A stretch of 64,000 nucleotides of DNA, from assembly GCA_027492485.1 (NCBI GenBank), contig JAPUER010000079.1, forward strand, positions 161,844 through 225,843, read 5' to 3'. Under the pieces are notes generated by a model, which worked only from the letters and a program-made list of their open reading frames with translations, was not told the origin of the DNA and ran no database searches. The stretch's first letter is position 1, and the number at the start of each line of letters is the position of its first letter. This stretch comes from Betaproteobacteria bacterium. GTDB taxonomy: Bacteria; Pseudomonadota; Gammaproteobacteria; Burkholderiales; Casimicrobiaceae. Positions 1 through 64,000 of this stretch are shown here, one piece after another. The translations under genes and the position numbers were made by a program.

Positions 1-566
1 CCGGCGTCGCACCAGAGCACGATCTGTTCGGCCGCGATCCGTCTCGCAACGCGCTCGGACAACGGCGTCGGTACCGCGATCATGCCGAGCTCGCGCTCGA
101 ACGCGGCTTGCCAGTCGATCAGCAGCGCGCTGTCGTTGACGGTGGCGATGCGCGAACTGCCGTGGGCGACGCCGAAGTCCGGCGCGCCGAACAATTGGTA
201 GAGCATGAGATCGGCGTGCACCGAGTATTCGCGGTCGAAGGTGGCGCAGAACGAGTTGAGCAGATCGCGCCGACCGACGACACCGGCCAGTGCGACCTGC
301 TGGCCGCGCAGCCAGGTGCCGAGCGCGGTCGCCGCCGCCTCGGGCATGACCGACAGGAACAGCGTTTGCGTGTCGACGATGGTGGCGCAACCGGCAAGCT
401 CGCCAGCAGATTCGACGGCAAAGAAGCGTTCGCCATGTCGCGCGCCCTGATCGAGGATGCGTTTCAGTGCGCTCAACTGATGCGTGTTGTTGGCCGGGTC
501 GGCCGCCAGCAGCGCTTCGGCGATGGCCCACAGCGCCGCGGCGGTTGGCTGTTCGACGAGCTTCAT
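1..566 (-). CDS. GNAT-family acetyltransferase-like protein (partial, runs off window start)
   Basis: Hand translation from ATG at 566 (ATGA overlap with the dinB stop): MKLVEQPTAAALWAIAEALLAADPANNTHQLSAL... open to position 1. Resembles two-domain GNAT proteins, but the C-terminal acetyl-CoA motif lies outside the window. Confidence 0.55.
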   Translation of the reverse strand, partial: MKLVEQPTAAALWAIAEALLAADPANNTHQLSALKRILDQGARHGERFFAVESAGELAGCATIVDTQTLFLSVMPEAAATALGTWLRGQQVALAGVVGRRDLLNSFCATFDREYSVHADLMLYQLFGAPDFGVAHGSSRIATVNDSALLIDWQAAFERELGMIAVPTPLSERVARRIAAEQIVLWCDA

Positions 567-1087
567 TGTCCGAACGCCGCGGAGGCGAAATCGGCAGGCA
601 TCGCCGGCAGGTCGGTGACGCCGGGATCGATGCCGCACTGCATCAGCAGCGTGCCCACCTGGCCGCGATGATGAGTCTGATGATTGAAAAGCTGCATCAA
701 CGCCAGCGACAGCGGCTGCACAATCTCCGCGCGGTTGCCGGACAGCCGGCGATAGGCGATGGATTCGGCCAGCCGCGCTGGCGTCAGCGTCACCACGAAG
801 CGGTCGATGCGATCGTCGGCGCTGACGCGGGCGCGGGCCAGCTCGTCGAAGTCGGCGTATAGCTCCTGATCGAGCGAGAGCACCGCGCAGGGCTCGCCGG
901 TCATGCGCGACAGCCACAGCCAATCGGCCACCAGCAGGTGGTTGAGGGTGCCGTGAATGCTCCTGAAGTAGGCACCCATGTTGCGTTTGCGGGTGCCATC
1001 GGGGAGTTTCGCGGCGGCGGCGTAGGCCGACTCGTTCTGCCAGCGGTTGTAGCCGGCGAAGTGCTTGCAATAGGCTGGTGTAATCAT
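563..1087 (-). CDS. DinB family protein
   Basis: YNRWQN N-terminus, SIHGTLNHLLVAD and LFNHQTHHRGQ metal-binding His motifs. Confidence 0.9.
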   Translation of the reverse strand: MITPAYCKHFAGYNRWQNESAYAAAAKLPDGTRKRNMGAYFRSIHGTLNHLLVADWLWLSRMTGEPCAVLSLDQELYADFDELARARVSADDRIDRFVVTLTPARLAESIAYRRLSGNRAEIVQPLSLALMQLFNHQTHHRGQVGTLLMQCGIDPGVTDLPAMPADFASAAFGQ

Positions 1088-1145
1088 GCGTCGAGTATAG
1101 GCCGCAGCTGCCGGTGGCTATTTCTGGCGATCGCGGCGTCCCGCG

Positions 1146-2060
1146 CTACCGGCGGCGGGGCGCGGGCCGGGCCTGCTGCCACTCGAAACGTTGCGTCGGC
1201 CACCAGTAGTTGATCAGCGGCACCAGCGCGCTCGCCGCAAACAGCACGACGATCAGGCCATGCGGCTTGTACAGCACGAACTGCCAGATGAAGGCGACAA
1301 TTGCCACCGCCATCGCATAGGCGATGCGCGCGCTGCGGCGCTGCGGCGTGGTCATCGGGTCGGAGATCATGAAGAAGGCGAACAGCAGCGTGGCGCCGTT
1401 GCCGATCTGCTGCAGCCACATGGCGCTGCCGACGGCGGCGTTGTAGTCGAGCCAGAGCACGCGCCCGGCCAGCAGCGCGGCCCAGGTGCCGAGAAAGGCG
1501 AGGCTGACGTCCCAACGCTGGATGCGCTGCGTTACCAGCCCGCCCAGCGCGATGAACCAGAGCGCCGCCATCGACTCCGACCCCCATTGCCCCGGCGACA
1601 ACCAGGCGCCCGGAAGCCACGCCCACGCCGCAAACGCCGCGAAGTTGGCCGGATTCAGGATATGACTGCGGCACTGCGCCGGGCTGGCGCGCAGCAGGAA
1701 TTTCGACGACATCGCGAGCGCCGCCAGCAGCGGGTGCACCCACAGCGAATCGGCGCGCACCAGGATCGAGATGCCGAAGCTCGACACGATGGCGCTCAGA
1801 TAGCCGCTCCAGCCCTTGCGGTTGGGCAGCCCGAGTCCCCATTGCCATGCCGCCTGGGTAACGATGGCGGCGACGAAGGTGAGGGCGACCTGTTGCCCGG
1901 TCAGCGCGAAATCGCGCGCCAGCGCGCCAAGGCACAAAAAGCTCGCCAGAAACAGGATCTGGAACCAGCGGGCGTCGAGGCGGGCGAGAGCGGCCGGCAG
2001 CGACCAGTTGCCGCCGCCCGCCAGCCTGCCTGCGCGTTGCGAAGCAGTCAGCGCGTTCAT
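1146..2060 (-). CDS. RnfD/NqrB-like membrane protein
   Basis: Multi-TM protein with HILNPANFA, GQWGSE and FFMISDPMTTP motifs typical of the NQR2/RnfD family; no other rnf/nqr genes nearby. Confidence 0.75.
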   Translation of the reverse strand: MNALTASQRAGRLAGGGNWSLPAALARLDARWFQILFLASFLCLGALARDFALTGQQVALTFVAAIVTQAAWQWGLGLPNRKGWSGYLSAIVSSFGISILVRADSLWVHPLLAALAMSSKFLLRASPAQCRSHILNPANFAAFAAWAWLPGAWLSPGQWGSESMAALWFIALGGLVTQRIQRWDVSLAFLGTWAALLAGRVLWLDYNAAVGSAMWLQQIGNGATLLFAFFMISDPMTTPQRRSARIAYAMAVAIVAFIWQFVLYKPHGLIVVLFAASALVPLINYWWPTQRFEWQQARPAPRRR

Positions 2061-2064
2061 CGCG

Positions 2065-3837
2065 CTAGCCCCGTGCGTTGCGTGCGGCCGGCGCCGCGCC
2101 GAACAGCTTCTGCCACCAGGTGCGGGTGTCGGCGGGCGCTGCCGGCTGCACGTCGCCGCTCCTTGCCGGAACCGGTGTCACGTTGCCGCTGTCGGCGCCC
2201 ATGCGGTCGATCTCGGCCATCGACCAGCCGGTGAGCTTGGCCAGCGTCTGCTTCTCGCGGGCGAGGCGTTCGGGCAGTTCGCGTTCGTAGTAGCGGGTGG
2301 CCGTCTCGATGGCGCTGCGCTTGCTGTCGCTGCAGGCCTTGAGGCAATCGCTCTGCAGCGCGTCGGATGATTTGTTGGCGTAGTCGCCGAGCGGTCCCCA
2401 GTTGTTCTTTTTTGCCTCGCTGACCATGCGCTCGACGTCGCCGACACGGCCTTTGCACATCGCCTCGCAATCGGCCTTCGCGGTCGTCGCCGTACAGGCC
2501 GCGACCGAGCCGGCGTAGGGGTTCTGGATCACGTAGCGGGTCTGGAAGTTCTGCTTGTCCTTGGTCTGCGTGAACATCAGGTCTTCCGGGAAGGTGTTGG
2601 CGGTGTAGCGCACGTGCAATCGGGTGAGCATCACCGGTTGCGCGCCGCCGACGGGCGGCACCGGGCGCGGCAGGATGCGCGGCGGTGACGTCTGCATCGG
2701 CGGTGCGATGGCCCCCTGCGGCGCTTTTGCGGCCGCCGGCGCCACTTGCAACTGCTGGAAATTGCTGGCTTCGTCGCCGCCGACCCAGAACACGCCGGCC
2801 TTGCGCAGCTCTTCGGTGCTGAGCGGATTGGCGGCGCAGGGGTCGCACCAGCCCATGTCCCAGAAATATTCGGTGAACACCACCTTGTAGTCCTCGCGCG
2901 CGGTCGAGCTATCGTAGAGCGCCTTGTAGAACTCCTTGAACTTGGGCTTGACGAACGGCGGCAGGTTTTCGTTGGCGGCGAGCTTCACCGTGCGGTAGTT
3001 GCTGCTCTCGACGCGGCCGTTCTTGGTCAGCACGTAAACGATCAAATCCTGCGGCTTGTTCGGCGGCGCATTGAGCATGCCCAGCCGCATCGGCAGCATG
3101 AATTTTTCGCTCTCGAAGGCGAACTGCAACGGCCGCAGCATGCTGTAGCCGAGGCGTTGCTGCTCCTTGAGGTTGACCTTGGCGACGAAGAACTTCATGC
3201 CCATGTTGATGTAGGGCTTGAGCGCGGCAGAGGCACCCTTCGGGATCTTGTAGCCGTTTTCGCGCAACCAGATTTCGAGGCCGTCGGACTGCTTCGCCGA
3301 CAGCGAGACGATGTCGTACTCCTCCAGCGTGTAGGCGGCTTCGACGGTAACGCCGAGCGCGGCATCGCGCGCCTTCGCCAGCTCCTGGCGCATAGCGCCG
3401 GCCGCGGCCGCCATCGGCGCCGCCATTGTCCGCGGATACACGTTCTGACCCCACCAGAAGTTCATGCGGCAGGGGTCGCTGTCGTGGTATTCGGCGAGCC
3501 GCGGGCTGGAATAGGCATCGAGCCGTTCGAAGGTGGCCTTCTCGGCGACCCGCACCTGCCCTTGCTGTAACGTGGTCGGCGTCGGCACCACCAGCGCAAA
3601 TTCGCTGAGCGGGCCGGAGTAGTCGTTGAGCATCGACAGCACGGTGCGGTTGCCGTCGCGCACCAGCACCACCTGGCTTGCTTCGTTGAACAGGCTGGCG
3701 TCGGCCTTGCCGGCGTAGAAACCGCAGAAGGCACTGGCTTGCGGCGCGGCGGCACCCAGCGCCACGGCGGTGGCGGCGAGCAGGGCATGGATGAAACGTC
3801 GGGGCCGGCGACGGGCGCCGGACGGTTGATGGCTCAT
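2065..3837 (-). CDS. DUF2330 domain exported protein
   Basis: Signal peptide then AFCGFY...ASQVVLVRDG...EFALVVP, SPRLAEYHDSDPC, MKFFVAKV, LPMRLG and WDMGWCDPC motifs. Confidence 0.85.
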   Translation of the reverse strand: MSHQPSGARRRPRRFIHALLAATAVALGAAAPQASAFCGFYAGKADASLFNEASQVVLVRDGNRTVLSMLNDYSGPLSEFALVVPTPTTLQQGQVRVAEKATFERLDAYSSPRLAEYHDSDPCRMNFWWGQNVYPRTMAAPMAAAAGAMRQELAKARDAALGVTVEAAYTLEEYDIVSLSAKQSDGLEIWLRENGYKIPKGASAALKPYINMGMKFFVAKVNLKEQQRLGYSMLRPLQFAFESEKFMLPMRLGMLNAPPNKPQDLIVYVLTKNGRVESSNYRTVKLAANENLPPFVKPKFKEFYKALYDSSTAREDYKVVFTEYFWDMGWCDPCAANPLSTEELRKAGVFWVGGDEASNFQQLQVAPAAAKAPQGAIAPPMQTSPPRILPRPVPPVGGAQPVMLTRLHVRYTANTFPEDLMFTQTKDKQNFQTRYVIQNPYAGSVAACTATTAKADCEAMCKGRVGDVERMVSEAKKNNWGPLGDYANKSSDALQSDCLKACSDSKRSAIETATRYYERELPERLAREKQTLAKLTGWSMAEIDRMGADSGNVTPVPARSGDVQPAAPADTRTWWQKLFGAAPAARNARG

Positions 3838-3967
3838 GATCTCTCCTGGGGACGGGATGAGCAGGTTGTAACGAACCAGGACGACAGGCGGGGTTAGTGC
3901 CGCGCCAGATTTTTTACCGAAATTCCATCGGTGCCCGGCTTCGCGACGCCTGTTTCGGGCCGCCGCA

Positions 3968-4304
3968 ATGGCTTTCAGATTTTCAGATTGGCAACGTGGC
4001 TCAACAACGGCATGGTACGTGTCGCGCTCGCCGGGGAGGGTTGGGGTGGGGTAAGAAAGTGGCGGTAGCTTTCATGTCGGCTCTCCGGCGAGATGCCTTA
4101 CCCCCTCCCAGCCTCCCCCGGCAAGCGGGGGAGGGGCGTCCCGGTCACTCCGCGCTCGGATGCTTGGCCAGCGTTCCAATCATGTCAGCTTTTCACCAAA
4201 AACCTCATTCCAATTGGGCTTGCAAGCTGAAATGACCATCTGTCGACTTCTCATGAAAACTGGCCCTACGTCCAATGGAATAGACGTTGGAGCAAAAAAG
4301 CTGA
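3968..4304. repeat. Dyad intergenic element copy A (composite: degenerate arm, REP doublet, full 120-bp unit at 4185-4304)
   Basis: TCAGCTTTT-N12-CATTCCAATTGGGCT-N7-TGAAATGA-N6-GTCGAC(4242-4247), then 57 nt ending AAAAGCTGA; aligns with 34219-34537 on the opposite strand. Confidence 0.8.
4024..4138. repeat. REP-like inverted doublet (CCCTCCCC...GGGGAGGG class)
   Basis: GGGGAGGGTTGGGGTGGGGTA ... TACCCCCTCCCAGCCTCCCCCGGCAAGCGGGGGAGGGG; closely matches the reverse complement of 34333-34453, spacer included. Confidence 0.85.
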
Positions 4305-4367
4305 TGCCGCCAAACCGTCCGTCGCCGGCACATGGCACGGCCGGGCGGCCACTGCGCCGGACCAGTT

Positions 4368-6059
4368 TTAAGCCCAGATCACCGGGCCTTTCTTGCTGTA
4401 CCAGGCGTCGACCCCCGGCGCCACCGCTGCCTCGATACGGGCGCGCTTGATCTTCATGGTCGGCGTCAGGCAGCCGTTGTCGATGGTCCACGGCTCCGGC
4501 GCCACCACGAACATGCGCAGTTGCTCATAGTCCGCGAGCGCGTTGTTGACCTCCGCCAGCAGCGCACCGAGATTGCTGTTGACCTCCTCGCGCACGCCCG
4601 GCTCGGTCACCCGCGGGCGCAGATCTTCGGCCAGCACCACCACCGCGTAGGCCGCCTGCTGGCCGACGCCGGACACCATCGACAGTTCGATCATCGGGTG
4701 TGTGTTGATGCGGTTCTCGATCGGCGCCGGCGCGATGTATTTGCCCTTGCCGGTCTTGAACAGTTCCTTCTTGCGGCCGGTCAGTTTGAGCAGGCCGTCG
4801 GCGCGCACTTCGCCGAGGTCGCCGGTGCGGAAGAAACCATCAACGGTGAAACATTCGGCATTCAGCTCCGGCTGCTTGTAATAGCCGGCGAGCTGCCCCG
4901 GCGACTTGATCAGCACTTCGCCCTCGTCGCTGATGCGCGTCTGCACCCCCGGCAGCGGCGAGCCGACATAGCCCGGTGCGTTGAGCTTGATCGACGAGGT
5001 GTTGGAGTAGGCGAAGTCCTCCGTCATGCCGTAGCCCTCGACCAGGTTGAGGCCGAGCTTGCGGTACCAGGCGATGAGTGCTGCCGGGATCGGCGCCGAG
5101 CCGCTGCCGGCATGCTTGACCGAATCCAGGCCGAGACCGCGCAGCACCTTCTTGCCGACCAGTTTGCCGACGATCGGCAGGCCGAGCAGGAAGTCGAGCT
5201 TTTTTGCCGGCATCTTGGTGAAAACGCCTTGTTGGAACTTGAGCCACAGTCGCGGCACCGAGACGAACACCGTTGGCCGTGCGCGCTGCAAGTCGGCGAC
5301 GAAGGTCTCCAGCGCCTCGGCGAAGAAGAGGTGACCGCTGCCCTCGACCATCGCCGCGCACTCGATCCAGGCGCGCTCGAACACATGCGCCAGCGGCAGG
5401 TAGGACAGGATACGGATTTCCTCGGTCGGCCCGATGGCGCCGCGAATGTTGCCGACGATGCCCTCGGAGGCGCGGGTGACGCGGTCGAAGCGGTGCATCA
5501 CGCCTTTCGGCTGCCCGGTGGAGCCGGAGGTGTACATCAGCAGCGCGATGTCGTCCGCCGCACGGCCGGGCTGTCCGGCCAGCGGTTCGGTGCGGGCCAC
5601 GACCGAGTCCCAGGTGTCCATGCCGGAGCGCGCCGAATCCGGCGCCAGCGGGAAGGCGATGCAGGGCAGATCGTCGCGCACGGCGCTGGCCTGCTGCGCC
5701 CAGGTGTCGAGCTTGCCGACGAAGAGCATGCTGGCGCCGCTGTGATCGAGCACGTAGCGGATGGTGTCGGCGGTTTCGGTCGGGAAAATGGCCACCGTGG
5801 TGCAGCCCGACATCCAGATCGCCAGCTCGGCCATGAAGAAGTGCGCGCAGTTCTTCGACAGGATCGCGATGCGCGCGCCCGGCTCGAAGTTGCGGCTTTT
5901 GATGAAGGCGGCCATGCGGCGCGCCTGATCCATCGTCTGCCGCCAGGTGTAGTCCGCCACCGCGCCGCCACCGGTCGGCTGCGTGAGCCACAGATGGTTC
6001 GGCCGCATTGCCTCGTGCGCGTAGATGTAATCGAGAATGAGTTTGTTGTTGTCGGCCAT
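4368..6059 (-). CDS. Long-chain fatty acyl-CoA synthetase (AMP-binding)
   Basis: YTSGSTGQPKG, LSYLPLAH, EGYGMTE and FFRTGDLG motifs; start trimmed to MADNNK. Confidence 0.92.
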   Translation of the reverse strand: MADNNKLILDYIYAHEAMRPNHLWLTQPTGGGAVADYTWRQTMDQARRMAAFIKSRNFEPGARIAILSKNCAHFFMAELAIWMSGCTTVAIFPTETADTIRYVLDHSGASMLFVGKLDTWAQQASAVRDDLPCIAFPLAPDSARSGMDTWDSVVARTEPLAGQPGRAADDIALLMYTSGSTGQPKGVMHRFDRVTRASEGIVGNIRGAIGPTEEIRILSYLPLAHVFERAWIECAAMVEGSGHLFFAEALETFVADLQRARPTVFVSVPRLWLKFQQGVFTKMPAKKLDFLLGLPIVGKLVGKKVLRGLGLDSVKHAGSGSAPIPAALIAWYRKLGLNLVEGYGMTEDFAYSNTSSIKLNAPGYVGSPLPGVQTRISDEGEVLIKSPGQLAGYYKQPELNAECFTVDGFFRTGDLGEVRADGLLKLTGRKKELFKTGKGKYIAPAPIENRINTHPMIELSMVSGVGQQAAYAVVVLAEDLRPRVTEPGVREEVNSNLGALLAEVNNALADYEQLRMFVVAPEPWTIDNGCLTPTMKIKRARIEAAVAPGVDAWYSKKGPVIWA

Positions 6060-6330
6060 GGTGCTCCCCTTTTGCTTTGCCGATTGATATTGCCGCGCGT
6101 GCCCGACGGCTGTCCGTCCGGCCGCGCGCTTTCCTCCAGCGGCGGCGCATTGCGTTTGCCGTGTGTCGTTTGTGCAACGATAGGCTCCGATTAGAGCACG
6201 ATACCGGGTAATCGACGCACAATTGAGGCCATCGGCGACGCCGGTTGCAACGGACACGCGGTGGCGCGTTCGCTGCCTTGGGCAAGATCGCGTATCGACG
6301 GACAAATTTCAGCGGTTACGGAGTCATTCA

Positions 6331-7638
6331 ATGTCAGCCATCGCGCATTTACTTCCCGGTTTGCAGGTGCAGGGGCACCGCTTTCAGTTGCCGCTCGACT
6401 ATGCGCGGCCGGATGCGGAGAAGATCGAAGTCTTCGTCCGCGAACTGGTGGCGCCGGGCAAGGCCGATGCCGGTTTGCCGTATCTGATCTTCTTTCAGGG
6501 TGGCCCCGGCTTCGGCTCGCCGCGGCCGATGGCGGCCAGCGGCTGGATCGGGCGCGCGCTGCGCGAGTTCCGCGTGCTGCTGCTCGATCAGCGTGGCACC
6601 GGGCTGTCGACGCCGCTGACCGCGCAAACGTTGCGGCGGCTGGGCTCGCCGCAGGCGCAGGCCGACTATTTGCAGCATTTTCGGGCGGACAACATCGTGC
6701 GCGATGCCGAGACGATTCGCCGCCACTTGCTGGGCGAGCAGCCGTGGACGGTGCTCGGGCAAAGTTTCGGCGGCTTCTGTGCCATGCGCTACCTCTCCGC
6801 CGCGCCGCAGGGCCTGAAGGAGGTGCTGATCACCGGTGGCATTCCACCGCTGGCGCGGACCACCGACGACATCTATCGGGCCACCTATCCACGGGTGATC
6901 GCGAAGAACCGCCGCTACTACGAACGCTACCCGGAAGACGTCGCCCGCGTGCGCGAGATCGTGCATCATCTGGCGACGCACGAGGTGACGATGCCGTCGG
7001 GCGGACGCTTGACGCCGGAGCGCTTTCTGCAGCTCGGGATCGCCTTCGGCGCCAGCGACGGCTTCGAGCCGGTGCACTATCTGGTCGAGGAGGCCTTCGT
7101 CGATGCCGGTGGTGGCCGCGAGATCAATCGCAACTTCCTGACTGGCATCGAGCACGCGCAGGCCTTCGACAGCAACCCGATCTATAGCCTGCTGCACGAG
7201 GCCTGCTACACGCAGAACGAAGCCAGTCGCTGGTCGGCAGCGCGGCTGCTCGGCGAGTTTGCGCCGTTCGCCAACGGTCGCGGTGGCGAGCACACCGCGC
7301 ACGAGCCGGTGCTGTTCAGCGGCGAAATGATTTATCCGTGGATGTTCGAGCAGTATCCGCAACTGCGGCCGTTGCAGGCGGCGGCAGAAATCCTGGCGGC
7401 GAAAGCGGACTGGCCACCGCTCTACGATGCCGGGCGGCTGCGCCACAACCGCGTACCGGTCGCGGCGGCGGTGTACTACGACGACATGTACGTGCACCGC
7501 GAATTTTCGGAGGAAACCGCGGCGCTGGTACCCAACATGAAACTCTGGGTCACCAGCGAGTACGAGCACAACGGCCTGCGCGCCGACGGCGAGGCGATCT
7601 TCAACCGCTTGCTGGCGATGGTGCGTAATCAGGAGTGA
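6331..7638 (+). CDS. Proline iminopeptidase (alpha/beta hydrolase)
   Basis: QGGPGF, LLDQRGTG, GQSFGG nucleophile elbow, YYDDMYV and EHNGLR motifs. Confidence 0.88.
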   Translation: MSAIAHLLPGLQVQGHRFQLPLDYARPDAEKIEVFVRELVAPGKADAGLPYLIFFQGGPGFGSPRPMAASGWIGRALREFRVLLLDQRGTGLSTPLTAQTLRRLGSPQAQADYLQHFRADNIVRDAETIRRHLLGEQPWTVLGQSFGGFCAMRYLSAAPQGLKEVLITGGIPPLARTTDDIYRATYPRVIAKNRRYYERYPEDVARVREIVHHLATHEVTMPSGGRLTPERFLQLGIAFGASDGFEPVHYLVEEAFVDAGGGREINRNFLTGIEHAQAFDSNPIYSLLHEACYTQNEASRWSAARLLGEFAPFANGRGGEHTAHEPVLFSGEMIYPWMFEQYPQLRPLQAAAEILAAKADWPPLYDAGRLRHNRVPVAAAVYYDDMYVHREFSEETAALVPNMKLWVTSEYEHNGLRADGEAIFNRLLAMVRNQE

Positions 7639-7699
7639 GTTGCGCCGGTCGCCATGAGCACCGGCCGGGAGGCCGGCGCTATGGATCATGTGTCCAAGG

Positions 7700-9751
7700 C
7701 TAAAACCGCCGCAACCAGTCAAAAAACTCCCGATACCAGAGCCGCGAATTCTGCGGCTTGAGGATCCAGTGATTTTCGTCCGGGTAGACGACGAGTCTTG
7801 ACGGGATGCCTTTGGCGCGCAGCGTGTTGTAGTACTCGAGGCCTTCGTAGTACGGCACGCGGTAGTCGAGCTCGCCGTGGATGACCAGCGTGGGCGTCTT
7901 GAAGTTTTTCGAGAACGTGTGCGGCGATTGCGACTGGTACTTCGTGAGGTCGTCCCACGGCCAGCAACCCAGTTCGTGGTTGAGCCATAGATAGCCGTCG
8001 TCGCCGAACTGGCTGACCCAGTTGTACACGCCTGCATGGCAGACGTAGGCCTTGTAGCGATCGCTGTGGCCGTTCATCCACGCCACCATGTAGCCGCCGT
8101 AGCTGCCGCCTGCGGCGTAGAGTTTGTTCTTGTCGACGATGCCTTCCTTGATCAGCGCGTCGGTGACGGCCTCGGTGTCGGCCAGTTCACGGTGGCCTAG
8201 ATCGCCGTCGATGCAGCCAAGGAAACGCTCGTCAAAACCCGACGAGCCGTGATAGTTCACGGCCGCGACCACATAACCTTGCGCCGCGAAGGCGTGCAGG
8301 TTCCAGCGGTAGTGCCAGGTGTCCATGTGGGCAGCGTGCGGGCCGCCGTGAATGCTGTGCAGCAGCGGGTACTTTTTCTTTTTGTCGTAGTTGGGTGGAT
8401 AGCAGACGAAGGCCTGCACTGCCTCGTTGTTCCAGCCTGCGAAGGCACGGCTTTGCCAATGGCCGAGCGGGATTTTTTCGAGGAACGCGTTGCTGCGATC
8501 GAGGCGAATTGTTTTCCCTTCGGCGGCGCCGGCGGGCGCGGAAAGTGTCGTTATGCCGACTGCCCCCACCCCGGCCCTCCCCCGCTGGGGGAGGGAGGCG
8601 AGGGCGTAGAGCCGTGCTGGATGATCGATGGACGCGTGGGTGTAGACCGTCGTCGTGCCGTCGTTCGACTGTGAGAACGCCATGACGTGCCCGCCTTTCA
8701 CGATCGCCGTCGGTTGCTCGGCGCCGAGCGGCAGATGCCACAGGTGTTGGGCGCCCGAATCCTCGGCACAGAACAGAATTGCGCTGTCGTCTGCGGTCCA
8801 CGCCGGATTGGCGCTGCCATAGGTGCCGACCGAGCGCGGCCATTTGGCGGCGAGCCGCTCGGCCTTGCCGCTCTTGCGGTCGACGAGCATCAGGCGCGTA
8901 TGTTTGCTGGGCGCGTCGTCCGGGGTGGCGAGCACGGCCAGGCGCGAGCCGTCGTGCGAGTACACCGGCGAGGCGAGCCACATCTTGCCAAGGTCAATGG
9001 TGCGAGTCTTGCGCGATTTGAGCGTGAGCAGTGTCAGTGTGCTCGGGTCGATCAGGCGCGTCACGTCCTTTTGCTGCACCCAGGCGACCTCGGCGCCATC
9101 GGAGGAAATGGCATAGTCGTTGCTGCCCGGATCGCCGAGCGGCAATGACCACGGCTTGCCCGCGAAGAGGTCCGTAGCAGTGCCGGACGCGATGTTGACT
9201 TCGAACAGATGGGGGCGCGCGCCATCGCAGATCCAGCTATCCCAGTAGCGGTAGTTGTCTGCTTCGATCACTTTCGCCTGGACTTTTGAATCCTTCTTTT
9301 CCTTCTTGCGCTTCGCCTGTTGTGCGTCAGTCTTGAGATCGGGCCACACCCAACTGATCGCGGCGATGCGCTTGCCGTCGGGGAACCACTTGATGCTGCC
9401 GACGCCGGTGGACAGCGTGGTCACGCGTCGCGCTTCGCCACCATCCGGTGCGATCACGTAAAGCTGCGGTTCCTCGTCACCGTCGCGCCTGGCACAGAAG
9501 GCGACCAGCTTGCCGTCCGGCGACCACTGCGGCGCCGTGTTCTTTTTGCCGGCGCTGGTGAGCTGCTTGCGCGTTTTGCCATCGGTCCCGTAAAGCCAGA
9601 GCTGCGTTGCGCTCTCGTTGGTTGCCATCGAATAGGTCGTCTGGTCGACGACCACCCATTTGCCGTCCGGCGAGATGCTCGGCGTGCCGATACGTTCGCA
9701 TTGCCAGAGGTGTTCGACAGTAAGGTGTTTGCCAGCCTGTTTCGCTTTCAT
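7700..9751 (-). CDS. S9 family peptidase (beta-propeller plus catalytic domain)
   Basis: PD40-like repeats (PQWSPDG), IHGGPH, GGSYGG, HGELDYRV and PDENHW catalytic triad motifs. Confidence 0.93.
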   Translation of the reverse strand: MKAKQAGKHLTVEHLWQCERIGTPSISPDGKWVVVDQTTYSMATNESATQLWLYGTDGKTRKQLTSAGKKNTAPQWSPDGKLVAFCARRDGDEEPQLYVIAPDGGEARRVTTLSTGVGSIKWFPDGKRIAAISWVWPDLKTDAQQAKRKKEKKDSKVQAKVIEADNYRYWDSWICDGARPHLFEVNIASGTATDLFAGKPWSLPLGDPGSNDYAISSDGAEVAWVQQKDVTRLIDPSTLTLLTLKSRKTRTIDLGKMWLASPVYSHDGSRLAVLATPDDAPSKHTRLMLVDRKSGKAERLAAKWPRSVGTYGSANPAWTADDSAILFCAEDSGAQHLWHLPLGAEQPTAIVKGGHVMAFSQSNDGTTTVYTHASIDHPARLYALASLPQRGRAGVGAVGITTLSAPAGAAEGKTIRLDRSNAFLEKIPLGHWQSRAFAGWNNEAVQAFVCYPPNYDKKKKYPLLHSIHGGPHAAHMDTWHYRWNLHAFAAQGYVVAAVNYHGSSGFDERFLGCIDGDLGHRELADTEAVTDALIKEGIVDKNKLYAAGGSYGGYMVAWMNGHSDRYKAYVCHAGVYNWVSQFGDDGYLWLNHELGCWPWDDLTKYQSQSPHTFSKNFKTPTLVIHGELDYRVPYYEGLEYYNTLRAKGIPSRLVVYPDENHWILKPQNSRLWYREFFDWLRRF
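8563..8597. repeat. Single REP-like palindrome inserted in frame in the S9 peptidase gene
   Basis: CCCCCACCCCGGCCCTCCCCCGCTGGGGGAGGGAG matches the intergenic REP at 34406-34453; translates as SLPQRGRAGVG. Confidence 0.75.
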
Positions 9752-9834
9752 CGCGGGTCCGTGGGGTGCGTTGGACCCGCAAGCGTAACCGCCCGACCGT
9801 TGTGCGGCGCGGTGTTGCGACGAAGTGGGCGCGC

Positions 9835-10107
9835 TTACTTGTTGTAGATGTTGCCGCGGTGTCCGATGCGTAGCACGCGAACAACGACGCGCTGGTCGAT
9901 GATTTCACAGACAAGACGCCAGTCGCCGATGCGGTACTTCCAGTATTTGCCGAGCGCATCGCCCGAGAGCCGTTCGCCGATATCCGACGGATGTTTGCTC
10001 ATTGCCACGCGCGTCTTGAGGAAGCCAACAATGCGTTCGCGAACGGGCCTGTCGAGTCTCTTTAGCTCCTTGAGCGCATCGGGATCGAACTCAATCTGCC
10101 AGACCAA
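9835..10107 (-). CDS. relE: Type II toxin, RelE/ParE superfamily
   Basis: WQIEF...ALKELKRLD...YWKYRIGDWRLVCEI...VLRIGHR; overlaps the antitoxin stop. Confidence 0.9.
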   Translation of the reverse strand: MVWQIEFDPDALKELKRLDRPVRERIVGFLKTRVAMSKHPSDIGERLSGDALGKYWKYRIGDWRLVCEIIDQRVVVRVLRIGHRGNIYNK

Positions 10108-10303
10108 GCTCGCGCTCCACCGCTGCTAGCGGGATGGCTTTGCGGTTCTTTCGACTGCGTGCTTCGGCGAGGTAAAAGTCTTCCAGATCATCGATGTATT
10201 CGAGGATCGCTTCGCGGGCGAGCGTGGTCTTCGTCCGTCCAGACTCCTGTGCGATGTGTGCAAGGCGAGTTTCTATTTCTTCAGGAAGGCGGATGGCGAG
10301 CAA
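10091..10303 (-). CDS. RHH antitoxin (RelB/CopG-like)
   Basis: MLAIRLPEEIETRL...GRTKT..AREAI..YIDDLED; 70 aa, directly upstream of the toxin. Confidence 0.85.
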   Translation of the reverse strand: MLAIRLPEEIETRLAHIAQESGRTKTTLAREAILEYIDDLEDFYLAEARSRKNRKAIPLAAVERELGLAD

Positions 10304-10346
10304 TTTCGTATCCTCTTTGTTGCGGCGCTATACGTGTATAGCGATT

Positions 10347-11612
10347 TTACATCACGCCTTCGAACATCTGCACATCGACAACCGATCCCGGTTCGACGTT
10401 TCCCGTTTCCGTGCTGAGCACGACGAAACAATTGGCCTGCACCATCGAGGAGAGGATGCCCGAACCCTGATCGCCGGTGGTGCGCACCTCGTAGCCGGCC
10501 GCGCCCATGGTCAGCACGCCGCGCTGGAACTCGGTGCGACCGGGCAGTTTTTTCACTTTATTGGTCAGCGTGGCCTTGCATGTGGGCGGCAGCGCGTAGT
10601 CGGTACGCCCTTGCAACGTGGCGAGCGCGGCGCGCACGAACTGGTAGAAGGTGACAGTCACCGCAACCGGGTTGCCCGGCAGGCCGAAGAAGTAAGCGCC
10701 GCCGACCTTGCCCACCGCCATCGGCCGTCCCGGCTTCATGGCGATCTTCCAGAACAGCACTTCGCCCATCTCGTTGAGCATTTGCTTGATGAAATCCGCT
10801 TCGCCGACGCTGACGCCGCCGCTGGTGATGATCACGTCGGCCTGTGCCGACGCGGTGGCAAAGGCGCTGCGAATGACCGCCGGATCGTCGACGAAGTTGC
10901 CGAGATCGATCGGCTGGCAGCCCGCGCGCTCGAGCATGCCGTAGATCGTGTAGCGGTTGCTGTCGTAAATTTCGCCCGGACCGAGCGCCGTGCCCACGGT
11001 CTTGAGCTCATCGCCGGTCGAGAAGAAGGCCACGCGCAGCTTGCGGTACACGCTGACCTCGGCAATACCCAGGCTCGCCAGCAAGCCGATCGCAGCCGGG
11101 CCGATCAATGTCCCTTTGGGCAGCGCGATGGCCCCTGTCTTCAGGTCTTCGCCGCGAAAACGGCGGTTCTGTCCTGACTTTAAATCTTTCGGGATGTGTA
11201 CGCCGGCGTCGTCGACCGCGACGCGCTCCTGCATCGCCACCGTGTCGCAATCGGCCGGCATCACGGCACCGGTAAAGATGCGCACACATTCGCCGCGGCC
11301 CACCGGGCCGAGCCAGGGTTTGCCGGCGTAGCTGGTGCCGACGCGCGTCATGGTCGTGGTGCCTTCGCCGGCGCCGACGTCGGCGTGCCGATAGGCCCAG
11401 CCATCCATCGCCGAATTGTCGTGTCCCGGTACGTCGATTGGCGAGATGATGTCCTGCGCAGCGACGCGTCCGAGCGCGGCGCGAATGTGCAGCCGCTCGG
11501 AAACGTCGATCGGGGCCAGAAACTTGCCGATGAACGCCCGCGCCTTGTCGACCGGCATCGAGTTGGGATCGTAGTCGTCGGCGCAGGAAAGTTCGCGGAT
11601 GGTAGCGGCCAT
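10347..11612 (-). CDS. moeA: Molybdopterin molybdotransferase
   Basis: DNSAMDGWA, RIFTGAVMP, STGDEL, TSGGVSVG, MKPGRP and GLPGNP motifs. Confidence 0.96.
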   Translation of the reverse strand: MAATIRELSCADDYDPNSMPVDKARAFIGKFLAPIDVSERLHIRAALGRVAAQDIISPIDVPGHDNSAMDGWAYRHADVGAGEGTTTMTRVGTSYAGKPWLGPVGRGECVRIFTGAVMPADCDTVAMQERVAVDDAGVHIPKDLKSGQNRRFRGEDLKTGAIALPKGTLIGPAAIGLLASLGIAEVSVYRKLRVAFFSTGDELKTVGTALGPGEIYDSNRYTIYGMLERAGCQPIDLGNFVDDPAVIRSAFATASAQADVIITSGGVSVGEADFIKQMLNEMGEVLFWKIAMKPGRPMAVGKVGGAYFFGLPGNPVAVTVTFYQFVRAALATLQGRTDYALPPTCKATLTNKVKKLPGRTEFQRGVLTMGAAGYEVRTTGDQGSGILSSMVQANCFVVLSTETGNVEPGSVVDVQMFEGVM

Positions 11613-11677
11613 GAGGTGAGACGGCGGAAAGACGAAGCGGGAAGTTTATGCCGCCGGCGGCGCGACGACGCAGTGGC

Positions 11678-12592
11678 CTAGGCGGTCGCCATCGCCGCGG
11701 GCATTCGCGGCACCACGCGCAGCGACGCGGGCAGCACGTCGATCAGCAGATGCGGTGTCTCGCCGAGGTATTCGCCATCGACGGCGATGGGGACGTCCGG
11801 CGTCGCATGGATTTCGAGCCCCTGAAACGGGTTGCTGTGCAGGCGCGGGTCACTGAGATGCTTGCCCGCCATAAGCCGCGGCAGCATCGCCATCGCGCTG
11901 CCGCGACTGAAACGCCCTGCCACCAGCAGATCGAGTTTGCCATCGGTGATGCTGGCATGCGGCACTGCCGGGATGCCGCTGCCGAAACTCGGCGTGTTCA
12001 GCGCGGAGGCAAACAGCGCCACACCGGCGCGCAATGGCCTGCCCTCGCAATGCACGGTCAGGGCCCAGTGCCGCAACGCGATCAGTTCGCGCAGCGTCGC
12101 CAGCACGTAGCGTGGCAGGCCGCGCAGCCAGCGCGGGCCGTTGAGCGCGCGCAGCGCGACGGCGGAATCGAAACCGCAGGTGCAACTGGCAAGAAAAGGC
12201 ACCTCGCGATCGGCAAAGGTCGCGACACCGGCATCCATGACCGCTGCCGGCGCGCCGAGCGCGTGGCTGAGCGCGTCCGGCCACGGCATGTTGTACAGGC
12301 CCAGCGCACGGGCGACGTCGTTGCCGCTGCCGAGCGGCACGATGCCCAGTTCGCGCCCGGCGCGCAGCATTGGCGGCAACATGCGGTTGATGGTGCCATC
12401 GCCGCCGATCAGCACGATGCGTGCGTTGTCCGCCGTATCTTCGATGAGCGCGTGTGCCTCGGGGATGGTACCGGCGACCACGAAGCGCGCGCCGGGGTGA
12501 TCGGTGCGGATTCGGGTGCGGATGGCATCTTCCAGCTTCGCGGCGCGGCCACCGCCGGCGAAGGGATTGAGCAGGACTAGCGCTGAGCTCAT
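11678..12592 (-). CDS. Diacylglycerol/lipid kinase family protein (YegS/BmrU-like)
   Basis: LLNPFAGGG, GGDGT, PLGSGNDVARALG and VDGE motifs. Confidence 0.9.
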   Translation of the reverse strand: MSSALVLLNPFAGGGRAAKLEDAIRTRIRTDHPGARFVVAGTIPEAHALIEDTADNARIVLIGGDGTINRMLPPMLRAGRELGIVPLGSGNDVARALGLYNMPWPDALSHALGAPAAVMDAGVATFADREVPFLASCTCGFDSAVALRALNGPRWLRGLPRYVLATLRELIALRHWALTVHCEGRPLRAGVALFASALNTPSFGSGIPAVPHASITDGKLDLLVAGRFSRGSAMAMLPRLMAGKHLSDPRLHSNPFQGLEIHATPDVPIAVDGEYLGETPHLLIDVLPASLRVVPRMPAAMATA

Positions 12593-12608
12593 GACCGGCA
12601 TTCGCGTC

Positions 12609-13172
12609 TCACCACATCAGATGCAGGTCGCGCTCGCGCACCCAATCGCCTTCATCGCCGGAGCCATTGTCGCGGATGATGGTGACGGTGCGCAGCACAT
12701 CGCGGAACGATTCGCGGGTGATCACTGCCGCGGCGGTGCACAGCGCCTCGTAGCGATCGGCCGCGGTCGCCTGCGCCAGCGTAATGTGCGGCGTGTAGTC
12801 GAACTCCTGGCGCAGGAACTCTTCCAGCGGACCACGATAGAGGCGGTCGTGCATCTCGACGATGGCGTCGCTGCCCACCTGGGTGCCGATGCCGATGAAC
12901 TCGTTCTGCGCCGACCAGAAACCGTGCATCACGACGGGAAAACATGGCCACGCGCGCAGTACCTTCTGCGCATGTGCGGTAATCTGCTCCAGCGTCAGCC
13001 GCGAGTGAAACGGAAAGACCAGCGTCAGATGCGGCGGCAGCGATTGCGCCTGCGGGTCGTGCAGACCGCGGAAACGGTCGATGGCTTTCTGGTTTGCAAA
13101 TTGCGGGAACCACACGATCGCGCGCCGCGGCAGCGACGGACGCAGGATGTAGGTGAGTTTCTTGCGGACCAC
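12609..13172 (-). CDS. 2H phosphoesterase / 2'-5' RNA ligase family protein
   Basis: Two HxT motifs: PHLTLVFPF and PHITLA. Confidence 0.85.
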   Translation of the reverse strand: MVRKKLTYILRPSLPRRAIVWFPQFANQKAIDRFRGLHDPQAQSLPPHLTLVFPFHSRLTLEQITAHAQKVLRAWPCFPVVMHGFWSAQNEFIGIGTQVGSDAIVEMHDRLYRGPLEEFLRQEFDYTPHITLAQATAADRYEALCTAAAVITRESFRDVLRTVTIIRDNGSGDEGDWVRERDLHLMW

Positions 13173-13237
13173 GCCTCATTCATAGCGCAATGCTGTGTTT
13201 CCGGCGCCGCGGCGCGGCACCACGCCGTCGGTGGCGG

Positions 13238-13900
13238 CTACGGTTTTCGCTCGTGCGCCTGCAGCTCGTCGAGCGTGTTGATGTTGGCGAATGCCGTTTC
13301 GTCGGCGAATTCGACTTCGGCCACGCGATGCGTGGAGTACCAGGCGTCGACCTTGCGGCCACCGCCGGCGAGGAAGGCGGTCAGACTCGGCAGCAGGGCG
13401 ACGTTGTAGAGCGCAAAGACCGGTTGCGCGAATCCGCCCGAGCGGACCACTGCCAGATCGGCAATCGCTGCTGCCATTGCGGCATGCAGACGCGCCACGA
13501 GATCGAGCGGCAGGAACGGCGAGTCGCAGGGCGCGGTGACGATCAACCCGGTCGTGCACGCACGCATGCCCGCGTGCAGCCCCGCGAGCGGCCCGGCGAA
13601 GCCGCCGACTTCGTCGCCGATGACCGGAAAACCGAACGCGGCATAGGCGTCGGTATTGCGGTTGGCGTTGATCAGCAGCGGCCCGACCTGCGCTGCCAGG
13701 CGCTCGATGACGTGGGTCACCATCGGCTTGCCGCGAAACGCCACCAGCCCCTTGTCGCGCGATTGCATGCGCCGGCCCATGCCGCCGGCGAGGACGAGGC
13801 CGGTGATCTGCGCATCGCGCAACGGCGAAAGACGAAGGACGGCGGACGGATCGGCGACAGAGCGGTTGCCGTCCGCACGATCTTTGCCGTCATTCGTCAT
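13238..13900 (-). CDS. mobA: Molybdenum cofactor guanylyltransferase
   Basis: LAGGMGRRM..DKGL, FAGPLAG, APCDSPFLP and FANINT motifs; true start uncertain because of a heptamer repeat at the 5' end. Confidence 0.92.
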   Translation of the reverse strand: MTNDGKDRADGNRSVADPSAVLRLSPLRDAQITGLVLAGGMGRRMQSRDKGLVAFRGKPMVTHVIERLAAQVGPLLINANRNTDAYAAFGFPVIGDEVGGFAGPLAGLHAGMRACTTGLIVTAPCDSPFLPLDLVARLHAAMAAAIADLAVVRSGGFAQPVFALYNVALLPSLTAFLAGGGRKVDAWYSTHRVAEVEFADETAFANINTLDELQAHERKP

Positions 13901-13918
13901 GTCGTCACTCGTCCTTCG
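13828..13918. repeat. Inverted pair of heptameric (GACGAAG/TGACGAA-like) short tandem repeats
   Basis: AAAGACGAAGGACGGCGGACGG ... CCGTCATTCGTCATGTCGTCACTCGTCCTTCG. Confidence 0.6.
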
Positions 13919-14786
13919 CAGCCGCGAATGCGGCATCGAAAACAAACCGCCCCGGATCGTTGAACAGCAGGAAATGCTGGTTGACGGCGCGGCCAATCAT
14001 GGTCATCCCCACCTGCCGGGCGATTTCATAACCCATCTGCGTCAGGCCCGAACGCGAGACGAGGAACGGCACGCCCATCTGCGCCGCCTTGATGACCATC
14101 TCGCTGGTCAGCCGGCCGGTGGTGTAGAAGATCTTGTCGCTGCCGTCCACGCCGTCGAGCCACATCATGCCGGCGATCGCGTCCACCGCGTTGTGGCGGC
14201 CGACGTCCTCGACGAAGTAGAGCAGTTCGGGGCGACTGTCGAACAGCGCGCAGCCGTGCACCGCGCCGGCCTGCTTGTAGATGGTCTCGTGCGTGCGCAC
14301 CAGATTGGCCAGCGCATAGAGCGTGCTCTGCGTGAGCCGGACACCGTCCGTCGCTGTGGGCAGATGGATGCTGTCGATGTCGGCCATCAGATCGCCGAAT
14401 ACCGTGCCGCTGCCGCAGCCGGTGGTCTTGGTGCGATGCGCCATTTTGGCGTCGAGATCGGTCAGACCGTGGCGGGTGTAGACCGCAGCGGCGTTGACGT
14501 CCCAATCGACCTGCACGGCGACGATGTCCTCGATCGCATCGACCAGCCGCTGGTTGCGCAGGTACCCAATAACCAGCGCTTCCGGCGCCGCACCCAGTGT
14601 CATCAGCGTGAGGATTTCGCGCTTGTCGACGTAAACCGTCAGCGGATGCTCGCCGGCAACCGCCGCAGTGCTCGATACGCCGTGTTCGTCCCGGGTGGCG
14701 ACTACGAACGTCGCCGGACGGGCGCTTTGCGTGAGTTGCGGCCGGTAGCCAGTGCTGGTCGCGGGGCTGGCGGAAGCGTTGATCAT
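13905..14786 (-). CDS. fdhD: Formate dehydrogenase accessory sulfurtransferase
   Basis: EHPLTVY, TTGCGSG, GAVHGCA, EDVGRHNAVD and TTGRLTSEMV motifs. Confidence 0.93.
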   Translation of the reverse strand: MINASASPATSTGYRPQLTQSARPATFVVATRDEHGVSSTAAVAGEHPLTVYVDKREILTLMTLGAAPEALVIGYLRNQRLVDAIEDIVAVQVDWDVNAAAVYTRHGLTDLDAKMAHRTKTTGCGSGTVFGDLMADIDSIHLPTATDGVRLTQSTLYALANLVRTHETIYKQAGAVHGCALFDSRPELLYFVEDVGRHNAVDAIAGMMWLDGVDGSDKIFYTTGRLTSEMVIKAAQMGVPFLVSRSGLTQMGYEIARQVGMTMIGRAVNQHFLLFNDPGRFVFDAAFAAAKDE

Positions 14787-14847
14787 GCTGCGATGTTAGC
14801 GAGCGGCGCTTGGCCGTTGGCAGTGGCGGGCGACGACTGGCGCAGCT

Positions 14848-14967
14848 ATGACTTTGTCGTGAAATCCCCATTGCAAAAGGGCTACAAGCCGGAAATAGCC
14901 AAAAGTCGACTTTTGACCAAATCGCGCTGGTAGCCCAATTTGAATGGCGCTTTTACCTGAAAGCTAT
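14848..14967. repeat. Dyad intergenic element copy D (120 bp)
   Basis: 57-nt arm (…CATTGCAAAAGGGCT…), GTCGAC at 14905-14910, 57-nt arm (…AGCCCAATTTGAATG…GAAAGCTAT). Confidence 0.8.
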
Positions 14968-15100
14968 AGGTGCCATCGGCACCTGTGGCCGACGCTTGCC
15001 GGTCGGTTGTTCCAGGTCAAGGACGCCGACCTGCGCGCGGGTTAGGCGGAAGCCGCAACGTATGTGACAATCGCTGCAAATAGATGTATTTGGGTGACGT

Positions 15101-15667
15101 ATGTTGGACAAGGACGGCTTCCGGCCGAACGTCGCCATTGTGATTGCCAATCACAGAAACCAGGTTTTTTGGGGAAAACGGATACGTGAGCATTCCTGGC
15201 AGTTTCCGCAAGGCGGAATCAACCCTGGCGAAAGCCCGGAGGAAGCCATGTTCCGTGAGCTCCAGGAAGAGGTTGGCTTACGGCCGGAACATGTAAGGAT
15301 TCTCGGGAGAACCCGGGACTGGTTGCGCTATGAAGTGCCCTCCACGTGGATCAAGCGTGAATGGCGCGGCAACTATCGTGGACAAAAGCAGATCTGGTAT
15401 CTGCTGCGGCTGGTCGGGCGCGACAGCGATCTGAACCTGCGCGCAGACGCCAAGCCGGAGTTCGACGCCTGGCGCTGGAACGACTATTGGGTCGATCTCG
15501 ACGGCGTGATCGAGTTCAAGCGCGATGTCTACCGGCGGGCGCTGAACGAGCTTGAGCGCTATCTGCATCAGGGCAAGCCGTATTCGCGCCGCGAGCGCCT
15601 GTACGGCCCGGCGATGCATTCGCCGCCGGAGGGCTACCAGTTGCCGCTGACGCAGTCGCGCGAGTAG
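15101..15667 (+). CDS. rppH: RNA pyrophosphohydrolase
   Basis: [18 protein letters not shown], Nudix box [15 protein letters not shown] and PEFDAWRW. Confidence 0.97.
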
Positions 15668-15807
15668 CAATTGAAAAAACGGTTGCAATGCCTTCGACAT
15701 AAGACACCCAATCAAGTCGAAGAACAGCACGTTGATCAGCGAAAACCCACCGACCATACTATCCAAAGAAACTAGACCAGTACGCCGGCACGCCCAATAG
15801 GCTGACG

Positions 15808-16632
15808 ATGATTTCTGCAACGCCTTCCCCGAACCCTTCGCGTTCGACCGACTCGTTCGATCCGATCGAGCGAGTCGCGAACCGGGTGGCAGGGGCGGCG
15901 TTTTCGCCGCATCGGCACGATACTTACACTGTCGCTCTGACTGTCGCTGGGGTGCAATCGTTCAACTATCGGGGGGCGATGCGACATTCGCTGCCTGGGC
16001 AGGTGCTAATCCTCCATCCCGACGAATTGCACGATGGTCACTGCTGCGATGAGGCGGGATTCAGTTACCGGGCAGCCTATATTCCGCCAGCCCATGTGCA
16101 GACGGTGCTTGGAGGGGCGGAGTTGCCGTTTGTGTCCAGTGGCGTCTCGACGAATCCAGCCTTGATCGCGGCGGCCATGAGCGTGGTCATCGACTGCGCG
16201 GTCGTCGGGGATCCCGGTGCTTATGAGGATGCACTCTACGATCTGGCACAAGCCATGAACGACGTGGCTGGCAAAGTGGCAACCGTCAGGATCGCCAACC
16301 GAACAGCCGTCATGCGCGCGCGCGAATTTCTCGACACCGCTGTTGTTGTCGGCGCGCGACTTGACGAACTTGAACACGTGACTGGCTGTGACCGCTGGCA
16401 GCTTTCGCGCGATTTCCGAGCGTTGCTTGGCACCAGTCCCTATCGCTATCTGCAATACCGGCGGGTCGATCTCGCCAAGCGACTATTGCGAGAAGGCGCG
16501 AAGCTGGCTGACGCTGCCCATGGCGCTGGCTTTGCCGATCAGAGTCATTTTGGCCGTACATTCCGCAAGACCGTTGGTCTTACGCCAAAGGAGTGGCTTC
16601 GTTCGGACTTGTTCCGCACGATCGTTCTATAG
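15808..16632 (+). CDS. AraC family transcriptional regulator
   Basis: HRHDTY cupin arm, LHPDELHDG, C-terminal GFADQSHFGRTF HTH. Confidence 0.92.
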   Translation: MISATPSPNPSRSTDSFDPIERVANRVAGAAFSPHRHDTYTVALTVAGVQSFNYRGAMRHSLPGQVLILHPDELHDGHCCDEAGFSYRAAYIPPAHVQTVLGGAELPFVSSGVSTNPALIAAAMSVVIDCAVVGDPGAYEDALYDLAQAMNDVAGKVATVRIANRTAVMRAREFLDTAVVVGARLDELEHVTGCDRWQLSRDFRALLGTSPYRYLQYRRVDLAKRLLREGAKLADAAHGAGFADQSHFGRTFRKTVGLTPKEWLRSDLFRTIVL

Positions 16633-16663
16633 CCGTCTTCGGCGGGCGGTTAGCCTGCGCGAC

Positions 16664-17578
16664 ATGACACAGACTATCTTTTCCGACGAGACGCCGAAGG
16701 GCTGGATACCGCCGAGTATCGCCGCTCCCTTTATCTGCATTCTCCTCTTTGCAGTCAGCATGCTGCCGTTCGATTTCGGACTCACATATCTCGGCTTTAC
16801 TGACGCGAAGGGTTCGCCGCGGGGGCCTTTGGGCTTTTGCCTCCTTCTGGCTTCGTTCAGCGCCGTGGGGCTTGCGGTTTATGGCTGGGTGCGCTGGGTC
16901 GAAAAGAGAAGCCTCGAAAGTGTTGGACTTCGCGGCGAACAACGGCTCAACAAGTTCCTGATCGGACTGGCCGGAGGCATTGCCACGATGGGCGCGATCG
17001 TGACGGCGATAACACTTTCCGGTGGATACCGTGTCGCTGATCCGGCCCCCGCCTTTGCCAGCCCTGCTGCGCTCGGCTGGATCGCGCTGTTGCTCGCCGG
17101 CTTCTCCGTGCAAGCGAGCGTGGAGGAGTTCGTTTTTCGCGGCTGGTTGTTCTCAACCGTCATGCGGCGTTGGAACACGACTGCCGCCTTCATATTGACG
17201 TCCGCCGCCTTCACCTTTCTTCACCTATCGCCCAGAACACCGCTGTTGATGTTGACCATGACTTTCGTCTTTTCGATTTTCGCCTGCGCTTGGGTGCGTC
17301 GTTCGAATTCGCTCTGGGGGGTGATGGGCTGGCACACCGGGTGGAATTGGTTAGGGGGCACTGGCTTTGATGTGCCGATTACGGGTTTGGAGAGCGGTCT
17401 ACCCGCCCTGGTGGTGAAATTGGTGCCTGTCGGGCCGGCCTATCTCAATGGTGCCGGGAACGGGCCGGAAGGAAGTGTGTTCACGGTTGCCCTGCTGACC
17501 GTGGCTAGCCTGAGTCTTCTGTTGCTGGCAAGGTCGCGCAAACGAAACGATCCGCCACGTCCAGCACACCAACCCTAG
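16664..17578 (+). CDS. CPBP/Abi (CAAX-type) intramembrane metalloprotease
   Basis: EEFVFRG, FTFLH and WHTGWN motifs; start trimmed to MTQTIF. Confidence 0.88.
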   Translation: MTQTIFSDETPKGWIPPSIAAPFICILLFAVSMLPFDFGLTYLGFTDAKGSPRGPLGFCLLLASFSAVGLAVYGWVRWVEKRSLESVGLRGEQRLNKFLIGLAGGIATMGAIVTAITLSGGYRVADPAPAFASPAALGWIALLLAGFSVQASVEEFVFRGWLFSTVMRRWNTTAAFILTSAAFTFLHLSPRTPLLMLTMTFVFSIFACAWVRRSNSLWGVMGWHTGWNWLGGTGFDVPITGLESGLPALVVKLVPVGPAYLNGAGNGPEGSVFTVALLTVASLSLLLLARSRKRNDPPRPAHQP

Positions 17579-17666
17579 TCGTTTCGCCCCACGAGACCCG
17601 TAGTCACCGGTGCAGCGTCGCGGTGGCCGCACGTAGGCACGCACGTGCGCAGAGGGCAACAGCCGG

Positions 17667-17693
17667 GTAGGGTGGGCAACTTGTTGCCCACGC
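17667..17693. repeat. GTAG-class REP-like palindrome (single)
   Basis: GTAG-GGTGGGCAAC-TT-GTTGCCCAC. Confidence 0.6.
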
Positions 17694-17761
17694 TTCCCGC
17701 TTCGCGAGAATGGCTCCGACGCATCGAGTACCTCCACCGAGCGTAAAGAGGGCAGGCAGTA

Positions 17762-17789
17762 ACGAAAGGCCGCGTTTGCGGCCTTTCGT
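17762..17789. terminator. Bidirectional rho-independent terminator
   Basis: ACGAAAGGCCGC-GTTT-GCGGCCTTTCGT between convergent genes. Confidence 0.75.
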
Positions 17790-17807
17790 GCTCGTGCGGC
17801 AGGGATG

Positions 17808-18413
17808 CTAGAAGCGACCGCGCATCATACCGGCGCCGCCGGCGAGGGTGCCGATGACGACGCTGACGATCAGTGCGGCAACGATGTAGCAGACGACGAT
17901 CAGCGCGGTGTAGCCAATCGATTTGTCTTCCGGGTTTTTCATCAGCACCGGCAAACCGATGTAGAGCAGATAAAGTCCGTACAGCGCGGCAAGAATGCCG
18001 AGCACGCCGAGCATCGGAACCAGCGACAGCACGCCCGCCAGCCACACCGGGGTCGACGAATAGATCACCAGCTTCAACGCCTGGACCAGATTCTTCTCGC
18101 CGCTGAAGGTTGGCGCCAGCGCGTTGACGATCATCGCGACGAGATAGATCACGGCCAGGCCGAGCACATAGCCGATGACCAGCTGCGCCAGCGCGGCTGC
18201 GATCGGCGTGCGGATGGTACCGACGATCGGCATCGATACGCCGATCACGGTCATGCCGATGAAGCCACAAATTGCCGGAATCAGCGCCAGAATCGCGGCA
18301 TAACCGATGTAAAGCGATTTCACGTCAGCCGTCTCGGCGGCGATCTTCGGCCATTCGGTCTTGGGTGACAGGCAAATGCCTTTCGCGCGTTCAATCAACT
18401 TTGCTAAATCCAT
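17808..18413 (-). CDS. Yip1 family membrane protein
   Basis: LSPKTEW..I N-terminus, five TMs, YGLYLLYIGLP motif. Confidence 0.88.
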   Translation of the reverse strand: MDLAKLIERAKGICLSPKTEWPKIAAETADVKSLYIGYAAILALIPAICGFIGMTVIGVSMPIVGTIRTPIAAALAQLVIGYVLGLAVIYLVAMIVNALAPTFSGEKNLVQALKLVIYSSTPVWLAGVLSLVPMLGVLGILAALYGLYLLYIGLPVLMKNPEDKSIGYTALIVVCYIVAALIVSVVIGTLAGGAGMMRGRF

Positions 18414-18582
18414 CGTACTGTTCCCCTGAAAAGATGGTTGGAATCGGTGTCAGTGATAAGACGAAAGTCGCCGCGGGAGAGCGTCACCCGCCGGAGTGCC
18501 GTGAGTGTATGCCGGATCACTGGCACTGAACAGATCGCAAATCGGATGCTGCGGATGGCCGATACAGGCGGCAAGCGACGCT

Positions 18583-19677
18583 TCACGGTTTGTCGTGCGG
18601 CCCGTTATCCATCGTGCCAACGGCGTGGGCCATTGGCGGCGATGCATTGCCGTCGACCATCTGACGGCGAATACTGACGCGATGCTCGTCATCGGTCGAT
18701 CGCTCGCTCCAGGCGACCATGCGGCCTGCCAGATCGATGCTGGCGTGATCGATGTTCCCCTGCGGGCCGCTGGCGAGCGTCAGCCGTCGTCCAGTGGCGA
18801 AATCGATCCAGTCGAGCGACTCGTTCTGCTCCTGGCGCTGATGCAACAGGCCGTAGCGCCCATTGCCCGAGAGCGATCGCAGGCGGACGTTGGGGCTGGC
18901 GGCAACGGTGTACAGGCGCCGACCATCTGGCCAGCGAACCACCGACAGCGAGTCTCCGGCGTAGCGCTTGACGAAACGCGCTCCCGGCACAAAGGTGGTT
19001 TCGTCGGCGCTGGCCCAGGCAGGTGCGGCGGCGCGCGTCAGCCGCGGCACGGCCCAGATACCTCTGCCGGCATCGGCCTGGTCGCTCAGGTCGAAATTCA
19101 GCAGCGATTTACCGTCCGGCGCGAAGCCGATTTCGACGTTGGCGCCGATGGTCGTTTCGGCGAGTTGTCTGCCGCGAAAACTGTAGAGCCGCAGTTTGCG
19201 GTTGCCGTCGGCGTCGCGGGTCGCCACCGCGATTTGCCGGTCGCGCACGTCGGCATCGACGATGCGGCCGCCGGCAATGCGGATGCTGGTCAGGCGCCGG
19301 CAGTTTCGCGGGTCGTACACGTGCAGCGTTGCGGCGGCAAGCGCTTCCCCGCGTACGCGTTCGAAAACGAAGCGGCGATCGAACGAGAAACTGGCGGGAG
19401 CGGTCAGCGTGCACAGCTTGTCGGGTGCGGAGGCGTCGTGTGGCCAGCGGTAAATGCCGGGTGAGCGGGCGCCCGGCGCGCTGATCAGCACGGTGAGTGC
19501 GCCGCTGTCGACGAACTCGACATCGACCAGTTCGCGCGACGTCAACGATTGCGCCGCGGCCGCGGCAGACAGCGTAAACGCCGAGCTTGCCGCCACGACA
19601 GCGGCGATCCACGCATCGCGGCGAGACGACACGCTAGGCAGCAAGATCGAGCAACACCGGCTGGTGGTCCGACGCAC
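18583..19677 (-). CDS. Hypothetical exported protein, probable beta-propeller
   Basis: Signal-like AAAAAQ followed by repeated blade-like strands (LHVYDP, LRLYSF, FAPDGKSL, LSGNGRY); start uncertain. Confidence 0.55.
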   Translation of the reverse strand: MRRTTSRCCSILLPSVSSRRDAWIAAVVAASSAFTLSAAAAAQSLTSRELVDVEFVDSGALTVLISAPGARSPGIYRWPHDASAPDKLCTLTAPASFSFDRRFVFERVRGEALAAATLHVYDPRNCRRLTSIRIAGGRIVDADVRDRQIAVATRDADGNRKLRLYSFRGRQLAETTIGANVEIGFAPDGKSLLNFDLSDQADAGRGIWAVPRLTRAAAPAWASADETTFVPGARFVKRYAGDSLSVVRWPDGRRLYTVAASPNVRLRSLSGNGRYGLLHQRQEQNESLDWIDFATGRRLTLASGPQGNIDHASIDLAGRMVAWSERSTDDEHRVSIRRQMVDGNASPPMAHAVGTMDNGPHDKP

Positions 19678-20494
19678 GGGTCACCAGATCGACATCGATA
19701 CGACGCACGCGCGAGGCTAGCGTGTCGCTGACGAACAGGAAATCGCAGGTGACGGGTTCCGGCCCGTAGCGACGGTCGAACAGGCGAAAAGTCGGTGCGT
19801 GACGTTCGCCCGGATGCACAAGCGTCCACGCATCGAGCAGGCGGCTGGCCCCCGGTTGCGCCGTTTGCAGCAACGCAAATTCGTCGCCGTCGGGCTCAAA
19901 GTTGAAGTCCCCGGTCAGGATGCAATGAGCCGTATGCGGCTTGCTCTGAAACGCCGAACCGGTGTCGTCCAGCAGCGGCGGATGTGCGGCCAGCGCGCAG
20001 GACTGTGCGTGCAGTCGCAGCAGCTCGCGGGTTTGCGCCATGCGCATGGCGGGCGAGTAAAACTCGAGGTGCGTGGTCATGAACCGGACCGGGCCGACCG
20101 GCGTCTGCACTGTGGCTGCGACACAGATGCGCGGCATGCTGCGCACCCCACCGGACGTTGGGTCCGCAGGGTACGGCAGCGTGTAGTAATGCACCTGCGC
20201 GACCGGCAGACGGGTGGCGATCAGGTTGCCGAATCGTTGCCGCGACTTGCCGTCGGGCGCAAGCTCGTCCACCGCCGCGCCGAAGAACACCTCGTAGTCC
20301 GGCAACAGCTTGCGTAGCAACTCCGGTTGATCGTGCGAGGCGTCGCCGTCGAGGCGCGGATAGTTGATCGCCACTTCCTGCAGGCAGAGCACATCGAAGT
20401 CGGCCATTTGCCGCGCATGAGCGACGACGCGCGCAACGTCGACGACGCCGTCGAGACCGCAGAACCACTGCACATTCCAGGTAAGCACTTTCAT
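19634..20494 (-). CDS. Endonuclease/exonuclease/phosphatase family protein
   Basis: LTWNVQ, LCLQEV, TTHL, TGDFN, DFLFVS and ASDHQPV motifs; coupled to the ABC operon. Confidence 0.92.
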   Translation of the reverse strand: MKVLTWNVQWFCGLDGVVDVARVVAHARQMADFDVLCLQEVAINYPRLDGDASHDQPELLRKLLPDYEVFFGAAVDELAPDGKSRQRFGNLIATRLPVAQVHYYTLPYPADPTSGGVRSMPRICVAATVQTPVGPVRFMTTHLEFYSPAMRMAQTRELLRLHAQSCALAAHPPLLDDTGSAFQSKPHTAHCILTGDFNFEPDGDEFALLQTAQPGASRLLDAWTLVHPGERHAPTFRLFDRRYGPEPVTCDFLFVSDTLASRVRRIDVDLVTRASDHQPVLLDLAA

Positions 20495-21327
20495 TTGATG
20501 CCGGCGCGCATGAAGGATTGCACGAATTGTCGCTGGAATAGCAGGAACGCCACCAGCAGCGGTGCCGCAGTCAGCAGCGTGGCAGCAGTGATGATCGACC
20601 AGTCAATGCCTTGATCGGCCGAGGCAAACACCTGCAGTCCCACCGTGAGTGGCCGCGAGTTGACCGAATTGGTGACCACCAGCGGCCACAGAAAATTGTT
20701 CCAGTGGTAGCTCACCGACACCAGTGCGAACGCCACATAGACCGGTTTTGCCAGCGGCACATAGACGCGCCAGAGGATTTGCAGCGTGCCTGCGCCCTCC
20801 ATCGTCGCGGCTTCGACCAGTTCTTTCGGAATGCCCTTGAAGGTTTGCCGCAACAGGAAAATCGCGAATGCCGATGCAAAGTACGGCAGGCCGATGCCGA
20901 ACAAGGTGTCGATCAATCCGAGCTTGCTCATCGTCTTGTAGTTTTCGACGAGCAGGATGTCGGGCATGATCATCAGTTGCACGAGGACCAGCGCAAAGAC
21001 GACGTTCTTGCCACGGAACTCGTAGCGCACGAAGGCGTAGGCTGCCAGCGTACATAGGAACAATTGCGCAGCGAGGATCAGGCCCACCAGCAGCGTGGTG
21101 TTGAGGAAATAGCGGGCGAACGGCGCGGCGTCCCAGGCGCGGGCAAAGTTTTCCAGCGTCAACGGCGCCGTGAGCACAAATCGGGCGGAGTATTCGGCCG
21201 GATGAAACGCGGTCCATACGGCATAGGCAAGCGGCAGGATCCAGAGGATCGCCAACAGCCAGGCCGCGACGGTGTCCAGCCATCGACTGGCGTCATGCGG
21301 CTGCCGGAAAGTCATCGCTTCAGCCAT
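20491..21327 (-). CDS. Carbohydrate ABC transporter permease (UgpE-like)
   Basis: EAATMEGA loop, HWNNFLWPL; start trimmed to MAEAMTF. Confidence 0.92.
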   Translation of the reverse strand: MAEAMTFRQPHDASRWLDTVAAWLLAILWILPLAYAVWTAFHPAEYSARFVLTAPLTLENFARAWDAAPFARYFLNTTLLVGLILAAQLFLCTLAAYAFVRYEFRGKNVVFALVLVQLMIMPDILLVENYKTMSKLGLIDTLFGIGLPYFASAFAIFLLRQTFKGIPKELVEAATMEGAGTLQILWRVYVPLAKPVYVAFALVSVSYHWNNFLWPLVVTNSVNSRPLTVGLQVFASADQGIDWSIITAATLLTAAPLLVAFLLFQRQFVQSFMRAGIK

Positions 21328-21329
21328 GC

Positions 21330-22205
21330 TCAATAGTGCGCCCGACGATCGAGCACGAAGAATTGCAGCAATGCCACCGTAGCCAGCGCCAGCAGCAGCA
21401 CGACGGTGACGGCCGCTGCGTAGCCCTGATCCCAGAACTTGAAACCGACTTCGTAGAGGTGGTAGAGCAGCAGCGTGGTCGCATTGTCCGGGCCGCCGCG
21501 AGTCATGACGATGACGTGATCGACCATCCGGAAGGCATTGATGACGGCGTTGACCAGCACGAAGATAGTGGTTGGCATCAGCAGCGGCCACAGCACGCGG
21601 CGGAAGAAGAACCAGCGGCTTGCCCCCTCGATGGCGGCGGCTTCGCGCAGGCTCGGGTTGATGCCCTGCAACGCGGCGAGGTAGAAGATCATGAAGAAAC
21701 CAGCCTCCTTCCAGATCGCAACGGCGGTAATGCTGGCCAGCGCGGTCGATTTGTCGCCCAGCCAGTTCTGCGACGGCAGACCGAACAAGCTGCCGATCTG
21801 CTCCAGCAAGCCATAACTCGGCGTGTAGAAAAAGAGCCAGATGTTGGCGACGGCAATCATGGGCAGCACGGTGGGCGTGAAGTACGCCATGCGTAGAAAA
21901 CCGCGCCCGGCGATCCGGCCGTTCACCCACAGCGCCATCGCCAGCGCCAGCCCCACCGACAGCGGGATCGTCGCCAGCGCGAACCAGAGATTGTTGCGGA
22001 CGGCCTGCCAGAAGATCGGGTCATCCACCATCGCCGCGTAGTTGTCGAGCCCGACGAAGATGGACGGACGGTTCGGCTTCGGCGTCGACATGAAGCTGTC
22101 GATCAATGTGGCGACGGCGGGATAGTGCGTGAACGTGGCGAGCAGCAGCAGCGCCGGCAGCAGGAGTAGCCAGGCATGCGCCTGCTTTTGCGCGTTCACG
22201 ACCAT
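21330..22205 (-). CDS. Carbohydrate ABC transporter permease (UgpA-like)
   Basis: EAAAIEGAS loop, TRGGPDNAT motif. Confidence 0.92.
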   Translation of the reverse strand: MVVNAQKQAHAWLLLLPALLLLATFTHYPAVATLIDSFMSTPKPNRPSIFVGLDNYAAMVDDPIFWQAVRNNLWFALATIPLSVGLALAMALWVNGRIAGRGFLRMAYFTPTVLPMIAVANIWLFFYTPSYGLLEQIGSLFGLPSQNWLGDKSTALASITAVAIWKEAGFFMIFYLAALQGINPSLREAAAIEGASRWFFFRRVLWPLLMPTTIFVLVNAVINAFRMVDHVIVMTRGGPDNATTLLLYHLYEVGFKFWDQGYAAAVTVVLLLALATVALLQFFVLDRRAHY

Positions 22206-22224
22206 TGACCCGGAGAGTTGCTAC

Positions 22225-23508
22225 TTACTTGTAAGTGCGCAGCAGGCGTTCGGCCTCTTTCTGGGCGTCTTTCATGGCGGCTTCGGCCGTCTTGCTGCCG
22301 GTCAGCACTGCCTGCAGACCATCGTTGAGGGCTTTGGTCACGCGCTGGTTGTCATGCGTCGACAGTTCGGCGACGGCGTACTGCAACTGGTCGCGGGCAA
22401 CGGCGGCGGGCGCGAAATCGGCTGCGTATTTCTTGAGCGCAGGCGTGTCCCAGGCGGCCGGCGAAACGGCGACGTAGCCGGTGTCGATCCCCCACTGCGC
22501 CGCACGCGCCGGTTGCGTCAGCCACTTGGCAAACTTGAACGCCGCCTCCTGCTGGGCCGGCGTGGCCTTCTTGAAGATGAAGAAGTTGCCGCCCCCGGTC
22601 GGAGAGCCGCGCTTCTTGCCGGCTGGCAGCATGGCAACGCCGAAGTCGAACTTGGCATTGTTGCGGATGTTGGTCAGGTTGCCGGTCGTCGTCCAGATCA
22701 TCGCGACTTTCTTCTCCATGAAGTCCTTCGGCGTGGTGCCCCATTCGACGATGCCGGCCGGATGTACGCCGTGCTTCTTCGACAGATCGACCCAGTATTG
22801 CAAGGCTTCGATGACCTTCGGGTCGTCGTACTTTGTCTGCGTTCCGGCTTCGTTGGCAAGGATTACGTCGTTCTGGGTGGTGAGTCCCTGGAACAGCCAG
22901 TACGGGAAGCCGCTGGACGGAATCTGCACACCGTACTGCGTGACCTTGCCGCTGGCGTCCTTTTTAGTGAGTTTCTGCGCCATGCTGGTCATCTCGGCCC
23001 AGGTTTGCGGCGCCTTGTTGGGGTCGAGGCCCGCCTCCTTGAACAACTCCTTGTTCCAGTACAACACCACGGTCGAGCGCTGGAAGGGCACGCCCCAGGT
23101 CTTGCCGCCGATTTGGCCGTTGAGCAGGAAGGCCTTGTAAAAACCGCCCAGCCATGCCTTGTCCTCGGCCGTCTTCACGAAGTTGTCGATCGGTACGATG
23201 GCGTCTTCGTCGATCAGCGTGAAGGTGTCGGTCGACAGCAGCACCGACGCCACCGGCGGCGTACCCGCCTTGTTGGCGGTGAGCGCCTTGACGATGGTGT
23301 CCTGATAGCTGCCGGCGTAGATCGGCGACACCTTGATCGACGGGTTCTCCTTGTTGAAGTCGGTGGCGAACTGGTCGATGATCTTGGTGATCGGCCCGCC
23401 TACCGCGACCGGGAAGTAAAACGGCACTTCGGTCGATTGCGCTTGCGCGAAACCGGTGCCCAGCGCGAGCGCGACGGCCGCAGTGCAGGCGGCGAATGAG
23501 TGTTTCAT
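22225..23508 (-). CDS. ABC substrate-binding protein (UgpB-like)
   Basis: Signal peptide, PFQRST..LYWNK, TTGNL and SPTGGGN motifs. Confidence 0.92.
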   Translation of the reverse strand: MKHSFAACTAAVALALGTGFAQAQSTEVPFYFPVAVGGPITKIIDQFATDFNKENPSIKVSPIYAGSYQDTIVKALTANKAGTPPVASVLLSTDTFTLIDEDAIVPIDNFVKTAEDKAWLGGFYKAFLLNGQIGGKTWGVPFQRSTVVLYWNKELFKEAGLDPNKAPQTWAEMTSMAQKLTKKDASGKVTQYGVQIPSSGFPYWLFQGLTTQNDVILANEAGTQTKYDDPKVIEALQYWVDLSKKHGVHPAGIVEWGTTPKDFMEKKVAMIWTTTGNLTNIRNNAKFDFGVAMLPAGKKRGSPTGGGNFFIFKKATPAQQEAAFKFAKWLTQPARAAQWGIDTGYVAVSPAAWDTPALKKYAADFAPAAVARDQLQYAVAELSTHDNQRVTKALNDGLQAVLTGSKTAEAAMKDAQKEAERLLRTYK

Positions 23509-23582
23509 GCTGTGGTCCTCCGTGTGAAATGGTTCAGCGTCGAGTCGAGCTGAATCCCGATGAGTTGAAACCTGCGGGCAGA

Positions 23583-24635
23583 TCATGGCAAGCGCCGACC
23601 TTGCGCGTCAAATGCGTGCACGGCGGCCGTCGGCCACGTCAGCCGTATTTCCTGTCCCGCCGCATACTGCCCCTGACCCGGCGCGCGGACGGCGATTTCT
23701 TCGCTGCCGATGCGGCAACGCAGCAGCGTGTCGGCGCCCAGATACTCGCTGTCGCGTACCGTGGCGAGTACATCGCCGCCAAGCGCAACGTCTTCGGGGC
23801 GCAGGCCGATGCTGACCGCACCGCGAGGCGCCGCGACGGCTTGCGCCGAGCCGCGAATCGTCTCGCCATCGAGCGCGACGATGCTCATCGGCGGCGTACC
23901 GATGAAGCGTGCCGCGAAGACCGACGCCGGCCTGGCGTAAATTTCGCGCGGCGATCCAGTCTGTTCGATACGGCCGTGATTGAGCAGCACCACCTGATCC
24001 GCCATGCTCATCGCCTCGGTCTGGTCGTGGGTCACGTAGACGACGGTCAGACCGAGCTTTTGCTGTAGCGCCCGTAGCTCCTGGCGCATCTCCTGCCGCA
24101 GTTGCGCGTCGAGGTTGGACAGCGGTTCGTCCATCAGGCAAATGCCGGCGTCGGCGACCAGCGCCCGAGCCAGCGCGACGCGCTGCTGCTGTCCGCCCGA
24201 CAGTTGCGACGGCTTGCGATCGCGCAGCTTTTCGAGACCGAGCAGGGCGAGCACGCGTGCCAGACGATCGGATTGTTCCTGGCGGGAAGCACCACGCACC
24301 TGCAGACCGAACACGATGTTGTCGGCGACGCTCAGGTGCGGGAACAGCGCGTAGTTCTGGAACACCATCGCCACCCCGCGCTTCGACGGCGGCGCGGCGG
24401 TTACATCGCGACCATCGATCAGGATTTGGCCGTGGCTGGCGACGTCAAGCCCCGCGATCAGCCGCAACGTGGTTGTCTTGCCGCAACCGGAAGGGCCGAG
24501 CAGCACGGTGAAGCTCGCTTCCGGGACCGTGACACTCGATGGCTGCAAAGCAACGACATCGCCCCATTGCTTGCCGACCTGGCACAACGCAATCTTTGCA
24601 ACATTGGAGACGGCAGGGCGCTGATCGGTGCTCAC
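23583..24635 (-). CDS. ABC ATP-binding protein (UgpC/MalK-like)
   Basis: GPSGCGKTT, LSGGQQQRVA and DEPLSNLDA motifs; start uncertain. Confidence 0.93.
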   Translation of the reverse strand: MSTDQRPAVSNVAKIALCQVGKQWGDVVALQPSSVTVPEASFTVLLGPSGCGKTTTLRLIAGLDVASHGQILIDGRDVTAAPPSKRGVAMVFQNYALFPHLSVADNIVFGLQVRGASRQEQSDRLARVLALLGLEKLRDRKPSQLSGGQQQRVALARALVADAGICLMDEPLSNLDAQLRQEMRQELRALQQKLGLTVVYVTHDQTEAMSMADQVVLLNHGRIEQTGSPREIYARPASVFAARFIGTPPMSIVALDGETIRGSAQAVAAPRGAVSIGLRPEDVALGGDVLATVRDSEYLGADTLLRCRIGSEEIAVRAPGQGQYAAGQEIRLTWPTAAVHAFDAQGRRLP

Positions 24636-24751
24636 GCAACAAGTGCTCGCGACATTTGGCTGTTTTCGGAAAACCCGCAATTCAAGCGGACAATTATGAC
24701 GGCGCCGCGACAGTCCTCTATCATCCGGCCGAAGTTTTCGAAATCGCGACC

Positions 24752-25126
24752 ATGACCAGGAAGAATACTTACGACTGCGGGCAGTGCCCTGGCTACTGCT
24801 GCAGTTACGACTATATCGAGACCAAGCCGTCGGACGTCAAACGGCTGGCCCGGCACCACGGCGTGGCGGTGGACGAAGCTCGCGAGCGATTCACCAAGGA
24901 AGTCGTGCACGAAGGCGAAACCATCCGTGTGCTGCGGCACCGCAAGGATCACATTTACAAGTCGATGTGCATGTTTTTCGACCAGGACGAACGCCGTTGC
25001 ACCATCTATGAGGGGCGCCCGCAGGTTTGCCGCGACTATCCGAACGGTAGCAGCTGCGGCTATTTCAACTTCATCAAGTTTGAAAGGAAGCACCAAGGTG
25101 ATGACAGTTTCATTCCGTCGGCCTGA
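24752..25126 (+). CDS. YkgJ family cysteine cluster protein
   Basis: CGQCPGYCC ... CMFFD...RCTIYEGRPQVCRDYP. Confidence 0.88.
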   Translation: MTRKNTYDCGQCPGYCCSYDYIETKPSDVKRLARHHGVAVDEARERFTKEVVHEGETIRVLRHRKDHIYKSMCMFFDQDERRCTIYEGRPQVCRDYPNGSSCGYFNFIKFERKHQGDDSFIPSA

Positions 25127-25136
25127 CGTCGCCGCG

Positions 25137-25643
25137 ATGGGGCGCGTGCTGACGGCGGTGGGCGCGGTGGTTGCGTTCGGCTGGCTGGCTGGCTGCGCCG
25201 ACGCGCCAAAAACGACATCCGCGCCGGCGCCGGTGACTGTGGTCCCCGCGGTTGCGCCGCCGGTGTCCGCCCCCGCTGCCATTCCGCCGGCGGATGGGAC
25301 CGCCACCAGCGTCGGCAACGGCACCGGCAGCGTTGCTCCGGCGCGTGCGCAGCCGACTGCGGCGCAAATCGCGACGGCCTCGGCAGTGACGCCTTCCGGC
25401 GCGGCGCGCTATGAGTGTGTCCAAGGGCAAGCCGGTGCCGAGACGCGGCAGATCATTGTGTTCCCGGAAAACTCCGGGCGCGTCTGCGCCCGCTTCCCGG
25501 CCATGGGACCGTGTCAATACGAGCGTGAAGCCTGCCGGGCGAAGGGCGGGCGTGTAATCCGCTTCGACGGCATCGAGATCACAACCGACGTCGAAAAAGA
25601 GTACGACAAGCAGGTTCAGCGTTTTCGCTTGAATGCCGGTTGA
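25137..25643 (+). CDS. Hypothetical lipoprotein
   Basis: Lipobox LAGC, Pro/Ala-rich linker, then a small domain with four Cys. Confidence 0.65.
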   Translation: MGRVLTAVGAVVAFGWLAGCADAPKTTSAPAPVTVVPAVAPPVSAPAAIPPADGTATSVGNGTGSVAPARAQPTAAQIATASAVTPSGAARYECVQGQAGAETRQIIVFPENSGRVCARFPAMGPCQYEREACRAKGGRVIRFDGIEITTDVEKEYDKQVQRFRLNAG

Positions 25644-25694
25644 ACCGCCGCCGCGACGCACGGCGCAACGACTGCGGCGCGGTAAACTGACCGC

Positions 25695-27890
25695 ATGAAT
25701 CGCGTCAGATTTTCCCCCTCCGGCGTGGCGGGCATGGCCCGCCCGCTATCGCGGCACCTGCTTGCGCTATGCATGGCCGCCTGCCTTGCCGCCGTGCTGG
25801 CGGCGCCGGTGCTGCGGGCGCAGACACCGATTACCCTCAATTTTGTCGACGCCGATATCGACGTCGTGGCCAAGGCCGTCGGCGAGCTGACCGGCAAGAC
25901 CTTTGTTCTCGATCCCAAGGTCAAGGGCAAGATCAACATCCAGTCGGCCAGAGGCGTGGCACCGGGGCTTGCCTATCCGACGTTTCTGTCGGCATTGCGG
26001 ATGGCGGGCTTCGCCGCGGTAGAAGGCCCCGGTGGCGTGGTACGTGTGGTGCCGGAAGTGGACGCCAAAGCCTTGCCGACGCCGATAGGCATCGACGCCG
26101 CCAGCGCCGGCGGGGCCATTGCCACCAAAGTGATTCCGCTGGCCCACCAGAGCGCCAGTCAGGTGATCAATGCGTTGCGCCCGCTGGTGGCGGCGGCCAA
26201 TGCGTTGACGGTCTACCCGCCGGGCAACGCCATCATCATCACCGATTATGGCGACAACATCCGCCGGGTCGAGGCGGTCATCGCCCGGCTCGATGTTCCA
26301 AGCGTTGCGGCGCCCGAACTGGTGCCGCTGAATCACGCGCACGCGCTGGACGTTGCTGCCACGCTGACCCGCGCATTTGCCGATGCCAACGGCGCCACCG
26401 AGGCGCGCGACCGCCTGCTGATCACGGCCGATGCCAGAAGCAATGCCATCATCGTGCGCAGCGAGGACGCGGGCCGTCTGGCGCGCGTGAAATCGTTGAT
26501 TCAGGAGCTCGACCGCCCGACTGCGGCACCGGGCAACATCCGCATCGTCTATCTCAAGCATGCCGATGCGGCGCAGGTGGCGGCCACGCTGCGGCGAGTG
26601 CTGGGCGCCGACGGCGGCGGCAACGCCAATAGCTCCGGCAGCGCCACCTCGGGCAATGCCTCCGCGCTGTCGTCGCTGCTGCCGACTACCGGCGCCACCA
26701 CGGGCAGCACGCCGCAGAGCCCGCTGGCGGCGGCAACGGCGGCACTGACCGGCGCCGCGTCGACGCAGGCCAGCGGCACGCTGCCGCAAATGTCGACGAA
26801 TAACAATACGGCGTTCACTGCCGGCGGAGCGACGGTGTATCCCGATACCGCTATCAATGCGCTGGTGATCTCCGCGCCGACGCCGGTCTACAACAACCTG
26901 CGCACGGTCATCGAGCAGCTCGACGTGCGGCGCGCGCAGGTGTTCATCGAGGCGTTGATCGCCGAGGTGCAGGCCGATCGCGCGGCCGAGTTCGGCATCC
27001 AGTGGCAGGCGCTGGACGGCCTCAATCGCAGCGGCACGCAGGGATTCGGCGGCACCAACTTCGGCAGTACCAGCGGCAGCACGACGGCGAACATTCTCGG
27101 CGTCGCGGCCAACGCGGCGGCGGTGGCCCAGGGGCTTAACGTCGGTCTGGTACGCGGTGCGGTGACCATCGGCGGCAAGCAGATACTGAACCTGGGTTTG
27201 CTGGCGCGGGCGCTGCAAAGCGACGTGCAGGCAAACATCCTGTCGATGCCGACTCTGCTGGCGCTCGACAACGAGGAGGCGCGTTTCTCCGGCGGTCAGA
27301 CGGTGCCGGTGCTAACCGGGCAGTATGCGAACTCCACCGGAAGCAACAACTCGGTGACGCCGTTCGCCACCTTCGACCGCAAGGACGTGGGCCTGATTCT
27401 GCGCGTCAAGCCGCTGATCACCGAGGGCGGCGCCATCCGCCTGCAGCTCTACCAGGAGGTGTCCAGCGTGGCGCCGTCGACCGCCACTGCCGTCGATGCA
27501 GCCGGTCTGTCCACTTTCAACAAACGGGTGCTGGAGACCTCGGTGCTCGCCGACGACGGCCAGATCGTGGTGCTTGGCGGGCTGCTGCAGGAGAGCCTGT
27601 CGACCGATCAGGAAAAGGTGCCGGTGCTGGGTGATGCGCCGCTGCTGGGCAACCTGTTCCGCTATGACACGCGCAGTCGCAAGAAGACCAATCTGATGGT
27701 GTTCCTGCGACCGACCGTGCTGCGCAGCGCGGCACAGGCCAACGTGCTGAGCAACGAGCGCTATCGCGTGCTCGGGCTCGATCAACAGGCGGTCACCCCC
27801 GATGCGCGGCCGATGCTGCCGGAGATGAGCAACCCGGTGCTGCCGATGGGGCCGCCGGTGCCTGCCAGCCAGGCACCGCTGCGGCAATGA
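25695..27890 (+). CDS. gspD: Type II secretion secretin
   Basis: LNFVDADI, LDPKVKG, QVFIEALIAEV, RKDVGL.L.VKP, VPVLGD.PLLG.LFR and LMVFLRP motifs. Confidence 0.95.
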   Translation: MNRVRFSPSGVAGMARPLSRHLLALCMAACLAAVLAAPVLRAQTPITLNFVDADIDVVAKAVGELTGKTFVLDPKVKGKINIQSARGVAPGLAYPTFLSALRMAGFAAVEGPGGVVRVVPEVDAKALPTPIGIDAASAGGAIATKVIPLAHQSASQVINALRPLVAAANALTVYPPGNAIIITDYGDNIRRVEAVIARLDVPSVAAPELVPLNHAHALDVAATLTRAFADANGATEARDRLLITADARSNAIIVRSEDAGRLARVKSLIQELDRPTAAPGNIRIVYLKHADAAQVAATLRRVLGADGGGNANSSGSATSGNASALSSLLPTTGATTGSTPQSPLAAATAALTGAASTQASGTLPQMSTNNNTAFTAGGATVYPDTAINALVISAPTPVYNNLRTVIEQLDVRRAQVFIEALIAEVQADRAAEFGIQWQALDGLNRSGTQGFGGTNFGSTSGSTTANILGVAANAAAVAQGLNVGLVRGAVTIGGKQILNLGLLARALQSDVQANILSMPTLLALDNEEARFSGGQTVPVLTGQYANSTGSNNSVTPFATFDRKDVGLILRVKPLITEGGAIRLQLYQEVSSVAPSTATAVDAAGLSTFNKRVLETSVLADDGQIVVLGGLLQESLSTDQEKVPVLGDAPLLGNLFRYDTRSRKKTNLMVFLRPTVLRSAAQANVLSNERYRVLGLDQQAVTPDARPMLPEMSNPVLPMGPPVPASQAPLRQ

Positions 27891-27908
27891 GCGCTCGCGC
27901 CTCCGGCC

Positions 27909-29408
27909 ATGACTGAGACGCCGACGCTGGCTGCCCGGTTGCCCTTCGAACTGGCGCAGGAGTTCGGCGTCGTGCCGGTCGCCGACGAAGGCAGCGCGAT
28001 TGCGGTGGCGACAGCGCCGCACATGTCGGTGGCGTCGCTGGCGGCGGTCAGGCAGCGGCTTGGTCGACCGTTGCGGACACTGGCCGTGGATGCCGCCGAG
28101 TTCCGCTCGCTGCTGGCCGCGGCCTATTCGCGCGCTGCGCGCCCGTCGGCGACGGCGGCGAATCCCGCCGTGCCCCCCGCTGCCAACCAGAGTGGGCCGC
28201 ACCATGACGTCGATTTGCTGGCCAGCGCTCCGGCGGCGGACGACGCGCCGGCGGTTCGCATCGTCAGCGAGCTGTTGCGCGATGCGCTGGCGGCTGCCGC
28301 CTCCGACATTCACATCGATGCCACCGAACGCGGCGGGCGCGTCCGCTTTCGCGTCGACGGCGTGCTTGCCGACGTGCGCGAAACCGATGCGGCGACCCAC
28401 GCCGCGCTGGTCGCGCGTTGCAAGGTGATGGCCACGCTCGACATCGCCGAACGGCGGCTGCCGCAGGACGGCCGTTTGCAGGTCACCATCGCCGGCCATC
28501 GGGTCGACGTGCGGGTCGCGACTTTGCCGACGCAACACGGCGAACGGGTCGTTCTGCGCCTGCTCGACACCAGTGCCGCGCGGCTCGACCTTGCCGCGCT
28601 TGGCATGCAACCGCTGCTGCTGGACGCGCTGCGCAGCGCAGTGCGCGCGCCGCATGGACTGCTGCTGGTGACCGGCCCTACCGGTTCCGGCAAGACCACC
28701 ACGCTATACGCCGCCGTCAGCGAACTCGATCGCGAGCGGCTCAACGTGGTGAGCGTGGAAGACCCGGTCGAATACGCGCTGGACCGGGTGGCACAGACGC
28801 AGGTCAATCCGCGCATCGAGCTCAGTTTCGCGCGGGCACTCCGCTCCATCCTGCGCCACGATCCCGACGTCATCATCGTCGGCGAAATCCGCGACCGCGA
28901 GACGGCCGAAATTGCCATTCAGGCCAGCCTGACCGGCCATCTGGTGCTGGCCTCGCTGCACACCAATACCGCGGGCGCGGCCATTGCCCGCCTGACCGAC
29001 ATGGGGGTCGAGCCCTACCTGATCGCCTCCTCCCTGCGCGGCGTCCTCGCGCAGCGACTGGTGCGCCGACTGTGCACGGCTTGCCGTCGTGCGGCCGCGC
29101 CATCCGCCGACGAGGCGGCGCTGCTGGCGCTGCATGGCATCGGCGGTGCGGCCGGGCTGGCGCAACTATGGACGGCGGATGGATGTACGGCCTGCGGTGG
29201 CGGCGGCTATCGCGGCCGCATGGGGCTCTATCGCTGGCTGCCGGCGACTGGCGCAATTGCACATGCGATCCATGCGCGTGGGACCGATACCGAAATTGAA
29301 GCCCTCGCAGTCGCAGCAGGGTGGCCGACACTGGCTACCAGCGCAGCGCCGGCCCTGGAAAGCGGCAGCACATCGCTCGCCGAGGTGCTGCGGGTGGTGA
29401 CGCTGTGA
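27909..29408 (+). CDS. gspE: Type II secretion ATPase
   Basis: LDIAERRLPQDG, GPTGSGKTTT, VEDPVEY, DPDVIIVGEIRD, His box and CxxC pair. Confidence 0.92.
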   Translation: MTETPTLAARLPFELAQEFGVVPVADEGSAIAVATAPHMSVASLAAVRQRLGRPLRTLAVDAAEFRSLLAAAYSRAARPSATAANPAVPPAANQSGPHHDVDLLASAPAADDAPAVRIVSELLRDALAAAASDIHIDATERGGRVRFRVDGVLADVRETDAATHAALVARCKVMATLDIAERRLPQDGRLQVTIAGHRVDVRVATLPTQHGERVVLRLLDTSAARLDLAALGMQPLLLDALRSAVRAPHGLLLVTGPTGSGKTTTLYAAVSELDRERLNVVSVEDPVEYALDRVAQTQVNPRIELSFARALRSILRHDPDVIIVGEIRDRETAEIAIQASLTGHLVLASLHTNTAGAAIARLTDMGVEPYLIASSLRGVLAQRLVRRLCTACRRAAAPSADEAALLALHGIGGAAGLAQLWTADGCTACGGGGYRGRMGLYRWLPATGAIAHAIHARGTDTEIEALAVAAGWPTLATSAAPALESGSTSLAEVLRVVTL

Positions 29409-29451
29409 GCAGGGTCACGGTGCGCCATCCGGTGCTCCGGCGACGCTAGCC

Positions 29452-30645
29452 ATGCGCTTCGCATTCGAGGCGATCGACGCCAGCGGCCGCCGCGAGCGCG
29501 GCGAGATGAGCGCTGCCGACGAACGCGCGGCGCTGAAAGCGCTTGCCGCCCGCGGACTGACCGCTCTCAGCCTGGCGCCACGAACCGAAGTGCCGGCGAG
29601 TAGCGCCGCGCGCAGGATCGGCAGCGCGGACCGGGCCCTGGCGGTGCGTCAGCTTTCCGGTTTGATCGATGGCGGCGTGACGCTGCCTGCTGCGTTGCAA
29701 TCGGTCGCGCAGAGCAGCGCGCAGCCAACCATCGCAGCCGAGTTGCGCGCGGTGCATGCGGCGCTCGACGGCGGCGAGCCGCTCGCGTCGGCCTTCGCCC
29801 GCGCACCGAAATTGCTGCCGCTGGTCGAACGGCAGGTGGTCGTCGCCGGCGCCGAAGCGGGCGATCTGGCGCGGGTGCTGGCGCGACTGGCTGACTATCT
29901 GGAGGATCGCGACGCATTGCGCGGCAAGCTGGTCGGGGCAATGGTCTACCCCTCGGTGGTCGGCATCGTGGCGCTTTGCGTGATCGTCGCGCTGCTGGTG
30001 TTTGTCATGCCGCAAATCGTTGCCGCGTTCGCGCAGACCAAACAGCAATTGCCGTGGCTGACACGCAGCCTGTTGTCGGTCGCGAATGCCCTGCGCCAGT
30101 ACGGCGTCTGGCTGCTCGCGCTGCTGCTGGCCGTGGTGGTGCTGGCGCTCTGGTCGTTGCGTGGTCCGCTGCGGCAGCGCGGGCTTGCCCTGTTGCAGCG
30201 CCTGCCGCTGCTCGGACCGCTGGCGCAGAGCGCCGACGAAGTCCGCGTGCTGACCACGCTGGCGATGCTGGTGGAGAGTGCCGTGCCGCTGCCGCGTGCA
30301 ATGATTGCGGCGGCGACGACGGCGCGCTTTGCAGCCAACGGCAAACGGCTCGACGCGGCGCGGACCCTGATCGAACGCGGCAGCGCCGTGACCGTGGCGT
30401 TTACCGAGGCGCAGGCGCTCGACGGCATGTCGCTGGAGCTGTTGCGGCACGGCGAAGCGGTGGGTGGCGTGGCCGCCGCCTTTGCCAAGGCCGCGCAGCT
30501 GAAGCGGCAGGCGCTGGAACGCCGTCTGCAATGGTTCGCCACGCTCGTTGAGCCGGTGATGATCCTGCTGCTCGGCGGCGTGGTGCTGTTGCTGGTGCTG
30601 GCGGTAATGCTGCCGATCGTCACGCTCAACTCGGCCGTGCGCTAG
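29452..30645 (+). CDS. gspF: Type II secretion inner-membrane platform protein
   Basis: GspF/PilC fold: AMVYP, FVMPQI, LPWLTR.L and VEPVMIL. Confidence 0.9.
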   Translation: MRFAFEAIDASGRRERGEMSAADERAALKALAARGLTALSLAPRTEVPASSAARRIGSADRALAVRQLSGLIDGGVTLPAALQSVAQSSAQPTIAAELRAVHAALDGGEPLASAFARAPKLLPLVERQVVVAGAEAGDLARVLARLADYLEDRDALRGKLVGAMVYPSVVGIVALCVIVALLVFVMPQIVAAFAQTKQQLPWLTRSLLSVANALRQYGVWLLALLLAVVVLALWSLRGPLRQRGLALLQRLPLLGPLAQSADEVRVLTTLAMLVESAVPLPRAMIAAATTARFAANGKRLDAARTLIERGSAVTVAFTEAQALDGMSLELLRHGEAVGGVAAAFAKAAQLKRQALERRLQWFATLVEPVMILLLGGVVLLLVLAVMLPIVTLNSAVR

Positions 30646-30668
30646 GAGACCAGCCTAACGCCCGCCCG

Positions 30669-31715
30669 TCACTCCAGCCGTTGTTCGTCGCGGTAGAAAC
30701 GGTAGAGCAGCTTATCGTTCCTGAACGGATACTCGTCAAGCACGTGGTGCACGAGTGACGCATCGAGCAGGCGCTGGCCGGCACTCAGCGCCTGGTTGAG
30801 CGTGTAGTTCTGCACCAGCATCCAGTCGACCGCTTCGCTGCCGACGAAACAATTGGCGTAGGTGGTGCCACGGGACGAGCGGTCGGCAACGTTGAAACCC
30901 GCCTCGCTGCGCACCAGCGAATAGAAATGGTCAAGCGTCCAGCGCGGCGGCAACTGCGCGACGCGGAAGTAATGGTTGCCGTAGTCGAAAATCTGTTCGC
31001 GGGCAACGTGATAGATCAGCTCGGCCGCCTGCAACGCCTGGCCGATGGCGATCGCCTTGTCGCGACTGACGCGCAGTGCGCGTTCGAGCCAGACGACGCC
31101 TTCGCTGGCGACGAAACATTCGGGCAAAACGCGCAGCAGGTAGCTGCGGTCGGCGATGTTGACGCCGCCGGAACGATGCATGCGAAAGGCGAGGGCGGCG
31201 AGGTGGATGCCGTCGGATTCCGCCGCCGCGATGGCGCGCGCCCGAGCGCCACCAGTCGTCGTTTGCGCCGCTGCCCGGATGTAGGGGCCGATGCGGCGCA
31301 TCGCCCCCTCCACCGTCTCGCGATCGCCGACCAACTCCTCCAGCAGCCGCTCGCCGGTGAGGTTCCAGCGCCACGGGTTGATCTGCGGCACGGCGTAGTC
31401 GGCACCGGCTTCATGCGCCCAGTCGACGATGACCTCGTCCGCCCAGTGCGTGGCGGAGGCGATCACCCCGATTTTGGCCTCCGGCAGCGTCTGCCGCACG
31501 CGCGTGCAGGCATTGGCTAACCGAATGCCGCGGGCCGCCAGCGCCGCCAGATCGAGCACCACCGCGACCGGCAGGCCGTTGCCGCCCTTGTTGAGTTTGC
31601 GCTGCAGATCGGCCGCATCGTCGAAGGCATCGAGCACACCCTTCAACGCATCGGCGCTGGCACGCATCAGCGCGAGCGTGACCGGATCGTTGCAAAGGAG
31701 GAGGATCTTGAGCAT
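30669..31715 (-). CDS. Receiver-like domain plus two tandem DEP domains
   Basis: N-terminal KILLLCND/VVLDL/AGADY; two repeats of V..DR....Y..CFV.SE.V.W...G..L....I.HV...F....Y.F (aa about 172-252 and 262-342). Confidence 0.78.
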   Translation of the reverse strand: MLKILLLCNDPVTLALMRASADALKGVLDAFDDAADLQRKLNKGGNGLPVAVVLDLAALAARGIRLANACTRVRQTLPEAKIGVIASATHWADEVIVDWAHEAGADYAVPQINPWRWNLTGERLLEELVGDRETVEGAMRRIGPYIRAAAQTTTGGARARAIAAAESDGIHLAALAFRMHRSGGVNIADRSYLLRVLPECFVASEGVVWLERALRVSRDKAIAIGQALQAAELIYHVAREQIFDYGNHYFRVAQLPPRWTLDHFYSLVRSEAGFNVADRSSRGTTYANCFVGSEAVDWMLVQNYTLNQALSAGQRLLDASLVHHVLDEYPFRNDKLLYRFYRDEQRLE

Positions 31716-31851
31716 CGCGTTTTCCGTTTGCCGGCGCCAAGGAGTGGTGTTGCGTGGGCTCCGGCGCGTCGCCAATGCGACGCCGTCCGCCACTCGTCCG
31801 GCGCTTCTGCGGTACAAATACTATTCGATTGCTTTCTGTATTGTCACGCCC

Positions 31852-32391
31852 ATGCTGCTGCGCAACGCCACCGACGGCGACCTGATCGCCATCCATTCGA
31901 TCTATGCGCACTGGGTGACGCACGGCACCGGCAGCTTCGAGCTGGAGCCGCCGGACATCGCGGAGATGGCGCGGCGGCGTGCCGACGTGCTGGCGCGCGG
32001 CTTGCCCTATCTGGTGGCGGAGGACGGCGGCCGCATTGTCGGCTATGCCTATGCCAACTGGTTCCGGCCACGACCCGCCTATCGCTTCACGGTTGAAAAC
32101 TCGGTGTACGTCGACAAAGGAGCGCATCGCGGCGGCGTCGCCCGGTTATTGCTGGCGGAACTGCTCAGCCGCTGCGAGGTTGCCGGCGCCCGGCAGATGA
32201 TTGCAGTGATCGGCGACTCGGCCAACACCGGTTCCATCGGGCTGCACGCGGCGATGGGCTTCGATCACATCGGCACGCTGCGCTCGACCGGCTGGAAGTT
32301 CGACCGCTGGCTGGATACCGTGTTCATGCAGCGCGCGCTGGGCCTGGGCAACGGCGCCTCGCCGCTGCCGCCGGAACAGGGGGCGGCGTGA
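31852..32391 (+). CDS. GNAT N-acetyltransferase (Pat/YncA-like)
   Basis: IYAHWV..GTGSFE, YRFTVENSVYV, SIGLH..MGF and KFDRWLD motifs. Confidence 0.92.
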   Translation: MLLRNATDGDLIAIHSIYAHWVTHGTGSFELEPPDIAEMARRRADVLARGLPYLVAEDGGRIVGYAYANWFRPRPAYRFTVENSVYVDKGAHRGGVARLLLAELLSRCEVAGARQMIAVIGDSANTGSIGLHAAMGFDHIGTLRSTGWKFDRWLDTVFMQRALGLGNGASPLPPEQGAA

Positions 32392-34187
32392 TCGCCGGTC
32401 GTCGGCCCGGTCGCGGTTGCAGGTTGACCGTAAACAGGATTGTTCCGGCGCGGCTGCTGGCGCTGGCGCTGCTCGCGTTTTGCAGCGCGCACGCCGGGCT
32501 CGCCGGTGCCCAGAACCAGGCACCGGAGGCCGCCACCGGCAGCACGGCGAAACAGGGTTTCAACTTCCAGCGCCAGGGCGTGGCCGCGGCCAATCCGCTC
32601 GCTGTCGAGGCCGGCTATGCCATGTTGCGGCGGGGGGGCAGCGCCATCGACGCGGCAATCGCCACGCAACTGGTGCTCGGCCTCGTCGAGCCGCAAAGCT
32701 CGGGGCTGGGCGGCGGCGCCTTCATCGTGATGCACGATGCCAAAGCGGGCCGCACGCGCAGCTACGACGGCCGCGAGACGGCGCCAGCGGCGGCGAAGCC
32801 GGACCGCTTCATCGGCAGCGACGGACTGCCGCTCAAGTTTCACGACGCCGTGGTCGGTGGCCGTGCGGTCGGCGTGCCGGGCACCGTGGCGCTGCTTGCC
32901 GAGACACACCGCAAGCATGGCCGTTTGCCGTGGCGGCAGTTGTTCGAGCCCGCCATCGCGCTCGCGGAGCAGGGTTTTCCGGTCAGTCCCCGGCTGCACA
33001 TGCAGTTGCGGGGCGAGCGCTTTCTCAAGCTCGACGCGGCGTCGCGGGCCTATTTTTACGGCCCCGACGGCGAACCCTGGCCGGTGGGCTACGCGCTGAA
33101 GAATCCGGACTACGCCGCGACGCTGCGCGCCATTCGCGACGGCGGCGCCAAAGCGTTCTACGAGGGCGAGATCGCCGCCGACATCGTGCGCGTCGCCCGC
33201 GCGCAGGCCAACGCCAGCGACCTGACGGAGGCCGACTTTGCCGCCTATCGGGTGTTCGAGCGCGATCCGGTCTGCGCGCCTTATCGCCGGCTGCGTGTTT
33301 GCGGCATGCCGCCGCCGTCCTCGGGCGGCATCGCGGTGGCGCAGATGCTGTCGTTTCTGGAGCGCTTCCCGCTCGCCGCCTGGGGGCCGAACGCCATCGA
33401 CAGCCTGCACGTGTTCGCCGAGGCCGGGCGTCTGGCCTTCGCCGACCGCAACCGCTATCTGGGCGACCCGGACTTCGTCGCCATTCCGCGCGGCATGCTC
33501 GACGCGGGCTACCTCAAATCGCGTGGCGCGCAGATCGATCCCGCGCGCAGCATGAAGCGCGCCGAAGCCGGCACCCCGCCGGGCAGCAAACTGGCGCTGG
33601 CGCCGGATGCGACGATCGAGGCGTCCGGCACCTCGCACATTTCGGTGGTCGACCGCTACGGCAACGCGGTGGCGATGACCACCACCATCGAAGACCAGTT
33701 CGGTGCCCGCGTCATGGTGCGCGGCTTTCTGCTCAACAATGAGCTGACCGATTTTTCCTTCCTGCCGCAGGAGGGCGGCCAGCCGGTGGCCAACCGCATC
33801 GAGCCGGGCAAGCGGCCGCGCTCGTCGATCGCGCCAACCATCGTCTACGACCGTCACGGCAAGCCGCTGATCGTGACCGGCTCGCCGGGCGGCAGCGCCA
33901 TCATCAACTACGTCGCCAAGAGCATCGTGGCGATGCTCGACTGGGGGATGACGCCGCAGCAGGCGGCCGATCTGCCGAATTTCGGCTCGCGCAACGGGCC
34001 AACGGAGATCGAACGCGGCACCGCGCTGGAGGCGCTGAAGCCGGCGCTGGAGGCACGCGGCCACACGGTCAGCGTGCTCGACTTCACCAGCGGACTGCAT
34101 ATCCTGCAGCGGGTCGACGGCAAGCGCGGCCGTCAATGGCGCGGCGGTGCCGATCCGCGCCGCGAAGGCATCGTGTTCGGCGACTGA
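32388..34187 (+). CDS. ggt: Gamma-glutamyltransferase
   Basis: VEPQSSGLGGG, DGRETAP, GTSHISVVD (catalytic Thr), LLNNELTDF, PGKRPRSS and GSPGG motifs. Confidence 0.96.
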   Translation: MIAGRRPGRGCRLTVNRIVPARLLALALLAFCSAHAGLAGAQNQAPEAATGSTAKQGFNFQRQGVAAANPLAVEAGYAMLRRGGSAIDAAIATQLVLGLVEPQSSGLGGGAFIVMHDAKAGRTRSYDGRETAPAAAKPDRFIGSDGLPLKFHDAVVGGRAVGVPGTVALLAETHRKHGRLPWRQLFEPAIALAEQGFPVSPRLHMQLRGERFLKLDAASRAYFYGPDGEPWPVGYALKNPDYAATLRAIRDGGAKAFYEGEIAADIVRVARAQANASDLTEADFAAYRVFERDPVCAPYRRLRVCGMPPPSSGGIAVAQMLSFLERFPLAAWGPNAIDSLHVFAEAGRLAFADRNRYLGDPDFVAIPRGMLDAGYLKSRGAQIDPARSMKRAEAGTPPGSKLALAPDATIEASGTSHISVVDRYGNAVAMTTTIEDQFGARVMVRGFLLNNELTDFSFLPQEGGQPVANRIEPGKRPRSSIAPTIVYDRHGKPLIVTGSPGGSAIINYVAKSIVAMLDWGMTPQQAADLPNFGSRNGPTEIERGTALEALKPALEARGHTVSVLDFTSGLHILQRVDGKRGRQWRGGADPRREGIVFGD

Positions 34188-34218
34188 GCGCGCGTCCGCC
34201 AACCACTGCGGAGGGCGA

Positions 34219-34537
34219 TCACCTTTTTTGCTGCAAGCCTTATTGGATAAGGGCGGATGGCCCGTTTTGTCTAAAAGTCGGCTTGGGATATGCGAACTGG
34301 CCAGCAGCCGAGCGCGCGTGGACCGAAGAGCGCTCCTCCCCCGCTTGCCGGGGAAGGTTGGGAGGGGGTACGTGGTCTCGCCGGAGCGTCCACCCGAAAA
34401 CTGCCGCCGCCTTCATACCCCACCCCAACCCTCCCCGGCGAGCGGGGAGGGAGTCGCGAAATCGCCAGTCAGGTGTCGACTTTCTGTGATTTGACGCATC
34501 GAGCCCATATGGAACAAGGCTTTCCGCGAAAAGCCAT
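34219..34537. repeat. Dyad intergenic element copy B with a REP doublet between duplicated centres
   Basis: Left arm 34219-34276, GTCGGC 34277-34282, internal REP doublet 34333-34453, GTCGAC 34475-34480, right arm 34481-34537 (AGCCCATATGGAACA...AAAAGCCAT). Confidence 0.78.
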
Positions 34538-34698
34538 ATGCCGCAACGCCATCCCATCCCGCCGCCGGCGCGACCAGGCGGCGGCGCCAGGTAACGCACT
34601 GTAACGCCGCAACTGTTGCCGTCCGCAGCGACGGCGCCGACAATTGCCGGCATTACAGCCAGCTTCATTGGCTCGGCGCCAATCGTGCGGGGGAAACC

Positions 34699-36753
34699 AT
34701 GATCTGTCCATTGCACCGAACCTTGCGACATCTGGCAGCGTTGGTCGCCTTGAGTTTGCCGCTGACGGTGACGCACGCCACCTACACCATCACCGGCGGC
34801 CCCGGCCCGGCACCGGTCAACGCGACGACGCCGAACGCGGACTACGCGCAGCTCGACGCCATCATGACCCAGTTCATGCAGAACGCGAACGTGCCGAATG
34901 CCCAGCTTGCCGTGGGCCACGGCGGCCGCATCGTCTTCGTGCGCGGCTACACCGCGAGCACCACCGAGCGGCCGTTGCAGACGATCACGGCGACGGTCAA
35001 TTCCGTTTCCCGCACCTACAACGAGCCGGCCTACCAGACGACGCAGCCGAACAGCCGCTTCCGCATGGCCAGCCTGTCCAAGCTGGTCACCGGCCTGGCC
35101 ATTCAGCAACTGGTGCTCGACGGCAAGCTTGCGATGACCGATTCCGCCTACGCTATCCTGCGCGAAGACCCGTCCACCACCGCCTTTGCCGGCGCGCCGG
35201 CGGACGCCAACATGCTCAACGTCACCGTCAAGCATCTGGTCAATCACGAATCGGGGATCGCACGCGGCGCCCCGCTCGCCACTCCGGCCGGCCAGCCGCA
35301 GGACATCGTCGACTACGCCGATCCGCCGGGCACCGTGAAGCCGTGGCCGTACCCGTACAACGTGGCGACGATTCAGGAGTGGGTCAAAACCTGCAAGCGC
35401 CATGTCGAAATCGATCTGCCACGGCGCAAGCTGCACTATGTGCCGGGCAGCCCGCCGCAGCAGAGCGGCGCCTACTATCAGTACTACACCAACATGGCCT
35501 ACTGCTGGGCGGAGCGCGTCATCGAAATCCGCTCCGGCATGAGCTACGAGGACTACGTGCTGGCGAAAGTGCTGCGGCCGCTCGGCATCGACAAACCGCG
35601 GCTGGCGCAGAACGACAACATGGCGCGCTGGTACACGGCCGACAGCGCCAACGCCGAGGTCAACGCCTACTACGACCAACCGATTGCCGCGAACCCGGCG
35701 GCGACGCTGTACGCCAACTGGTGCGCGCTGTACGAGAGCACGCCGGCGCCGCCCGGCTGCGTCGGCCCGCGCCCGAACAACTATCGCGCCCACGACTACG
35801 GCGGCGCCGGCGGCTGGGTGTTCTCGGCGCAGGAGTACCTGCGCATGCTGCAAAGCGCCAAGCTGCGGTTGCGGGCGCCCTACCTGCTGGACTTTCCGGC
35901 GAGCAACGGCAGCGGTTCCGATTCGTTGTTCGAAGGGCCGACGCTCTCCAGCGGCACCAGCGGCAGCAACAGCTTCAGCTATCGCTACAGCTATGGCGCC
36001 GGCGTCACCGAGTGGCGGGTGACGGCCAGCAATCAATTGCTTGGCTACTTCGTAGCCCACACCGGCAGCCTACCCGGCGCCCGTTCGTTCTACCAGCTCG
36101 ACGACGTGACGCCGATGAACTGGGTGGTGGTGCTCAACACCAGTCCGGACTGGGACTATGGCTCGTGCAGCAGCACGACCACCGTTCCGGCGGCGAGCAA
36201 ATACTGGTGCCTGCTGCAGGGCAACCGCGTCAGCGAAAACAACGGCGCCACCATCACCGATCCGAGCGCGTCCAACTCAATCTTCACCCAGATGCGCGCG
36301 ATCTACGGCAATGCCGCCAAACGCGCACAGCTGGAAGCCGCCGCCGACGTCTGGGCGGACCAGATCGCGTTGCCCTGCAACCTCGATGTCAATGCCGGCG
36401 GCGCCGGCAATGGTGCCAGCAACGGCGTCGCCGACGGCTTGATGATCCTGCGCGCCATGCAGGGCGGGCGCGGTGCGAGCATCGCGGCCAGCGCCGTCGG
36501 GGCCACGTCGGCGGGCACGACGACCTTTGACCGCGCCGAAAAGAACGCCCGCGACCTCGTTTCGACGCGCGTGGTCGACCTCGACGGCGATGGCGTGGTC
36601 GCCCCGGCGCTCGACGGCGTGCTGCTGCTGCGGACCATGCTCGGCATGCGCGGCGCGGCGGTCACCGGCGGCCTCACCATTGCCGGGCTGCGCAACGACT
36701 GGACGTCGATCCGAACTTACCTGAACACGCGCTGCAATGCGGCGTTGCCATGA
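34699..36753 (+). CDS. Secreted serine hydrolase (beta-lactamase/PBP fold) with C-terminal dockerin-like module
   Basis: Signal peptide; FRMASLSK (SxxK), YTN (YxN) and HTG motifs; from 36376 a duplicated CNLDV..DGLMILRAM / DLDGDG..DGVLLLRTML..YLNTRC module. Confidence 0.85.
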   Translation: MICPLHRTLRHLAALVALSLPLTVTHATYTITGGPGPAPVNATTPNADYAQLDAIMTQFMQNANVPNAQLAVGHGGRIVFVRGYTASTTERPLQTITATVNSVSRTYNEPAYQTTQPNSRFRMASLSKLVTGLAIQQLVLDGKLAMTDSAYAILREDPSTTAFAGAPADANMLNVTVKHLVNHESGIARGAPLATPAGQPQDIVDYADPPGTVKPWPYPYNVATIQEWVKTCKRHVEIDLPRRKLHYVPGSPPQQSGAYYQYYTNMAYCWAERVIEIRSGMSYEDYVLAKVLRPLGIDKPRLAQNDNMARWYTADSANAEVNAYYDQPIAANPAATLYANWCALYESTPAPPGCVGPRPNNYRAHDYGGAGGWVFSAQEYLRMLQSAKLRLRAPYLLDFPASNGSGSDSLFEGPTLSSGTSGSNSFSYRYSYGAGVTEWRVTASNQLLGYFVAHTGSLPGARSFYQLDDVTPMNWVVVLNTSPDWDYGSCSSTTTVPAASKYWCLLQGNRVSENNGATITDPSASNSIFTQMRAIYGNAAKRAQLEAAADVWADQIALPCNLDVNAGGAGNGASNGVADGLMILRAMQGGRGASIAASAVGATSAGTTTFDRAEKNARDLVSTRVVDLDGDGVVAPALDGVLLLRTMLGMRGAAVTGGLTIAGLRNDWTSIRTYLNTRCNAALP

Positions 36754-36973
36754 CGCCGAAATGGACGGGCCCGCTGCCATGCGCCGCATCATGGCAAATC
36801 CTACCTGTATCGGCAGGAATTGTTCTCGCCGCCGACGCTGCCGTTCGCGTAAAAAACATTTGATTAGTGACTTGCCTCAGACAAGCAGGGCGCACGCAAA
36901 GGTATGGGTGTGCAGTGCATCGCGCCGTAACCGGGACAACGACGAAATGACACGCCGAGACGCGCTCCATGCA

Positions 36974-37092
36974 GTGGCTTTCCGCTAAAAGCGGCATCGG
37001 CATTTGGTTTGCCGCGTATTTCGACAACAGTCAACTTTTTGATTTTTCAGCGATTACGCTCGATGCCCAAGCGCATTTCGCTAAAAAGCTGC
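36974..37092. repeat. Dyad intergenic element copy E (diverged)
   Basis: GTGGCTTTC-N12-CATCGGCATTTGGTT...GTCAAC(37030-37035)...57 nt ending AAAAGCTGC. Confidence 0.6.
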
Positions 37093-37350
37093 TGCGAACA
37101 ATGAGCCAAATCGCAGTTCGTCCGCTATTGCATGCAACGGGCTGTTCCGCCGGTTTCGTCGAAGAGCTACCGGCGGCGGTGTTGCGTAAAGTGCATGACG
37201 CCGGCATAATGGCGACGTCATGGCAGAAACCAGAAACTGCATGTTTATTTGCGTCGGTTTGACGGGTTTGGCACGTGAAATACGTCTATCGACAATGTGG
37301 CGACAACCGTGCACACGTAACCCGTTGCCGGCGAGAAGCGCTTGAACTTC

Positions 37351-37379
37351 TTCACAATTCACTTTCGCTTGTGTAGCAT
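37351..37379 (+). promoter_or_regulatory. Putative sigma70 promoter of the cohesin-like operon
   Basis: TTCACA-17 nt-TAGCAT with upstream TG (extended -10), about 22 nt before the start codon; AGGGG RBS-like site. Confidence 0.45.
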
Positions 37380-37401
37380 GGTATCGATTAGGGGCCTCAA
37401 C

Positions 37402-38499
37402 ATGCATATGAAGACAATTCGCTCGCTTGCATACACCGGTTTGATCGGGCTCACGACGCTGGCGGCCACGACGGCGATGTCCGTGCAGGCGGCTCAGGTG
37501 CTGAAGCCCAAGAGCACTGCGGGTGCCGTGCTCGCCTCGCAGGATGGCGCAGGCACGATCAGCGTGCCCATTGGTCAGACGTTGTACTTCGACATGGAAT
37601 ACAGCGTGACCGGTAACCAGACCAAAGATGAGGCGGGTATCGGCCTCAAAGTCGGTTATGACACCAACTTCTTCGACTTGGTGGTGCCGACCACGGCGGT
37701 CACCGCGTTGCACACCAAGTGCATGATCGCCTCCCCGAGCGATCAGGCCGCGACCGGCACATTGCGCGAAGTCGTGTTTGGCTGGATCGACACCTCGATT
37801 CGCACGACACCGACTGCTGGCGCTGTAGGTTGGCCTGGCACGGCTGACCCCGCTGCCCCCGGCGCCACCAACGGCTGCCTCAATCCCGGCAGCATTGTCA
37901 CCGAGAGTGGCGCGCTGATGGCCAGCAACGCGGCCACACTCAACTTGTTCCGCATTGGTCTGAAGGCCAAGAGCTCCGGCCTGACTGTGGGCTCATCCAC
38001 CAGTACCGTGACTATCAATACTGCGGGGAATATTTCGTACGCCAGTACCGGCAACGCGGACACTAGCAAGACTATCAATGTTGTCGCTGCTGCGGCACCG
38101 GCTTGTAATTTGGATGTGGATGGCGACGGACAGGTATTGGCCGCGAAGGATGGGATACTGCTCCAGCGGGCACTTAATCCAAACGTGAGCGACGCCAATG
38201 TTGTCGCAGGGATCACAATAACTGGTTCGCGCAACACTGGCGCACTGATCCGTCAGTATCTCAATACATTCATGAGCGGTGTTGGTGTTGCCGCAAACAT
38301 CGGCCCATCGGTTCTAGATGTTGACGGCAATAGCTCGACGACATCGGCCGTGGACGGTGTCGCCATTAAGCGCGCCCTCAACGTAAACGTTTCCGCTGCA
38401 AACGTCGTGGCAGGCCTGTCGTTGGCCGCCGGTACCACGGGTCAATCCGTTAGGCAATACCTGAATAGCACATGCGGCCTGAGTTTGCCGACCAACTAA
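37402..38499 (+). CDS. Secreted cohesin-like plus dockerin-like adaptor protein
   Basis: Signal peptide; GQTLYFDMEY..AGIGLKVGYDT..VFGWID..NLFRIGLKAK cohesin-like beta-sandwich; from 38104 duplicated LDVDGDG..DGILLQRAL / LDVDGN..DGVAIKRAL..YLNSTC. Confidence 0.72.
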   Translation: MHMKTIRSLAYTGLIGLTTLAATTAMSVQAAQVLKPKSTAGAVLASQDGAGTISVPIGQTLYFDMEYSVTGNQTKDEAGIGLKVGYDTNFFDLVVPTTAVTALHTKCMIASPSDQAATGTLREVVFGWIDTSIRTTPTAGAVGWPGTADPAAPGATNGCLNPGSIVTESGALMASNAATLNLFRIGLKAKSSGLTVGSSTSTVTINTAGNISYASTGNADTSKTINVVAAAAPACNLDVDGDGQVLAAKDGILLQRALNPNVSDANVVAGITITGSRNTGALIRQYLNTFMSGVGVAANIGPSVLDVDGNSSTTSAVDGVAIKRALNVNVSAANVVAGLSLAAGTTGQSVRQYLNSTCGLSLPTN

Positions 38500-38523
38500 T
38501 TGCGTAGAGAACGGAAGTCTGAA

Positions 38524-40947
38524 ATGAAAAATATTTTTCTTCGATATGCGCGCCGCGCGTTTTTGTTGGCATCGGCGGCGGCTACGTTGTCCGCGTGGGC
38601 GCAGGTCGACGGCGTGGCAACGTCACCATTAAAGGTTTATGCCGGGGTTGGTGGTACGTATTCGTTCACGGTGACGTACACGGCGCCAACGCCTGCGACG
38701 TCGAATACGGACCTTTTGATTTCCTACACGACCAGCACGTCCTCGCCATCGATCACGCCATATGCGTCATGCATTGATTCTGGCACGTCACCATCACCTT
38801 ACGACGGTAATCAGCCAAACACCAAGTATGTATTTTGGGATGCGGGATTGAGTCTGTTCCCTTCTGCTGCTGCGTGTGGTGGACAGACGGGATCCATCGC
38901 GTTGGCTACGTTTACCGGTACTGTTGCTTCGTTTCCGGCTGGCGGAAGTTTTATAGTTGGAGTGTGGAACAACAACTCCGCCGGTGCTACGAATGATGTA
39001 GCCAACGACGTTACCGTGTGCCAGAAAACCACAGTGGCTAGCGTTACAGCTCCTGCCGACGCGTTCGAAGGCACAGCTCAAACGTTCACGGTGAACTTCG
39101 CGGCGGCGGTTCCTGCCGGTTGTGGCGGTTTCGCCATTCCGGTCGCGTTGTCGGGTACGGCAACGGCTGCGCCGGACAATGTCGCGATCACCACCAACAA
39201 TTGCAGCAACGTCGCCGACGGCCAAGCCTCCTGCACCGTCGTGGTTCAGGGGACGGACGACAACGCTGCCGATGGCACCAAGATCGCCACGCTGACCGTG
39301 ACCGATAGCACCGCAGCATCGGTTTACGTCTCGACGGGCAAGTCCGCAAACGCCAACGTGCTCGACAATGAAATCAGCGCAAGCGTCGTGGCAACTACCG
39401 CGAGTGCGTCTGAAACCGGCCCGGTCAACGGTGTGTTCACCTTCTCTCGCGGCGGCGCCACAACGGCGAGCTTGAATCTGACATCCGCGATCTCGGGTAC
39501 AGCGACGTACACGACCGATTACTCCATCACCGCTGGTACCTGCACTATCGTCTCGCAGAGTGCGTCTTCGATTGTGGTCACCGTGCCTGCGGGCAGCTCG
39601 TCATGTACCGTGAACATTGTTCCGGTGGACGATATGGCGATCGAAAGCGCCGAGACGGTCGTGTTTGCACCGCCAACGGGTACCAACGTCACGTCCTCGG
39701 GTACGAACGCGACCGTGACGATCGCCGACAACGACGCATTGCCGTCGATCAACATCACCACCGCCGGCACTTGCGCGGAAGACCTGACGCCGACCAATTG
39801 CACGTTTACGGTAACGGCAACGAGCAATACCAGTCCGGCGCAATCCGGTTCCGGCCCAAGCGTTCCGTTCGTGCTTTCCGGGACTGCGACCAACAACACG
39901 GACTACAAATTGGTGCTTGGTGCCGACTGCACTGCATCTGCGTTCACCGGGCCGATCGCCACCACTTATGGCACCCCCACCGTGATGACCGTTTGCGTGA
40001 TCGACGACTCGGCGCAGGAGGGTTCGGAGACCGTTGTGATGACGCTTACCGCGAATGCGGCGCAGTACACGCTGACGACGGCGGCGGCGACACAAAATAT
40101 CGCCGACGACGATTCCCCGCAAGTGGTCACGGTCGCTTCGTCCGGCAACCCGGCGGAACAGGGTTCGGCGACGGGTACCTTCACCTTTACTCGCACCGGC
40201 GGCAGCACCGCGGTGAAACAGGCAGCGCTGACGGTCAACGTGACGCTTGGTGGCACGGCAACGTTTGGCACGAGCTGCGCGGCCGGTGTTGACTACCAGT
40301 TGGCAGCGGTTGGCCCGGCAACGGCATCCCTCGCTGCGGCGCCTCGCACCATCACCTTCCCGGCGGGCAGCCCTGCCGTGTCGACCGCGGCGGTCACGGT
40401 GACACCATGTGACGACACGGTCGTTGACCCGAACGAAACGGTCACCATGACGGTAGCGGCACCGAACGCCGCTACCGATTACACCGTCGGTGCCGCGCCC
40501 GGTAACAGCGCGTCGCTAACCATCATCGACAACGAGGTCGGTGTATCGGTTGCCGGAACCGGCGCAGTCGAAGGCAACAATGTGTCGTTCGCCATCACCT
40601 GCACCGGGCCGGCCATGTCGAGCGCTACCGTGAACTTCGCGATCAGTGGCCAGGATTCGGGCGCAACGGTGACGCCGGCTCAAGGCCCGGTGACCGTCAA
40701 CTGCGGTACGCCGACAACGGTGACCGTCAGCACGACCAACGACACCACGGTCGGTAACAACCGCTCCGTGACGATCACGCTGAGCAACCCGGTTGCGCCG
40801 GCGATACTCGTCACGGCTACCGCGTCCGCAGTGGTGGCCGACAACGATCAGCCGCTCACGATCCCGACGATGGGGGTCGCCGGTCTCGGCCTGATGAGCC
40901 TGATGCTCGCCGGCCTGGCTGCGTTCCAGCGCCGTCGTCGCGGTTGA
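38524..40947 (+). CDS. Surface protein: cohesin-like N-domain, five Calx-beta repeats, IPTL-CTERM-type sorting signal
   Basis: Signal peptide; GGTYSFTVTY..DLLISYTT..VFWD..IALATF domain; five repeats ending ..I.DN[DE]/DDD with SGTAT...DY and DD...E..ETV; C-terminal IPTMGVAG-hydrophobic helix-RRRR. Confidence 0.8.
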   Translation: MKNIFLRYARRAFLLASAAATLSAWAQVDGVATSPLKVYAGVGGTYSFTVTYTAPTPATSNTDLLISYTTSTSSPSITPYASCIDSGTSPSPYDGNQPNTKYVFWDAGLSLFPSAAACGGQTGSIALATFTGTVASFPAGGSFIVGVWNNNSAGATNDVANDVTVCQKTTVASVTAPADAFEGTAQTFTVNFAAAVPAGCGGFAIPVALSGTATAAPDNVAITTNNCSNVADGQASCTVVVQGTDDNAADGTKIATLTVTDSTAASVYVSTGKSANANVLDNEISASVVATTASASETGPVNGVFTFSRGGATTASLNLTSAISGTATYTTDYSITAGTCTIVSQSASSIVVTVPAGSSSCTVNIVPVDDMAIESAETVVFAPPTGTNVTSSGTNATVTIADNDALPSINITTAGTCAEDLTPTNCTFTVTATSNTSPAQSGSGPSVPFVLSGTATNNTDYKLVLGADCTASAFTGPIATTYGTPTVMTVCVIDDSAQEGSETVVMTLTANAAQYTLTTAAATQNIADDDSPQVVTVASSGNPAEQGSATGTFTFTRTGGSTAVKQAALTVNVTLGGTATFGTSCAAGVDYQLAAVGPATASLAAAPRTITFPAGSPAVSTAAVTVTPCDDTVVDPNETVTMTVAAPNAATDYTVGAAPGNSASLTIIDNEVGVSVAGTGAVEGNNVSFAITCTGPAMSSATVNFAISGQDSGATVTPAQGPVTVNCGTPTTVTVSTTNDTTVGNNRSVTITLSNPVAPAILVTATASAVVADNDQPLTIPTMGVAGLGLMSLMLAGLAAFQRRRRG

Positions 40948-41006
40948 TGACCGCCTGACATCGACAACCGAGGCCGGTCACAAGGCTCGCCTCCGATGTC
41001 GCGATA

Positions 41007-41037
41007 ACAAAACCCGCTGCGGCGGGTTTTGTCTTTT
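41007..41037 (+). terminator. Rho-independent terminator
   Basis: ACAAAACCCGC-TGCG-GCGGGTTTTGT followed by CTTTT. Confidence 0.8.
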
Positions 41038-41107
41038 CCGCGCCTGTCGAATGCGGTCAACGAACCGCTGTACGCCGCCCGGCGCAACGCGGCGCTACAC
41101 TGCACGG

Positions 41108-42526
41108 ATGAATACCGCCTGCTGGTTGTCCGCATCCGACCTGTCGCGCCAGCTAGACGTAGGCGGCGTCACGTCCGCCGAGGCAGTGCACGCAGTGTTC
41201 GATCGCATCGCGCAGTGCGAGCCAAAGCTCAACGCCATTTATCTCAACAAGGCACACAGCGCCAGGGCGGCGGCGGACGCGTCCGACGCGCGCTGGGCCG
41301 CCGGCAAGCCGCTTGGCCCGCTGGACGGGGTTCCGGTCACCATCAAGGAGAACCTCTACACCGTCGGCGATCCGGCGCCGATCGGCACTGCCGCCAATAC
41401 CGTCGAACCAAAGACGGTGAACTCGCCGGTGGCGGATCGCCTGCGCGAGGCCGGACTGGTGCTCGTCGGCAAGACGACGATGCCGGACTTCGGCATGCTT
41501 TCCAGCGGACAATCGAGCTTTCACGGCGTCACCCGCAACCCGTGGCAACTTAACCGCAATCCCGGCGGCTCAAGCTCCGGCGCCGGCGCGGCTTGCGCCG
41601 CCGGCTACGGCCCGCTGCACATCGGCACCGACATTGGCGGTTCGATCCGCTTGCCGGCCAGCTTCTGCGGCATTTACGGCCTGAAGCCTTCGCTTGGCCG
41701 AGTGCCGATCAACCCGCCTTACATGGGTCGGGTGGCCGGCCCGATGGCGCGCACCGTGCTCGACGCCGCAATGCTGATGAACGCGATCGCGCGTCCGGAC
41801 CCGGATCACCGCGACTTTATGAATCTGCCGGCGCAAGCGGTCGACTATGCGGCCGAGCTGGAGCGGTTCTCGCTGAAAGGCAAGCGCATTGGCGTGCTGA
41901 CCGATATGAAAGTGGGTCGCGAGGTGCAGGCCGACGTCGCGGCAGCGGCGTGGGAATGCGGGCAATTGCTCGAAAAGCACGGCGCCCGCGTCGAACCGAT
42001 GCGGCCCTTCCTCAGCCGCGACATGCTCGATGGCATTTGCGGTTTTTTCGAGGCGCGCAGTCACCTCGACATCACGCGGCTGCCGGAGGCGACGCGGGCG
42101 AAGATCCTGCCGTTCATCGTGCACTGGGCGACATGGCGTGCCAAAAAGTTTTCCGGCGACACCGTGATGGCGTTTTACGCGCAGGTGATGGCGATGCGCG
42201 AGGCAACGGTCCAGGCGACGCAGGGCTTCGACTTCGTAATCTCCCCGACCAGCCCGATTCCGGCGTTCGAGGCCGAATACTGCTGCCCCGACAACGACCC
42301 GGAGCGTGCGCTCGAACATATCGCTTTCACCGTCCCCTACAACATGAGCGAGCAACCCGCCGCGTCGATCAATTGGAGCTATTCCACGCAGATGCGTACC
42401 GCCGGCCTGCCGATCGGGGTGCAGATCGCCGGCCGCCGCTTCGACGATCTCGGCGTGCTGCAGCTGTCGCGGGTCATCGAGCAAATCCGGCCGACGCAGC
42501 GACCGTGGCCGGTACACATTGCCTGA
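41108..42526 (+). CDS. Amidase signature family protein
   Basis: TIKEN, GGSSSG and GTDIGGSIRLPAS motifs. Confidence 0.93.
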   Translation: MNTACWLSASDLSRQLDVGGVTSAEAVHAVFDRIAQCEPKLNAIYLNKAHSARAAADASDARWAAGKPLGPLDGVPVTIKENLYTVGDPAPIGTAANTVEPKTVNSPVADRLREAGLVLVGKTTMPDFGMLSSGQSSFHGVTRNPWQLNRNPGGSSSGAGAACAAGYGPLHIGTDIGGSIRLPASFCGIYGLKPSLGRVPINPPYMGRVAGPMARTVLDAAMLMNAIARPDPDHRDFMNLPAQAVDYAAELERFSLKGKRIGVLTDMKVGREVQADVAAAAWECGQLLEKHGARVEPMRPFLSRDMLDGICGFFEARSHLDITRLPEATRAKILPFIVHWATWRAKKFSGDTVMAFYAQVMAMREATVQATQGFDFVISPTSPIPAFEAEYCCPDNDPERALEHIAFTVPYNMSEQPAASINWSYSTQMRTAGLPIGVQIAGRRFDDLGVLQLSRVIEQIRPTQRPWPVHIA

Positions 42527-42608
42527 GCGCCGCGCCGCGTTGTTCCGTTCCATAGTTCTTCCGTACCGTCCGTTTCAACCGTCTGCAACCAAAAAACCTG
42601 AGGACCAC

Positions 42609-44192
42609 ATGAAGATTGCCAAGCTTGTAACCGCCGTTGCGCTCGCATCGGCGGCTGTTCTGGCGGTAACGCCGGTGCTCGCACAACAAAAGGTGCTCAA
42701 AGTCGCGCCGCACGCTTTTCCCGCGAACCTCGATCCGTTCAACGTGACCGCCTACATCACCCGCAACCACGGCTACATGGTCTACGACACGCTGTTCGCC
42801 ACCGACGAGAAGGGCGCGATCAAGCCGCAGATGGTCGACAAATGGGTGGTCAGCCCGGACGGCAAGACCTACACCTTCACGCTGCGCGACAAGCTGGAGT
42901 TTCACGACGGCAAGCCGGTGACCGGTGAGGACTGCGTTGCCTCGCTCAAGCGCTGGGGCGCGCGCGACACCTTCGGCCAGAAGTTGATGACCTTCGTCGA
43001 CAAGATGGAAGCGGTGGACGGCAAAACTTTCCGCATCCTGCTGAAAGAACCCACCGGCATCGTGCTCGATGCGCTCGGCAAACCGTCGTCGAACCCGGCC
43101 TTCATCATGCCAGCGCGGGTGGCGGCGACCGATCCGTTCAAGGTGATCGACGACTACACCGGCTCCGGCCCCTACGTGTTCAAGAAGGACGAGTACAAGC
43201 CCGGCGTGCAGTCGATCTATCTGAAGAACACCAAGTACGTGCCACGCAGCGAGCCGCCGTCGGGGCTTGCCGGCGGCAAGAAGGTGTTTGTCGACCGCGT
43301 CGAATGGCTGGCGCTGAAGGACGCCCAGACCCAGCTCAACGCGCTGCTCGCTGGCGAGATCGACATCATCGAGCAACCGGCGTTCGAGCAATACCCGCAA
43401 CTGCGCAAGGACAACCGGGTCAGCATCGTCGACACCGGCACCGTGAACTACCAGTACGTGATGCGTTTCAACCATCTGGTGCCGCCGTTCAACAACCCGA
43501 AAGTTCGCGAGGCGGCGATGTGGGCGATGAATCAGGAGGCCTTCCTGCGCGCCCAGGTCGGCCCCGAGAACGAAGGCATGTTCTTCACCTGCCCGAGCAT
43601 GTATCCCTGCGGCACGCCGCTGGCGACGCCGAAAGGCAGCGAATTCATGGTCAAGGGCAACATGGCCAAGGCGCAGCAATTGCTGAAGGAATCGGGCTAC
43701 GACGGCAAGCCGATCGTGGTGCTGCGTCCGACCGACCTGCAATCCATCCACAAACTGCCACTGGTGGCCACGCAACTGCTGCGCCAGGCCGGCTTCAAGG
43801 TCGATCTGATCACCATGGACTGGGGCTCGCTGGTGGCACGCCGCGCCAAGAAGGAGCCGGCGGACCAGGGCGGCTGGAACATCTTCCTGACCGCTTGGGT
43901 CGGCGCCGACATCATGAACCCGCTGACCAGCGCGCCGCTCGGCGGCAACGGCGAAAAGGGCTGGGCTGGCTGGGCAACCGACGCCGAACTCGAGAAGCTG
44001 CGCGACCAGTACGCCCGCGCCACCACCGAGGCCGACAAGAAGCGCATCGCCGAGGCCGTGCAGGTGCGCGCCACGCAGGTCGGCACCCACGCGATTCTTG
44101 GTGAATACAAGAACCCGGCGGCAACCCGCAAGAACATTTCCGGTGTGCTGAAAACCGCCGGCTCGGCGTATTGGAACATCCAGAAGAACTGA
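42609..44192 (+). CDS. Family 5 (peptide/nickel) ABC substrate-binding protein
   Basis: Signal peptide, HGYMVYDTLF, FTLRDKLEFHDG and GSGPY motifs. Confidence 0.92.
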   Translation: MKIAKLVTAVALASAAVLAVTPVLAQQKVLKVAPHAFPANLDPFNVTAYITRNHGYMVYDTLFATDEKGAIKPQMVDKWVVSPDGKTYTFTLRDKLEFHDGKPVTGEDCVASLKRWGARDTFGQKLMTFVDKMEAVDGKTFRILLKEPTGIVLDALGKPSSNPAFIMPARVAATDPFKVIDDYTGSGPYVFKKDEYKPGVQSIYLKNTKYVPRSEPPSGLAGGKKVFVDRVEWLALKDAQTQLNALLAGEIDIIEQPAFEQYPQLRKDNRVSIVDTGTVNYQYVMRFNHLVPPFNNPKVREAAMWAMNQEAFLRAQVGPENEGMFFTCPSMYPCGTPLATPKGSEFMVKGNMAKAQQLLKESGYDGKPIVVLRPTDLQSIHKLPLVATQLLRQAGFKVDLITMDWGSLVARRAKKEPADQGGWNIFLTAWVGADIMNPLTSAPLGGNGEKGWAGWATDAELEKLRDQYARATTEADKKRIAEAVQVRATQVGTHAILGEYKNPAATRKNISGVLKTAGSAYWNIQKN

Positions 44193-44214
44193 GAGAACCC
44201 GGTCGACTGGACTA

Positions 44215-44334
44215 TCAGCTTTTGGATGAAACGCCCATTCCAATTGGGCTCAACGCATGAAATGATCGAAAGTCGACTTTAGGCAAAACAACGACTGAAG
44301 CCCCGCTCCGGCGGGGCTTTTCACTTGAAGGTGC
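44215..44334. repeat. Dyad intergenic element copy C (right arm overlain by a terminator)
   Basis: TCAGCTTTT-N12-CATTCCAATTGGGCT-N7-TGAAATGA-N6-GTCGAC(44272-44277): all four blocks identical to copy A. Confidence 0.82.
44297..44321 (+). terminator. Rho-independent terminator
   Basis: GAAGCCCCGC-TCCG-GCGGGGCTTTT. Confidence 0.75.
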
Positions 44335-44336
44335 TC

Positions 44337-45737
44337 ATGGATTCCCTGTTGTTCAAATCGGTACGCGATCTCTCCGCGCTGCTCGTTTCGCGTGAGCTTT
44401 CCGCCCGCGAACTGCTCGACGCCAGCCTGGCGCGCATCGAGCGCATCAATCCGGCGCTCAATGCCATCGTCACCCTCGATCGCGACGGCGCCTATGCCAA
44501 CGCCGACGCCATCGACGCCCGCCGCGCGCAGGGGCTGCCAACCTCGCCGCTGGCCGGACTGCCGATTGCGATCAAGGATCTGGAGCCGGTCAAGGGCATG
44601 CGCACCACGATGGGCTCGCCGATCTTCAAGGACTGGCGGCCGGATTTCGATTCGCTGATGATCGAGCGCTTCCGCTCGCACGGCCTGAGCATTCTCGGCA
44701 AGACCAACACGCCGGAGTTCGGGCTCGGCAGCCAAACCTTCAACGCCGTCTTCGGCGCCACCAAAAACCCCTGGGACGCGACCAAAACCTGCGGCGGCTC
44801 GTCCGGCGGCGCCGCGGTTGCGGTGGCGACCGGCATGCTGCCATTCGCCGATGGTTCCGACATGGGCGGCAGCCTGCGCAATCCGGCCAACTTCTGCGGT
44901 ACCGTCGGCCTGCGCCCATCGCCGGGACGGGTGCCGACTTATCCCTCGCTCAATCTGTGGGGCACCCTTGGCGTGCTCGGGCCGATTGCGCGCACCGCCG
45001 AGGATGCCGGCTGGCTGCTTTCGGTGCAGGCGGGGGACGATCCACGCGTCGCGCTGGGCCGCTGCGGCGACCCGACGCTGTTCCGGCAACCGCTGGATCG
45101 CGACTTCAAGGGTGCCCGCATCGCCTGGAGCCCGACGCTGGGCGGCTTGCCAGTCGAGCAGGGCGTGCGCGATGCGCTCGAAAAGTCGCTCAAGCGCTTC
45201 GAGGCCATCGGCGCGGTGATCGAGGAGGCTGCGCCGGACTTGTCCATCGCCGACGATGCCTTCCAGGCGCAGCGGGCACTGCATCTGGTCAGCTCGCTCG
45301 GCGCCCACTACCGCGACCAACGGCACCTGCTCAAAGACACCGCCGTGTGGAACATCGAACAGGGCCTCAAGCTGACCGGCGAGCAGATCGCGGCGGCGCA
45401 AGCGGCGCAGTCGAAGTGCTTCGAGCGCATGCAGCGCTTCCTGACCCGCTACGACTACTTCATCTGTCCGGTCAATCAGGTGCTGCCGTTCGCGGTCACC
45501 ACCCCGTACCCGATGGCGATCGACGGTGTGCAACTGGGCAACTATCTCGACTGGATGAAGTCGGCGTGTCGCATCACGATGACTTCGCATCCGGCCGCCA
45601 GTGCGCCGGTCGCTTTCGCGGCAAACGGTTTGCCGGTCGGCATGCAGATCGTCGGCCATTACGGCGCCGAGCTTGAGGTGCTGCAACTGGTGCATGCGGT
45701 GCAGTTGCCGCTGGCGGAGCGCACGCCCTCGATTTGA
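44337..45737 (+). CDS. Amidase signature family protein
   Basis: AIKDL, GKTNTPEFG, GGSSGG and GSDMGGSLRNPA motifs. Confidence 0.93.
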   Translation: MDSLLFKSVRDLSALLVSRELSARELLDASLARIERINPALNAIVTLDRDGAYANADAIDARRAQGLPTSPLAGLPIAIKDLEPVKGMRTTMGSPIFKDWRPDFDSLMIERFRSHGLSILGKTNTPEFGLGSQTFNAVFGATKNPWDATKTCGGSSGGAAVAVATGMLPFADGSDMGGSLRNPANFCGTVGLRPSPGRVPTYPSLNLWGTLGVLGPIARTAEDAGWLLSVQAGDDPRVALGRCGDPTLFRQPLDRDFKGARIAWSPTLGGLPVEQGVRDALEKSLKRFEAIGAVIEEAAPDLSIADDAFQAQRALHLVSSLGAHYRDQRHLLKDTAVWNIEQGLKLTGEQIAAAQAAQSKCFERMQRFLTRYDYFICPVNQVLPFAVTTPYPMAIDGVQLGNYLDWMKSACRITMTSHPAASAPVAFAANGLPVGMQIVGHYGAELEVLQLVHAVQLPLAERTPSI

Positions 45738-45890
45738 CGCACGCGGCATGCCGGCGTGATATGCCGCCGTCGTCGGAAATCTCCGGTTTATCGCGAAACG
45801 CGTCGTAACTGCGCGAATCTGCGTCGAACTCGATATTTTTTCGCGCCTTCGTCCGCATAATGCTCGTTTCGGACAGCGAGGAAGCGTGGC

Positions 45891-47042
45891 GTGAAGTCGA
45901 TCGCGGTGACGCCTGAGCAGTATCGGGCGCACTACTGGGCAATGGACGTGGAACAGTGGCGTTTCGCGCTGATGCTGTTTCTCGTGCCGACGGTCCTGTT
46001 CGTCTGGTTCGACTACAAGCTAAACGGCGCCACCGCACTGTTCTTCGGTTTCGTTGCCATGCGACTGGCGATGGCAAGCTATTCGTTGTGGCTGATTTTT
46101 GCGCTGCGAAGGATGCAGGACCGGCGGATGGCGGAGCAGCTATTGTCGCTGTGGACGCTTTGCGGTATCGCGGCCTTTGCGTTCAACGCACTGGGGCGAC
46201 CGCCGGAATTCTTCGGTCACTACGTCTTTGAAGTCTTCGCGCTGATGCTGTTCTTCTCGGCGATGCCGATGCAGCCAAAAGCGCAACTTGCGGTGGGCAT
46301 CGCCTATCTGGCGGTGGCGTTACCGATACTGTTTCTCTACAAGCAGCCGCCCAATGCGGTCTATACCAGCAATACTGCGGCGGTGATGCTGCTGACGGTG
46401 GTCAGTGGCTATCTGATCGCGCGGCGCATTCGCGACTATCGCTTTGCCGCGTTGCTCGCGCAGCTCAAGCTCGAACACCAGGCGCGAACCGATGCGCTGA
46501 CCGGCATCGCGAACCGCCGCGCTTTTCTCGATGCGGCGCAGCAGGAAATGTCGCGGGCCAATCGCAGCGAGTCGCCGTTGACGGTTTTAATGCTCGACAT
46601 CGACCATTTCAAGCGGATCAACGATCGCTTCGGGCACGACGTCGGCGATAGCCTGCTGGTCGAGTTTGCCCGCCGCATCGAAGCCGGGCTGCGCGGCTAC
46701 GACGAGTTCGCGCGCCTTGGCGGCGAGGAGTTTGCCGTGATGCTGCCCGACTGCGATCTCGAACAGGCGGTGGCGACCGCAGAACGGCTGCGGCGCGCGA
46801 TCGGCGGCGAACCGTTCCGGGTGCGCAACAACACGGTGCCGATGACGGTCAGCATCGGCACCAGCGTTGTCCATGCCGCCGAAACCCTGATCGATGGCGC
46901 ACTCAGTCGTGCCGACAACGCCCTCTATACCGCCAAGGACAACGGCCGCGACCGCGTCGAGGCGGTAGAGTATCGGCGGCCACCGATCCCATTCAAGCCG
47001 GCGTCAGCCACCAGCGTGCCACGGAAGAAGGCCGGCGGCTGA
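45891..47042 (+). CDS. Membrane-bound diguanylate cyclase
   Basis: About six N-terminal TMs; TDALTG.ANRR, DIDHFK.IND.FGH, RxxD I-site (RGYD) and GGEEF. Confidence 0.93.
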   Translation: MKSIAVTPEQYRAHYWAMDVEQWRFALMLFLVPTVLFVWFDYKLNGATALFFGFVAMRLAMASYSLWLIFALRRMQDRRMAEQLLSLWTLCGIAAFAFNALGRPPEFFGHYVFEVFALMLFFSAMPMQPKAQLAVGIAYLAVALPILFLYKQPPNAVYTSNTAAVMLLTVVSGYLIARRIRDYRFAALLAQLKLEHQARTDALTGIANRRAFLDAAQQEMSRANRSESPLTVLMLDIDHFKRINDRFGHDVGDSLLVEFARRIEAGLRGYDEFARLGGEEFAVMLPDCDLEQAVATAERLRRAIGGEPFRVRNNTVPMTVSIGTSVVHAAETLIDGALSRADNALYTAKDNGRDRVEAVEYRRPPIPFKPASATSVPRKKAGG

Positions 47043-47068
47043 CGGTGCTCGTTACGGGCCGATCGCGA

Positions 47069-47725
47069 TCAGAAGCGATCGCGGTCGCGATTCACCGTGT
47101 TGTCGTTGCTGGCCACGGTGCCGAGCAGCACCGGCTTCAGGGTGTCGTCGATCGGCTTCGGGCCCAGCCAGATTTGCAGCAGAGCATTGAAGAACGACTC
47201 GTCGGTAAAGGTGTCGCCGGTTTTCTTGCCGTTGATAAGGATGACCATCCCGGTGCCTGGCAGCAGATCGATGGTGATGCTTTCGCCCTTTTTGAGCGAC
47301 GGAATGGTGCCGAAGATGGCGCCCAGTTTGAGCAGATTGTCGAAATGCTTCTGCTGTTCAGCCGCCGACAGGTTGGCGCGCATGCCGCCGAGCAGGCCTT
47401 TCGAAAAGTCGTTCGAGTTGACTTCGCGAAGCAGCGCCAGATGAACGCGCTTGGCGCCTTTGAGGGCGCCGATCTCGTTGCTGCTGTTGCGTTTTTGCGG
47501 CAGGTATAGCGACGCTACGTAGACGCGCACGAAGCCTGCCGCCGCGTAGCGGATGCCGGCACCGTTCAGCACCAGCTCCTGATTGGCGACGCGGACTTTT
47601 TCGTCCACCTTCAGGCCCGCTACGTCGAGCGCAAACGCGCCGTGCGACCCAGCCATCAGACCGGCCAGCAGCATCGACGCAAACACGGCACGGCCCGCTT
47701 GCCGCGCGGGCATAAACATCCGCAT
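47069..47725 (-). CDS. Chalcone isomerase-like family exported protein
   Basis: LVLNGAGIR..VYVASLYL..FFNALLQIWLG.KP..LK..LLG; GGAGGA RBS before ATG at 47725. Confidence 0.85.
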   Translation of the reverse strand: MRMFMPARQAGRAVFASMLLAGLMAGSHGAFALDVAGLKVDEKVRVANQELVLNGAGIRYAAAGFVRVYVASLYLPQKRNSSNEIGALKGAKRVHLALLREVNSNDFSKGLLGGMRANLSAAEQQKHFDNLLKLGAIFGTIPSLKKGESITIDLLPGTGMVILINGKKTGDTFTDESFFNALLQIWLGPKPIDDTLKPVLLGTVASNDNTVNRDRDRF

Positions 47726-47835
47726 AAATCCTCCGCTTTCGGGTTGCGGCGGCATCGACATCGTGCGCGCCTCAGACAATTGAACCGAGAGTTTAGGCAG
47801 TTTCGCGGCCGCCCGCCGCGAATCCGCGCAAGCCC

Positions 47836-48462
47836 TCAGTTGAGCCCGATGCGATCGAGCGCGCCGTTGCCAACGCGCAACACTTCCGGCGCGGCACCGG
47901 TCAGGTCGATCACCGTGGTCGCCTGTTCCGGGCTTTGCCCGGCGTCGATGATCAGCCCGAGGCTGGCCGGCATCCGCTCGGCGATCGCTTCGGGATCGTT
48001 CAGCGCCACCTCCTCGTTGGGCGGTATCAGCGTGGCCGAGAGAATCGGCTCGCCCAGTTCGGTCAGCAGTGCCTGCACCACCGGATGGTCCGGCACGCGC
48101 AGGCCCAGCGTCGCCCGTTTCGGGTGCAGCAGGCGCTTGGGCACCTCGCGGGTGCCTTCGAGGATGAAGGTGTAGGGGCCGGGGGTGGCCTGCTTGAGCA
48201 GGCGGAAGGCGCTGTTGTCGACGCGGGCGTATTTGCCAAGCTCGGAGAGATCGGCGCAGACGAGGGTCAGGTGGTGCTTGTCGTCGACGCCGCGCAGTTG
48301 TCGCAGCCGCCGCAAGGCATCGGCATCGCCGAGATGGCAGCCCAGTGCGTAGGAGCTGTCGGTCGGGTAGGCAATCACCGCACCGTCGCGCAGCATCTGC
48401 GCGGCCTGGCGGATCAGGCGAGGCTGCGGATTCTCCGGATGGACGTAAAAACGTTGCGTCAT
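47836..48462 (-). CDS. Sua5/YciO/YrdC family protein (YciO-like)
   Basis: HPENPQPRLI, YPTDSSYALGC, TPGPYTFIL and GLRVPDHP motifs. Confidence 0.92.
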   Translation of the reverse strand: MTQRFYVHPENPQPRLIRQAAQMLRDGAVIAYPTDSSYALGCHLGDADALRRLRQLRGVDDKHHLTLVCADLSELGKYARVDNSAFRLLKQATPGPYTFILEGTREVPKRLLHPKRATLGLRVPDHPVVQALLTELGEPILSATLIPPNEEVALNDPEAIAERMPASLGLIIDAGQSPEQATTVIDLTGAAPEVLRVGNGALDRIGLN

Positions 48463-48501
48463 AATATGCGTATTCTATCGTTGAATATGTGTGCCGTTGG
48501 C

Positions 48502-48645
48502 AGGACGCATGACGAAGGACGAATGACGCAAGCTTGCGTGCCGTCGTTCGCCGGAACGCCCGGATTCCCGGGGTCGATGTGTAGCGCCGCTGCACTCCGC
48601 GCCCCGGATTTCGCCATTCGTCCTTCGTCCTGCGTCTTTCGTCCT
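48502..48645. repeat. Inverted pair of heptameric short tandem repeats
   Basis: AGGACGCATGACGAAGGACGAATGACGCA ... CATTCGTCCTTCGTCCTGCGTCTTTCGTCCT. Confidence 0.7.
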
Positions 48646-48655
48646 TGCGAAGCAA

Positions 48656-49582
48656 ATGAACCTGCAACAAATCAAATTCGTGTGTGCCGTCGTCGAAAGC
48701 GGCTTCAGCGTGTCGGACGCGGCGGTGGCCTGCTACACCGCGCAGCCGGTGGTCAGCAAGCACATCAAGACGCTTGAGGACGAACTGGGCCTGAAAATCT
48801 TCGAACGCCGCGGCAAGCGCTTCACCGGCCTGACCCAGGCGGGCGAGGAGGCCTATGCCATCGCCAAGCGTCTGAACGGCGATGCGTCGAGCCTGAAGGC
48901 GCTGGCCTCGGACATGAGCAATGCCAAGGAAGGCGTGCTGACCATCGCCACCACGCATACCCAGGCGCGCTACGTGCTGCCGCGCGTGGTGACGCAGTTC
49001 GGCGCCAAGTATCCGGGCGTCAAGCTCAAGCTCAAGCAGGGCAATCCGAAGCAGTGCGCCGACTGGGTCGCCGGCAGCGAGGCCGATCTCGCCATCGCCA
49101 CCGAGGCGCTGTCGCTCGATCCGCTGCTGGTGACGCTGCCCTGCTATCGCTGGAACCGCTGCGTCATCGCGCCGCCGAAGCATCCACTGGCCAAGGAAAA
49201 AGTGCTCTCCATCGAAGCACTGGCGAAGTATCCGCTGATCACCTACGACACCGCGTTCACCGGCCGCTCGCAGGTGGACCGCGCGTTCGCCAGCGCCGGT
49301 TTTACGCCGAATGTGGCGCTGACGGCGCTCGATTCCGACGTGATCAAGACTTACGTGCGGCTGAACGTCGGCGTCGGCATTCTGGCCGAGATGGCCTACG
49401 AGCCGAAGGTCGACGCCGACCTCAAGCGGCTCGACGCCTCGCATCTGTTCGCGCCCTCGATCACCCGCGTCGGCCTGCGCCGCAACGCCTTCCTGCGCCG
49501 CTTCGCCTATGATTTCATCGTGATGTTTGCGCCGTCGCTGAAACGCACGGAAATCGAAGAGGCCGTTTTTGCCAAAGCCTGA
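48656..49582 (+). CDS. cysB: CysB/Cbl family LysR regulator
   Basis: MNLQQ, IATTHTQARY.LP, AIATEAL and LDSDVIKTYV motifs. Confidence 0.9.
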   Translation: MNLQQIKFVCAVVESGFSVSDAAVACYTAQPVVSKHIKTLEDELGLKIFERRGKRFTGLTQAGEEAYAIAKRLNGDASSLKALASDMSNAKEGVLTIATTHTQARYVLPRVVTQFGAKYPGVKLKLKQGNPKQCADWVAGSEADLAIATEALSLDPLLVTLPCYRWNRCVIAPPKHPLAKEKVLSIEALAKYPLITYDTAFTGRSQVDRAFASAGFTPNVALTALDSDVIKTYVRLNVGVGILAEMAYEPKVDADLKRLDASHLFAPSITRVGLRRNAFLRRFAYDFIVMFAPSLKRTEIEEAVFAKA

Positions 49583-50873
49583 TGCGCGTGATGTTGTAGC
49601 TGCTCCGGCACCGTCCCCAGTCTCCGATCCCCCGCCCGCTGCCAACGCCGAACTGATTGCCCGCTACGCCGACGGCCGCGAGCGGCTGAAACTCACCTGG
49701 CTGCTGGCGGCGCTGTCCATGCTGGGGCCGTTCTCGGTCGACACCTATCTGCCCGCGTTTCCGGCGATGGAGGCGGCGCTGCCGGCGACCGAGGTGCAGA
49801 TGCAGCTCACGCTGACGGTGTATTTCATCGGCTTTGCCGTGCTCTCGCTGTTCCACGGTGCGATCAGCGATTCGATCGGCCGCAAGCCGGTGATCGTCGG
49901 CAGCATCGTCGTTCACGCGCTGGCCTCCATCGGCTGCGCGCTGTCGCAGTCGATCGAGGCGTTGCTCGTGTTTCGTGCGGTGCAGGGCTGCTTCGCCGGC
50001 GCCGGCTTCGTGGTCGGGCGCGCCATCGTGCGCGACCTGTTCGCGGGCGCCGAGGCGCAGCGGCAGCTTTCGCGCATCCAGATGCTGTTTTCGGTGGCGC
50101 CCATCGTGGCGCCCATCCTCGGCGGCTGGCTGGTGGCGCACCTGGCGTGGCCGGCGATCTTCTGGCTGCTGGCCGGCTTTGGCCTGGTGCTGATGGTCTG
50201 GGCGCAGCTCGGACTGGTCGAATCGCATCCGGCCGAACATCGCCTGCTGCTGTCGGTGAAGCCGCTGGCGGCGACGTACTGGCAGATATTTTTCAACTGG
50301 GAGTTTCAGTTGTTGGCGGCGATTCCGGGTATCAACTTCGTCGCCTTTTTCACCTACATCGCCGGTGCGCCGGCCTTCCTGATGCGCCACCTCGGGCTGC
50401 GCAATACCGATTTTGCGCTGCTGTTCATCCCCGGCATTGCCGGCATCACGCTGGCGGCCTGGTGTTCCGGCCGGCTGGCGGGTAAGGTCAGCCACGAGCG
50501 GCAGATGCGCTGGGGCTTTTGCGTGATGGCGGGCGCCGCGCTGGCCAACCTCGCCGTCAGCTTGTGGCTGCCGGCCAGCGTTGTCTGGAACATTGCTCCG
50601 ATTGCCATCTATGCCTTTGGCATGGCCCTGATCAGCCCCTGCATCACGCTCAAACTGCTCGACGCTTTTGCCCATGCGCGGGGCAGCGTGTCGGCGCTGC
50701 AATCGGCGACCCACGTGGCGATGATGGCGATCACCACCGCGCTGATCGTGCCGTTCGCGCAGCAAAGCCTGCAGCGCTTTGCCGCCGTGATGATGGCCTC
50801 GGTGCTGGTGGGGGCCGTATTGTGGAAAATCTACCGCGTGACGCACCGTCCGGCGACGACTATCGCTACCTGA
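49569..50873 (+). CDS. Bcr/CflA family multidrug MFS transporter
   Basis: GPFSVDTYLPAFP, ISDSIGRKPV and APIVAP.LGG motifs; start uncertain. Confidence 0.9.
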   Translation: MPKPDARDVVAAPAPSPVSDPPPAANAELIARYADGRERLKLTWLLAALSMLGPFSVDTYLPAFPAMEAALPATEVQMQLTLTVYFIGFAVLSLFHGAISDSIGRKPVIVGSIVVHALASIGCALSQSIEALLVFRAVQGCFAGAGFVVGRAIVRDLFAGAEAQRQLSRIQMLFSVAPIVAPILGGWLVAHLAWPAIFWLLAGFGLVLMVWAQLGLVESHPAEHRLLLSVKPLAATYWQIFFNWEFQLLAAIPGINFVAFFTYIAGAPAFLMRHLGLRNTDFALLFIPGIAGITLAAWCSGRLAGKVSHERQMRWGFCVMAGAALANLAVSLWLPASVVWNIAPIAIYAFGMALISPCITLKLLDAFAHARGSVSALQSATHVAMMAITTALIVPFAQQSLQRFAAVMMASVLVGAVLWKIYRVTHRPATTIAT

Positions 50874-50887
50874 ACCGATCCCTGCCC

Positions 50888-51379
50888 ATGAAATCTCCCT
50901 GTTTTCGTGCTTTTCGTCGTTTTCTCGCCATCGCCATCGCCTTCGCGGTCGGCGGCGCGGCTTTGCTGCCGGCGCCGGCGGCGGCACAGGTCAACAAGGG
51001 CTTGCCGGTCATCGAGCTGACGATCGGCAAGGCCAAGCTGAAGGCCGAAGTGGCGGCGGACAACAATTCGCGCACCGTCGGGCTGATGAATCGCTTTTCG
51101 CTGCAACCCGATCACGGCATGCTGTTCGTGTTCGCGCAGAGCCAGCCGCTGGCGTTCTGGATGAAGAACACCTACGTGCCGCTGTCGATTGCCTACATCG
51201 ACGGCCGCGGCGCCATCGTCAACATCATGGACATGAAGCCGCACGACGAATCCACCCATCCTTCGGCCGGCCCGGCGCTATATGCGCTGGAGATGAAGCA
51301 GGGCTGGTTCAAGGATCGCGGCATCGTCGCCGGCGACCGCGTCGTCGGGCTCGATCTGGCGGGCAAGGCGAAGCAGTAG
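50888..51379 (+). CDS. DUF192 family exported protein
   Basis: AEVA...GLMNR..L..DHGMLFVF...FWMKNT..PLSIAYID. Confidence 0.9.
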   Translation: MKSPCFRAFRRFLAIAIAFAVGGAALLPAPAAAQVNKGLPVIELTIGKAKLKAEVAADNNSRTVGLMNRFSLQPDHGMLFVFAQSQPLAFWMKNTYVPLSIAYIDGRGAIVNIMDMKPHDESTHPSAGPALYALEMKQGWFKDRGIVAGDRVVGLDLAGKAKQ

Positions 51380-51421
51380 GCGCCGCGCCGCGCGCCGCGG
51401 TCGAAACCGCCCGCACCGGCA

Positions 51422-51540
51422 GCGGCTTTTCGCTGTATGCGTTGTTCCGTATGGGCTCAGCGCGTGAATTTCGGGAAGTCGACATTGGCGATTTTTGCGC
51501 TCTATGCGCCTATGAACTTCGCATTTCGCCCAGAAGCTGT
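51422..51540. repeat. Dyad intergenic element copy F
   Basis: GCGGCTTTT-N12-TGTTCCGTATGGGCT-N7-TGAATTTC-N5-GTCGAC(51478-51483), then 57 nt ending AGAAGCTGT. Confidence 0.75.
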
Positions 51541-51589
51541 TATTCGCGATGATCGGTCGGCGCCGCGGTCGCCATGAAAGAATGTCGCC

Positions 51590-52624
51590 ATGCAAACCGA
51601 AGTCGTCCTGCCCAAACACGTCCCGATTGCCTACAGCACGCGCGGCGTTGCCATCGAAAACGTCTTTTACGGCTCCGTCGCAGTGGTCGACCGCGACGGC
51701 CGGCTGCTCGCCCACGCCGGCGACGTCGACTACCCGATCTTCACCCGCTCCGCGCTGAAACCCTTGCAGGCCCTGCCGCTGGTGGCCAACCCGCGCTTTG
51801 CCGAGTACGCCTTGACGGCGGCCGAAATCGCGCTGCTCTGCTCCAGTCACAACGGGGAGCCGATCCACGCCGAGACCGCCGCCCGGCTGCTGGCGAAAGT
51901 GGGTCTGACCGACGCCGCGCTGCAATGCGGCAGCCACACGCCGTACTGGTACCAGTGGAACAACGAGCGGCCGGACCCCGACCGCCGCTGGAGCCCGCTG
52001 TTCCACAATTGCTCGGGCAAACATTCCGGGATGCTGCTGGAGGCGAAGCTGCTGGCGGCGCCGGCCGAGCACTATCTCGACCGCGACAGCCCGGTGCAGC
52101 TCGCCATCCGCGACGCCGTCGCCTATGCGTGTGGAGCAGACGATGCCGCCGCCATGCCCTGGGGCACCGACGGTTGCAGCGCGCCGAACTACGCGGTGCC
52201 GCTGGCCGGTCTCGCCCGCGCCTTCGCGTGGCTAACGCGCGACGACGCCGACGCCCGCTACGGCCGCGCACCGAAAACGCTGTTCGACGCCATGGCGCAA
52301 CACCCGGAAATGGTCTCCGGGGCCGGCCGCAGCGATCTCGCGCTGGCCACCGCCGGGCGCGGCGACTGGGCGACCAAGGTCGGCGCCGATGGCGTGCAGA
52401 CGCTGGCCAGCCGTTCGCGCGGCATCGGCATCGCCGCCAAGGTCAGCGACGGCAACCTGAAGGCCCTGATGGTGGCCTTTTGCAGCGTGCTGGAGCAACT
52501 GGGCATGCTCGACGACGCCGCGCGGACGGTACTTGCCGGCTGGGCGCGGGTGCCGATCAAATCGATCCGCGGCATTGAAGTGGGCGCCATCGAACCCCAT
52601 GTGCGGTTGACGCGGGCGGCGTAG
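51590..52624 (+). CDS. Rhizobium-type (AnsA/ReAV-like) L-asparaginase family protein
   Basis: RSALKP.QA, CSSHNGE, HNCSGKH, DGCSAP and KVGADG motifs. Confidence 0.88.
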   Translation: MQTEVVLPKHVPIAYSTRGVAIENVFYGSVAVVDRDGRLLAHAGDVDYPIFTRSALKPLQALPLVANPRFAEYALTAAEIALLCSSHNGEPIHAETAARLLAKVGLTDAALQCGSHTPYWYQWNNERPDPDRRWSPLFHNCSGKHSGMLLEAKLLAAPAEHYLDRDSPVQLAIRDAVAYACGADDAAAMPWGTDGCSAPNYAVPLAGLARAFAWLTRDDADARYGRAPKTLFDAMAQHPEMVSGAGRSDLALATAGRGDWATKVGADGVQTLASRSRGIGIAAKVSDGNLKALMVAFCSVLEQLGMLDDAARTVLAGWARVPIKSIRGIEVGAIEPHVRLTRAA

Positions 52625-52643
52625 CTGGCCGGCGGCCGGCAGT

Positions 52644-52670
52644 GAACTTTGCCCCGCCTGGCCGGTCAGT
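52644..52670 (+). promoter_or_regulatory. Sigma-E-type promoter upstream of rpoE (autoregulatory)
   Basis: GAACTT-16 nt-TCAGT matches the sigmaE/AlgU consensus. Confidence 0.65.
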
Positions 52671-52737
52671 AGCGTAGACCGGTTGCGCGGGCGCTGACAT
52701 CGCCGCGGCAGACAGAATAAAAAAAGGGAACTCGCCG

Positions 52738-53346
52738 ATGAGCGACCGGGTGGTCGATCAGGAACTTGTTGAACGTGTACAGGCAGGCGATAAACGTGCC
52801 TTCGATTTGCTCGTCCTCAAATACCAGCGCAAGGTGCAGCGGCTGGTGGCGCGCTTTGTGCGCGACCAGGGCGAAATCGACGACGTGGTCCAGGAAGCGT
52901 TCATCAAGGCCTATCGGGCGCTGCCGAGCTTCCGTGGCGACGCGGCGTTTTATACGTGGATTTACCGGATCGCCATCAATTGCGCCAAGAATTACCTGGC
53001 CAGCCCCGGCCGCCGCATCATCCCGCAAAGCGACCTGTTGTCGGAGGACGACGACGATGCGGAATCTTTTGACCGCAACGATGGTCTACACGATGTTGCC
53101 ACACCGGACGCCGAATACGCCAGCAAGCAGATTGCGGAAACGGTCAATCGGGCGATGGCAGCGCTGCCCGAGGATTTGCGGACGGCAGTGACGCTGCGGG
53201 AAATTGAGGGCTTGAGTTACGAAGAGATCGCAGAGGCGATGGATTGTCCGATCGGAACGGTGCGCAGCCGCATCTTCCGGGCACGGGAGGCAATCGCGAC
53301 CGAACTGCGGCCGTTGTTGGGAACACGGGAAGACAGGAGATGGTAG
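52738..53346 (+). CDS. rpoE: ECF sigma factor RpoE
   Basis: DQELVERVQAGDKRAFDLLV.KYQ, FYTW.YRIA.N and CPIGTVRSRIFRAR. Confidence 0.97.
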   Translation: MSDRVVDQELVERVQAGDKRAFDLLVLKYQRKVQRLVARFVRDQGEIDDVVQEAFIKAYRALPSFRGDAAFYTWIYRIAINCAKNYLASPGRRIIPQSDLLSEDDDDAESFDRNDGLHDVATPDAEYASKQIAETVNRAMAALPEDLRTAVTLREIEGLSYEEIAEAMDCPIGTVRSRIFRAREAIATELRPLLGTREDRRW

Positions 53347-53348
53347 GG

Positions 53349-53951
53349 ATGAACGGCAACACTGAAGGCAGATCGGGCGTCGCGGACATGCCGCTGGCGA
53401 CCCGGGAACAGATTTCGCGCTGGCTCGACGGCGACATCGCGTCGCATGAGATCGAGCTGGCCATGACCACGCTGGCACAGCAGGACGGCCGCTATTGCTG
53501 GGCCGAGATGCACTTTGTCGGCGATTGCATCCGCGGCCTGGAAAACACACCGCATGGCTGTGCCGACCGCATTCGCGCGGTGATCGCCACGGAGCCGGCC
53601 ATCGTGGCCCCGCTCGCCCGCCAGGCACGCGAAGCGCGTGAAGCCGCCGCGCACAAGCAGCGCGGCGTGATGGCGGCGATGACTTCGATGGGCCGCGGTG
53701 GCCGCGCCTGGGCGACGGCGGCGGCGGTGGCAGCGGTCGGTTTTGTCGGCACCGTCGTCTACAAGGACATGGCGGGACCGGCCGGGCTGGTCGCAGCCGG
53801 GCCCGGCCCGGTGGCGGCGACGCCCGCCGCGGCACGTCCGGCACAGGACATCGCCGCGCTTGAACAGGCACACCGCGAAAGCGCCGATTTCGTCAGCATG
53901 TCGCCGATGCGCCAGTACCTGCGTCCGGCGGTCGTCGTTCAGGGTCAATAG
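53349..53951 (+). CDS. rseA: Anti-sigma factor RseA/MucA
   Basis: EQISRWLDG...W...HFVGDCIR N-domain, one TM, located after rpoE. Confidence 0.82.
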   Translation: MNGNTEGRSGVADMPLATREQISRWLDGDIASHEIELAMTTLAQQDGRYCWAEMHFVGDCIRGLENTPHGCADRIRAVIATEPAIVAPLARQAREAREAAAHKQRGVMAAMTSMGRGGRAWATAAAVAAVGFVGTVVYKDMAGPAGLVAAGPGPVAATPAAARPAQDIAALEQAHRESADFVSMSPMRQYLRPAVVVQGQ

Positions 53952-53965
53952 AAGGTTCCATCGTT

Positions 53966-55066
53966 GTGACTGCTGCCGTGACCGTGACGACCCTGACCTC
54001 GTTTGCTGCCCGTCTCGAACGGGCGACCCGATCCACCGCCCACCGTCTCGCCCGCGTCCCCGTGCTGGCGGCGGCGCTGGTGGGCGGCTCCGGCGCGACG
54101 CTGCCGGGCATCGCCCTGGCGCAAAACGGCGGTTTTCCGCTGCCTTCCTCGCAAGCGGTCAGCTCGGTGCCGAGCGTCGGCCAGATCCTGCAGCAGGCCG
54201 CCAACGCCGCGTCCTCGCTCAACTACTCGGGCACCATCACCTATCAGCGCCGTGGCGCCGCCGAGACCTCCCGTATCGTGCACTTGTTTGAAAACGGCGT
54301 GGAGATGGAGCGCATTACCACGCTCGATGGTCCGCCCTATGAGGTGATACGGGTCAACGACGAACTGACCTGTTACCTGCCGGAGGCGCGACTGATTCGC
54401 ATCGAGCCGCGCACCGGGCGGCAGGGCTTTCCGTCACTGCTGCCGCGCCAGATGACCACGCTGGCGCAGCAGTTCACGGTGAAGAAGCTCGAGATCGAGC
54501 GCGTTGCCGGCCACGATGCGCAGGTGTGGATGTTCGAGCCCAACGACGAGTTCCGCTTCTGGCACAAGCTCTGGACCGAGTTGAAGACTGGCCTCTGGCT
54601 GCGCGGTCGAGTGCTTGACGAGGCGGGCAAGGTGATCGAGGAAATTACCTTCAGCGACATCCGCATCGGCGGTCGCATCGACCGCGAGCAGTTGAAGCCA
54701 ACGCTCGTCAACAATATTGCAAACTGGCGGGTCGACCGCAAACTGCCGATCAATGCTGTCAAGACCGACACCGGCTGGATCGCCAGACTGCTGCCGACCG
54801 GTTTCGTCAAGATCGGTGAAACCTTCATGCGGGCGCTGCCGGGGCGCACCGAGCCGGTCTCGCAACTGGTGTATTCCGACGGTTTGACCTCGGTGTCCGT
54901 CTACGCAGCACCACTGGCAGCCGGCGAGACCCCGGCGGTCGGCCCCAGCGTGCAGGGCTCGCACCAGGTATTTACGCGGCAGGTGAACGATCAACTGATT
55001 ACTGCCTTCGGCGATGCCCGCCCGGCGGCAGTGAAGGCGATCGCGAATTCGCTGGCGCGCAAGTAG
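53966..55066 (+). CDS. rseB: RseB/MucB periplasmic regulator
   Basis: LNYSGT, LDGPPYEVIR..DE and QLVYSDGLTSVSVY motifs. Confidence 0.9.
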   Translation: MTAAVTVTTLTSFAARLERATRSTAHRLARVPVLAAALVGGSGATLPGIALAQNGGFPLPSSQAVSSVPSVGQILQQAANAASSLNYSGTITYQRRGAAETSRIVHLFENGVEMERITTLDGPPYEVIRVNDELTCYLPEARLIRIEPRTGRQGFPSLLPRQMTTLAQQFTVKKLEIERVAGHDAQVWMFEPNDEFRFWHKLWTELKTGLWLRGRVLDEAGKVIEEITFSDIRIGGRIDREQLKPTLVNNIANWRVDRKLPINAVKTDTGWIARLLPTGFVKIGETFMRALPGRTEPVSQLVYSDGLTSVSVYAAPLAAGETPAVGPSVQGSHQVFTRQVNDQLITAFGDARPAAVKAIANSLARK

Positions 55067-55185
55067 ATCTAGATCTGTCCGTCCGTGCGATCGTGGTTCC
55101 CGACATGCCGTCTGAAAACCCCGAAGCACGCCATTTCCGTTCAATGTCCGCGTTGCGTTCACGTCAAGTTTTCAGGAGAAAAACC

Positions 55186-56736
55186 GTGAAGAAATCAATC
55201 ATTGCTTCCCTCTTGGCCGTCGCCGCGCTTGGCGTCACGGTGGCCGCCTTCACCTCGCCGCACGGCGCCGCAGTCGCGCAGTCGCAGATTGCCGCGCAGA
55301 GCGCGGCGGTCGCCCAGGCGCCGCAGGGCTTGCCCGACTTCGTTTCGCTGTACGAGCGAAACAGCCCGTCAGTGGTGTCGATCAGCGTCAGCAGCACGCC
55401 CGGTCGCAACCGTGCCCGCGGCAACGACGACAACGCGACGCCCGACCGCGAGGACATGGAGGAATTCTTCCGCCGCTACTTCGGTCAGGGTCAGGGCCGC
55501 GGCGCGCCCCGCAATTTCCGCCGGCAAGGCGGCGGCTCCGGCTTCATCATTTCGTCCGACGGCATGATCGTCACCAATAGCCACGTGGTCGAAGACGCCG
55601 ACGAGGTGCTGGTGAAACTGACCGACAAGCGCGAGTTCAAAGCCAAAGTGCTCGGCTCCGACAAGCGCTCCGACGTGGCCGTCATCAAGATCGATGCCAC
55701 CGGTCTGCCAGCCGTCAAGATCGGCAATCCCGCCAATCTGAAAATCGGCGAATGGGTTGCCGCCATCGGGCAGCCGCTCGGGTTCGAGAGCACGCTCACC
55801 ACGGGCGTTGTGAGCGCCAAGGGCCGTGCCAGCCGCGGCAACGACGCGACGGGCGACCTCGTGCCCTTCATTCAGCACGACGCCGCCGTCAATCCCGGCA
55901 ATTCGGGTGGGCCGCTGTTCAATACGCGCGGCGAAGTGGTCGCCATCAATTCGATGATCGCGACCGTCAGCGGCGGCTTCCAGGGCATTTCGTTTGCCAT
56001 TCCGATCGATCTGGCGATGGATGTCGTGGGCCAGTTGCGTGCCGGCGGCTCGGTGAAACGCGGCATGCTGGGCGTCAATATCGGCCCGGTGACTCGCGAT
56101 CTGGCCGACGCGTTCGGGCTGGCGAAGCCACAGGGCGCCCTCGTCGCCGGCGTCACCAAAGGTAGCGCTGCCGAGAAGGCGGGCATCAAGGAAGGCGATG
56201 TGGTGCTCAGGTTCAATGACCGTGCCGTCGAGGACTCGCGCGATCTGCCGCGCTACGTGACCTCCGCCCGTCCCGGCACGCCTTCGAGGGTGCAAGTATG
56301 GCGCGACGGCAAGACCATGGAGCTGAACGTCACGCTCGACGAGTACAAGGACACCACCCAGGTTGCCTCCGTGCAGCCCGGCGCTTCGGGCAAGAAGGAA
56401 GCGGCCAAGTCCGATGCCACCAGCGACGAGCGCCTTGGCCTGATGCTGCGCCCGCTGACCGAAAAGGAACGCGAAAGCGCCAAGCTGGCGCACGGCGGCG
56501 CGGTGGTTGCCGAACTGTCGGACAAATCGACCGCCGAGGCGCTCAACAAGGGCGACATCATCGTCGGCGTTACCCGCAAGGGCAAATCGACGGCGGTCAC
56601 CGGACCGGGGCAACTGGCCGAGCTGATCAAGTCCGCCGAGAAAGGCTCGACACTGGCGTTCCGGGTCAAACGGCCCAGCGACCGCGCCGGCAGCGAATAC
56701 AACGAATTCTTCGCGCCGGAAAAGCTGCCCGAGTGA
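55186..56736 (+). CDS. DegP/DegQ/MucD-like serine endoprotease
   Basis: GSGFII, VTNSHVV, SDVAVIK, NPGNSGGPL and two PDZ domains; GTG start after AGGAG. Confidence 0.93.
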   Translation: MKKSIIASLLAVAALGVTVAAFTSPHGAAVAQSQIAAQSAAVAQAPQGLPDFVSLYERNSPSVVSISVSSTPGRNRARGNDDNATPDREDMEEFFRRYFGQGQGRGAPRNFRRQGGGSGFIISSDGMIVTNSHVVEDADEVLVKLTDKREFKAKVLGSDKRSDVAVIKIDATGLPAVKIGNPANLKIGEWVAAIGQPLGFESTLTTGVVSAKGRASRGNDATGDLVPFIQHDAAVNPGNSGGPLFNTRGEVVAINSMIATVSGGFQGISFAIPIDLAMDVVGQLRAGGSVKRGMLGVNIGPVTRDLADAFGLAKPQGALVAGVTKGSAAEKAGIKEGDVVLRFNDRAVEDSRDLPRYVTSARPGTPSRVQVWRDGKTMELNVTLDEYKDTTQVASVQPGASGKKEAAKSDATSDERLGLMLRPLTEKERESAKLAHGGAVVAELSDKSTAEALNKGDIIVGVTRKGKSTAVTGPGQLAELIKSAEKGSTLAFRVKRPSDRAGSEYNEFFAPEKLPE

Positions 56737-56855
56737 TGCCTGCCGACAGCGCCAGCGGGAAAGCGGCAAGACGCTAAAATCAACGGCTAGCCACGAAAAG
56801 GCCAACGGGATCGACCAGCGAGTCGGCGCCCGGTGGCCTTTTCCATTTTTCTCGC

Positions 56856-58649
<1,794 letters not shown>

Positions 58650-58823
58650 TGGGCGAGCGCACGATACCGTTCACGCCGCCGACGGACGATTCGTCGCAAT
58701 GTGTCCCGTCGAGCGCCCAACGTCGCAAAATGGTTCGCACACACCGCGCCAGCCACTTGGCGCCGGACATTTTGAACTGAATATTTTGGCCAAACGCCAC
58801 CACCGTTTTTCGCACCGACCGAC

Positions 58824-59714
58824 ATGAAGTATCTTCCGTCACTCGTTCTCGCCATACTCGTCGTCACCGCCCTGCGCGGCGTCTTCAGCGGCGCACCGGT
58901 CAACTTTCCGCTGTTGTTGCTGCTCGCTGTAGTGGTATGCGGCGTCGCCTGGGCGGTCGACAAGTTCTACTTGGCCAAGCGTCGCACTGCGGGCGAACCA
59001 TTGCACTGGGGCATCGAAGTACCGGCATCGATCTTTACCGTGCTGCTGGTGGTTTTCCTGCTTCGTTCGTTCCTTGCGGAACCCTTCCGCATCCCATCCA
59101 GTTCGATGCGACCGGGGCTGGTGACTGGAGATTTCATCCTGGTCAACAAGTTCGCTTACGGCATTCGACTGCCTGTGCTCGACAGCAAGGTGATCGACAC
59201 CGGCAGTCCGGCGCGCGGCGACGTCGCCGTGTTCAAGGCGCCGCACGAGCCGGACAAGGATTACATCAAGCGCATCATCGGTCTGCCCGGCGATACCATC
59301 GTCTACAAGGACAAGAAGCTGACGCTGAACGGCGCACCGGTGCCGCAAACCGAAGACGGCACCTACAGCTACGTCGAGTTCGGGCAATTCCTGACCGCTC
59401 TCAAGTTCAAGGAAAAGTTGGGTGACCACGAATACCTGATCGCCCAGTTTCCCCAATTTCCGTCGTTCATTCCGAGTCAGAAGTATCCCGGCACGCCGGT
59501 GCCTACTTGCACGGACGACGGCAATGCGGTGACGTGCAAGGTGCCGCCGGGGCACTATCTGGCGATGGGCGACAACCGGGACAACAGCCTCGATGGCCGT
59601 TATTGGGGTTTTGTGCCCGACAGTCACCTGCGCGGCAAGGCATTCTTCATCTGGTTCAATTGGGACGATATTTCGTCGTTCGCTTTCAAGCGCGTGTTTC
59701 GCGGCATACAATAA
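58824..59714 (+). CDS. lepB: Signal peptidase I
   Basis: EPFRIPSSSM, DYIKRIIGLPGD and GDNRDNSLDGRYWGFVP. Confidence 0.97.
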   Translation: MKYLPSLVLAILVVTALRGVFSGAPVNFPLLLLLAVVVCGVAWAVDKFYLAKRRTAGEPLHWGIEVPASIFTVLLVVFLLRSFLAEPFRIPSSSMRPGLVTGDFILVNKFAYGIRLPVLDSKVIDTGSPARGDVAVFKAPHEPDKDYIKRIIGLPGDTIVYKDKKLTLNGAPVPQTEDGTYSYVEFGQFLTALKFKEKLGDHEYLIAQFPQFPSFIPSQKYPGTPVPTCTDDGNAVTCKVPPGHYLAMGDNRDNSLDGRYWGFVPDSHLRGKAFFIWFNWDDISSFAFKRVFRGIQ

Positions 59715-59732
59715 TTCGCGATTGAATTACCG

Positions 59733-60107
59733 TTGAAGGCGCCCGTGAAATTCCAGCACCAGCGTGGTCTCAGTCTGATCGGTTTTATTTTCCTGGCGGC
59801 GATTGTCGCGTTCGTGATGTTCACGGCGTTTCGTTGCGTTCCGGCCTGGACCGAATACCTGTCGCTGAAAAAGGTGTTGCAACAAGTCGCCAACGAGTTC
59901 GGTGTCGAGGCGCAGCCGCCGGCGATCCGGGCGTCGTTCGATCGTCGCGCGACGATCGACGATTTGCCGGTGCAGGGCAGGGATCTCGACATCCGCAAGG
60001 ACAACGGTCGCATTGCGCTATCCGTGGCGTACCAGCGCAAGGTGCCGGTCGCCGGCAACATGAGCCTGCTGTTCGATTTCGACGCATCGGCGACGGGTAA
60101 CCGGTAG
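59733..60107 (+). CDS. DUF4845 family protein
   Basis: QRGLSL N-terminus, P..EY; conserved position between lepB and rnc. Confidence 0.85.
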   Translation: MKAPVKFQHQRGLSLIGFIFLAAIVAFVMFTAFRCVPAWTEYLSLKKVLQQVANEFGVEAQPPAIRASFDRRATIDDLPVQGRDLDIRKDNGRIALSVAYQRKVPVAGNMSLLFDFDASATGNR

Positions 60108-60767
60108 TTGAGCCTCGAAGCTTCCCTCGGCTATACCTTTCGCGAGCCACGCCTGCTGCGCGAGGCGTTGACGCATCGCAGTTTCGGCACACCGCACAAT
60201 GAGCGGCTGGAGTTCATCGGCGACAGCGTTTTGAATTGCACCATCGCGCTCGCGCTGTTCGAAAAATTTCAGGAACTGCCCGAGGGCCAGCTCTCGCGCA
60301 TGCGCGCGAACCTGGTCAGCCAGCCGGCCTTGCATTCGCTGGCGCAGCGGCTGGACATCTCGCAGCACATCCGGATCGGCGAGGGCGAGGAGAAAAGCGG
60401 CGGTCGCGAACGGCCGTCGATGCTCGCCGACGCGCTCGAAGCCGTTTTCGGTGCCATTCTGCTCGATTCCGGATTCGATGCAGCACAGGCAACGATCAAT
60501 CGTCTCTACGTTGCACGCATTGCCCAGGTCAATCCGCGCGAAGGCGGCAAGGACGCCAAGACGCGTCTTCAGGAATTCATGCAGTCCAAGCATTTGCCGC
60601 TGCCGACGTATACCGTCGAGCGCGTCGACGGCGAGGCGCATGCGCAGGTGTTCACCGTTCGTTGCAGCGTGCCGCAGGTCGACCAGGAGGCCGTTGGACG
60701 CGGCTCATCCCGCCGCGCCGCCGAGCAACAGGCCGCCAACGCCGTGCTGAACAAACTGGGCGTGTAG
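60108..60767 (+). CDS. rnc: Ribonuclease III
   Basis: ALTHRS, NERLEFIGD, DAKTRLQE and dsRBD. Confidence 0.97.
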   Translation: MSLEASLGYTFREPRLLREALTHRSFGTPHNERLEFIGDSVLNCTIALALFEKFQELPEGQLSRMRANLVSQPALHSLAQRLDISQHIRIGEGEEKSGGRERPSMLADALEAVFGAILLDSGFDAAQATINRLYVARIAQVNPREGGKDAKTRLQEFMQSKHLPLPTYTVERVDGEAHAQVFTVRCSVPQVDQEAVGRGSSRRAAEQQAANAVLNKLGV

Positions 60768-60779
60768 CGGGATATCGGC

Positions 60780-61694
60780 ATGACGAGCGACGCTTCACCT
60801 GCCAAGTTGCTGCGCTGCGGCCAGATTGCCGTGGTTGGCAGGCCGAATGTCGGCAAATCGACGCTGCTGAACCGGCTGGTCGGCGAAAAGCTGTCCATTA
60901 CTTCGCGCAAGGCACAGACCACGCGCCTGCCGCTGCGCGGCATTCTGACCACCGAGAGCGCGCAGTTTGTCTTCGTCGATACGCCGGGCTTCCAGACCAA
61001 GCATGGCGGCGAGATGAACAAGCGCCTCAACGGCAGCGTTCGCCGCACGCTGGAAGAGGTCGATGTGGTGCTCTGGGTGTGGGATGCCACGCGGCTGTCG
61101 GCGGCTGATCGTGCCGTGCTCGACCTGATTCCGGCGAAAACTCCGGTCATTGCAGTGCCGAACAAGGTGGATCTGATCCGCGATCGCGCGGCGCTGGCGA
61201 CGGCGGTGGCCGAACTTTCCGCCGTGCGGCCGTTTGCCGCGGTGGTCCCGGTCGCCGCCAGCAAGGGAACGCAGACCGACGCGCTGCTCGCCGAGATCGA
61301 GAAGCTACTACCCGAAGTCGGCGAGGGCGAGCTGATGTTCGACGCCGACGACTTGACCGACAAGCCCGAGCGCTTTCTGGCCGCCGAGATCATCCGCGAG
61401 AAGATCTTCCGCCTGACCGGCGACGAGTTGCCGTATCGCGCCGCCGTGATGATCGACAAATTCGAGCACGAGGGCAATCTTCGCCGCATTTTTGCCGCCA
61501 TTCTGGTCGACAAGGCGTCGCAGCGACCGATCCTGATCGGCGCCGGCGGCGAGGTGCTCAAGCGCATCGGCACCGAGGCGCGGCTCGACATGCAAAAACT
61601 CTTCGGCGGTCCGGTGTATCTGGAGCTGTTCGTCAAGATCAAGAGCGGCTGGTCGGAGAACGCGGCCGTGCTACGCGACCTGGGCATTACTTAG
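60780..61694 (+). CDS. era: GTPase Era
   Basis: GRPNVGKSTL, DTPG, NKVD and KH domain with ELPY. Confidence 0.97.
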   Translation: MTSDASPAKLLRCGQIAVVGRPNVGKSTLLNRLVGEKLSITSRKAQTTRLPLRGILTTESAQFVFVDTPGFQTKHGGEMNKRLNGSVRRTLEEVDVVLWVWDATRLSAADRAVLDLIPAKTPVIAVPNKVDLIRDRAALATAVAELSAVRPFAAVVPVAASKGTQTDALLAEIEKLLPEVGEGELMFDADDLTDKPERFLAAEIIREKIFRLTGDELPYRAAVMIDKFEHEGNLRRIFAAILVDKASQRPILIGAGGEVLKRIGTEARLDMQKLFGGPVYLELFVKIKSGWSENAAVLRDLGIT

Positions 61695-61708
61695 CGGCGT
61701 TGCCGCAA

Positions 61709-61859
61709 GATGAATGACCAATGACGAATGACGAACGATGATCGGCGGACGACCAACCCGTGTAGGAGCGGGCTTGCCCGCGATGCTGTTGTGCCGGGAC
61801 ATTCGCGGGCAAGCCCGCTCCCACGCACTCGACACCCTTTCGTCATTCGTCTTTCGTCT
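61709..61859. repeat. Inverted heptameric tandem repeats enclosing a REP doublet
   Basis: GATGAATGACCAATGACGAATGACGAA ... TTTCGTCATTCGTCTTTCGTCT. Confidence 0.7.
61762..61824. repeat. GTAG-class REP doublet (REPIN-like)
   Basis: GTAGGAGCGGGCTTGCCCGCGA-spacer-TCGCGGGCAAGCCCGCTCCCAC. Confidence 0.85.
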
Positions 61860-61888
61860 CCCGTCCCATCAAGCGCGAGACGCTTGAT

Positions 61889-62704
61889 ATGGCCGTTCAG
61901 GCAAAAAAATCCGCCCCGCAGCGCGCCTTCGTGCTGCATAGCTACGCCTACAAGGAATCGAGCCTGATCGTTGACCTCTTTACGCTGGACAACGGCCGCA
62001 TGGCGGCGATGGCGAAGGGCGCCAAGCGGCCGGCATCCAATTTGCGTGGCGCATTGCTGTCGCTGCAACCGGTCGAGGTGGTCTTCAGCGGCCGCGGCGA
62101 GGTGAAGACCTTGACCCAGGCGCAATGGCTGCCCGGCCAGCCGTGGTTGACCGGGCAGGCGCTGATGTGCGGCATGTATCTCAACGAACTGTTGATCAAG
62201 CTGCTGCCGCGCGAAGACCCGCATCCGCAACTGTTCGAATCCTACGCGGCGACCTTGCTGACGCTGGCGGCCAGCGACGAACACAGCGCCATCCTGCGCG
62301 AGTTCGAGGTGTGCCTGCTGACCGAAATGGGCTACGGACTCGAGCTCGACCGCGATGTGCGCAGTGGACAGCCGCTGAAACCGGAAGTGCTCTACCGCTA
62401 TGACCCGCTGTCCGGCCCGAGCGAGCAGGGCATCGGTGCCCTGGTCAGCGGTGGTGCACTGCTGGCGCTTGGGCGCGGTCGCTTCGACAGCAACGCGGTC
62501 GCCGCCGAGGCGCGCGATTTCGTGCGCAACATCATCAATTTCCACCTCGAACGGCGAACCGTGCGCTCGTCCGGCGTGATGCACGACCTGCACCAGTTGA
62601 GCGAGCGGCTCGATGCCAAGCCGGCGCGCAAGGCAGGCGCCTCGCGCAGGGCGGCCGCGGCGTCGGCAGTGGCGGCGCCGGCACCAGCGTTGGCGGCCAC
62701 ATGA
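61889..62704 (+). CDS. recO: DNA repair protein RecO
   Basis: AFVLHSYAYKESSLIVDLFT, AKGAKR and YLNELL.KLL..EDPHP. Confidence 0.95.
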   Translation: MAVQAKKSAPQRAFVLHSYAYKESSLIVDLFTLDNGRMAAMAKGAKRPASNLRGALLSLQPVEVVFSGRGEVKTLTQAQWLPGQPWLTGQALMCGMYLNELLIKLLPREDPHPQLFESYAATLLTLAASDEHSAILREFEVCLLTEMGYGLELDRDVRSGQPLKPEVLYRYDPLSGPSEQGIGALVSGGALLALGRGRFDSNAVAAEARDFVRNIINFHLERRTVRSSGVMHDLHQLSERLDAKPARKAGASRRAAAASAVAAPAPALAAT

Positions 62705-63102
62705 TTCTCGGCATCGGCACCGACATCGTGTCGATCGCGCGCATTCGCGAGGCGCTCGATCGCCACGGCGCGCAGTTCGCGCAACGCATCCTGAGCGATG
62801 CCGAATTGCTGGCCCTCAATGACGTGAAAGACCCGGTGCCGTGGCTGGCCAAACGCTGGGCGGCGAAGGAAGCCTTCGGCAAGGCGGCCGGCAGCGGTGT
62901 CCGCGCGCCGCTGTCGCTGGCCGCCATCGGCGTCGACCACGATGCCGCCGGACGCCCGCTGTTCGAGCTGTCCGCCGCCGTCGTGCAGGCGCTGCAGGCG
63001 CGCGGCGTCGAGCGCATCCATCTCACGCTGTCCGACGAACGCGACTACGCGGTTGCCTTCGTTGTCTTCGAGGGCAGTTCGCCGTCCGCTTCGTCCATCT
63101 GA
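62701..63102 (+). CDS. acpS: Holo-ACP synthase
   Basis: ILGIGTDIV, AKRWAAKEA and HLTLSDE. Confidence 0.95.
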   Translation: MILGIGTDIVSIARIREALDRHGAQFAQRILSDAELLALNDVKDPVPWLAKRWAAKEAFGKAAGSGVRAPLSLAAIGVDHDAAGRPLFELSAAVVQALQARGVERIHLTLSDERDYAVAFVVFEGSSPSASSI

Positions 63103-63104
63103 TC

Positions 63105-64000
63105 ATGTCACGAAAATCCGCCGCCAATCCCGCCGCCGCCACCACGCCAAAATTGCCGCTCGGCCCGATCATGACCTCGATCGAGGGAACCAGGCTGACC
63201 GCCGAAGACCGCGAAGTGCTGCGCCATCCGCTGGTTGGCGGCGTCATTTACTTCGCACGCAATTTCGTCGACAAGGCACAACTGGCGGCGCTGTCGGCGG
63301 ACATCAAGGCGCTGCGCGACCCGGCACTGGTGATCGCGGTGGATCACGAGGGCGGGCGCGTGCAGCGCTTTCGCGATGGCTTCACCGAAATCCCGCCGAT
63401 GCGTGCGCTGGGCGACCTGTGGACGACGCATGCGCCGTCCGCGCGGGCGCGTGCGTTCGAGATCGGCTTCACCATTGGTCACGAGCTCGGCGAGGTCGGC
63501 ATCGACTTCAGCTTCGCGCCGGTGCTCGATCTCGATTACGGCGAATCCAGCGTGATCGGCCATCGCGCATTCCATCGCGATCCGATCGCCGTCGCCGCGC
63601 TGGCCACCGCCCTGATGCAGGGCCTGCGCGCCGAGGGCATGGCGGCGGTCGGCAAACACTTCCCCGGGCACGGCTTCGTCAAGGGCGACACGCACTGGGA
63701 GCGCCCGATCGACGAGCGCAGTTATGCCGACGTGGAGCAGGCCGATTTGATCCCGTTCCGCGAACTGGTGGCGGCCGGGCTCGACGGCGTCATGGCGGCG
63801 CATCTGGTGTTTCCGAACATCGATCCCGCGCTGGCCGGCTTTTCGCCGTTCTGGCTGCAAAGCGTACTGCGCAACAAGCTGCATTTCCGCGGCGTGATCT
63901 TTACCGACGACCTCGGTATGGTCGCCGCGCACGCCGTTGGCGATCTGACGGCGCGCGCCGAAGCGGCCGTGCAGGGCGGCGCCGACATCGTGCTGCCGTG
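63105..64000 (+). CDS. nagZ: Beta-N-acetylhexosaminidase (partial, runs off window end)
   Basis: Hand translation: HPLVGGVIYFARNF, VDHEGGRVQRF, FAPVLDL and KHFPGHG. Confidence 0.95.
   Translation, partial: MSRKSAANPAAATTPKLPLGPIMTSIEGTRLTAEDREVLRHPLVGGVIYFARNFVDKAQLAALSADIKALRDPALVIAVDHEGGRVQRFRDGFTEIPPMRALGDLWTTHAPSARARAFEIGFTIGHELGEVGIDFSFAPVLDLDYGESSVIGHRAFHRDPIAVAALATALMQGLRAEGMAAVGKHFPGHGFVKGDTHWERPIDERSYADVEQADLIPFRELVAAGLDGVMAAHLVFPNIDPALAGFSPFWLQSVLRNKLHFRGVIFTDDLGMVAAHAVGDLTARAEAAVQGGADIVLP

Follow-up and report, generated by a model that had tools for sequence, protein, structure and literature searches.

Six copies of a dyad-symmetric intergenic element are present in the window, the 64,000-nucleotide stretch of DNA analysed here, and all six were recovered both with nhmmer and in the sequence itself (Table 1), at the places where an earlier note on this DNA had put them. 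An alignment of the window copies displayed the arm blocks and the spacing that this note had described as common to them. The GTCGAC centre that it had given for the family was found at four of the loci, whereas copy 4 reads GTCAAC (at 37031) and the split copy 3 carries GTCGGC on one side and GTCGAC on the other. Its starting position of 3968 takes in part of a separate ~230-bp MITE (element B) that adjoins copy 1.

Element B also interrupts copy 3, and the centre hexamer of that copy is found on both sides of the insert. In the nearest species (G008), whose genome is closed, the counterpart of copy 3 is an intact element without interruption, and the intergenic region corresponding to that of copy 2 holds two elements, one on either side of an extra 1.7-kb gene. 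Copy 5 takes up the whole of its 132-bp intergenic region; the same region contains the element in 6 other species (7 in all) and a diverged variant in 3 more.

Table 1. Copies of the dyad element and of element B in the window, with the match on which each assignment rests.
Feature	Position	Support
Element B (different ~230-bp MITE), partial, adjoining outer end of copy 1	3950..4187	blastn, query positions 76-235
Copy 1, full-length dyad element, GTCGAC centre	4186..4303	nhmmer 75.7 bits, model positions 2-119
Copy 2, full length, top score in genome	14851..14966	nhmmer 92.0 bits
Copy 3, left arm, ending in GTCGGC (34277-34282)	34220..34282	half-element nhmmer match 34225-34287
Element B insert in centre of copy 3, G-rich internal palindromes	34283..34474	blastn with the copy of element B on contig C58
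Copy 3, right arm, starting with GTCGAC	34475..34536	39.8 bits; nhmmer span 34456-34536
Copy 4, full length, centre GTCAAC	36975..37091	nhmmer 69.3 bits
Copy 5, full length	44216..44333	nhmmer 80.8 bits
Copy 6, full length	51423..51539	nhmmer 63.0 bits; positional counterpart in G008

Extent, range and placement of the family

A profile made from the window copies matched 339 loci in the 4.12-Mb source genome (G000) at E<=1e-3, 288 of them full length; the same genome, reversed and not complemented, gave 0 profile matches. Over the whole window there was no match to any Rfam covariance model at gathering scores, and around copy 2 the only Rfam matches at E<=10 were two of chance level, both outside the element. 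Searches with blastn (11-base words) of 5,426 complete Escherichia coli genomes returned no match, and the family had no match among plasmids either. Interspersed intergenic palindromes are a known kind of sequence; these searches support the suggestion of the earlier note that this family is itself undescribed, as it apparently is.

The family is restricted to one uncultured Burkholderiales genus, within which the species have their own consensus variants of the element. Elements at conserved positions retain their ends and TCGA core but deviate in the arms and centre flanks in three species (G047, G011 and G004). Counts across the genus were taken from a model search rather than from exact patterns, which gave numbers that were far too low because many species have GTCGAT, ATCGAT or TTCGAA centres. 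Some species perhaps contain up to 500 to 800 elements. The model search found few copies in two small genomes of the genus and none in one genome, the 2.6-Mb G044, so that any role the element may have must be dispensable.

The intergenic location that had been noted for the window copies extends to the whole family, applying to 326 of the 329 classifiable loci (99%). Elements are located just 3' of genes, where transcription units end, at a median of 33 bp from the upstream stop codon. Among convergent intergenic regions of 120 bp or more, 85 of 187 (45%) are occupied, compared with 22% of tandem and 19% of divergent ones. This is also where any insertion does the least harm. Copies are spaced much more evenly than chance would have it, at a median of 9.7 kb: the coefficient of variation of the spacing was 0.59, against 0.975 +/- 0.06 in the null, and neighbors less than 3 kb apart made up 4.5% of the total, against 23% in the null (0 of 1000 simulations). 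The even spacing held under four variants of the null.

Block anatomy and the question of a hairpin

The element measures 118 to 122 bp and is built from fixed blocks, namely (AT)CAGCTTTT, GAAA, GGGC, an A- or T-tract and AAAGTCGACTTT. The core reads TCGA in 275 of the 288 full-length copies (95%). In the alignment of these copies the blocks carry nearly 2 bits of information and the spacers, which vary freely, nearly 0. Terminal inverted repeats are present in the sense that the whole element is an imperfect palindrome with the ends (AT)CAGCTTTT and AAAAGCTG(AT). The arm outlined in the earlier note was too short, the palindrome running two bases further outward as (A)(T)CAGC...GCTG(A)(T). 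Two of the blocks in that outline exist in altered form: the one written CATTCCAATTGGGCT reduces to ATT-N6-GGGC, and the "TGAAAT-like" one is an A-tract or a T-tract whose polarity is independent in each arm. This tract, 12 to 15 bp from the centre, reads AAAA or TTTT (TT in 94 copies, AT in 60, TA in 52 and AA in 46), and its polarity bore no relation to the direction of transcription (p = 0.06 to 0.28). Such freedom of polarity fits a readout of shape on duplex DNA.

Two other accounts of the conserved blocks were set aside. IHF might bind at the ends, where ATCAG-N4-TTG is reminiscent of WATCAR-N4-TTR, but conservation at the TTR positions is only 50 to 80%. Avoidance of GTCGAC as a restriction site was discarded as well, the genome containing 3451 GTCGAC sites of which only 265 lie inside elements.

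The earlier note had remarked on poor pairing between the arms of a copy, and this was borne out. When we counted standard pairs at mirrored positions, they made up 62.2% within copies and 61.4% in a null in which the arms were redistributed among copies; the dyad symmetry is a property of the consensus only, and not of pairing within copies. Mutual information among the full-length copies was high only between adjacent columns, and a covariation scan of ~7000 column pairs in the 288 copies reached a best z-score of 3.7, with no covarying pair either between the arms or locally. Given mirrored pairing at the arm-shuffled level and this lack of covariation, we rejected both a long hairpin and local helices. 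All of the tests that were run agree with the preference, voiced at the outset, for a dyad protein-binding geometry or an ancient MITE- or ERIC-like element over a simple hairpin.

The element could nonetheless act as RNA, as a two-way intrinsic terminator, a REP-like mRNA-stabilizing 3' hairpin or a small-RNA family. Its location 3' of genes and between convergent genes would suit such a role, as would the weak GCCCA-N7-TGGGC sub-palindrome that is followed by TTT in each arm. The 5' half of this arm stem is degenerate, however, although GGGC is nearly invariant, and the folding energy of the sub-palindrome averages only -4 to -5 kcal/mol. Arm hairpins are clearer in the AT-richer species G004 and G011, and in copy 5 the GCCC...GGGC segment of the right arm (44300-44321) now forms a strong hairpin, followed by TTTT, whose stem has been kept across species by compensatory changes. 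Whole copies fold slightly better than column-shuffled ones (-35.8 versus -31.9 kcal/mol), a difference of 0.6 SD. Against these hints stand the absence of any covarying pair among the 288 copies, the free polarity of the A/T-tract relative to transcription, the lack of an Rfam match, and flanks that fold alike toward the 3' and the 5' ends of genes (z = -0.56 and -0.51, respectively) and contain no special hairpins. An intrinsic terminator in particular was rejected. The excess of terminator-like sites that a first scan had found in occupied intergenic regions was confounded, because the element brings its own T-runs and any 40 nt at 65% GC folds below -8 kcal/mol; a terminator would also leave the most strongly conserved blocks, the ends and the centre, unexplained. 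We therefore consider action as RNA improbable.

Copying, mobility and descent

No two copies of the element are alike. Mean pairwise spacer identity was 0.36 and the maximum 0.70, as in a column-shuffled null, and the spacer identity of each copy to its best match (median, 0.55; maximum, 0.70) was close to the null values (median, 0.53; maximum, 0.65) and revealed no recent duplicates. Copying thus apparently stopped long ago. For each of the 5 window copies that could be assessed, G008 has an element in the corresponding intergenic region. At these counterparts the blocks are retained, with an identity of 0.76 to 0.87, and spacer identity is 0.28 to 0.56, compared with 0.32 for random paralogues, and lies close to the random-pair level in 3 to 4 of the 5 pairs. 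With spacers this near to random, it is from position that we infer descent in place.

A purely selfish family of nonautonomous transposons (MITEs), in which the blocks are binding sites for a transposase and the copies have no role for the host, would account for the imperfect inverted repeat, the size, the intergenic location and the hundreds of copies, and equally for solo arms that stop exactly at the centre. The marks of transposition that the earlier note had named were mostly missing. Around 165 full copies we found no target-site duplication among direct repeats of 2 to 8 bp at offsets of -3 to +3, and flank information was ~0 beyond +/-2 of the element ends. No parent insertion sequence with matching ends came to light in the source genome, where arm pairs enclose no transposase and every insert is the ~230-bp element B; in G008, the product of the 1.7-kb gene that separates two elements is a secreted protein and not a transposase. 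One candidate for an empty site was found, a half element that lies opposite a 55-bp intergenic region in G008 from which it is absent, but the boundaries of this presence/absence difference were not clean. Transposition target immunity is known for the ends of Tn7, Mu and Tn3, and the even spacing of the family could be a relic of it. Selfish copies that no longer move should decay evenly, however, whereas here the blocks are near-invariant and the spacers near random, at the counterparts in G008 as elsewhere, and no two copies resemble each other more than expected by chance. A family without any host role thus seems to us somewhat unlikely.

The half elements, of which at least 17 have arms broken exactly at the centre, could also be products of a site-specific recombinase that acts at the central palindrome of a recombination or integration site, with the long arms as accessory sequences. 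Element B, another MITE, inserts at the same centre. The centre breaks are explained by the preference of element B for 8-bp targets like AGTCGACT; such targets fit the outer ends (AGCTGATC) too. A supposed 27-kb island inserted in the centre of an element on contig C69 was rejected as two unrelated loci, the half copies lying 270 kb apart in G008 and each locus being collinear with its neighbors there. Since ~340 sites per genome are also far too many for an attachment site, we give this explanation hardly any credence.

In size (~120 bp), hundreds of copies, vertical persistence within the genus and the arrangement of two inverted sub-palindromes around a spacer, the family resembles REPIN populations, in which two inverted REPs with a spacer depend for their maintenance and copying on a RAYT (REP-associated tyrosine transposase). 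The source genome has two RAYT genes. Both are flanked not by the element but by classical GTAG-type REPs, of the GTAGGAGCG type and the GTAGCGTGGGCAAC type, and the model search found no element at either locus. Conversely, a REP of this kind occurs within 60 bp of at most 3 of the 288 copies, the element contains no REP Y or Z units, and its consensus has neither a 5' GTAG nor a stable REP stem. There is also no cloud of near-identical copies around a master copy. The defining features of REPIN-RAYT systems were thus looked for in G000 and found to be absent. A bona fide RAYT in another genome, G014 (NF047646, E = 2.4e-48), has element-like copies on either side that are similar to one another, four of them within ~6.5 kb of the RAYT contig; these composites lie between REPs that belong to the same RAYT, and they are confined to that contig. 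We conclude that a REPIN-type population is highly improbable.

A candidate reader and related systems

The explanation that we favor, with moderate confidence, is that of an ancient, no longer copying MITE- or BIME-like family that is kept as a set of duplex-DNA sites for a two-fold symmetric protein. The family would have spread once, in MITE- or BIME-like fashion, in the ancestor of one Burkholderiales genus, after which purifying selection would have kept the short blocks at fixed distances from the central TCGA. A two-fold symmetric protein or complex would read these blocks on duplex DNA and not as an RNA or DNA hairpin, recognizing the centre and bending or wrapping ~55 bp on each side. 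The species-specific consensus at conserved positions suggests that the element has co-evolved with such a reader. Given the placement at 3' ends and in convergent regions, the density of about one copy per 10 kb and the mutual avoidance of copies, the most likely role would be in chromosome topology or domain organization. Bacterial supercoil domains are commonly put at the same length, ~10 kb.

The most concrete candidate for the reader would be a type-IIA topoisomerase, with the element as a strong gyrase site that might act as the BIME-2 repeats of E. coli and the strong gyrase site of phage Mu do. By Topo-Seq, the E. coli gyrase motif extends symmetrically over 130 bp around a staggered cut of 4 bp, its flanks being phased in AT and GC, and BIME-2 repeats are gyrase sites independently of transcription (PMC6379681). 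The element has the corresponding symmetry, being two-fold about its 4-bp TCGA over 118 to 122 bp, and it shares with this motif and with the strong sites of Mu (SGS) and pSC101 the two-fold symmetry, the 4-bp core and a length of ~120 to 130 bp (PMC6379681). As in the gyrase motif, AT and GC patches alternate in its flanks, and both favor positions downstream of transcription units (PMC6379681). In the element, the strongest components of the patch alternation were 7.75 bp and 10 bp, with no clean helical repeat, the GC% periodicity of the gyrase motif being ~10.75 bp. Our comparison of phase with the E. coli consensus covered the positions of AT patches only; the two innermost patches coincide within 1 to 1.5 bp, whereas the outer ones are 3.5 to 5.5 bp out of phase. 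The E. coli motif is, moreover, degenerate and not a repeat family, and a cut at TCGA would give a TxxA overhang, unlike the GxxC overhang favored at quinolone-trapped cleavage sites (PMC12630141).

A bolder version of this idea, which we think unlikely to be correct as it stands, is that the family forms a dedicated, genome-wide set of sites at which gyrase or another symmetric complex is loaded and then cuts or clamps the DNA at the central TCGA. There would be one site for each stretch of ~10 kb, where transcription piles up positive supercoils, and the species-specific versions would record the co-evolution of hundreds of sites with their reader. If true, this would amount to a hard-wired, sequence-defined punctuation of supercoil domains in a bacterial chromosome.

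Among known repeats, BIMEs are one of the close parallels. Like BIME-1 (RIB, or RIP) and BIME-2 of E. coli, the element is an intergenic mosaic of ~100 bp in which a central site lies between two inverted sub-palindromes, and it occurs at the 3' ends of transcription units in hundreds of copies per genome. BIMEs consist of inverted REPs that surround a protein-binding core and are docking sites for chromosome proteins on duplex DNA, as the element may be by analogy. RIB is reportedly bound by IHF. BIME-2 is bound by DNA gyrase (PMC6379681). The sequences are unrelated, however, and unlike BIMEs the element has arms that are not stable REP stem-loops, no GTAG and no tie to a RAYT. It also occurs singly in an intergenic region rather than in tandem clusters, and its copies share blocks only.

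The 127-bp ERIC (IRU) sequences are likewise imperfect palindromes of ~120 to 127 bp that are intergenic, limited to one clade, stable in position and served by no known transposase. ERIC copies are much more alike and retain a long hairpin, whereas arm pairing is not maintained within copies of our element, which has no sequence match in E. coli. The Correia elements of Neisseria (CREE, NEMIS), of ~100 to 155 bp with an IHF site, are, like the element, a betaproteobacterial dyad found close to genes in hundreds of copies. Their copies are near-identical, with terminal repeats of 26 bp and a duplicated TA. The element differs in having neither a TA target duplication nor pairs of similar copies.

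Whether REP/BIME, ERIC and Correia sequences are parasites or working parts of the chromosome is still debated. The present family offers an unusually clean case for a working part, as copying appears to have stopped and yet the scaffold of blocks has lasted at hundreds of loci and in different species. Should a reader protein be found, sequence-defined domain organization would become directly testable, and the species-specific variants would make up a natural experiment on how a protein and hundreds of its sites co-evolve. Even with no reader, the family is a new marker for its genus and a reason for caution in MAG binning and annotation.

Size, anatomy and distribution of the family

Alignment of the six loci of the dyad element in the window (alignment A1) bore out the places and the shared blocks that the earlier note had described. 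The five intact window copies, taken in both orientations, gave a profile HMM whose 677 matches in the window's own genome (4.12 Mb, 64.2% GC, 83 contigs) resolved into 339 loci, 288 of them full length. In that assembly the window occupies C79:161844-225843. The concern that such a profile might match by chance was not borne out, as the same genome reversed without complementing yielded 0 matches at E<=1e-3 and 1 at E<=10. Across the 288 copies the arm reads, from its outer end to the centre, (A)(T)CAGCTTTT - N5 - GAAA - GC-rich N5 - ATT - N6 - GGGC - N10 - WWWW - N5 - AAAGTC, followed by the mirror arm. Block columns carry close to 2 bits of information and spacer columns close to 0, and the central TCGA is present in 275/288 copies (GTCGAC in 225/288). 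The WWWW block is either an A run or a T run, and its polarity is independent between the two arms (TT 94, AT 60, TA 52, AA 46) and, in tandem contexts, unrelated to the direction of transcription.

The nearest known kinds of repeat are BIME/RIB, ERIC and Correia elements and REPINs. Tests for the features that define MITEs, REPINs, ERICs and Correia elements placed the dyad element in none of these classes, and, in keeping with the earlier suggestion of a possibly undescribed family, neither Rfam nor E. coli genomes nor plasmids gave a match. The element belongs among the interspersed intergenic palindromic repeats, a known kind, and the family itself is new. It differs from known members in its block-only conservation, its overdispersed spacing and, in the window's genome, the absence of young copies.

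Searches by genus, family and order used a sequence-only covariance model (R1). Within the window's own GTDB genus, 33 of 34 genomes had matches, the per-genome counts being mostly lower bounds; three small genomes (2.5-2.8 Mb) had 0, 27 and 29. Eleven other genera of the family gave no match except two weak ones in one genome, and a further 149 genomes, drawn from 61 families of the order, gave only the nearest species of the same genus (G008) and one strong match on a short contig. That contig, a few kb from an 82%-complete metagenome-assembled genome (MAG) of another family, is probably a misbinned piece of a genome from the window's genus; the element could be used as a binning marker. Matches to an exact pattern with 24 specified bases came solely from MAGs that bear the labels Burkholderiales, Alcaligenaceae or Proteobacteria and derive from streams, rivers and the like.

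Placement, spacing and conservation

Among classifiable loci in the window's genome, 326/329 are intergenic. Among intergenic regions 120 bp or longer, 45% (85/187) of the convergent ones hold an element, and the share is 22% for tandem and 19% for divergent regions; no intergenic region holds more than one copy. The median distance of a copy is 33 bp from the stop codon before it and 101 bp from the start codon that follows. Neighbouring copies are a median of 9.7 kb apart with a coefficient of variation of 0.59, compared to 0.975 +/- 0.06 when equally many intergenic regions of matching type were drawn randomly. Only 4.5% of neighbours are less than 3 kb apart, against 23% in the null (0/1000 simulations). 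This deficit persists when native intergenic length is restricted to at least 40, 80 or 120 bp (P=0 each), and the coefficient of variation stays under the null in each variant, more weakly at 120 bp (0.84 vs 0.99, P=0.014). Together, the deficit and the low variation imply that copies repel each other, in one draft genome with our own gene calls (3396 genes, 85% coverage).

The closed 4.47-Mb genome of the nearest species is 87% identical over 3.1 kb around copy 5 and 76-90% in other aligned window segments; third codon positions are 62% identical. For each of the five window copies that could be assessed, the corresponding intergenic region there also holds an element, and split copy 3 is unbroken. 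Block columns of these counterparts are 0.76-0.87 identical and spacer columns 0.28-0.56, compared to 0.82 and 0.32 for random paralogue pairs. Spacer similarity is near random in 3/5 pairs, so orthology is based on position rather than sequence; at C69:26550 the spacers of the arm common to both species are also visibly alike. Within the window's genome, the best spacer match per copy has a median of 0.55 and a maximum of 0.70, against 0.53 and 0.65 in a column-shuffled null, with no pair closer than the null, and all copies are therefore equally distant from each other. The block and spacer identities at counterparts, with the lack of similar copy pairs and of other signs of activity, argue that the blocks are held in place by selection, on the strength of five positional pairs and one locus compared across several species. 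That locus, the intergenic region at 44216, holds the element in seven species; in a further three it holds a diverged variant. There, copy 5 has a right arm reshaped into a strong GC hairpin followed by TTTT, about 110 nt past the upstream gene's stop codon and directly ahead of the next start codon. Compensatory changes keep the stem in at least four species, and the hairpin looks like a true terminator made from an arm.

Hairpin, mobile element or protein-read site

A hairpin would be the plainest reading of a palindromic repeat, and mirror pairing of the arms is indeed maximal at the expected register (60.7% vs 34-47% in shifted registers). The pairing, however, belongs to the consensus and not to single copies: as the earlier note had remarked, the arms of a copy pair poorly, with standard pairs at 62.2% of mirrored positions within copies versus 61.4 +/- 0.3% when arms were dealt among copies. 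Mutual information was high between neighbouring columns only, which reflects register slips, a covariation scan of all column pairs (~7000) reached a maximum z of 3.7, and real copies fold better than column-shuffled ones by only 0.6 SD. Shuffled-arm pairing, mutual information, the pair scan, folding and the free tract polarity argue against the hairpin.

An active mobile element fares no better. Target duplications, which the earlier note had suggested seeking, were absent at every offset, no transposase lies between the arms in the window's genome, and similar copy pairs are lacking there; these argue against it. RAYT genes in the window's genome are flanked by classical GTAG-type REPs rather than by the dyad element, and such a REP lies within 60 bp of at most 3/288 copies.

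The earlier preference for dyad protein-binding geometry, or an ancient MITE/ERIC-like element, over a simple hairpin agrees with these results. Dyad symmetry confined to the consensus, free A/T polarity, fixed block distances, block conservation, placement at 3' ends and in convergent regions, and even spacing of about 10 kb point to a twofold symmetric protein that would read the element as duplex DNA. The species consensus also varies, with the ends and TCGA core constant: AACGAC-type hairpin arms occur in three genomes (G047, G006 and G013), a TATCGATA-like centre in G011, and a TTTTCGAAAA-like centre with clear GCCCA-N7-TGGGC arm hairpins in G004. That a conserved position carries different versions in different species implies concerted change; its simplest cause would be co-evolution with a trans-acting reader. 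We give roughly even odds to the element being a protein-read chromosomal site under selection.

The most concrete candidate reader is DNA gyrase, an identification we consider unlikely. The E. coli gyrase motif spans 130 bp, arranged symmetrically around a 4-bp stagger, and its AT/GC flanks are phased; BIME-2 repeats are strong, transcription-independent gyrase sites (PMC6379681). AT patches of the dyad element lie 4.5, 13, 23.5, 33.5, 44, 53 and 60 bp from the centre, compared to about 3.5, 11.5, 19, 29.5, 38.5, 49.5 and 61.5 bp in the published gyrase consensus fragment (PMC6379681), and its flank periodicity is mixed (7.75 and 10 bp). Quinolone-trapped sites favor GxxC overhangs (PMC12630141). 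The fit to the gyrase motif is only partial.

Broken copies and neighboring repeats

Some dyad elements are halves that stop exactly at the centre, because of insertion of element B, a MITE of about 230 bp in about 25-30 copies with terminal repeats CCTGATTGGCAA.../...TTGCCAATCAGG and internal palindromes CCCTCCCC-N-GGGGAGGG. It makes 8-bp target duplications at AGTCGACT- or AGCTGATC-like sites, which match the dyad element's centre and outer ends, so that it lands in either.

Coordinates of dyad elements, element B and associated features (G000, the window's genome; G008, the nearest species; G014 and G216, other genomes)
Feature	Position	Remark
Dyad copy 1	window 4186-4303	
Dyad copy 2	window 14851-14966	
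Dyad copy 3	window 34220-34536	split
Dyad copy 4	window 36975-37091	
Dyad copy 5	window 44216-44333	
Dyad copy 6	window 51423-51539	
Copy 5 right-arm hairpin	window 44300-44321	
Element B	window 3950-4187	accounts for composite adjoining copy 1
Element B	window 34283-34474	accounts for split copy 3
Element B	G000:C58:8077-8316	
Dyad copy with replaced right arm	G000:C69:26550-26790	intact in G008
Two dyad elements around an extra 1.7-kb gene	G008 L059:3124-5086 (C1:1623124-1625086)	opposite copy 2; one element in G000
RAYT-like (Y1_Tnp) gene	G000:C74:26347-26682 (L043)	flanked by own inverted GTAG-type REP
RAYT-like (Y1_Tnp) gene	G000:C60:31275-31628 (L044)	flanked by own inverted GTAG-type REP
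RAYT between element-like copies	G014:C53:1-2822 (L099), about 430-1660	NF047646, E=2.4e-48
Strong out-of-family match	G216:C325:2109-2229 (L088)	E=1.5e-20
No confident gene (codon-usage caller)	window 15667-17808	2.1 kb
No aligned G008 counterpart	window 15659-17809	

In the C69 copy, a doublet of a different kind of REP (GTCCCCGCGAAGGCGGGGAC / ATTCCCGCCTTCGCGGGAAT) takes the place of the right arm, beginning exactly at the centre. The REPs flanking the two RAYT-like genes are of TGTAGGAGCGGCTTGCCGCGACC and GTAGCGTGGGCAACAAGTTGCCCAC types, and loose regexes for them gave about 108 and 24 matches in the window's genome, unfiltered for false positives. In G014, a bona fide RAYT lies between element-like copies that are 79-83% similar to each other, the sole young duplicates of the dyad element seen. 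Four such copies lie within about 6.5 kb, and the rest of that genome has none. REPs belonging to the same RAYT (GGTGCGC...GCGCACCCTAC) stand on both sides of most of them, and on one side only of the right-hand copy. The stretch in the window that has no confident gene may be atypical or acquired DNA. The product of the extra gene in the nearest species is a secreted protein of 498 aa whose C-terminus is dockerin-like.

Follow-up and report, generated by a model that had tools for sequence, protein, structure and literature searches.

Gene content of the locus

We analysed a stretch of 64,000 nucleotides (hereafter the window) from an uncultured Burkholderiales bacterium, in which a gene coding for a soluble protein with two DEP domains lies between the type II secretion genes gspD, gspE and gspF on one side and the genes of a GNAT acetyltransferase and a gamma-glutamyltranspeptidase (GGT) on the other. 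The genes and features of the locus are the following:

25695-27890, plus strand: gspD (Pfam Secretin)
27909-29408, plus strand: gspE (Pfam T2SSE)
29452-30645, plus strand: gspF (Pfam T2SSF)
30669-31715, minus strand: DEP gene, complete CDS (ATG at 31715, stop codon 30669-30671; 348 amino acids plus stop)
31818-31847, minus strand: candidate sigma-70-like promoter of the DEP gene (GTGACA, 16-18 nt spacer, TAGTAT)
31852-32391, plus strand: GNAT acetyltransferase (Pfam), divergent from the DEP gene
32388-34187, plus strand: GGT (Pfam), divergent from the DEP gene

According to the ORF list and its translation, the DEP gene comprises a single intact frame that opens with ATG and runs for 348 codons to its stop. 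A longer ORF of 382 amino acids starting from a TTG codon (31817) was discarded because every orthologue begins at the ATG, where the N-termini read M-x-K/R-I-L-L-L, and because the promoter-like -10 element overlaps the TTG. The promoter candidate, some 100 nt 5' of the ATG, overlaps the beginning of the divergently transcribed GNAT gene; the consensus promoter scan returned two sites against 0.2 expected. The terminator scan gave one site only, inside the CDS and at chance level, and the Rfam scan of positions 30400-32100 gave only a sub-threshold match to Corio-PBP (24 bits against 63.5, E 0.08), which we read as chance.

No transmembrane segment was found in the protein, whose Kyte-Doolittle hydropathy peaks at 1.6 over 19 residues, and the search of NCBIfam and that of the PADLOC defence models (E<=0.01) assigned it to no family. 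The protein as a whole is near neutral in charge, as are the DEP domains across the family, with a median net charge of 0 for the first and -1 for the second; the first DEP domain of the window protein has a pI of 9.0. In a profile search of its own genome, this gene was the sole DEP gene.

Domain architecture of the DEP protein

With high confidence, the protein combines three modules, namely a receiver-like fold, a connector and two true DEP domains, distributed along the gene as follows:

31356-31715, minus strand: residues 1-120, probable CheY-like (beta-alpha)5 pseudo-receiver (model strands, Foldseek)
31206-31355, minus strand: residues 121-170, alpha5 and helical connector (helices 121-129, 132-152 and 157-167)
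30948-31205, minus strand: residues 171-256, DEP domain 1 (PF00610 match 30963-31166, 48.6 bits; model fold)
30672-30947, minus strand: residues 257-348, DEP domain 2 (PF00610 match 30696-30896, 63.9 bits)

The two DEP signatures that the initial annotation had read between 30669 and 31715, a stretch that coincides exactly with one CDS, were borne out by profile and model alike. Pfam PF00610 (DEP) matched in two stretches with an E-value of 1e-30 and a score of 105.9 bits (cut-off 32.7), and the AlphaFold model of the full-length protein, built with 33 homologues as input (pLDDT 92, pTM 0.89), reproduced in both domains, at pLDDT above 90, the helical core, beta-hairpin arm and C-terminal small sheet of the DEP fold. 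In the protein the signatures read DR..CFVASEGVVW..GQAL..YHV..F..YFRV (DEP1) and DR..CFVGSEAVDW..GQRL..HHV..F..YRF (DEP2), and residues G121, L124, R141, P144 and A149 of the connector are invariant alignment columns. Pfam detected DEP alone, with no DUF547 or GRX domain fused to it.

The sequences of known structure closest to the protein are those of P-Rex2, DEPTOR and P-Rex1 (E down to 1e-18), all of which likewise carry two consecutive DEP domains (PDB 7dkl, 7ped, 8tua and 9zq7). The DEP domains of the window protein share 30-40% identity with those of human proteins, and its DEP2 could be aligned with the DEP domains of P-Rex2 and DEPTOR. When the full model was compared with the PDB using Foldseek, the tandem of DEPTOR (7dkl) was the top match (E 1.2e-11), while single DEP domains of P-Rex1, Dvl2 and Epac2 superposed at 2.2-3.2 A with a probability of 1.00, the domains 7rx9, 6pcv and 8wma_C doing so at 2.2-2.5 A. 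The tandem as a whole, however, is not arranged as in DEPTOR (rmsd of about 15 A over the pair), and, unlike DEPTOR and P-Rex, the window protein is bacterial, begins with a receiver-like fold and lacks eukaryotic partner domains such as PDZ or DH/PH.

The N-terminal receiver-like domain

The receiver-like domain proposed in the initial annotation stood as a fold but not as a sequence profile. Five beta-alpha units are present in the model (DSSP strands at residues 3-7, 27-31, 50-55, 81-86 and 107-110; pLDDT 88.5 in a separate model of residues 1-165), and receiver domains made up about 45 of its top 50 PDB matches in Foldseek. In contrast, the Response_reg profile did not match the window protein at E<=1, nor any of the 59 family representatives, clustered at 50% identity, at E<=0.01. 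A Pfam match of this region to PIN_9 (E 0.0025, below the cut-off) was dropped, since the fold searches returned receivers and no PIN domains.

Within the fold, the phosphorylation pocket is degenerate in the way that had been noted from the motifs VVLDL (residues 52-56), ILLLCNDP (4-11) and DYAVPQ (106-111). The phospho-acceptor site at the end of beta3 is kept, as Asp55 in the window protein, as Asp in 50 of the 59 representatives and as Glu in another 6, with Gly or Glu in several of the closer orthologues. The acidic pair is reduced to a lone Asp10 (Asp in 25/59), and the Lys expected at the end of beta5 is replaced by Pro110/Gln111, position 110 being Pro in 32/59 and otherwise Ala, Gly, Ser or Cys, with Lys in 0/59. 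Position 87, where receivers have a conserved Thr/Ser after beta4, is Ser in the window protein and in 17 of the representatives. The most conserved residues of the domain (R18, L56, W99, A100, G104, A105, R116, W117 and G121) are found mainly on the alpha4-beta5-alpha5 face, the customary interaction face of receivers.

A true, if atypical, response regulator, in which an orphan histidine kinase phosphorylates Asp55 and thereby alters DEP binding, could be envisaged from the retained acidic residue and Ser87, from the match of the fold to phosphorylatable receivers (CheY, Spo0F, ArcA and others, with TM-scores of 0.7-0.77), and from a paralogous lineage (L047/L049) whose gene immediately follows that of a MASE1-PAS histidine kinase. 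We nevertheless consider it improbable. The kinase-adjacent paralogue likewise has no Lys, no kinase gene of any type is found beside the window gene or its orthologues, the one Asp left of the acidic pair is poorly conserved and the Thr/Ser position is not conserved, and the best fold matches of the domain are atypical receivers of the CpaE/TadZ type (4dad and 4dn6; E about 1e-3, TM 0.63-0.65). As modelled, the domain has the fold of a receiver and not its chemistry; because the second acidic residue and the beta5 Lys are absent family-wide, it is most likely a pseudo-receiver, for which the retained Asp55 is nonetheless unexpected if the receiver is fully dead.

Comparable domains are known. 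The N-terminal domain of CpaE/TadZ, FrzS (2nt4, 2i6f) and the PsR of CikA (5jyu), which are among the best structural matches at only 15-20% identity, also combine the fold of CheY with a phosphorylation pocket that is incomplete. They differ in what follows the receiver, which is a MinD/ParA ATPase in TadZ, a coiled coil in FrzS and a kinase in CikA, whereas in the window protein it is the DEP domains.

Distribution of the family in bacteria

Bacterial genomes seldom contain a DEP domain. DEP-carrying genomes amounted to 9/61 in the GTDB family of the window, 14/301 in the order sample and 2/400 among the others in the class sample. A word-based search retrieved full-length homologues in 98 clusters, almost all of them 342-349 amino acids long and consisting of unnamed proteins from metagenomes and Burkholderiales MAGs, and a profile search of 1.84 billion representative proteins identified 209 clusters at E<=1e-30. 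The named relatives derive from MAGs labelled Burkholderiales, Casimicrobium, Usitatibacter, Polaromonas and Piscinibacter. Other DEP architectures were also encountered, including an EAL domain with two DEP domains (P0098) and proteins with 3-7 DEP repeats; cyanobacterial proteins have the DEP part alone in common with the family.

The architecture is neither unique nor rare in its group. Of the claim of a new signalling adaptor, the adaptor part is probably right, if unproven, and the novelty does not stand, as about 73 of the best 150 clusters at 50% identity share the architecture at full length (335-390 amino acids with an end-to-end profile match). The protein thus belongs to a recurrent betaproteobacterial family without a study that we could find, our search for published work on bacterial DEP proteins having returned none in a literature coverage that lacked most subscription journals. 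The finding reveals no new kind of system.

In the maximum-likelihood tree, the orthologues occupying the slot beside gspF form one clade with a support of 100/99. Outside this clade, the operon-borne proteins L022, L080 and L081 share the same three modules (345-365 amino acids, 28-38% identity), and the core of their operon, VTT/DedA::disulfide-reductase-DUF547, is also kept in the window genome; the window gene differs from them in having moved to the gspF/GNAT slot, unlinked from the operon.

Conservation of the gspF and GNAT-GGT neighbourhood

The DEP gene is convergent with gspF, as the initial annotation had stated, and a gap of 23 bp separates the two ends. All orthologues with enough flank (39-88% identity) lie between GNAT-GGT and gspF-gspE-gspD, and about 20 orthologous loci, with identities as low as 39%, retain the arrangement adjacent to gspF. 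Such conservation could point to an accessory protein or regulator of type II secretion which might, for example, position or gate GspE/GspF, in the manner of the receiver-like regulators of pilus ATPases TadZ/CpaE and FimX, and the best fold match of the N-terminal domain is indeed a CpaE/TadZ-type receiver, from Burkholderia.

Several observations make this role improbable. Because the two genes are convergent, they are not co-transcribed, and neither Pfam nor NCBIfam detected a match to any Gsp family in the DEP protein. The match to CpaE is no better than those to ordinary receivers (E 9e-4 against 1-3e-3). Within the genus of the window genome, moreover, gspDEF occurs in three genomes that have no DEP gene; the slot is filled by a gene for a phosphonate-type binding protein in G317, is closed in G344, where gspF directly adjoins GNAT, and is a 3.8-kb gap in G329. 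In G349 of the same genus gspF also adjoins GNAT, and the DEP orthologue, nested in the clade at 52% identity, is found 44 kb away beside genes for a circularly permuted ATP-grasp, an Alpha-E and a BCS1-like AAA protein. In three other loci (L002, L042 and L043) a gene of 1120 amino acids for a transglutaminase/DUF2126 protein separates the DEP gene from gspF, and in the sister clade the genomes G302 and G309 carry a DEP gene but have a GspF merely 40-41% identical, encoded elsewhere in the genome. The gspDEF-GNAT-GGT genes are a conserved backbone, and the DEP slot varies in content within this inherited block of synteny. Since the DEP gene comes and goes at this slot within one genus, its convergence with gspF carries little functional weight, and the adjacency is probably a matter of syntenic chance rather than of function.

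The same neighbourhood bears on the idea of a local transcription factor, whose DEP domains would bind the promoter region shared with the divergent GNAT-GGT operon and control the latter. DEP is a fold of the winged-helix type, and in all orthologous loci GNAT-GGT is divergent from the DEP gene, the intergenic region between them spanning 50-216 bp (136 bp here). We regard this as very improbable. GNAT-GGT remains in place in the four genomes without a DEP gene at the slot (G317, G344, G349 and G329), the equivalents of helix 3 contain no basic residues, and the near-neutral charge of the DEP domains also argues against DNA binding. In the alignment of 13 orthologous intergenic regions no operator-like inverted or direct repeat was conserved, the sole invariant stretch being the -10-like block GTAT..G.A, and DNA binding is not known for any DEP domain.

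Association with VTT/DedA::disulfide-reductase and DUF547 genes

A different set of candidate partners emerged from the relatives of the gene. In another genome of the family, G145, a DEP paralogue of 363 amino acids belongs to a four-gene operon that encodes a fusion of a VTT domain with a pyridine-nucleotide-disulfide oxidoreductase, a DUF547 protein, the DEP protein and an HD protein. The DEP gene lies between reductase and DUF547 in Piscinibacter and in a RIFCSP Burkholderiales MAG, and in G309 (L050) it is found about 5 kb from a reductase-DUF547-ATP-grasp set, on the opposite strand. In the tree, the operon-linked copies are spread over three distinct clades, and the sister group of the window clade (support 98/95) includes the operon-proximal copy of G309. 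The window genome has the corresponding genes, VTT::reductase (728 amino acids), DUF547 (291 amino acids) and ATP-grasp, on contig C16 of its assembly (G000), in an operon that contains no DEP gene; at this locus (L125) the reductase gene occupies 8998-11184 and the DUF547 gene 8031-8906, both on the minus strand.

The link between bacterial DEP domains and DUF547 that had been suggested beforehand holds as strict co-occurrence, with DUF547 on another contig. In the family sample of 61 genomes, DUF547 was present in 9/9 DEP genomes and in 10/52 of the others, and the full-length VTT::reductase fusion in 9/9 and 8/52, respectively; in the order sample of 301 genomes, DUF547 was present in all 12 DEP genomes with strong matches as compared with 74/289 of the rest. 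Independent support for this co-occurrence comes from few lineages, namely three genera within the family sample and five families within the order sample, and the pattern could come from shared ecology or genome size. The dependence is one-way, as many genomes carry DUF547 and the VTT-reductase without DEP. Both DEP and DUF547 have been lost in G317, where gspDEF-GNAT-GGT is retained. A single-DEP protein of different architecture occurs in a genome without DUF547 (G355). Because, among the genomes sampled, the DEP family is found only in those carrying it, the VTT-reductase/DUF547 set is more likely to be the partner than the adjacent secretion genes.

The protein might instead be an adaptor with some other partner, its DEP domains binding anionic lipid or another membrane protein and the co-occurrence with DUF547 being an ecological coincidence. 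Gene contexts are heterogeneous across the family: among the loci that are not orthologous (roughly 55), no more than about 5 carry a VTT::reductase or DUF547 gene at up to 8 kb, and the contexts of the other paralogues are mixed, including the MASE1-PAS histidine kinase, IlvD, CoxG, a DsbH-like thioredoxin, MscS, OYE and a WYL regulator. Eukaryotic DEP domains, moreover, bind several unrelated targets, among them lipids, GPCR tails and mTOR, and the basic pI of DEP1 in the window protein would suit a lipid. Against such a reading stand the strict nesting of the family in genomes with DUF547 and the VTT-reductase in all three comparisons, the recurrence of operon membership in three clades and, for lipid binding in particular, a family-wide net charge of about zero that offers little for an electrostatic interaction. 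We judge it doubtful, if a good deal more plausible than control by phosphorylation.

Proposed function of the DEP protein

Our preferred reading, to which we assign a probability of roughly 0.4, is that the protein is a non-enzymatic adaptor of a membrane redox module composed of the VTT-reductase and DUF547 proteins. We infer that it would be soluble and cytoplasmic and without enzymatic activity, that its pseudo-receiver has most likely lost phosphoryl uptake and might serve as a partner-binding or dimerisation module through the alpha4-beta5-alpha5 face, that the helical connector would fix the two DEP domains, and that these, by analogy with eukaryotes, may tether the adaptor to a membrane protein, on its cytoplasmic face. 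The likeliest docking target would be the products of the VTT/DedA::pyridine-nucleotide-disulfide-reductase, DUF547 and ATP-grasp operon, and the DEP protein would then act as an unlinked accessory or regulatory subunit of a membrane thiol-redox module. Docking on a protein is favoured over binding to DNA, or purely electrostatic binding to lipids, because the protein has no transmembrane segment and its DEP domains are near neutral.

A parallel to this association of DEP with DUF547 and thiol-redox proteins is offered by the class IV glutaredoxins of plants and algae, themselves uncharacterised, which fuse GRX, DEP and DUF547 (PMC13621322). They join in one polypeptide the DEP, DUF547 and thiol-redox functions that are associated here by genomic co-occurrence, and by one operon in relatives. 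In the window genome, by contrast, these are separate genes on different contigs, a VTT/DedA::flavin disulfide reductase takes the place of GRX, and the window protein has two DEP domains and no GRX. More speculatively, and in our view unlikely, the prokaryotic module, with the receiver-like tandem-DEP protein as the dedicated cytoplasmic subunit of a VTT/DedA::disulfide-reductase-DUF547 machine, would be ancestral to the plant GRX-DEP-DUF547 fusion; the ancestral task of DEP would then have been docking on a membrane complex for redox or lipid handling, before its reuse with GPCRs and mTOR.

Implications

DEP domains have been studied almost solely in the signalling of animals and yeast, in proteins such as Dishevelled, RGS, DEPTOR, P-Rex, DEPDC5 and GPR155. 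A compact and confidently modelled bacterial tandem-DEP protein would offer a bacterial route to the ancestral ligand of the domain, and the tie between DEP and two orphan families, DUF547 and the disulfide reductases fused to VTT/DedA, may provide a route to the functions of both. The most valuable outcome is the testable link between DEP, DUF547 and the reductase-fused DedA/VTT proteins.

Variable content of the gspF-GNAT slot

The backbone formed by gspD-gspE-gspF and then GNAT-GGT (gamma-glutamyltranspeptidase) is conserved, and the slot between gspF and GNAT is variable (window 25695-34187; loci L120, L132, L133, L134 and L002). In various genomes within one genus, this slot contains the DEP gene, the DEP gene together with a transglutaminase/DUF2126 gene of 1120 aa, or a gene for a periplasmic binding protein of the phosphonate type, or it is empty. 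Within the GTDB family sample, genes closely related to the window's gspF (at least 55% identity) were confined to genomes of the same genus, the remaining genomes of the sample harbouring gspF homologues at about 40% identity only. Three T2SSF-family (GspF/PilC-type) genes were found in the genome to which the window belongs (G000):

C51 43321-44301, T2SSF-family gene
C66 131150-132121, T2SSF-family gene
C79, window 29452-30645, T2SSF-family gene, the window's gspF

Upstream region of the DEP gene

Many orthologous loci have in common a GCTGTAAG block and, some 20 nt further on, GCGAC/CCGAC (intergenic regions of L026-L038, alignment A4), both lying between the -10-like box and the start codon of the DEP orthologues. 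These shared motifs may act as a promoter for an alternative sigma factor or as a leader element; the GCTGTAAG block is absent from the window itself (31716-31800). A sub-threshold Rfam match to Corio-PBP RNA (24.4 bits, with the gathering score at 63.5; E 0.08) lies within the 5' end of the GNAT gene, on the strand opposite to it, and is most likely due to chance:

window 31854-31925 (-), Corio-PBP Rfam match

Paralogues and other DEP architectures

In one paralogous lineage (L047 5218-7233; L049 5167-7209), a MASE1-PAS-HisKA-HATPase histidine kinase is encoded directly upstream of receiver-like genes with two DEP domains, which constitutes the sole kinase-adjacent case seen; the receiver-like domain of this lineage likewise lacks the beta5 lysine. 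Within the representative protein library, P0098 (480 aa) carries an EAL phosphodiesterase domain and then two DEP domains, while P0104, P0109, P0110 and P0113 consist of 3 to 7 DEP repeats, without any other Pfam domain, and reach up to 1290 aa. Elsewhere in G000, the following operon was identified, with products of 728, 291 and 549 aa, respectively:

C16, L125 6431-11184, VTT/DedA::pyridine-nucleotide-disulfide reductase, DUF547 and ATP-grasp

Genes beside the orthologous DEP clade

At three loci (L002, L042 and L043), the gene inserted adjoining DEP is a transglutaminase fused to DUF2126. The DEP orthologue of G349, a genome of the same genus, is relocated; on one side it is flanked by paired genes for circularly permuted ATP-grasp and Alpha-E, on the other by one for a BCS1-like AAA ATPase:

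L131 4785-10575, relocated DEP orthologue with its flanks

The ATP-grasp/Alpha-E flank in G349, taken together with these transglutaminase-DUF2126 genes, therefore indicates that amidoligase and transglutaminase genes recur beside the DEP clade of the window.

Follow-up and report, generated by a model that had tools for sequence, protein, structure and literature searches.

The window analysed here, by which we mean the whole stretch of 64,000 nucleotides, carries three neighbouring genes that code for a secreted hydrolase (the enzyme), for a smaller protein with two kinds of domain (the adaptor) and for a long stalk-like protein (the anchor). Their features and positions are given in Table 1. 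The region of main interest, positions 38104–38499, comprises the final 131 codons and the stop codon of the adaptor gene. The adaptor consists of a signal peptide, an N-terminal domain of about 200 amino acids and two tandem units of about 57 amino acids. Its start codon is backed by an alignment of 46 orthologues, and eleven orthologues of the anchor align over their full length from the start codon given in the table. Syntenic orthologues of the enzyme gene are located upstream of the adaptor gene in most relatives. Relatives also possess a beta-helix protein that carries a single unit; no orthologue of it was detected in the genome to which the window belongs (G000), and the gap between the enzyme and adaptor genes (36754–37401) contains no remnant of it.

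Table 1 Genes and protein features in the window, with positions counted from its first nucleotide
Feature	Position	Strand	Description	Basis
Enzyme gene	34699..36753	+	P0003, 684 aa; secreted beta-lactamase-fold serine hydrolase	Pfam PF00144, E 3.4e-28
Enzyme C-terminal double module	36376..36750	+	CNLDVN...ILRAMQG...FDRAEKNARDL...LLRTMLG...YLNTRC; CNLDVN from 36376, ILRAMQG 36445-36465, LLRTMLG 36625-36645, YLNTRC 36718-36735	Unit HMM, E 6e-4 and 6e-19
Adaptor gene	37402..38499	+	365 aa; ATG 37402, stop 38497-38499; identical to database gene call P0006	
Adaptor signal peptide	~37402-37491	+	Sec-type, MHMKTIRSLAYTGLIGLTTLAATTAMSVQA	
Adaptor N-domain	37492..38097	+	Cohesin-like beta-sandwich (predicted)	AF2 model and Foldseek
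Adaptor unit 1	38104..38268	+	Cys235, Ca-loop DVDGDGQVLAAKD, GILLQRALNPN helix, ...IRQYLNT; CNLDVD 38104-38121, LQRALNPN 38161-38184	Unit HMM, E 5e-17
Adaptor inter-unit linker	38269..38307	+	FMSGVGVAANIGP	Translation
Adaptor unit 2	38308..38496	+	DVDGNSSTTSAVD, GVAIKRALNVN, VRQYLNSTC; IKRALNVN 38365-38388, YLNSTC 38458-38475, Cys358 codon 38473-38475; closed by short GLSLPTN tail	Unit HMM, E 1e-12
Anchor gene	38524..40947	+	807 aa; ATG 38524, 25 nt past the adaptor stop	
Anchor N-terminal domain	38596..39039	+	Beta-rich, class A; proposed partner of the adaptor module	AF2, ~9 strands
Anchor stalk	39040..40860	+	Calx-beta / Ig-like repeats	Pfam Calx-beta, E 1.1e-6; AF2 all-beta array
Anchor tail	40861..40944	+	IPTL-CTERM-type, IPTMGVAGLGLMSLMLAGLAAFQRRRRG	Near-threshold profile scores

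The motifs that an earlier note on this DNA had quoted for the adaptor and enzyme modules are all present. That note had further pointed to a difference between the predicted recognition helices of the two modules and to a near-symmetric repeat within the adaptor module, and both observations are borne out. The adaptor helices carry RALNPN and RALNVN, those of the enzyme ILRAMQG and LLRTMLG. Identity between the two adaptor units is 53% over 53 amino acids (E 6e-17), and of the 21 double modules in the genome only one has halves that are more alike; ANVVAG is found in each half. The adaptor module is homologous to that of the enzyme (49% identity over 53 amino acids, E 3e-11). The segment that follows the first helix in the adaptor, RALN[PV]NVS, is one residue longer than the corresponding LLGLxG of the family consensus. 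In the AF2 model of the adaptor, which was made from the 46 orthologues (pLDDT 78, pTM 0.67), both units are helical, with three helices each and pLDDT values above 90, and the pLDDT falls within the linker between them. Since Cys235 and Cys358 are invariant in the 46 orthologues and flanking cysteines are common across the module family (36 of 47 ORFs in G000 have a cysteine at both ends of the module), it is plausible that a disulfide between these two residues closes the double module. In the ScaA dockerin of R. flavefaciens, internal contacts are reported to form an intramolecular clasp that stabilises the module (PMC3821032). The cysteine bracket of the adaptor would likewise stabilise its module, but covalently, and the predicted disulfide would represent a different solution.

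The module belongs to a large family. An iterated HMM search of stop-to-stop ORFs in G000 (4.12 Mb in 83 contigs) yielded 71 units in 47 ORFs, far more than chance would produce, and the consensus of the unit is C-x-LD[VI]DGDG-x5-TDGLLLLR-x-LLGL-x-G-x-A...R..W..IR.YL...CG. The module is C-terminal in 44 of these 47 ORFs; besides the adaptor, 46 other ORFs were counted as ending in the module, most of them coding for proteins of a secreted type. Each module-bearing protein holds one or two units and about half of them have a single F-hand, the single units being attached mostly to delta-60/DUF5122 beta-propellers, several of which are encoded in tandem gene arrays. Among the module-bearing proteins are also peptidases of families M10, M36, M12B and S8, proteins with Kelch, RCC1, LamG, CAP, RHS or transglutaminase domains, and the beta-lactamase-fold enzyme of the window. 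The unit was found in all 24 sampled genomes of the genus to which the window belongs (g1), mostly with at least 52 matches per genome and with 10–13 matches in two small genomes, and in the samples taken from the order and the family it occurred in just one other genus. NCBIfam holds no model for the module.

The affinity of the unit to dockerins is visible at the level of the F-hand. Against the Pfam family Dockerin_1 (PF00404), the adaptor module scores 21.3 bits over one stretch (E 3.2e-4), which is below the gathering threshold of 22.9, and the whole adaptor protein scores 17.4 bits; a few of the paralogues reach the threshold, though only when neighbouring matches are summed. A profile made of 57 units (A3) resembles solved dockerins in the F-hand, and its best matches in the PDB are exclusively type I dockerins of C. 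thermocellum, with 1ohz_B (E 1.8e-4) and further 2ccl_B, 2mte_A, 1daq_A, 4fl4_A and 4uyp_B among them. The alignment covers positions 5–28 of the profile, i.e. the Ca-loop and the first helix. The Ca-loop of the unit is one residue longer than that of canonical dockerins, and the two F-hands of the adaptor begin 68 residues apart, each within its own 57-amino acid unit. The canonical layout, in which two F-hands of about 22 residues with 12-residue loops are accommodated in some 60–70 amino acids, is not found in the adaptor module. As predicted from sequence and model, each unit is composed of one dockerin-type F-hand and an extension of about 33 residues with two further helices. Judged by these sequence properties, the 57-amino acid unit is a lineage-specific offshoot of the dockerins, with a predicted function that is dockerin-like.

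In a phylogeny of all such modules in the genome, the adaptor module had been expected to stand out from the others, and this holds in part. In a poorly resolved tree of 70 units and 58 columns, the two adaptor units are sisters (support 98/93, stem 0.44) and nest with none of the enzyme modules of the genome; the second unit of the enzyme groups with a unit of an M10 peptidase (support 93/91). When 67 units are ranked by isolation, measured as the best identity to units of other proteins, unit 2 of the adaptor takes the second place (40%) and unit 1 only the 16th (49%). Because of these ranks, we consider the adaptor module distinct and moderately divergent, yet no dramatic outlier.

For the N-domain of the adaptor, the AF2 model predicts a fold that is nearest to solved cohesins, which are nine-stranded beta jelly-rolls. 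Cohesins of types I, II and III, together with one cohesin-like module, account for 29 of the 30 best Foldseek matches in the PDB, the sole exception being a CLIPPER domain at rank 17. The E values of these 30 matches run from 2.6e-6 (5nrm_A) to 2e-4, and the target-normalised TM values are 0.41–0.60, mostly 0.5–0.6, for single-domain targets and about 0.26–0.35 for multi-domain chains. The Pfam Cohesin profile (PF00963) gave no match in this domain, nor anywhere else in G000, at E values up to 1. An HMM search of G000 found one copy of the N-domain. Of the 24 sampled congeners, 18 have it, while no copy turned up in 96 genomes that represent 11 further genera of the family, nor in 147 genomes of the order that belong to different families. 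Among the 46 orthologues the domain is strongly conserved, whatever the type of module that follows it (see below).

Similar conservation is observed in the proteins that may be its ligands. The enzyme's double module, with its unusual linker, and the single unit of the beta-helix protein show strong sequence conservation between genomes regardless of the type of adaptor. The gene order, the cohesin fold and this parallel conservation of the N-domain with the enzyme and beta-helix modules are the reasons to propose that the enzyme modules bind to the cohesin-like N-domain of the adaptor, which we consider quite possible, if somewhat short of probable.

A broader role, in which the adaptor would serve every one of the 47 module-bearing proteins as a scaffold, was also considered and is ruled out, since modules are kept in genomes that have no adaptor. 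Three genomes that are 97–98% complete (G177, G170 and G187) lack both the adaptor and the orthologue of the beta-lactamase-fold enzyme; G177 nevertheless contains 52 or more modules, G170 13 and G187 10. In G157, which is from another genus, at least 52 modules were counted, and not even a profile search revealed an adaptor N-domain. In two further genomes (G226 and G234), the apparent absence of the adaptor is probably due to a gap in the assembly, since the enzyme gene is situated at contig ends there.

The anchor is less easily classified. Sequence and profile searches with several classes of its N-terminal domain gave no significant match in Pfam or among PDB sequences. A firm link to the N-domain of the adaptor was obtained neither by BLASTP, nor by HMM search of the genome, nor by hhalign, for which the best link was that of anchor class C (E 2e-3, probability 14%). 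With the profile of the type D anchor domain, the top PDB match was a cohesin, at a non-significant E value of 0.23. A Foldseek search with the model of the full anchor of 807 amino acids returned only multi-Ig proteins such as alpha-2-macroglobulins and integrins, the signal of the N-terminal domain being swamped by that of the stalk. Of the two cohesin-like domains that the earlier note had assumed, the one in the adaptor is backed by fold matches; for the one in the anchor, cohesin likeness could not be established.

The C-terminal tail of the anchor scores just under the cut-offs of the relevant profiles (19.8 against 20.8 bits for PF18203 and 20.1 against 20.5 bits for TIGR04174), and one orthologue of the anchor has a precomputed PF18203 match. 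An architecture of IPTL-like motif, transmembrane helix and basic cluster is kept in all 17 anchors that are complete among the 18 genome loci, with the conserved pattern [IV]PT[MLIV]..GLGLMSLMLAGLAAFQRRR. A search of G000, which is 98.9% complete, for exosortases of the EpsH type (PF09721, Exosortase_EpsH) gave no match. Four proteins of this genome have IPTL-like tails.

The relation between adaptor and anchor becomes clearer when the locus is compared between organisms. The comparison covered loci of 18 other species of the genus and six further metagenome or MAG contigs, each of the latter being at most 76% identical to any locus of the first set. Wherever the contig runs past the adaptor gene, an anchor-type gene adjoins it downstream (24 of 24 loci), and this adjacency also holds in L112, L114 and L116, which have no enzyme genes upstream. 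Adaptor modules of four types occur. Type A is characterised by the RALN motif, as in this window, and has one symmetric LLGLS variant; type B ends in ...IRANVNS[KR]CGTSF; type C has the pattern LDINGN[IL]PSA...INYVN.TC; and type D has an extra beta domain, followed by a canonical type I dockerin. The N-terminal domains of the anchors fall into classes A, B/C and D, between which hhalign detects no relationship; classes B and C are homologous (98% probability). Type A modules are accompanied by class A anchors, modules of types B and C by class B/C anchors and type D modules by class D anchors, and this agreement between module type and the class of the adjoining anchor domain extends to all 24 loci. 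The anchor gene of L114 is frameshifted and still of class A.

The type D loci are informative about the nature of the module. The tails of type D adaptors exceed the gathering threshold of Dockerin_1 (25.2, 27.0 and 39.9 bits), and a canonical Dockerin_1 domain takes the position of the adaptor module in about one third of the loci. No protein of these genomes other than the adaptor has a full-length contiguous Dockerin_1 match, and the enzymes retain the 57-amino acid unit. Both this contrast and the well-supported RALN clade in the unit tree (98/93) indicate that the dockerin of the adaptor is of a class different from that of the enzyme dockerins.

The match between module and anchor holds across repeated changes of type. 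On a tree of the adaptor N-domains from 19 genomes, the module type switches 8–10 times and is scattered like shuffled labels; for example, near-identical adaptor N-domains are followed by a type B module in G192 and by a type A module in G182. Phylogenetically independent contrasts amount to 3, 4 and 2 per class; all of them are concordant, but a sign test would need more of them. The earlier note had proposed that the modules of adaptor and enzyme have two separate specificities, the former for the anchor and the latter for the adaptor. The agreement of types in 24 of 24 loci over at least eight switches, and the use of a canonical dockerin by type D adaptors next to enzymes with 57-amino acid units, argue for the distinction between the two modules; the cohesin nature of the anchor partner that formed part of the proposal could not be substantiated, and the proposal as a whole is supported in part.

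The exchange can be localised by pairwise blastn comparison. Homology between loci stops 1–33 nt beyond the N-domain of the adaptor, at the AAAPxCNLDVDG junction, and a breakpoint at this domain junction recurs in five pairs. The sites where homology restarts are located after the anchor N-domain, in the last 340–520 nt of the anchor gene, or in the next gene. In the pair G202 and G258, the exchange spans about 890 nt and comprises exactly the module and the anchor tip, because homology restarts directly after the anchor N-domain, and the stalk is homologous. In most of the compared pairs, the replaced block takes in the stalk too. These patterns suggest that adaptor module and anchor tip behave as a cassette that is exchanged between species and of which there are three or more classes with no detected relationship to one another.

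Joint exchange of the two segments, and substitution of the module by a dockerin, would be expected if the module docks to the anchor tip in a class-specific manner, separately from the partner of the enzyme modules. On balance, we consider it somewhat more likely than not that module and neighbouring anchor tip recognise each other specifically and form a private docking pair, distinct from the modules on some 45 other secreted proteins of the cell. In the window, the RALN-type module of the adaptor would then bind the distal N-terminal domain of the adjoining Calx-beta stalk protein, whose IPTL-CTERM-type tail would keep it on the cell surface. The cohesin-like domain of the adaptor would hold the modules of the enzymes encoded in the operon, i.e. 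the beta-lactamase-fold hydrolase and, in relatives, the beta-helix protein.

The 3' end of the adaptor gene and the 5' end of the anchor gene are contiguous, and therefore a single recombination tract can move both without any interaction of their products. This is the core of the most serious alternative, according to which there is no private specificity at all. The modules of adaptor and enzyme would be ordinary paralogues of one domain for surface retention or Ca-dependent stabilisation, sharing a ligand such as LPS, an exopolysaccharide or a common receptor, and the co-variation with the anchor would result from recombination of one hypervariable block of DNA that encodes exposed structures, for example under pressure from phages or predators. 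Apart from the contiguity itself, replacement of the stalk in most pairs fits this explanation, as do the abundance of modules in genomes that have no adaptor and the failure to detect a Pfam cohesin in G000. However, the block exchanged between G202 and G258 is limited to the module and the anchor N-domain and leaves a homologous stalk, and the breakpoint returns to the domain junction in five pairs. Furthermore, the N-domain of the adaptor, which is presumably its most exposed part, is highly conserved, and the substitution by a canonical dockerin points to a role in protein docking. For these reasons, a shared ligand appears rather unlikely to us.

The C-terminal sorting domains of type 9 secretion (T9SS) and the pre-peptidase C-terminal domains illustrate another function that small terminal modules can have. 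The 57-amino acid units might similarly be tags for export, sorting or folding that are recognised by a lineage-specific machine for secretion or attachment, the adaptor being just one of its cargo proteins. The C-terminal position in 44 of 47 ORFs would be explained in this way, and also the diversity of the cargo, which mostly has domains typical of secreted proteins, the restriction to g1 and one other genus, and the fact that neither Pfam nor NCBIfam has a model for the units. Against such a tag speak the N-terminal Sec-type signal peptides of all three window proteins, the specific likeness of the F-hand to dockerins and the finding that orthologues can have a canonical dockerin in place of the units; why the anchor tip matches in class would also be left unexplained. 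We regard this possibility as improbable. Finally, binding of the cohesin-like N-domain to the C-terminal module of the adaptor itself, in cis or head-to-tail so that an autoinhibited form or a filament would arise, is conceivable for a polypeptide that combines both parts and of which the pTM of 0.67 hints at some defined interdomain arrangement, but it is rejected as highly improbable because a self-interface should co-vary, whereas the N-domain is strongly conserved in front of modules of unrelated types, one of which is a canonical dockerin preceded by an extra beta domain.

Class-specific docking of adaptor and anchor may be placed in a wider picture, which we put forward tentatively and would not call likely. 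The locus could represent a non-cellulolytic, cellulosome-like system for surface display in an uncultured genus of Burkholderiales, in which the adaptor–anchor interface acts as a recombining compatibility cassette with at least three unrelated classes, among them a canonical type I dockerin. Each species, or perhaps each strain, would in that case keep the adaptor and its enzyme load attached to its own cells alone. If the cassette reading is true, nature offers a library of orthogonal docking pairs, and the cassette would be a possible way to keep secreted enzymes private.

Polymorphic specificity pairs that are exchanged as cassettes offer an analogy, toxin–immunity pairs being an example of cognate partners that recombine. 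The present case is similar in that adjoining coding segments are replaced jointly between conserved flanks and in that discrete, unrelated classes occur in close relatives. Unlike in toxin–immunity systems, there is no sign of toxicity, and the proposed pair would be a structural docking interface.

Cohesin- and dockerin-like modules that are not part of cellulosomes occur outside the Clostridia as well. In Chlorobiota, the neighbouring genes Cag_2037 and Cag_2038 encode cohesin- and dockerin-like modules together with Ig-like stalks and have been modelled as a surface tether of a secreted protein (bioRxiv 10.64898/2026.03.19.712371). The loci described here share with them the occurrence of such modules in adjoining genes of a diderm and the Ig-like stalks, and differ in that an adaptor brings the number of tiers to three, the module has expanded to 47 ORFs across the genome, the unit is noncanonical, and comparisons between loci point to exchangeable classes of the interface. 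No prior description of this adaptor–anchor system was found in the searchable literature. Cohesin–dockerin pairs in diderms have been inferred earlier; the mechanism proposed for the present system has comparative support.

The closest analogy in function is with the cellulosomes of Clostridia, in which a hierarchy of type I and type II cohesin–dockerin pairs connects enzymes, scaffoldins and cell surface, as in C. thermocellum (CipA with SdbA and OlpB) and in A. cellulolyticus (the adaptor scaffoldin ScaB). The PDB matches of the unit profile and of the adaptor N-domain include structures of this hierarchy (1ohz, 4uyp and 5k39). As in cellulosomes, the enzymes bear a C-terminal module with a predicted Ca-binding F-hand, the adaptor joins a cohesin-fold domain to a dockerin-like module that differs in type from theirs, a predicted signal for cell anchoring is found on a third protein, and two classes of modules occur per cell. 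If the pairing is real, hierarchical assembly by cohesins and dockerins would extend to a Gram-negative, non-cellulolytic lineage with an IPTL-CTERM anchor and a different cargo. It would also define an offshoot of the dockerins for which no model exists, with a single F-hand, a length of 57 amino acids and a cysteine bracket, of which some 50 or more copies are present per genome in most congeners. Moreover, it would provide at least three natural, orthogonal classes of adaptor–anchor docking that may be useful for designer scaffolds. Several features set the system apart from the clostridial ones. The host is a diderm of the order Burkholderiales, and in place of a scaffoldin with multiple cohesins each genome has a single cohesin-like domain, that of the adaptor. 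The cargo consists of peptidases, beta-propellers, CAP and RHS proteins and a beta-lactamase-fold hydrolase rather than of carbohydrate-active enzymes, and the anchor has an IPTL-CTERM-type tail in place of SLH domains or a sortase signal. The module in the window is built from two cysteine-flanked, 57-amino acid units with a single F-hand each, and the Pfam thresholds for Cohesin and Dockerin_1 are not reached. In these bacteria, the proposed interface between adaptor and anchor is swapped between species as a cassette.

The anchor gene directly downstream of the adaptor occupies window positions 38524-40947, and its reading as an 807-aa protein from the ATG at 38524 is backed by 11 orthologues. 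The gene call in the source annotation (P0075) comprises only 661 aa; it starts internally and leaves out the N-terminal domain of the anchor. At a related locus (L114:4400-5700, GCA_016706095.1), the anchor gene 3' of a type A adaptor is disrupted by frameshifts, both inside and beyond its class A N-domain, which is due to either pseudogene formation or an assembly error. Besides the anchor, three proteins of the source genome, G000, carry IPTL-CTERM-like tails (listed in the table in oriented coordinates). Despite these tails, no match to the exosortase family PF09721 was found in this genome, which is 98.9% complete.

In most relatives, a right-handed beta-helix protein of 810-845 aa is encoded between the enzyme and the adaptor, and its C-terminal end consists of one strongly conserved dockerin-like unit (CKLDMDGD...NLNANCGT). 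Neither this gene nor a remnant of it was found in the corresponding gap of G000 (window 36754-37401), and no orthologue was found elsewhere in the genome. The orthologue of the beta-lactamase-fold enzyme is split in the metagenome-assembled genome JAEUPL01 (G197; L021/L091, about 2900-4983) into two ORFs of 198-225 and 481 aa, with the module still intact; this split is a frameshift or a pseudogene.

Small secreted proteins with a double module, i.e. two units in tandem, are encoded in G157 and G234, genomes in which the adaptor N-domain was not detected. In each, a signal peptide is followed by an N-region (about 70 aa; ..SANYALPSS..NSG.G.MAS..YK..SS.GD..) and then the double module; these proteins might or might not be alternative adaptors.

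Outside the window, G000 has tandem arrays of paralogous genes for secreted delta-60 (DUF5122) or RCC1 beta-propellers, with up to five intact consecutive genes plus one fragment. Each of these proteins has one Cys-bracketed unit at its C-terminal end, where the tail reads YLVSQCGM. A 789-aa protein, also encoded outside the window (C79:335839-338205), is the sole case in which the double module is N-terminal instead of C-terminal, and it has the highest single Dockerin_1 score in G000, 21.9 bits.

Module-bearing and IPTL-CTERM-like-tailed features in G000 and two compared genomes
Feature	Genome	Location	Strand
Beta-propeller tandem array	G000	C82:13892-21787	
Beta-propeller tandem array	G000	C6:20406-27674	
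Beta-propeller tandem array	G000	C22:6816-10129	
Beta-propeller tandem array	G000	C74:9502-12350	
Small secreted double-module protein	G157	L082:1114-1860	
Small secreted double-module protein	G234	L087:1096-1851	
IPTL-CTERM-like-tailed protein, 353 aa	G000	C7:110105-111166	(-)
IPTL-CTERM-like-tailed protein, 1977 aa	G000	C15:17025-22958	(+)
IPTL-CTERM-like-tailed protein, 970 aa	G000	C16:171031-173943	(-)
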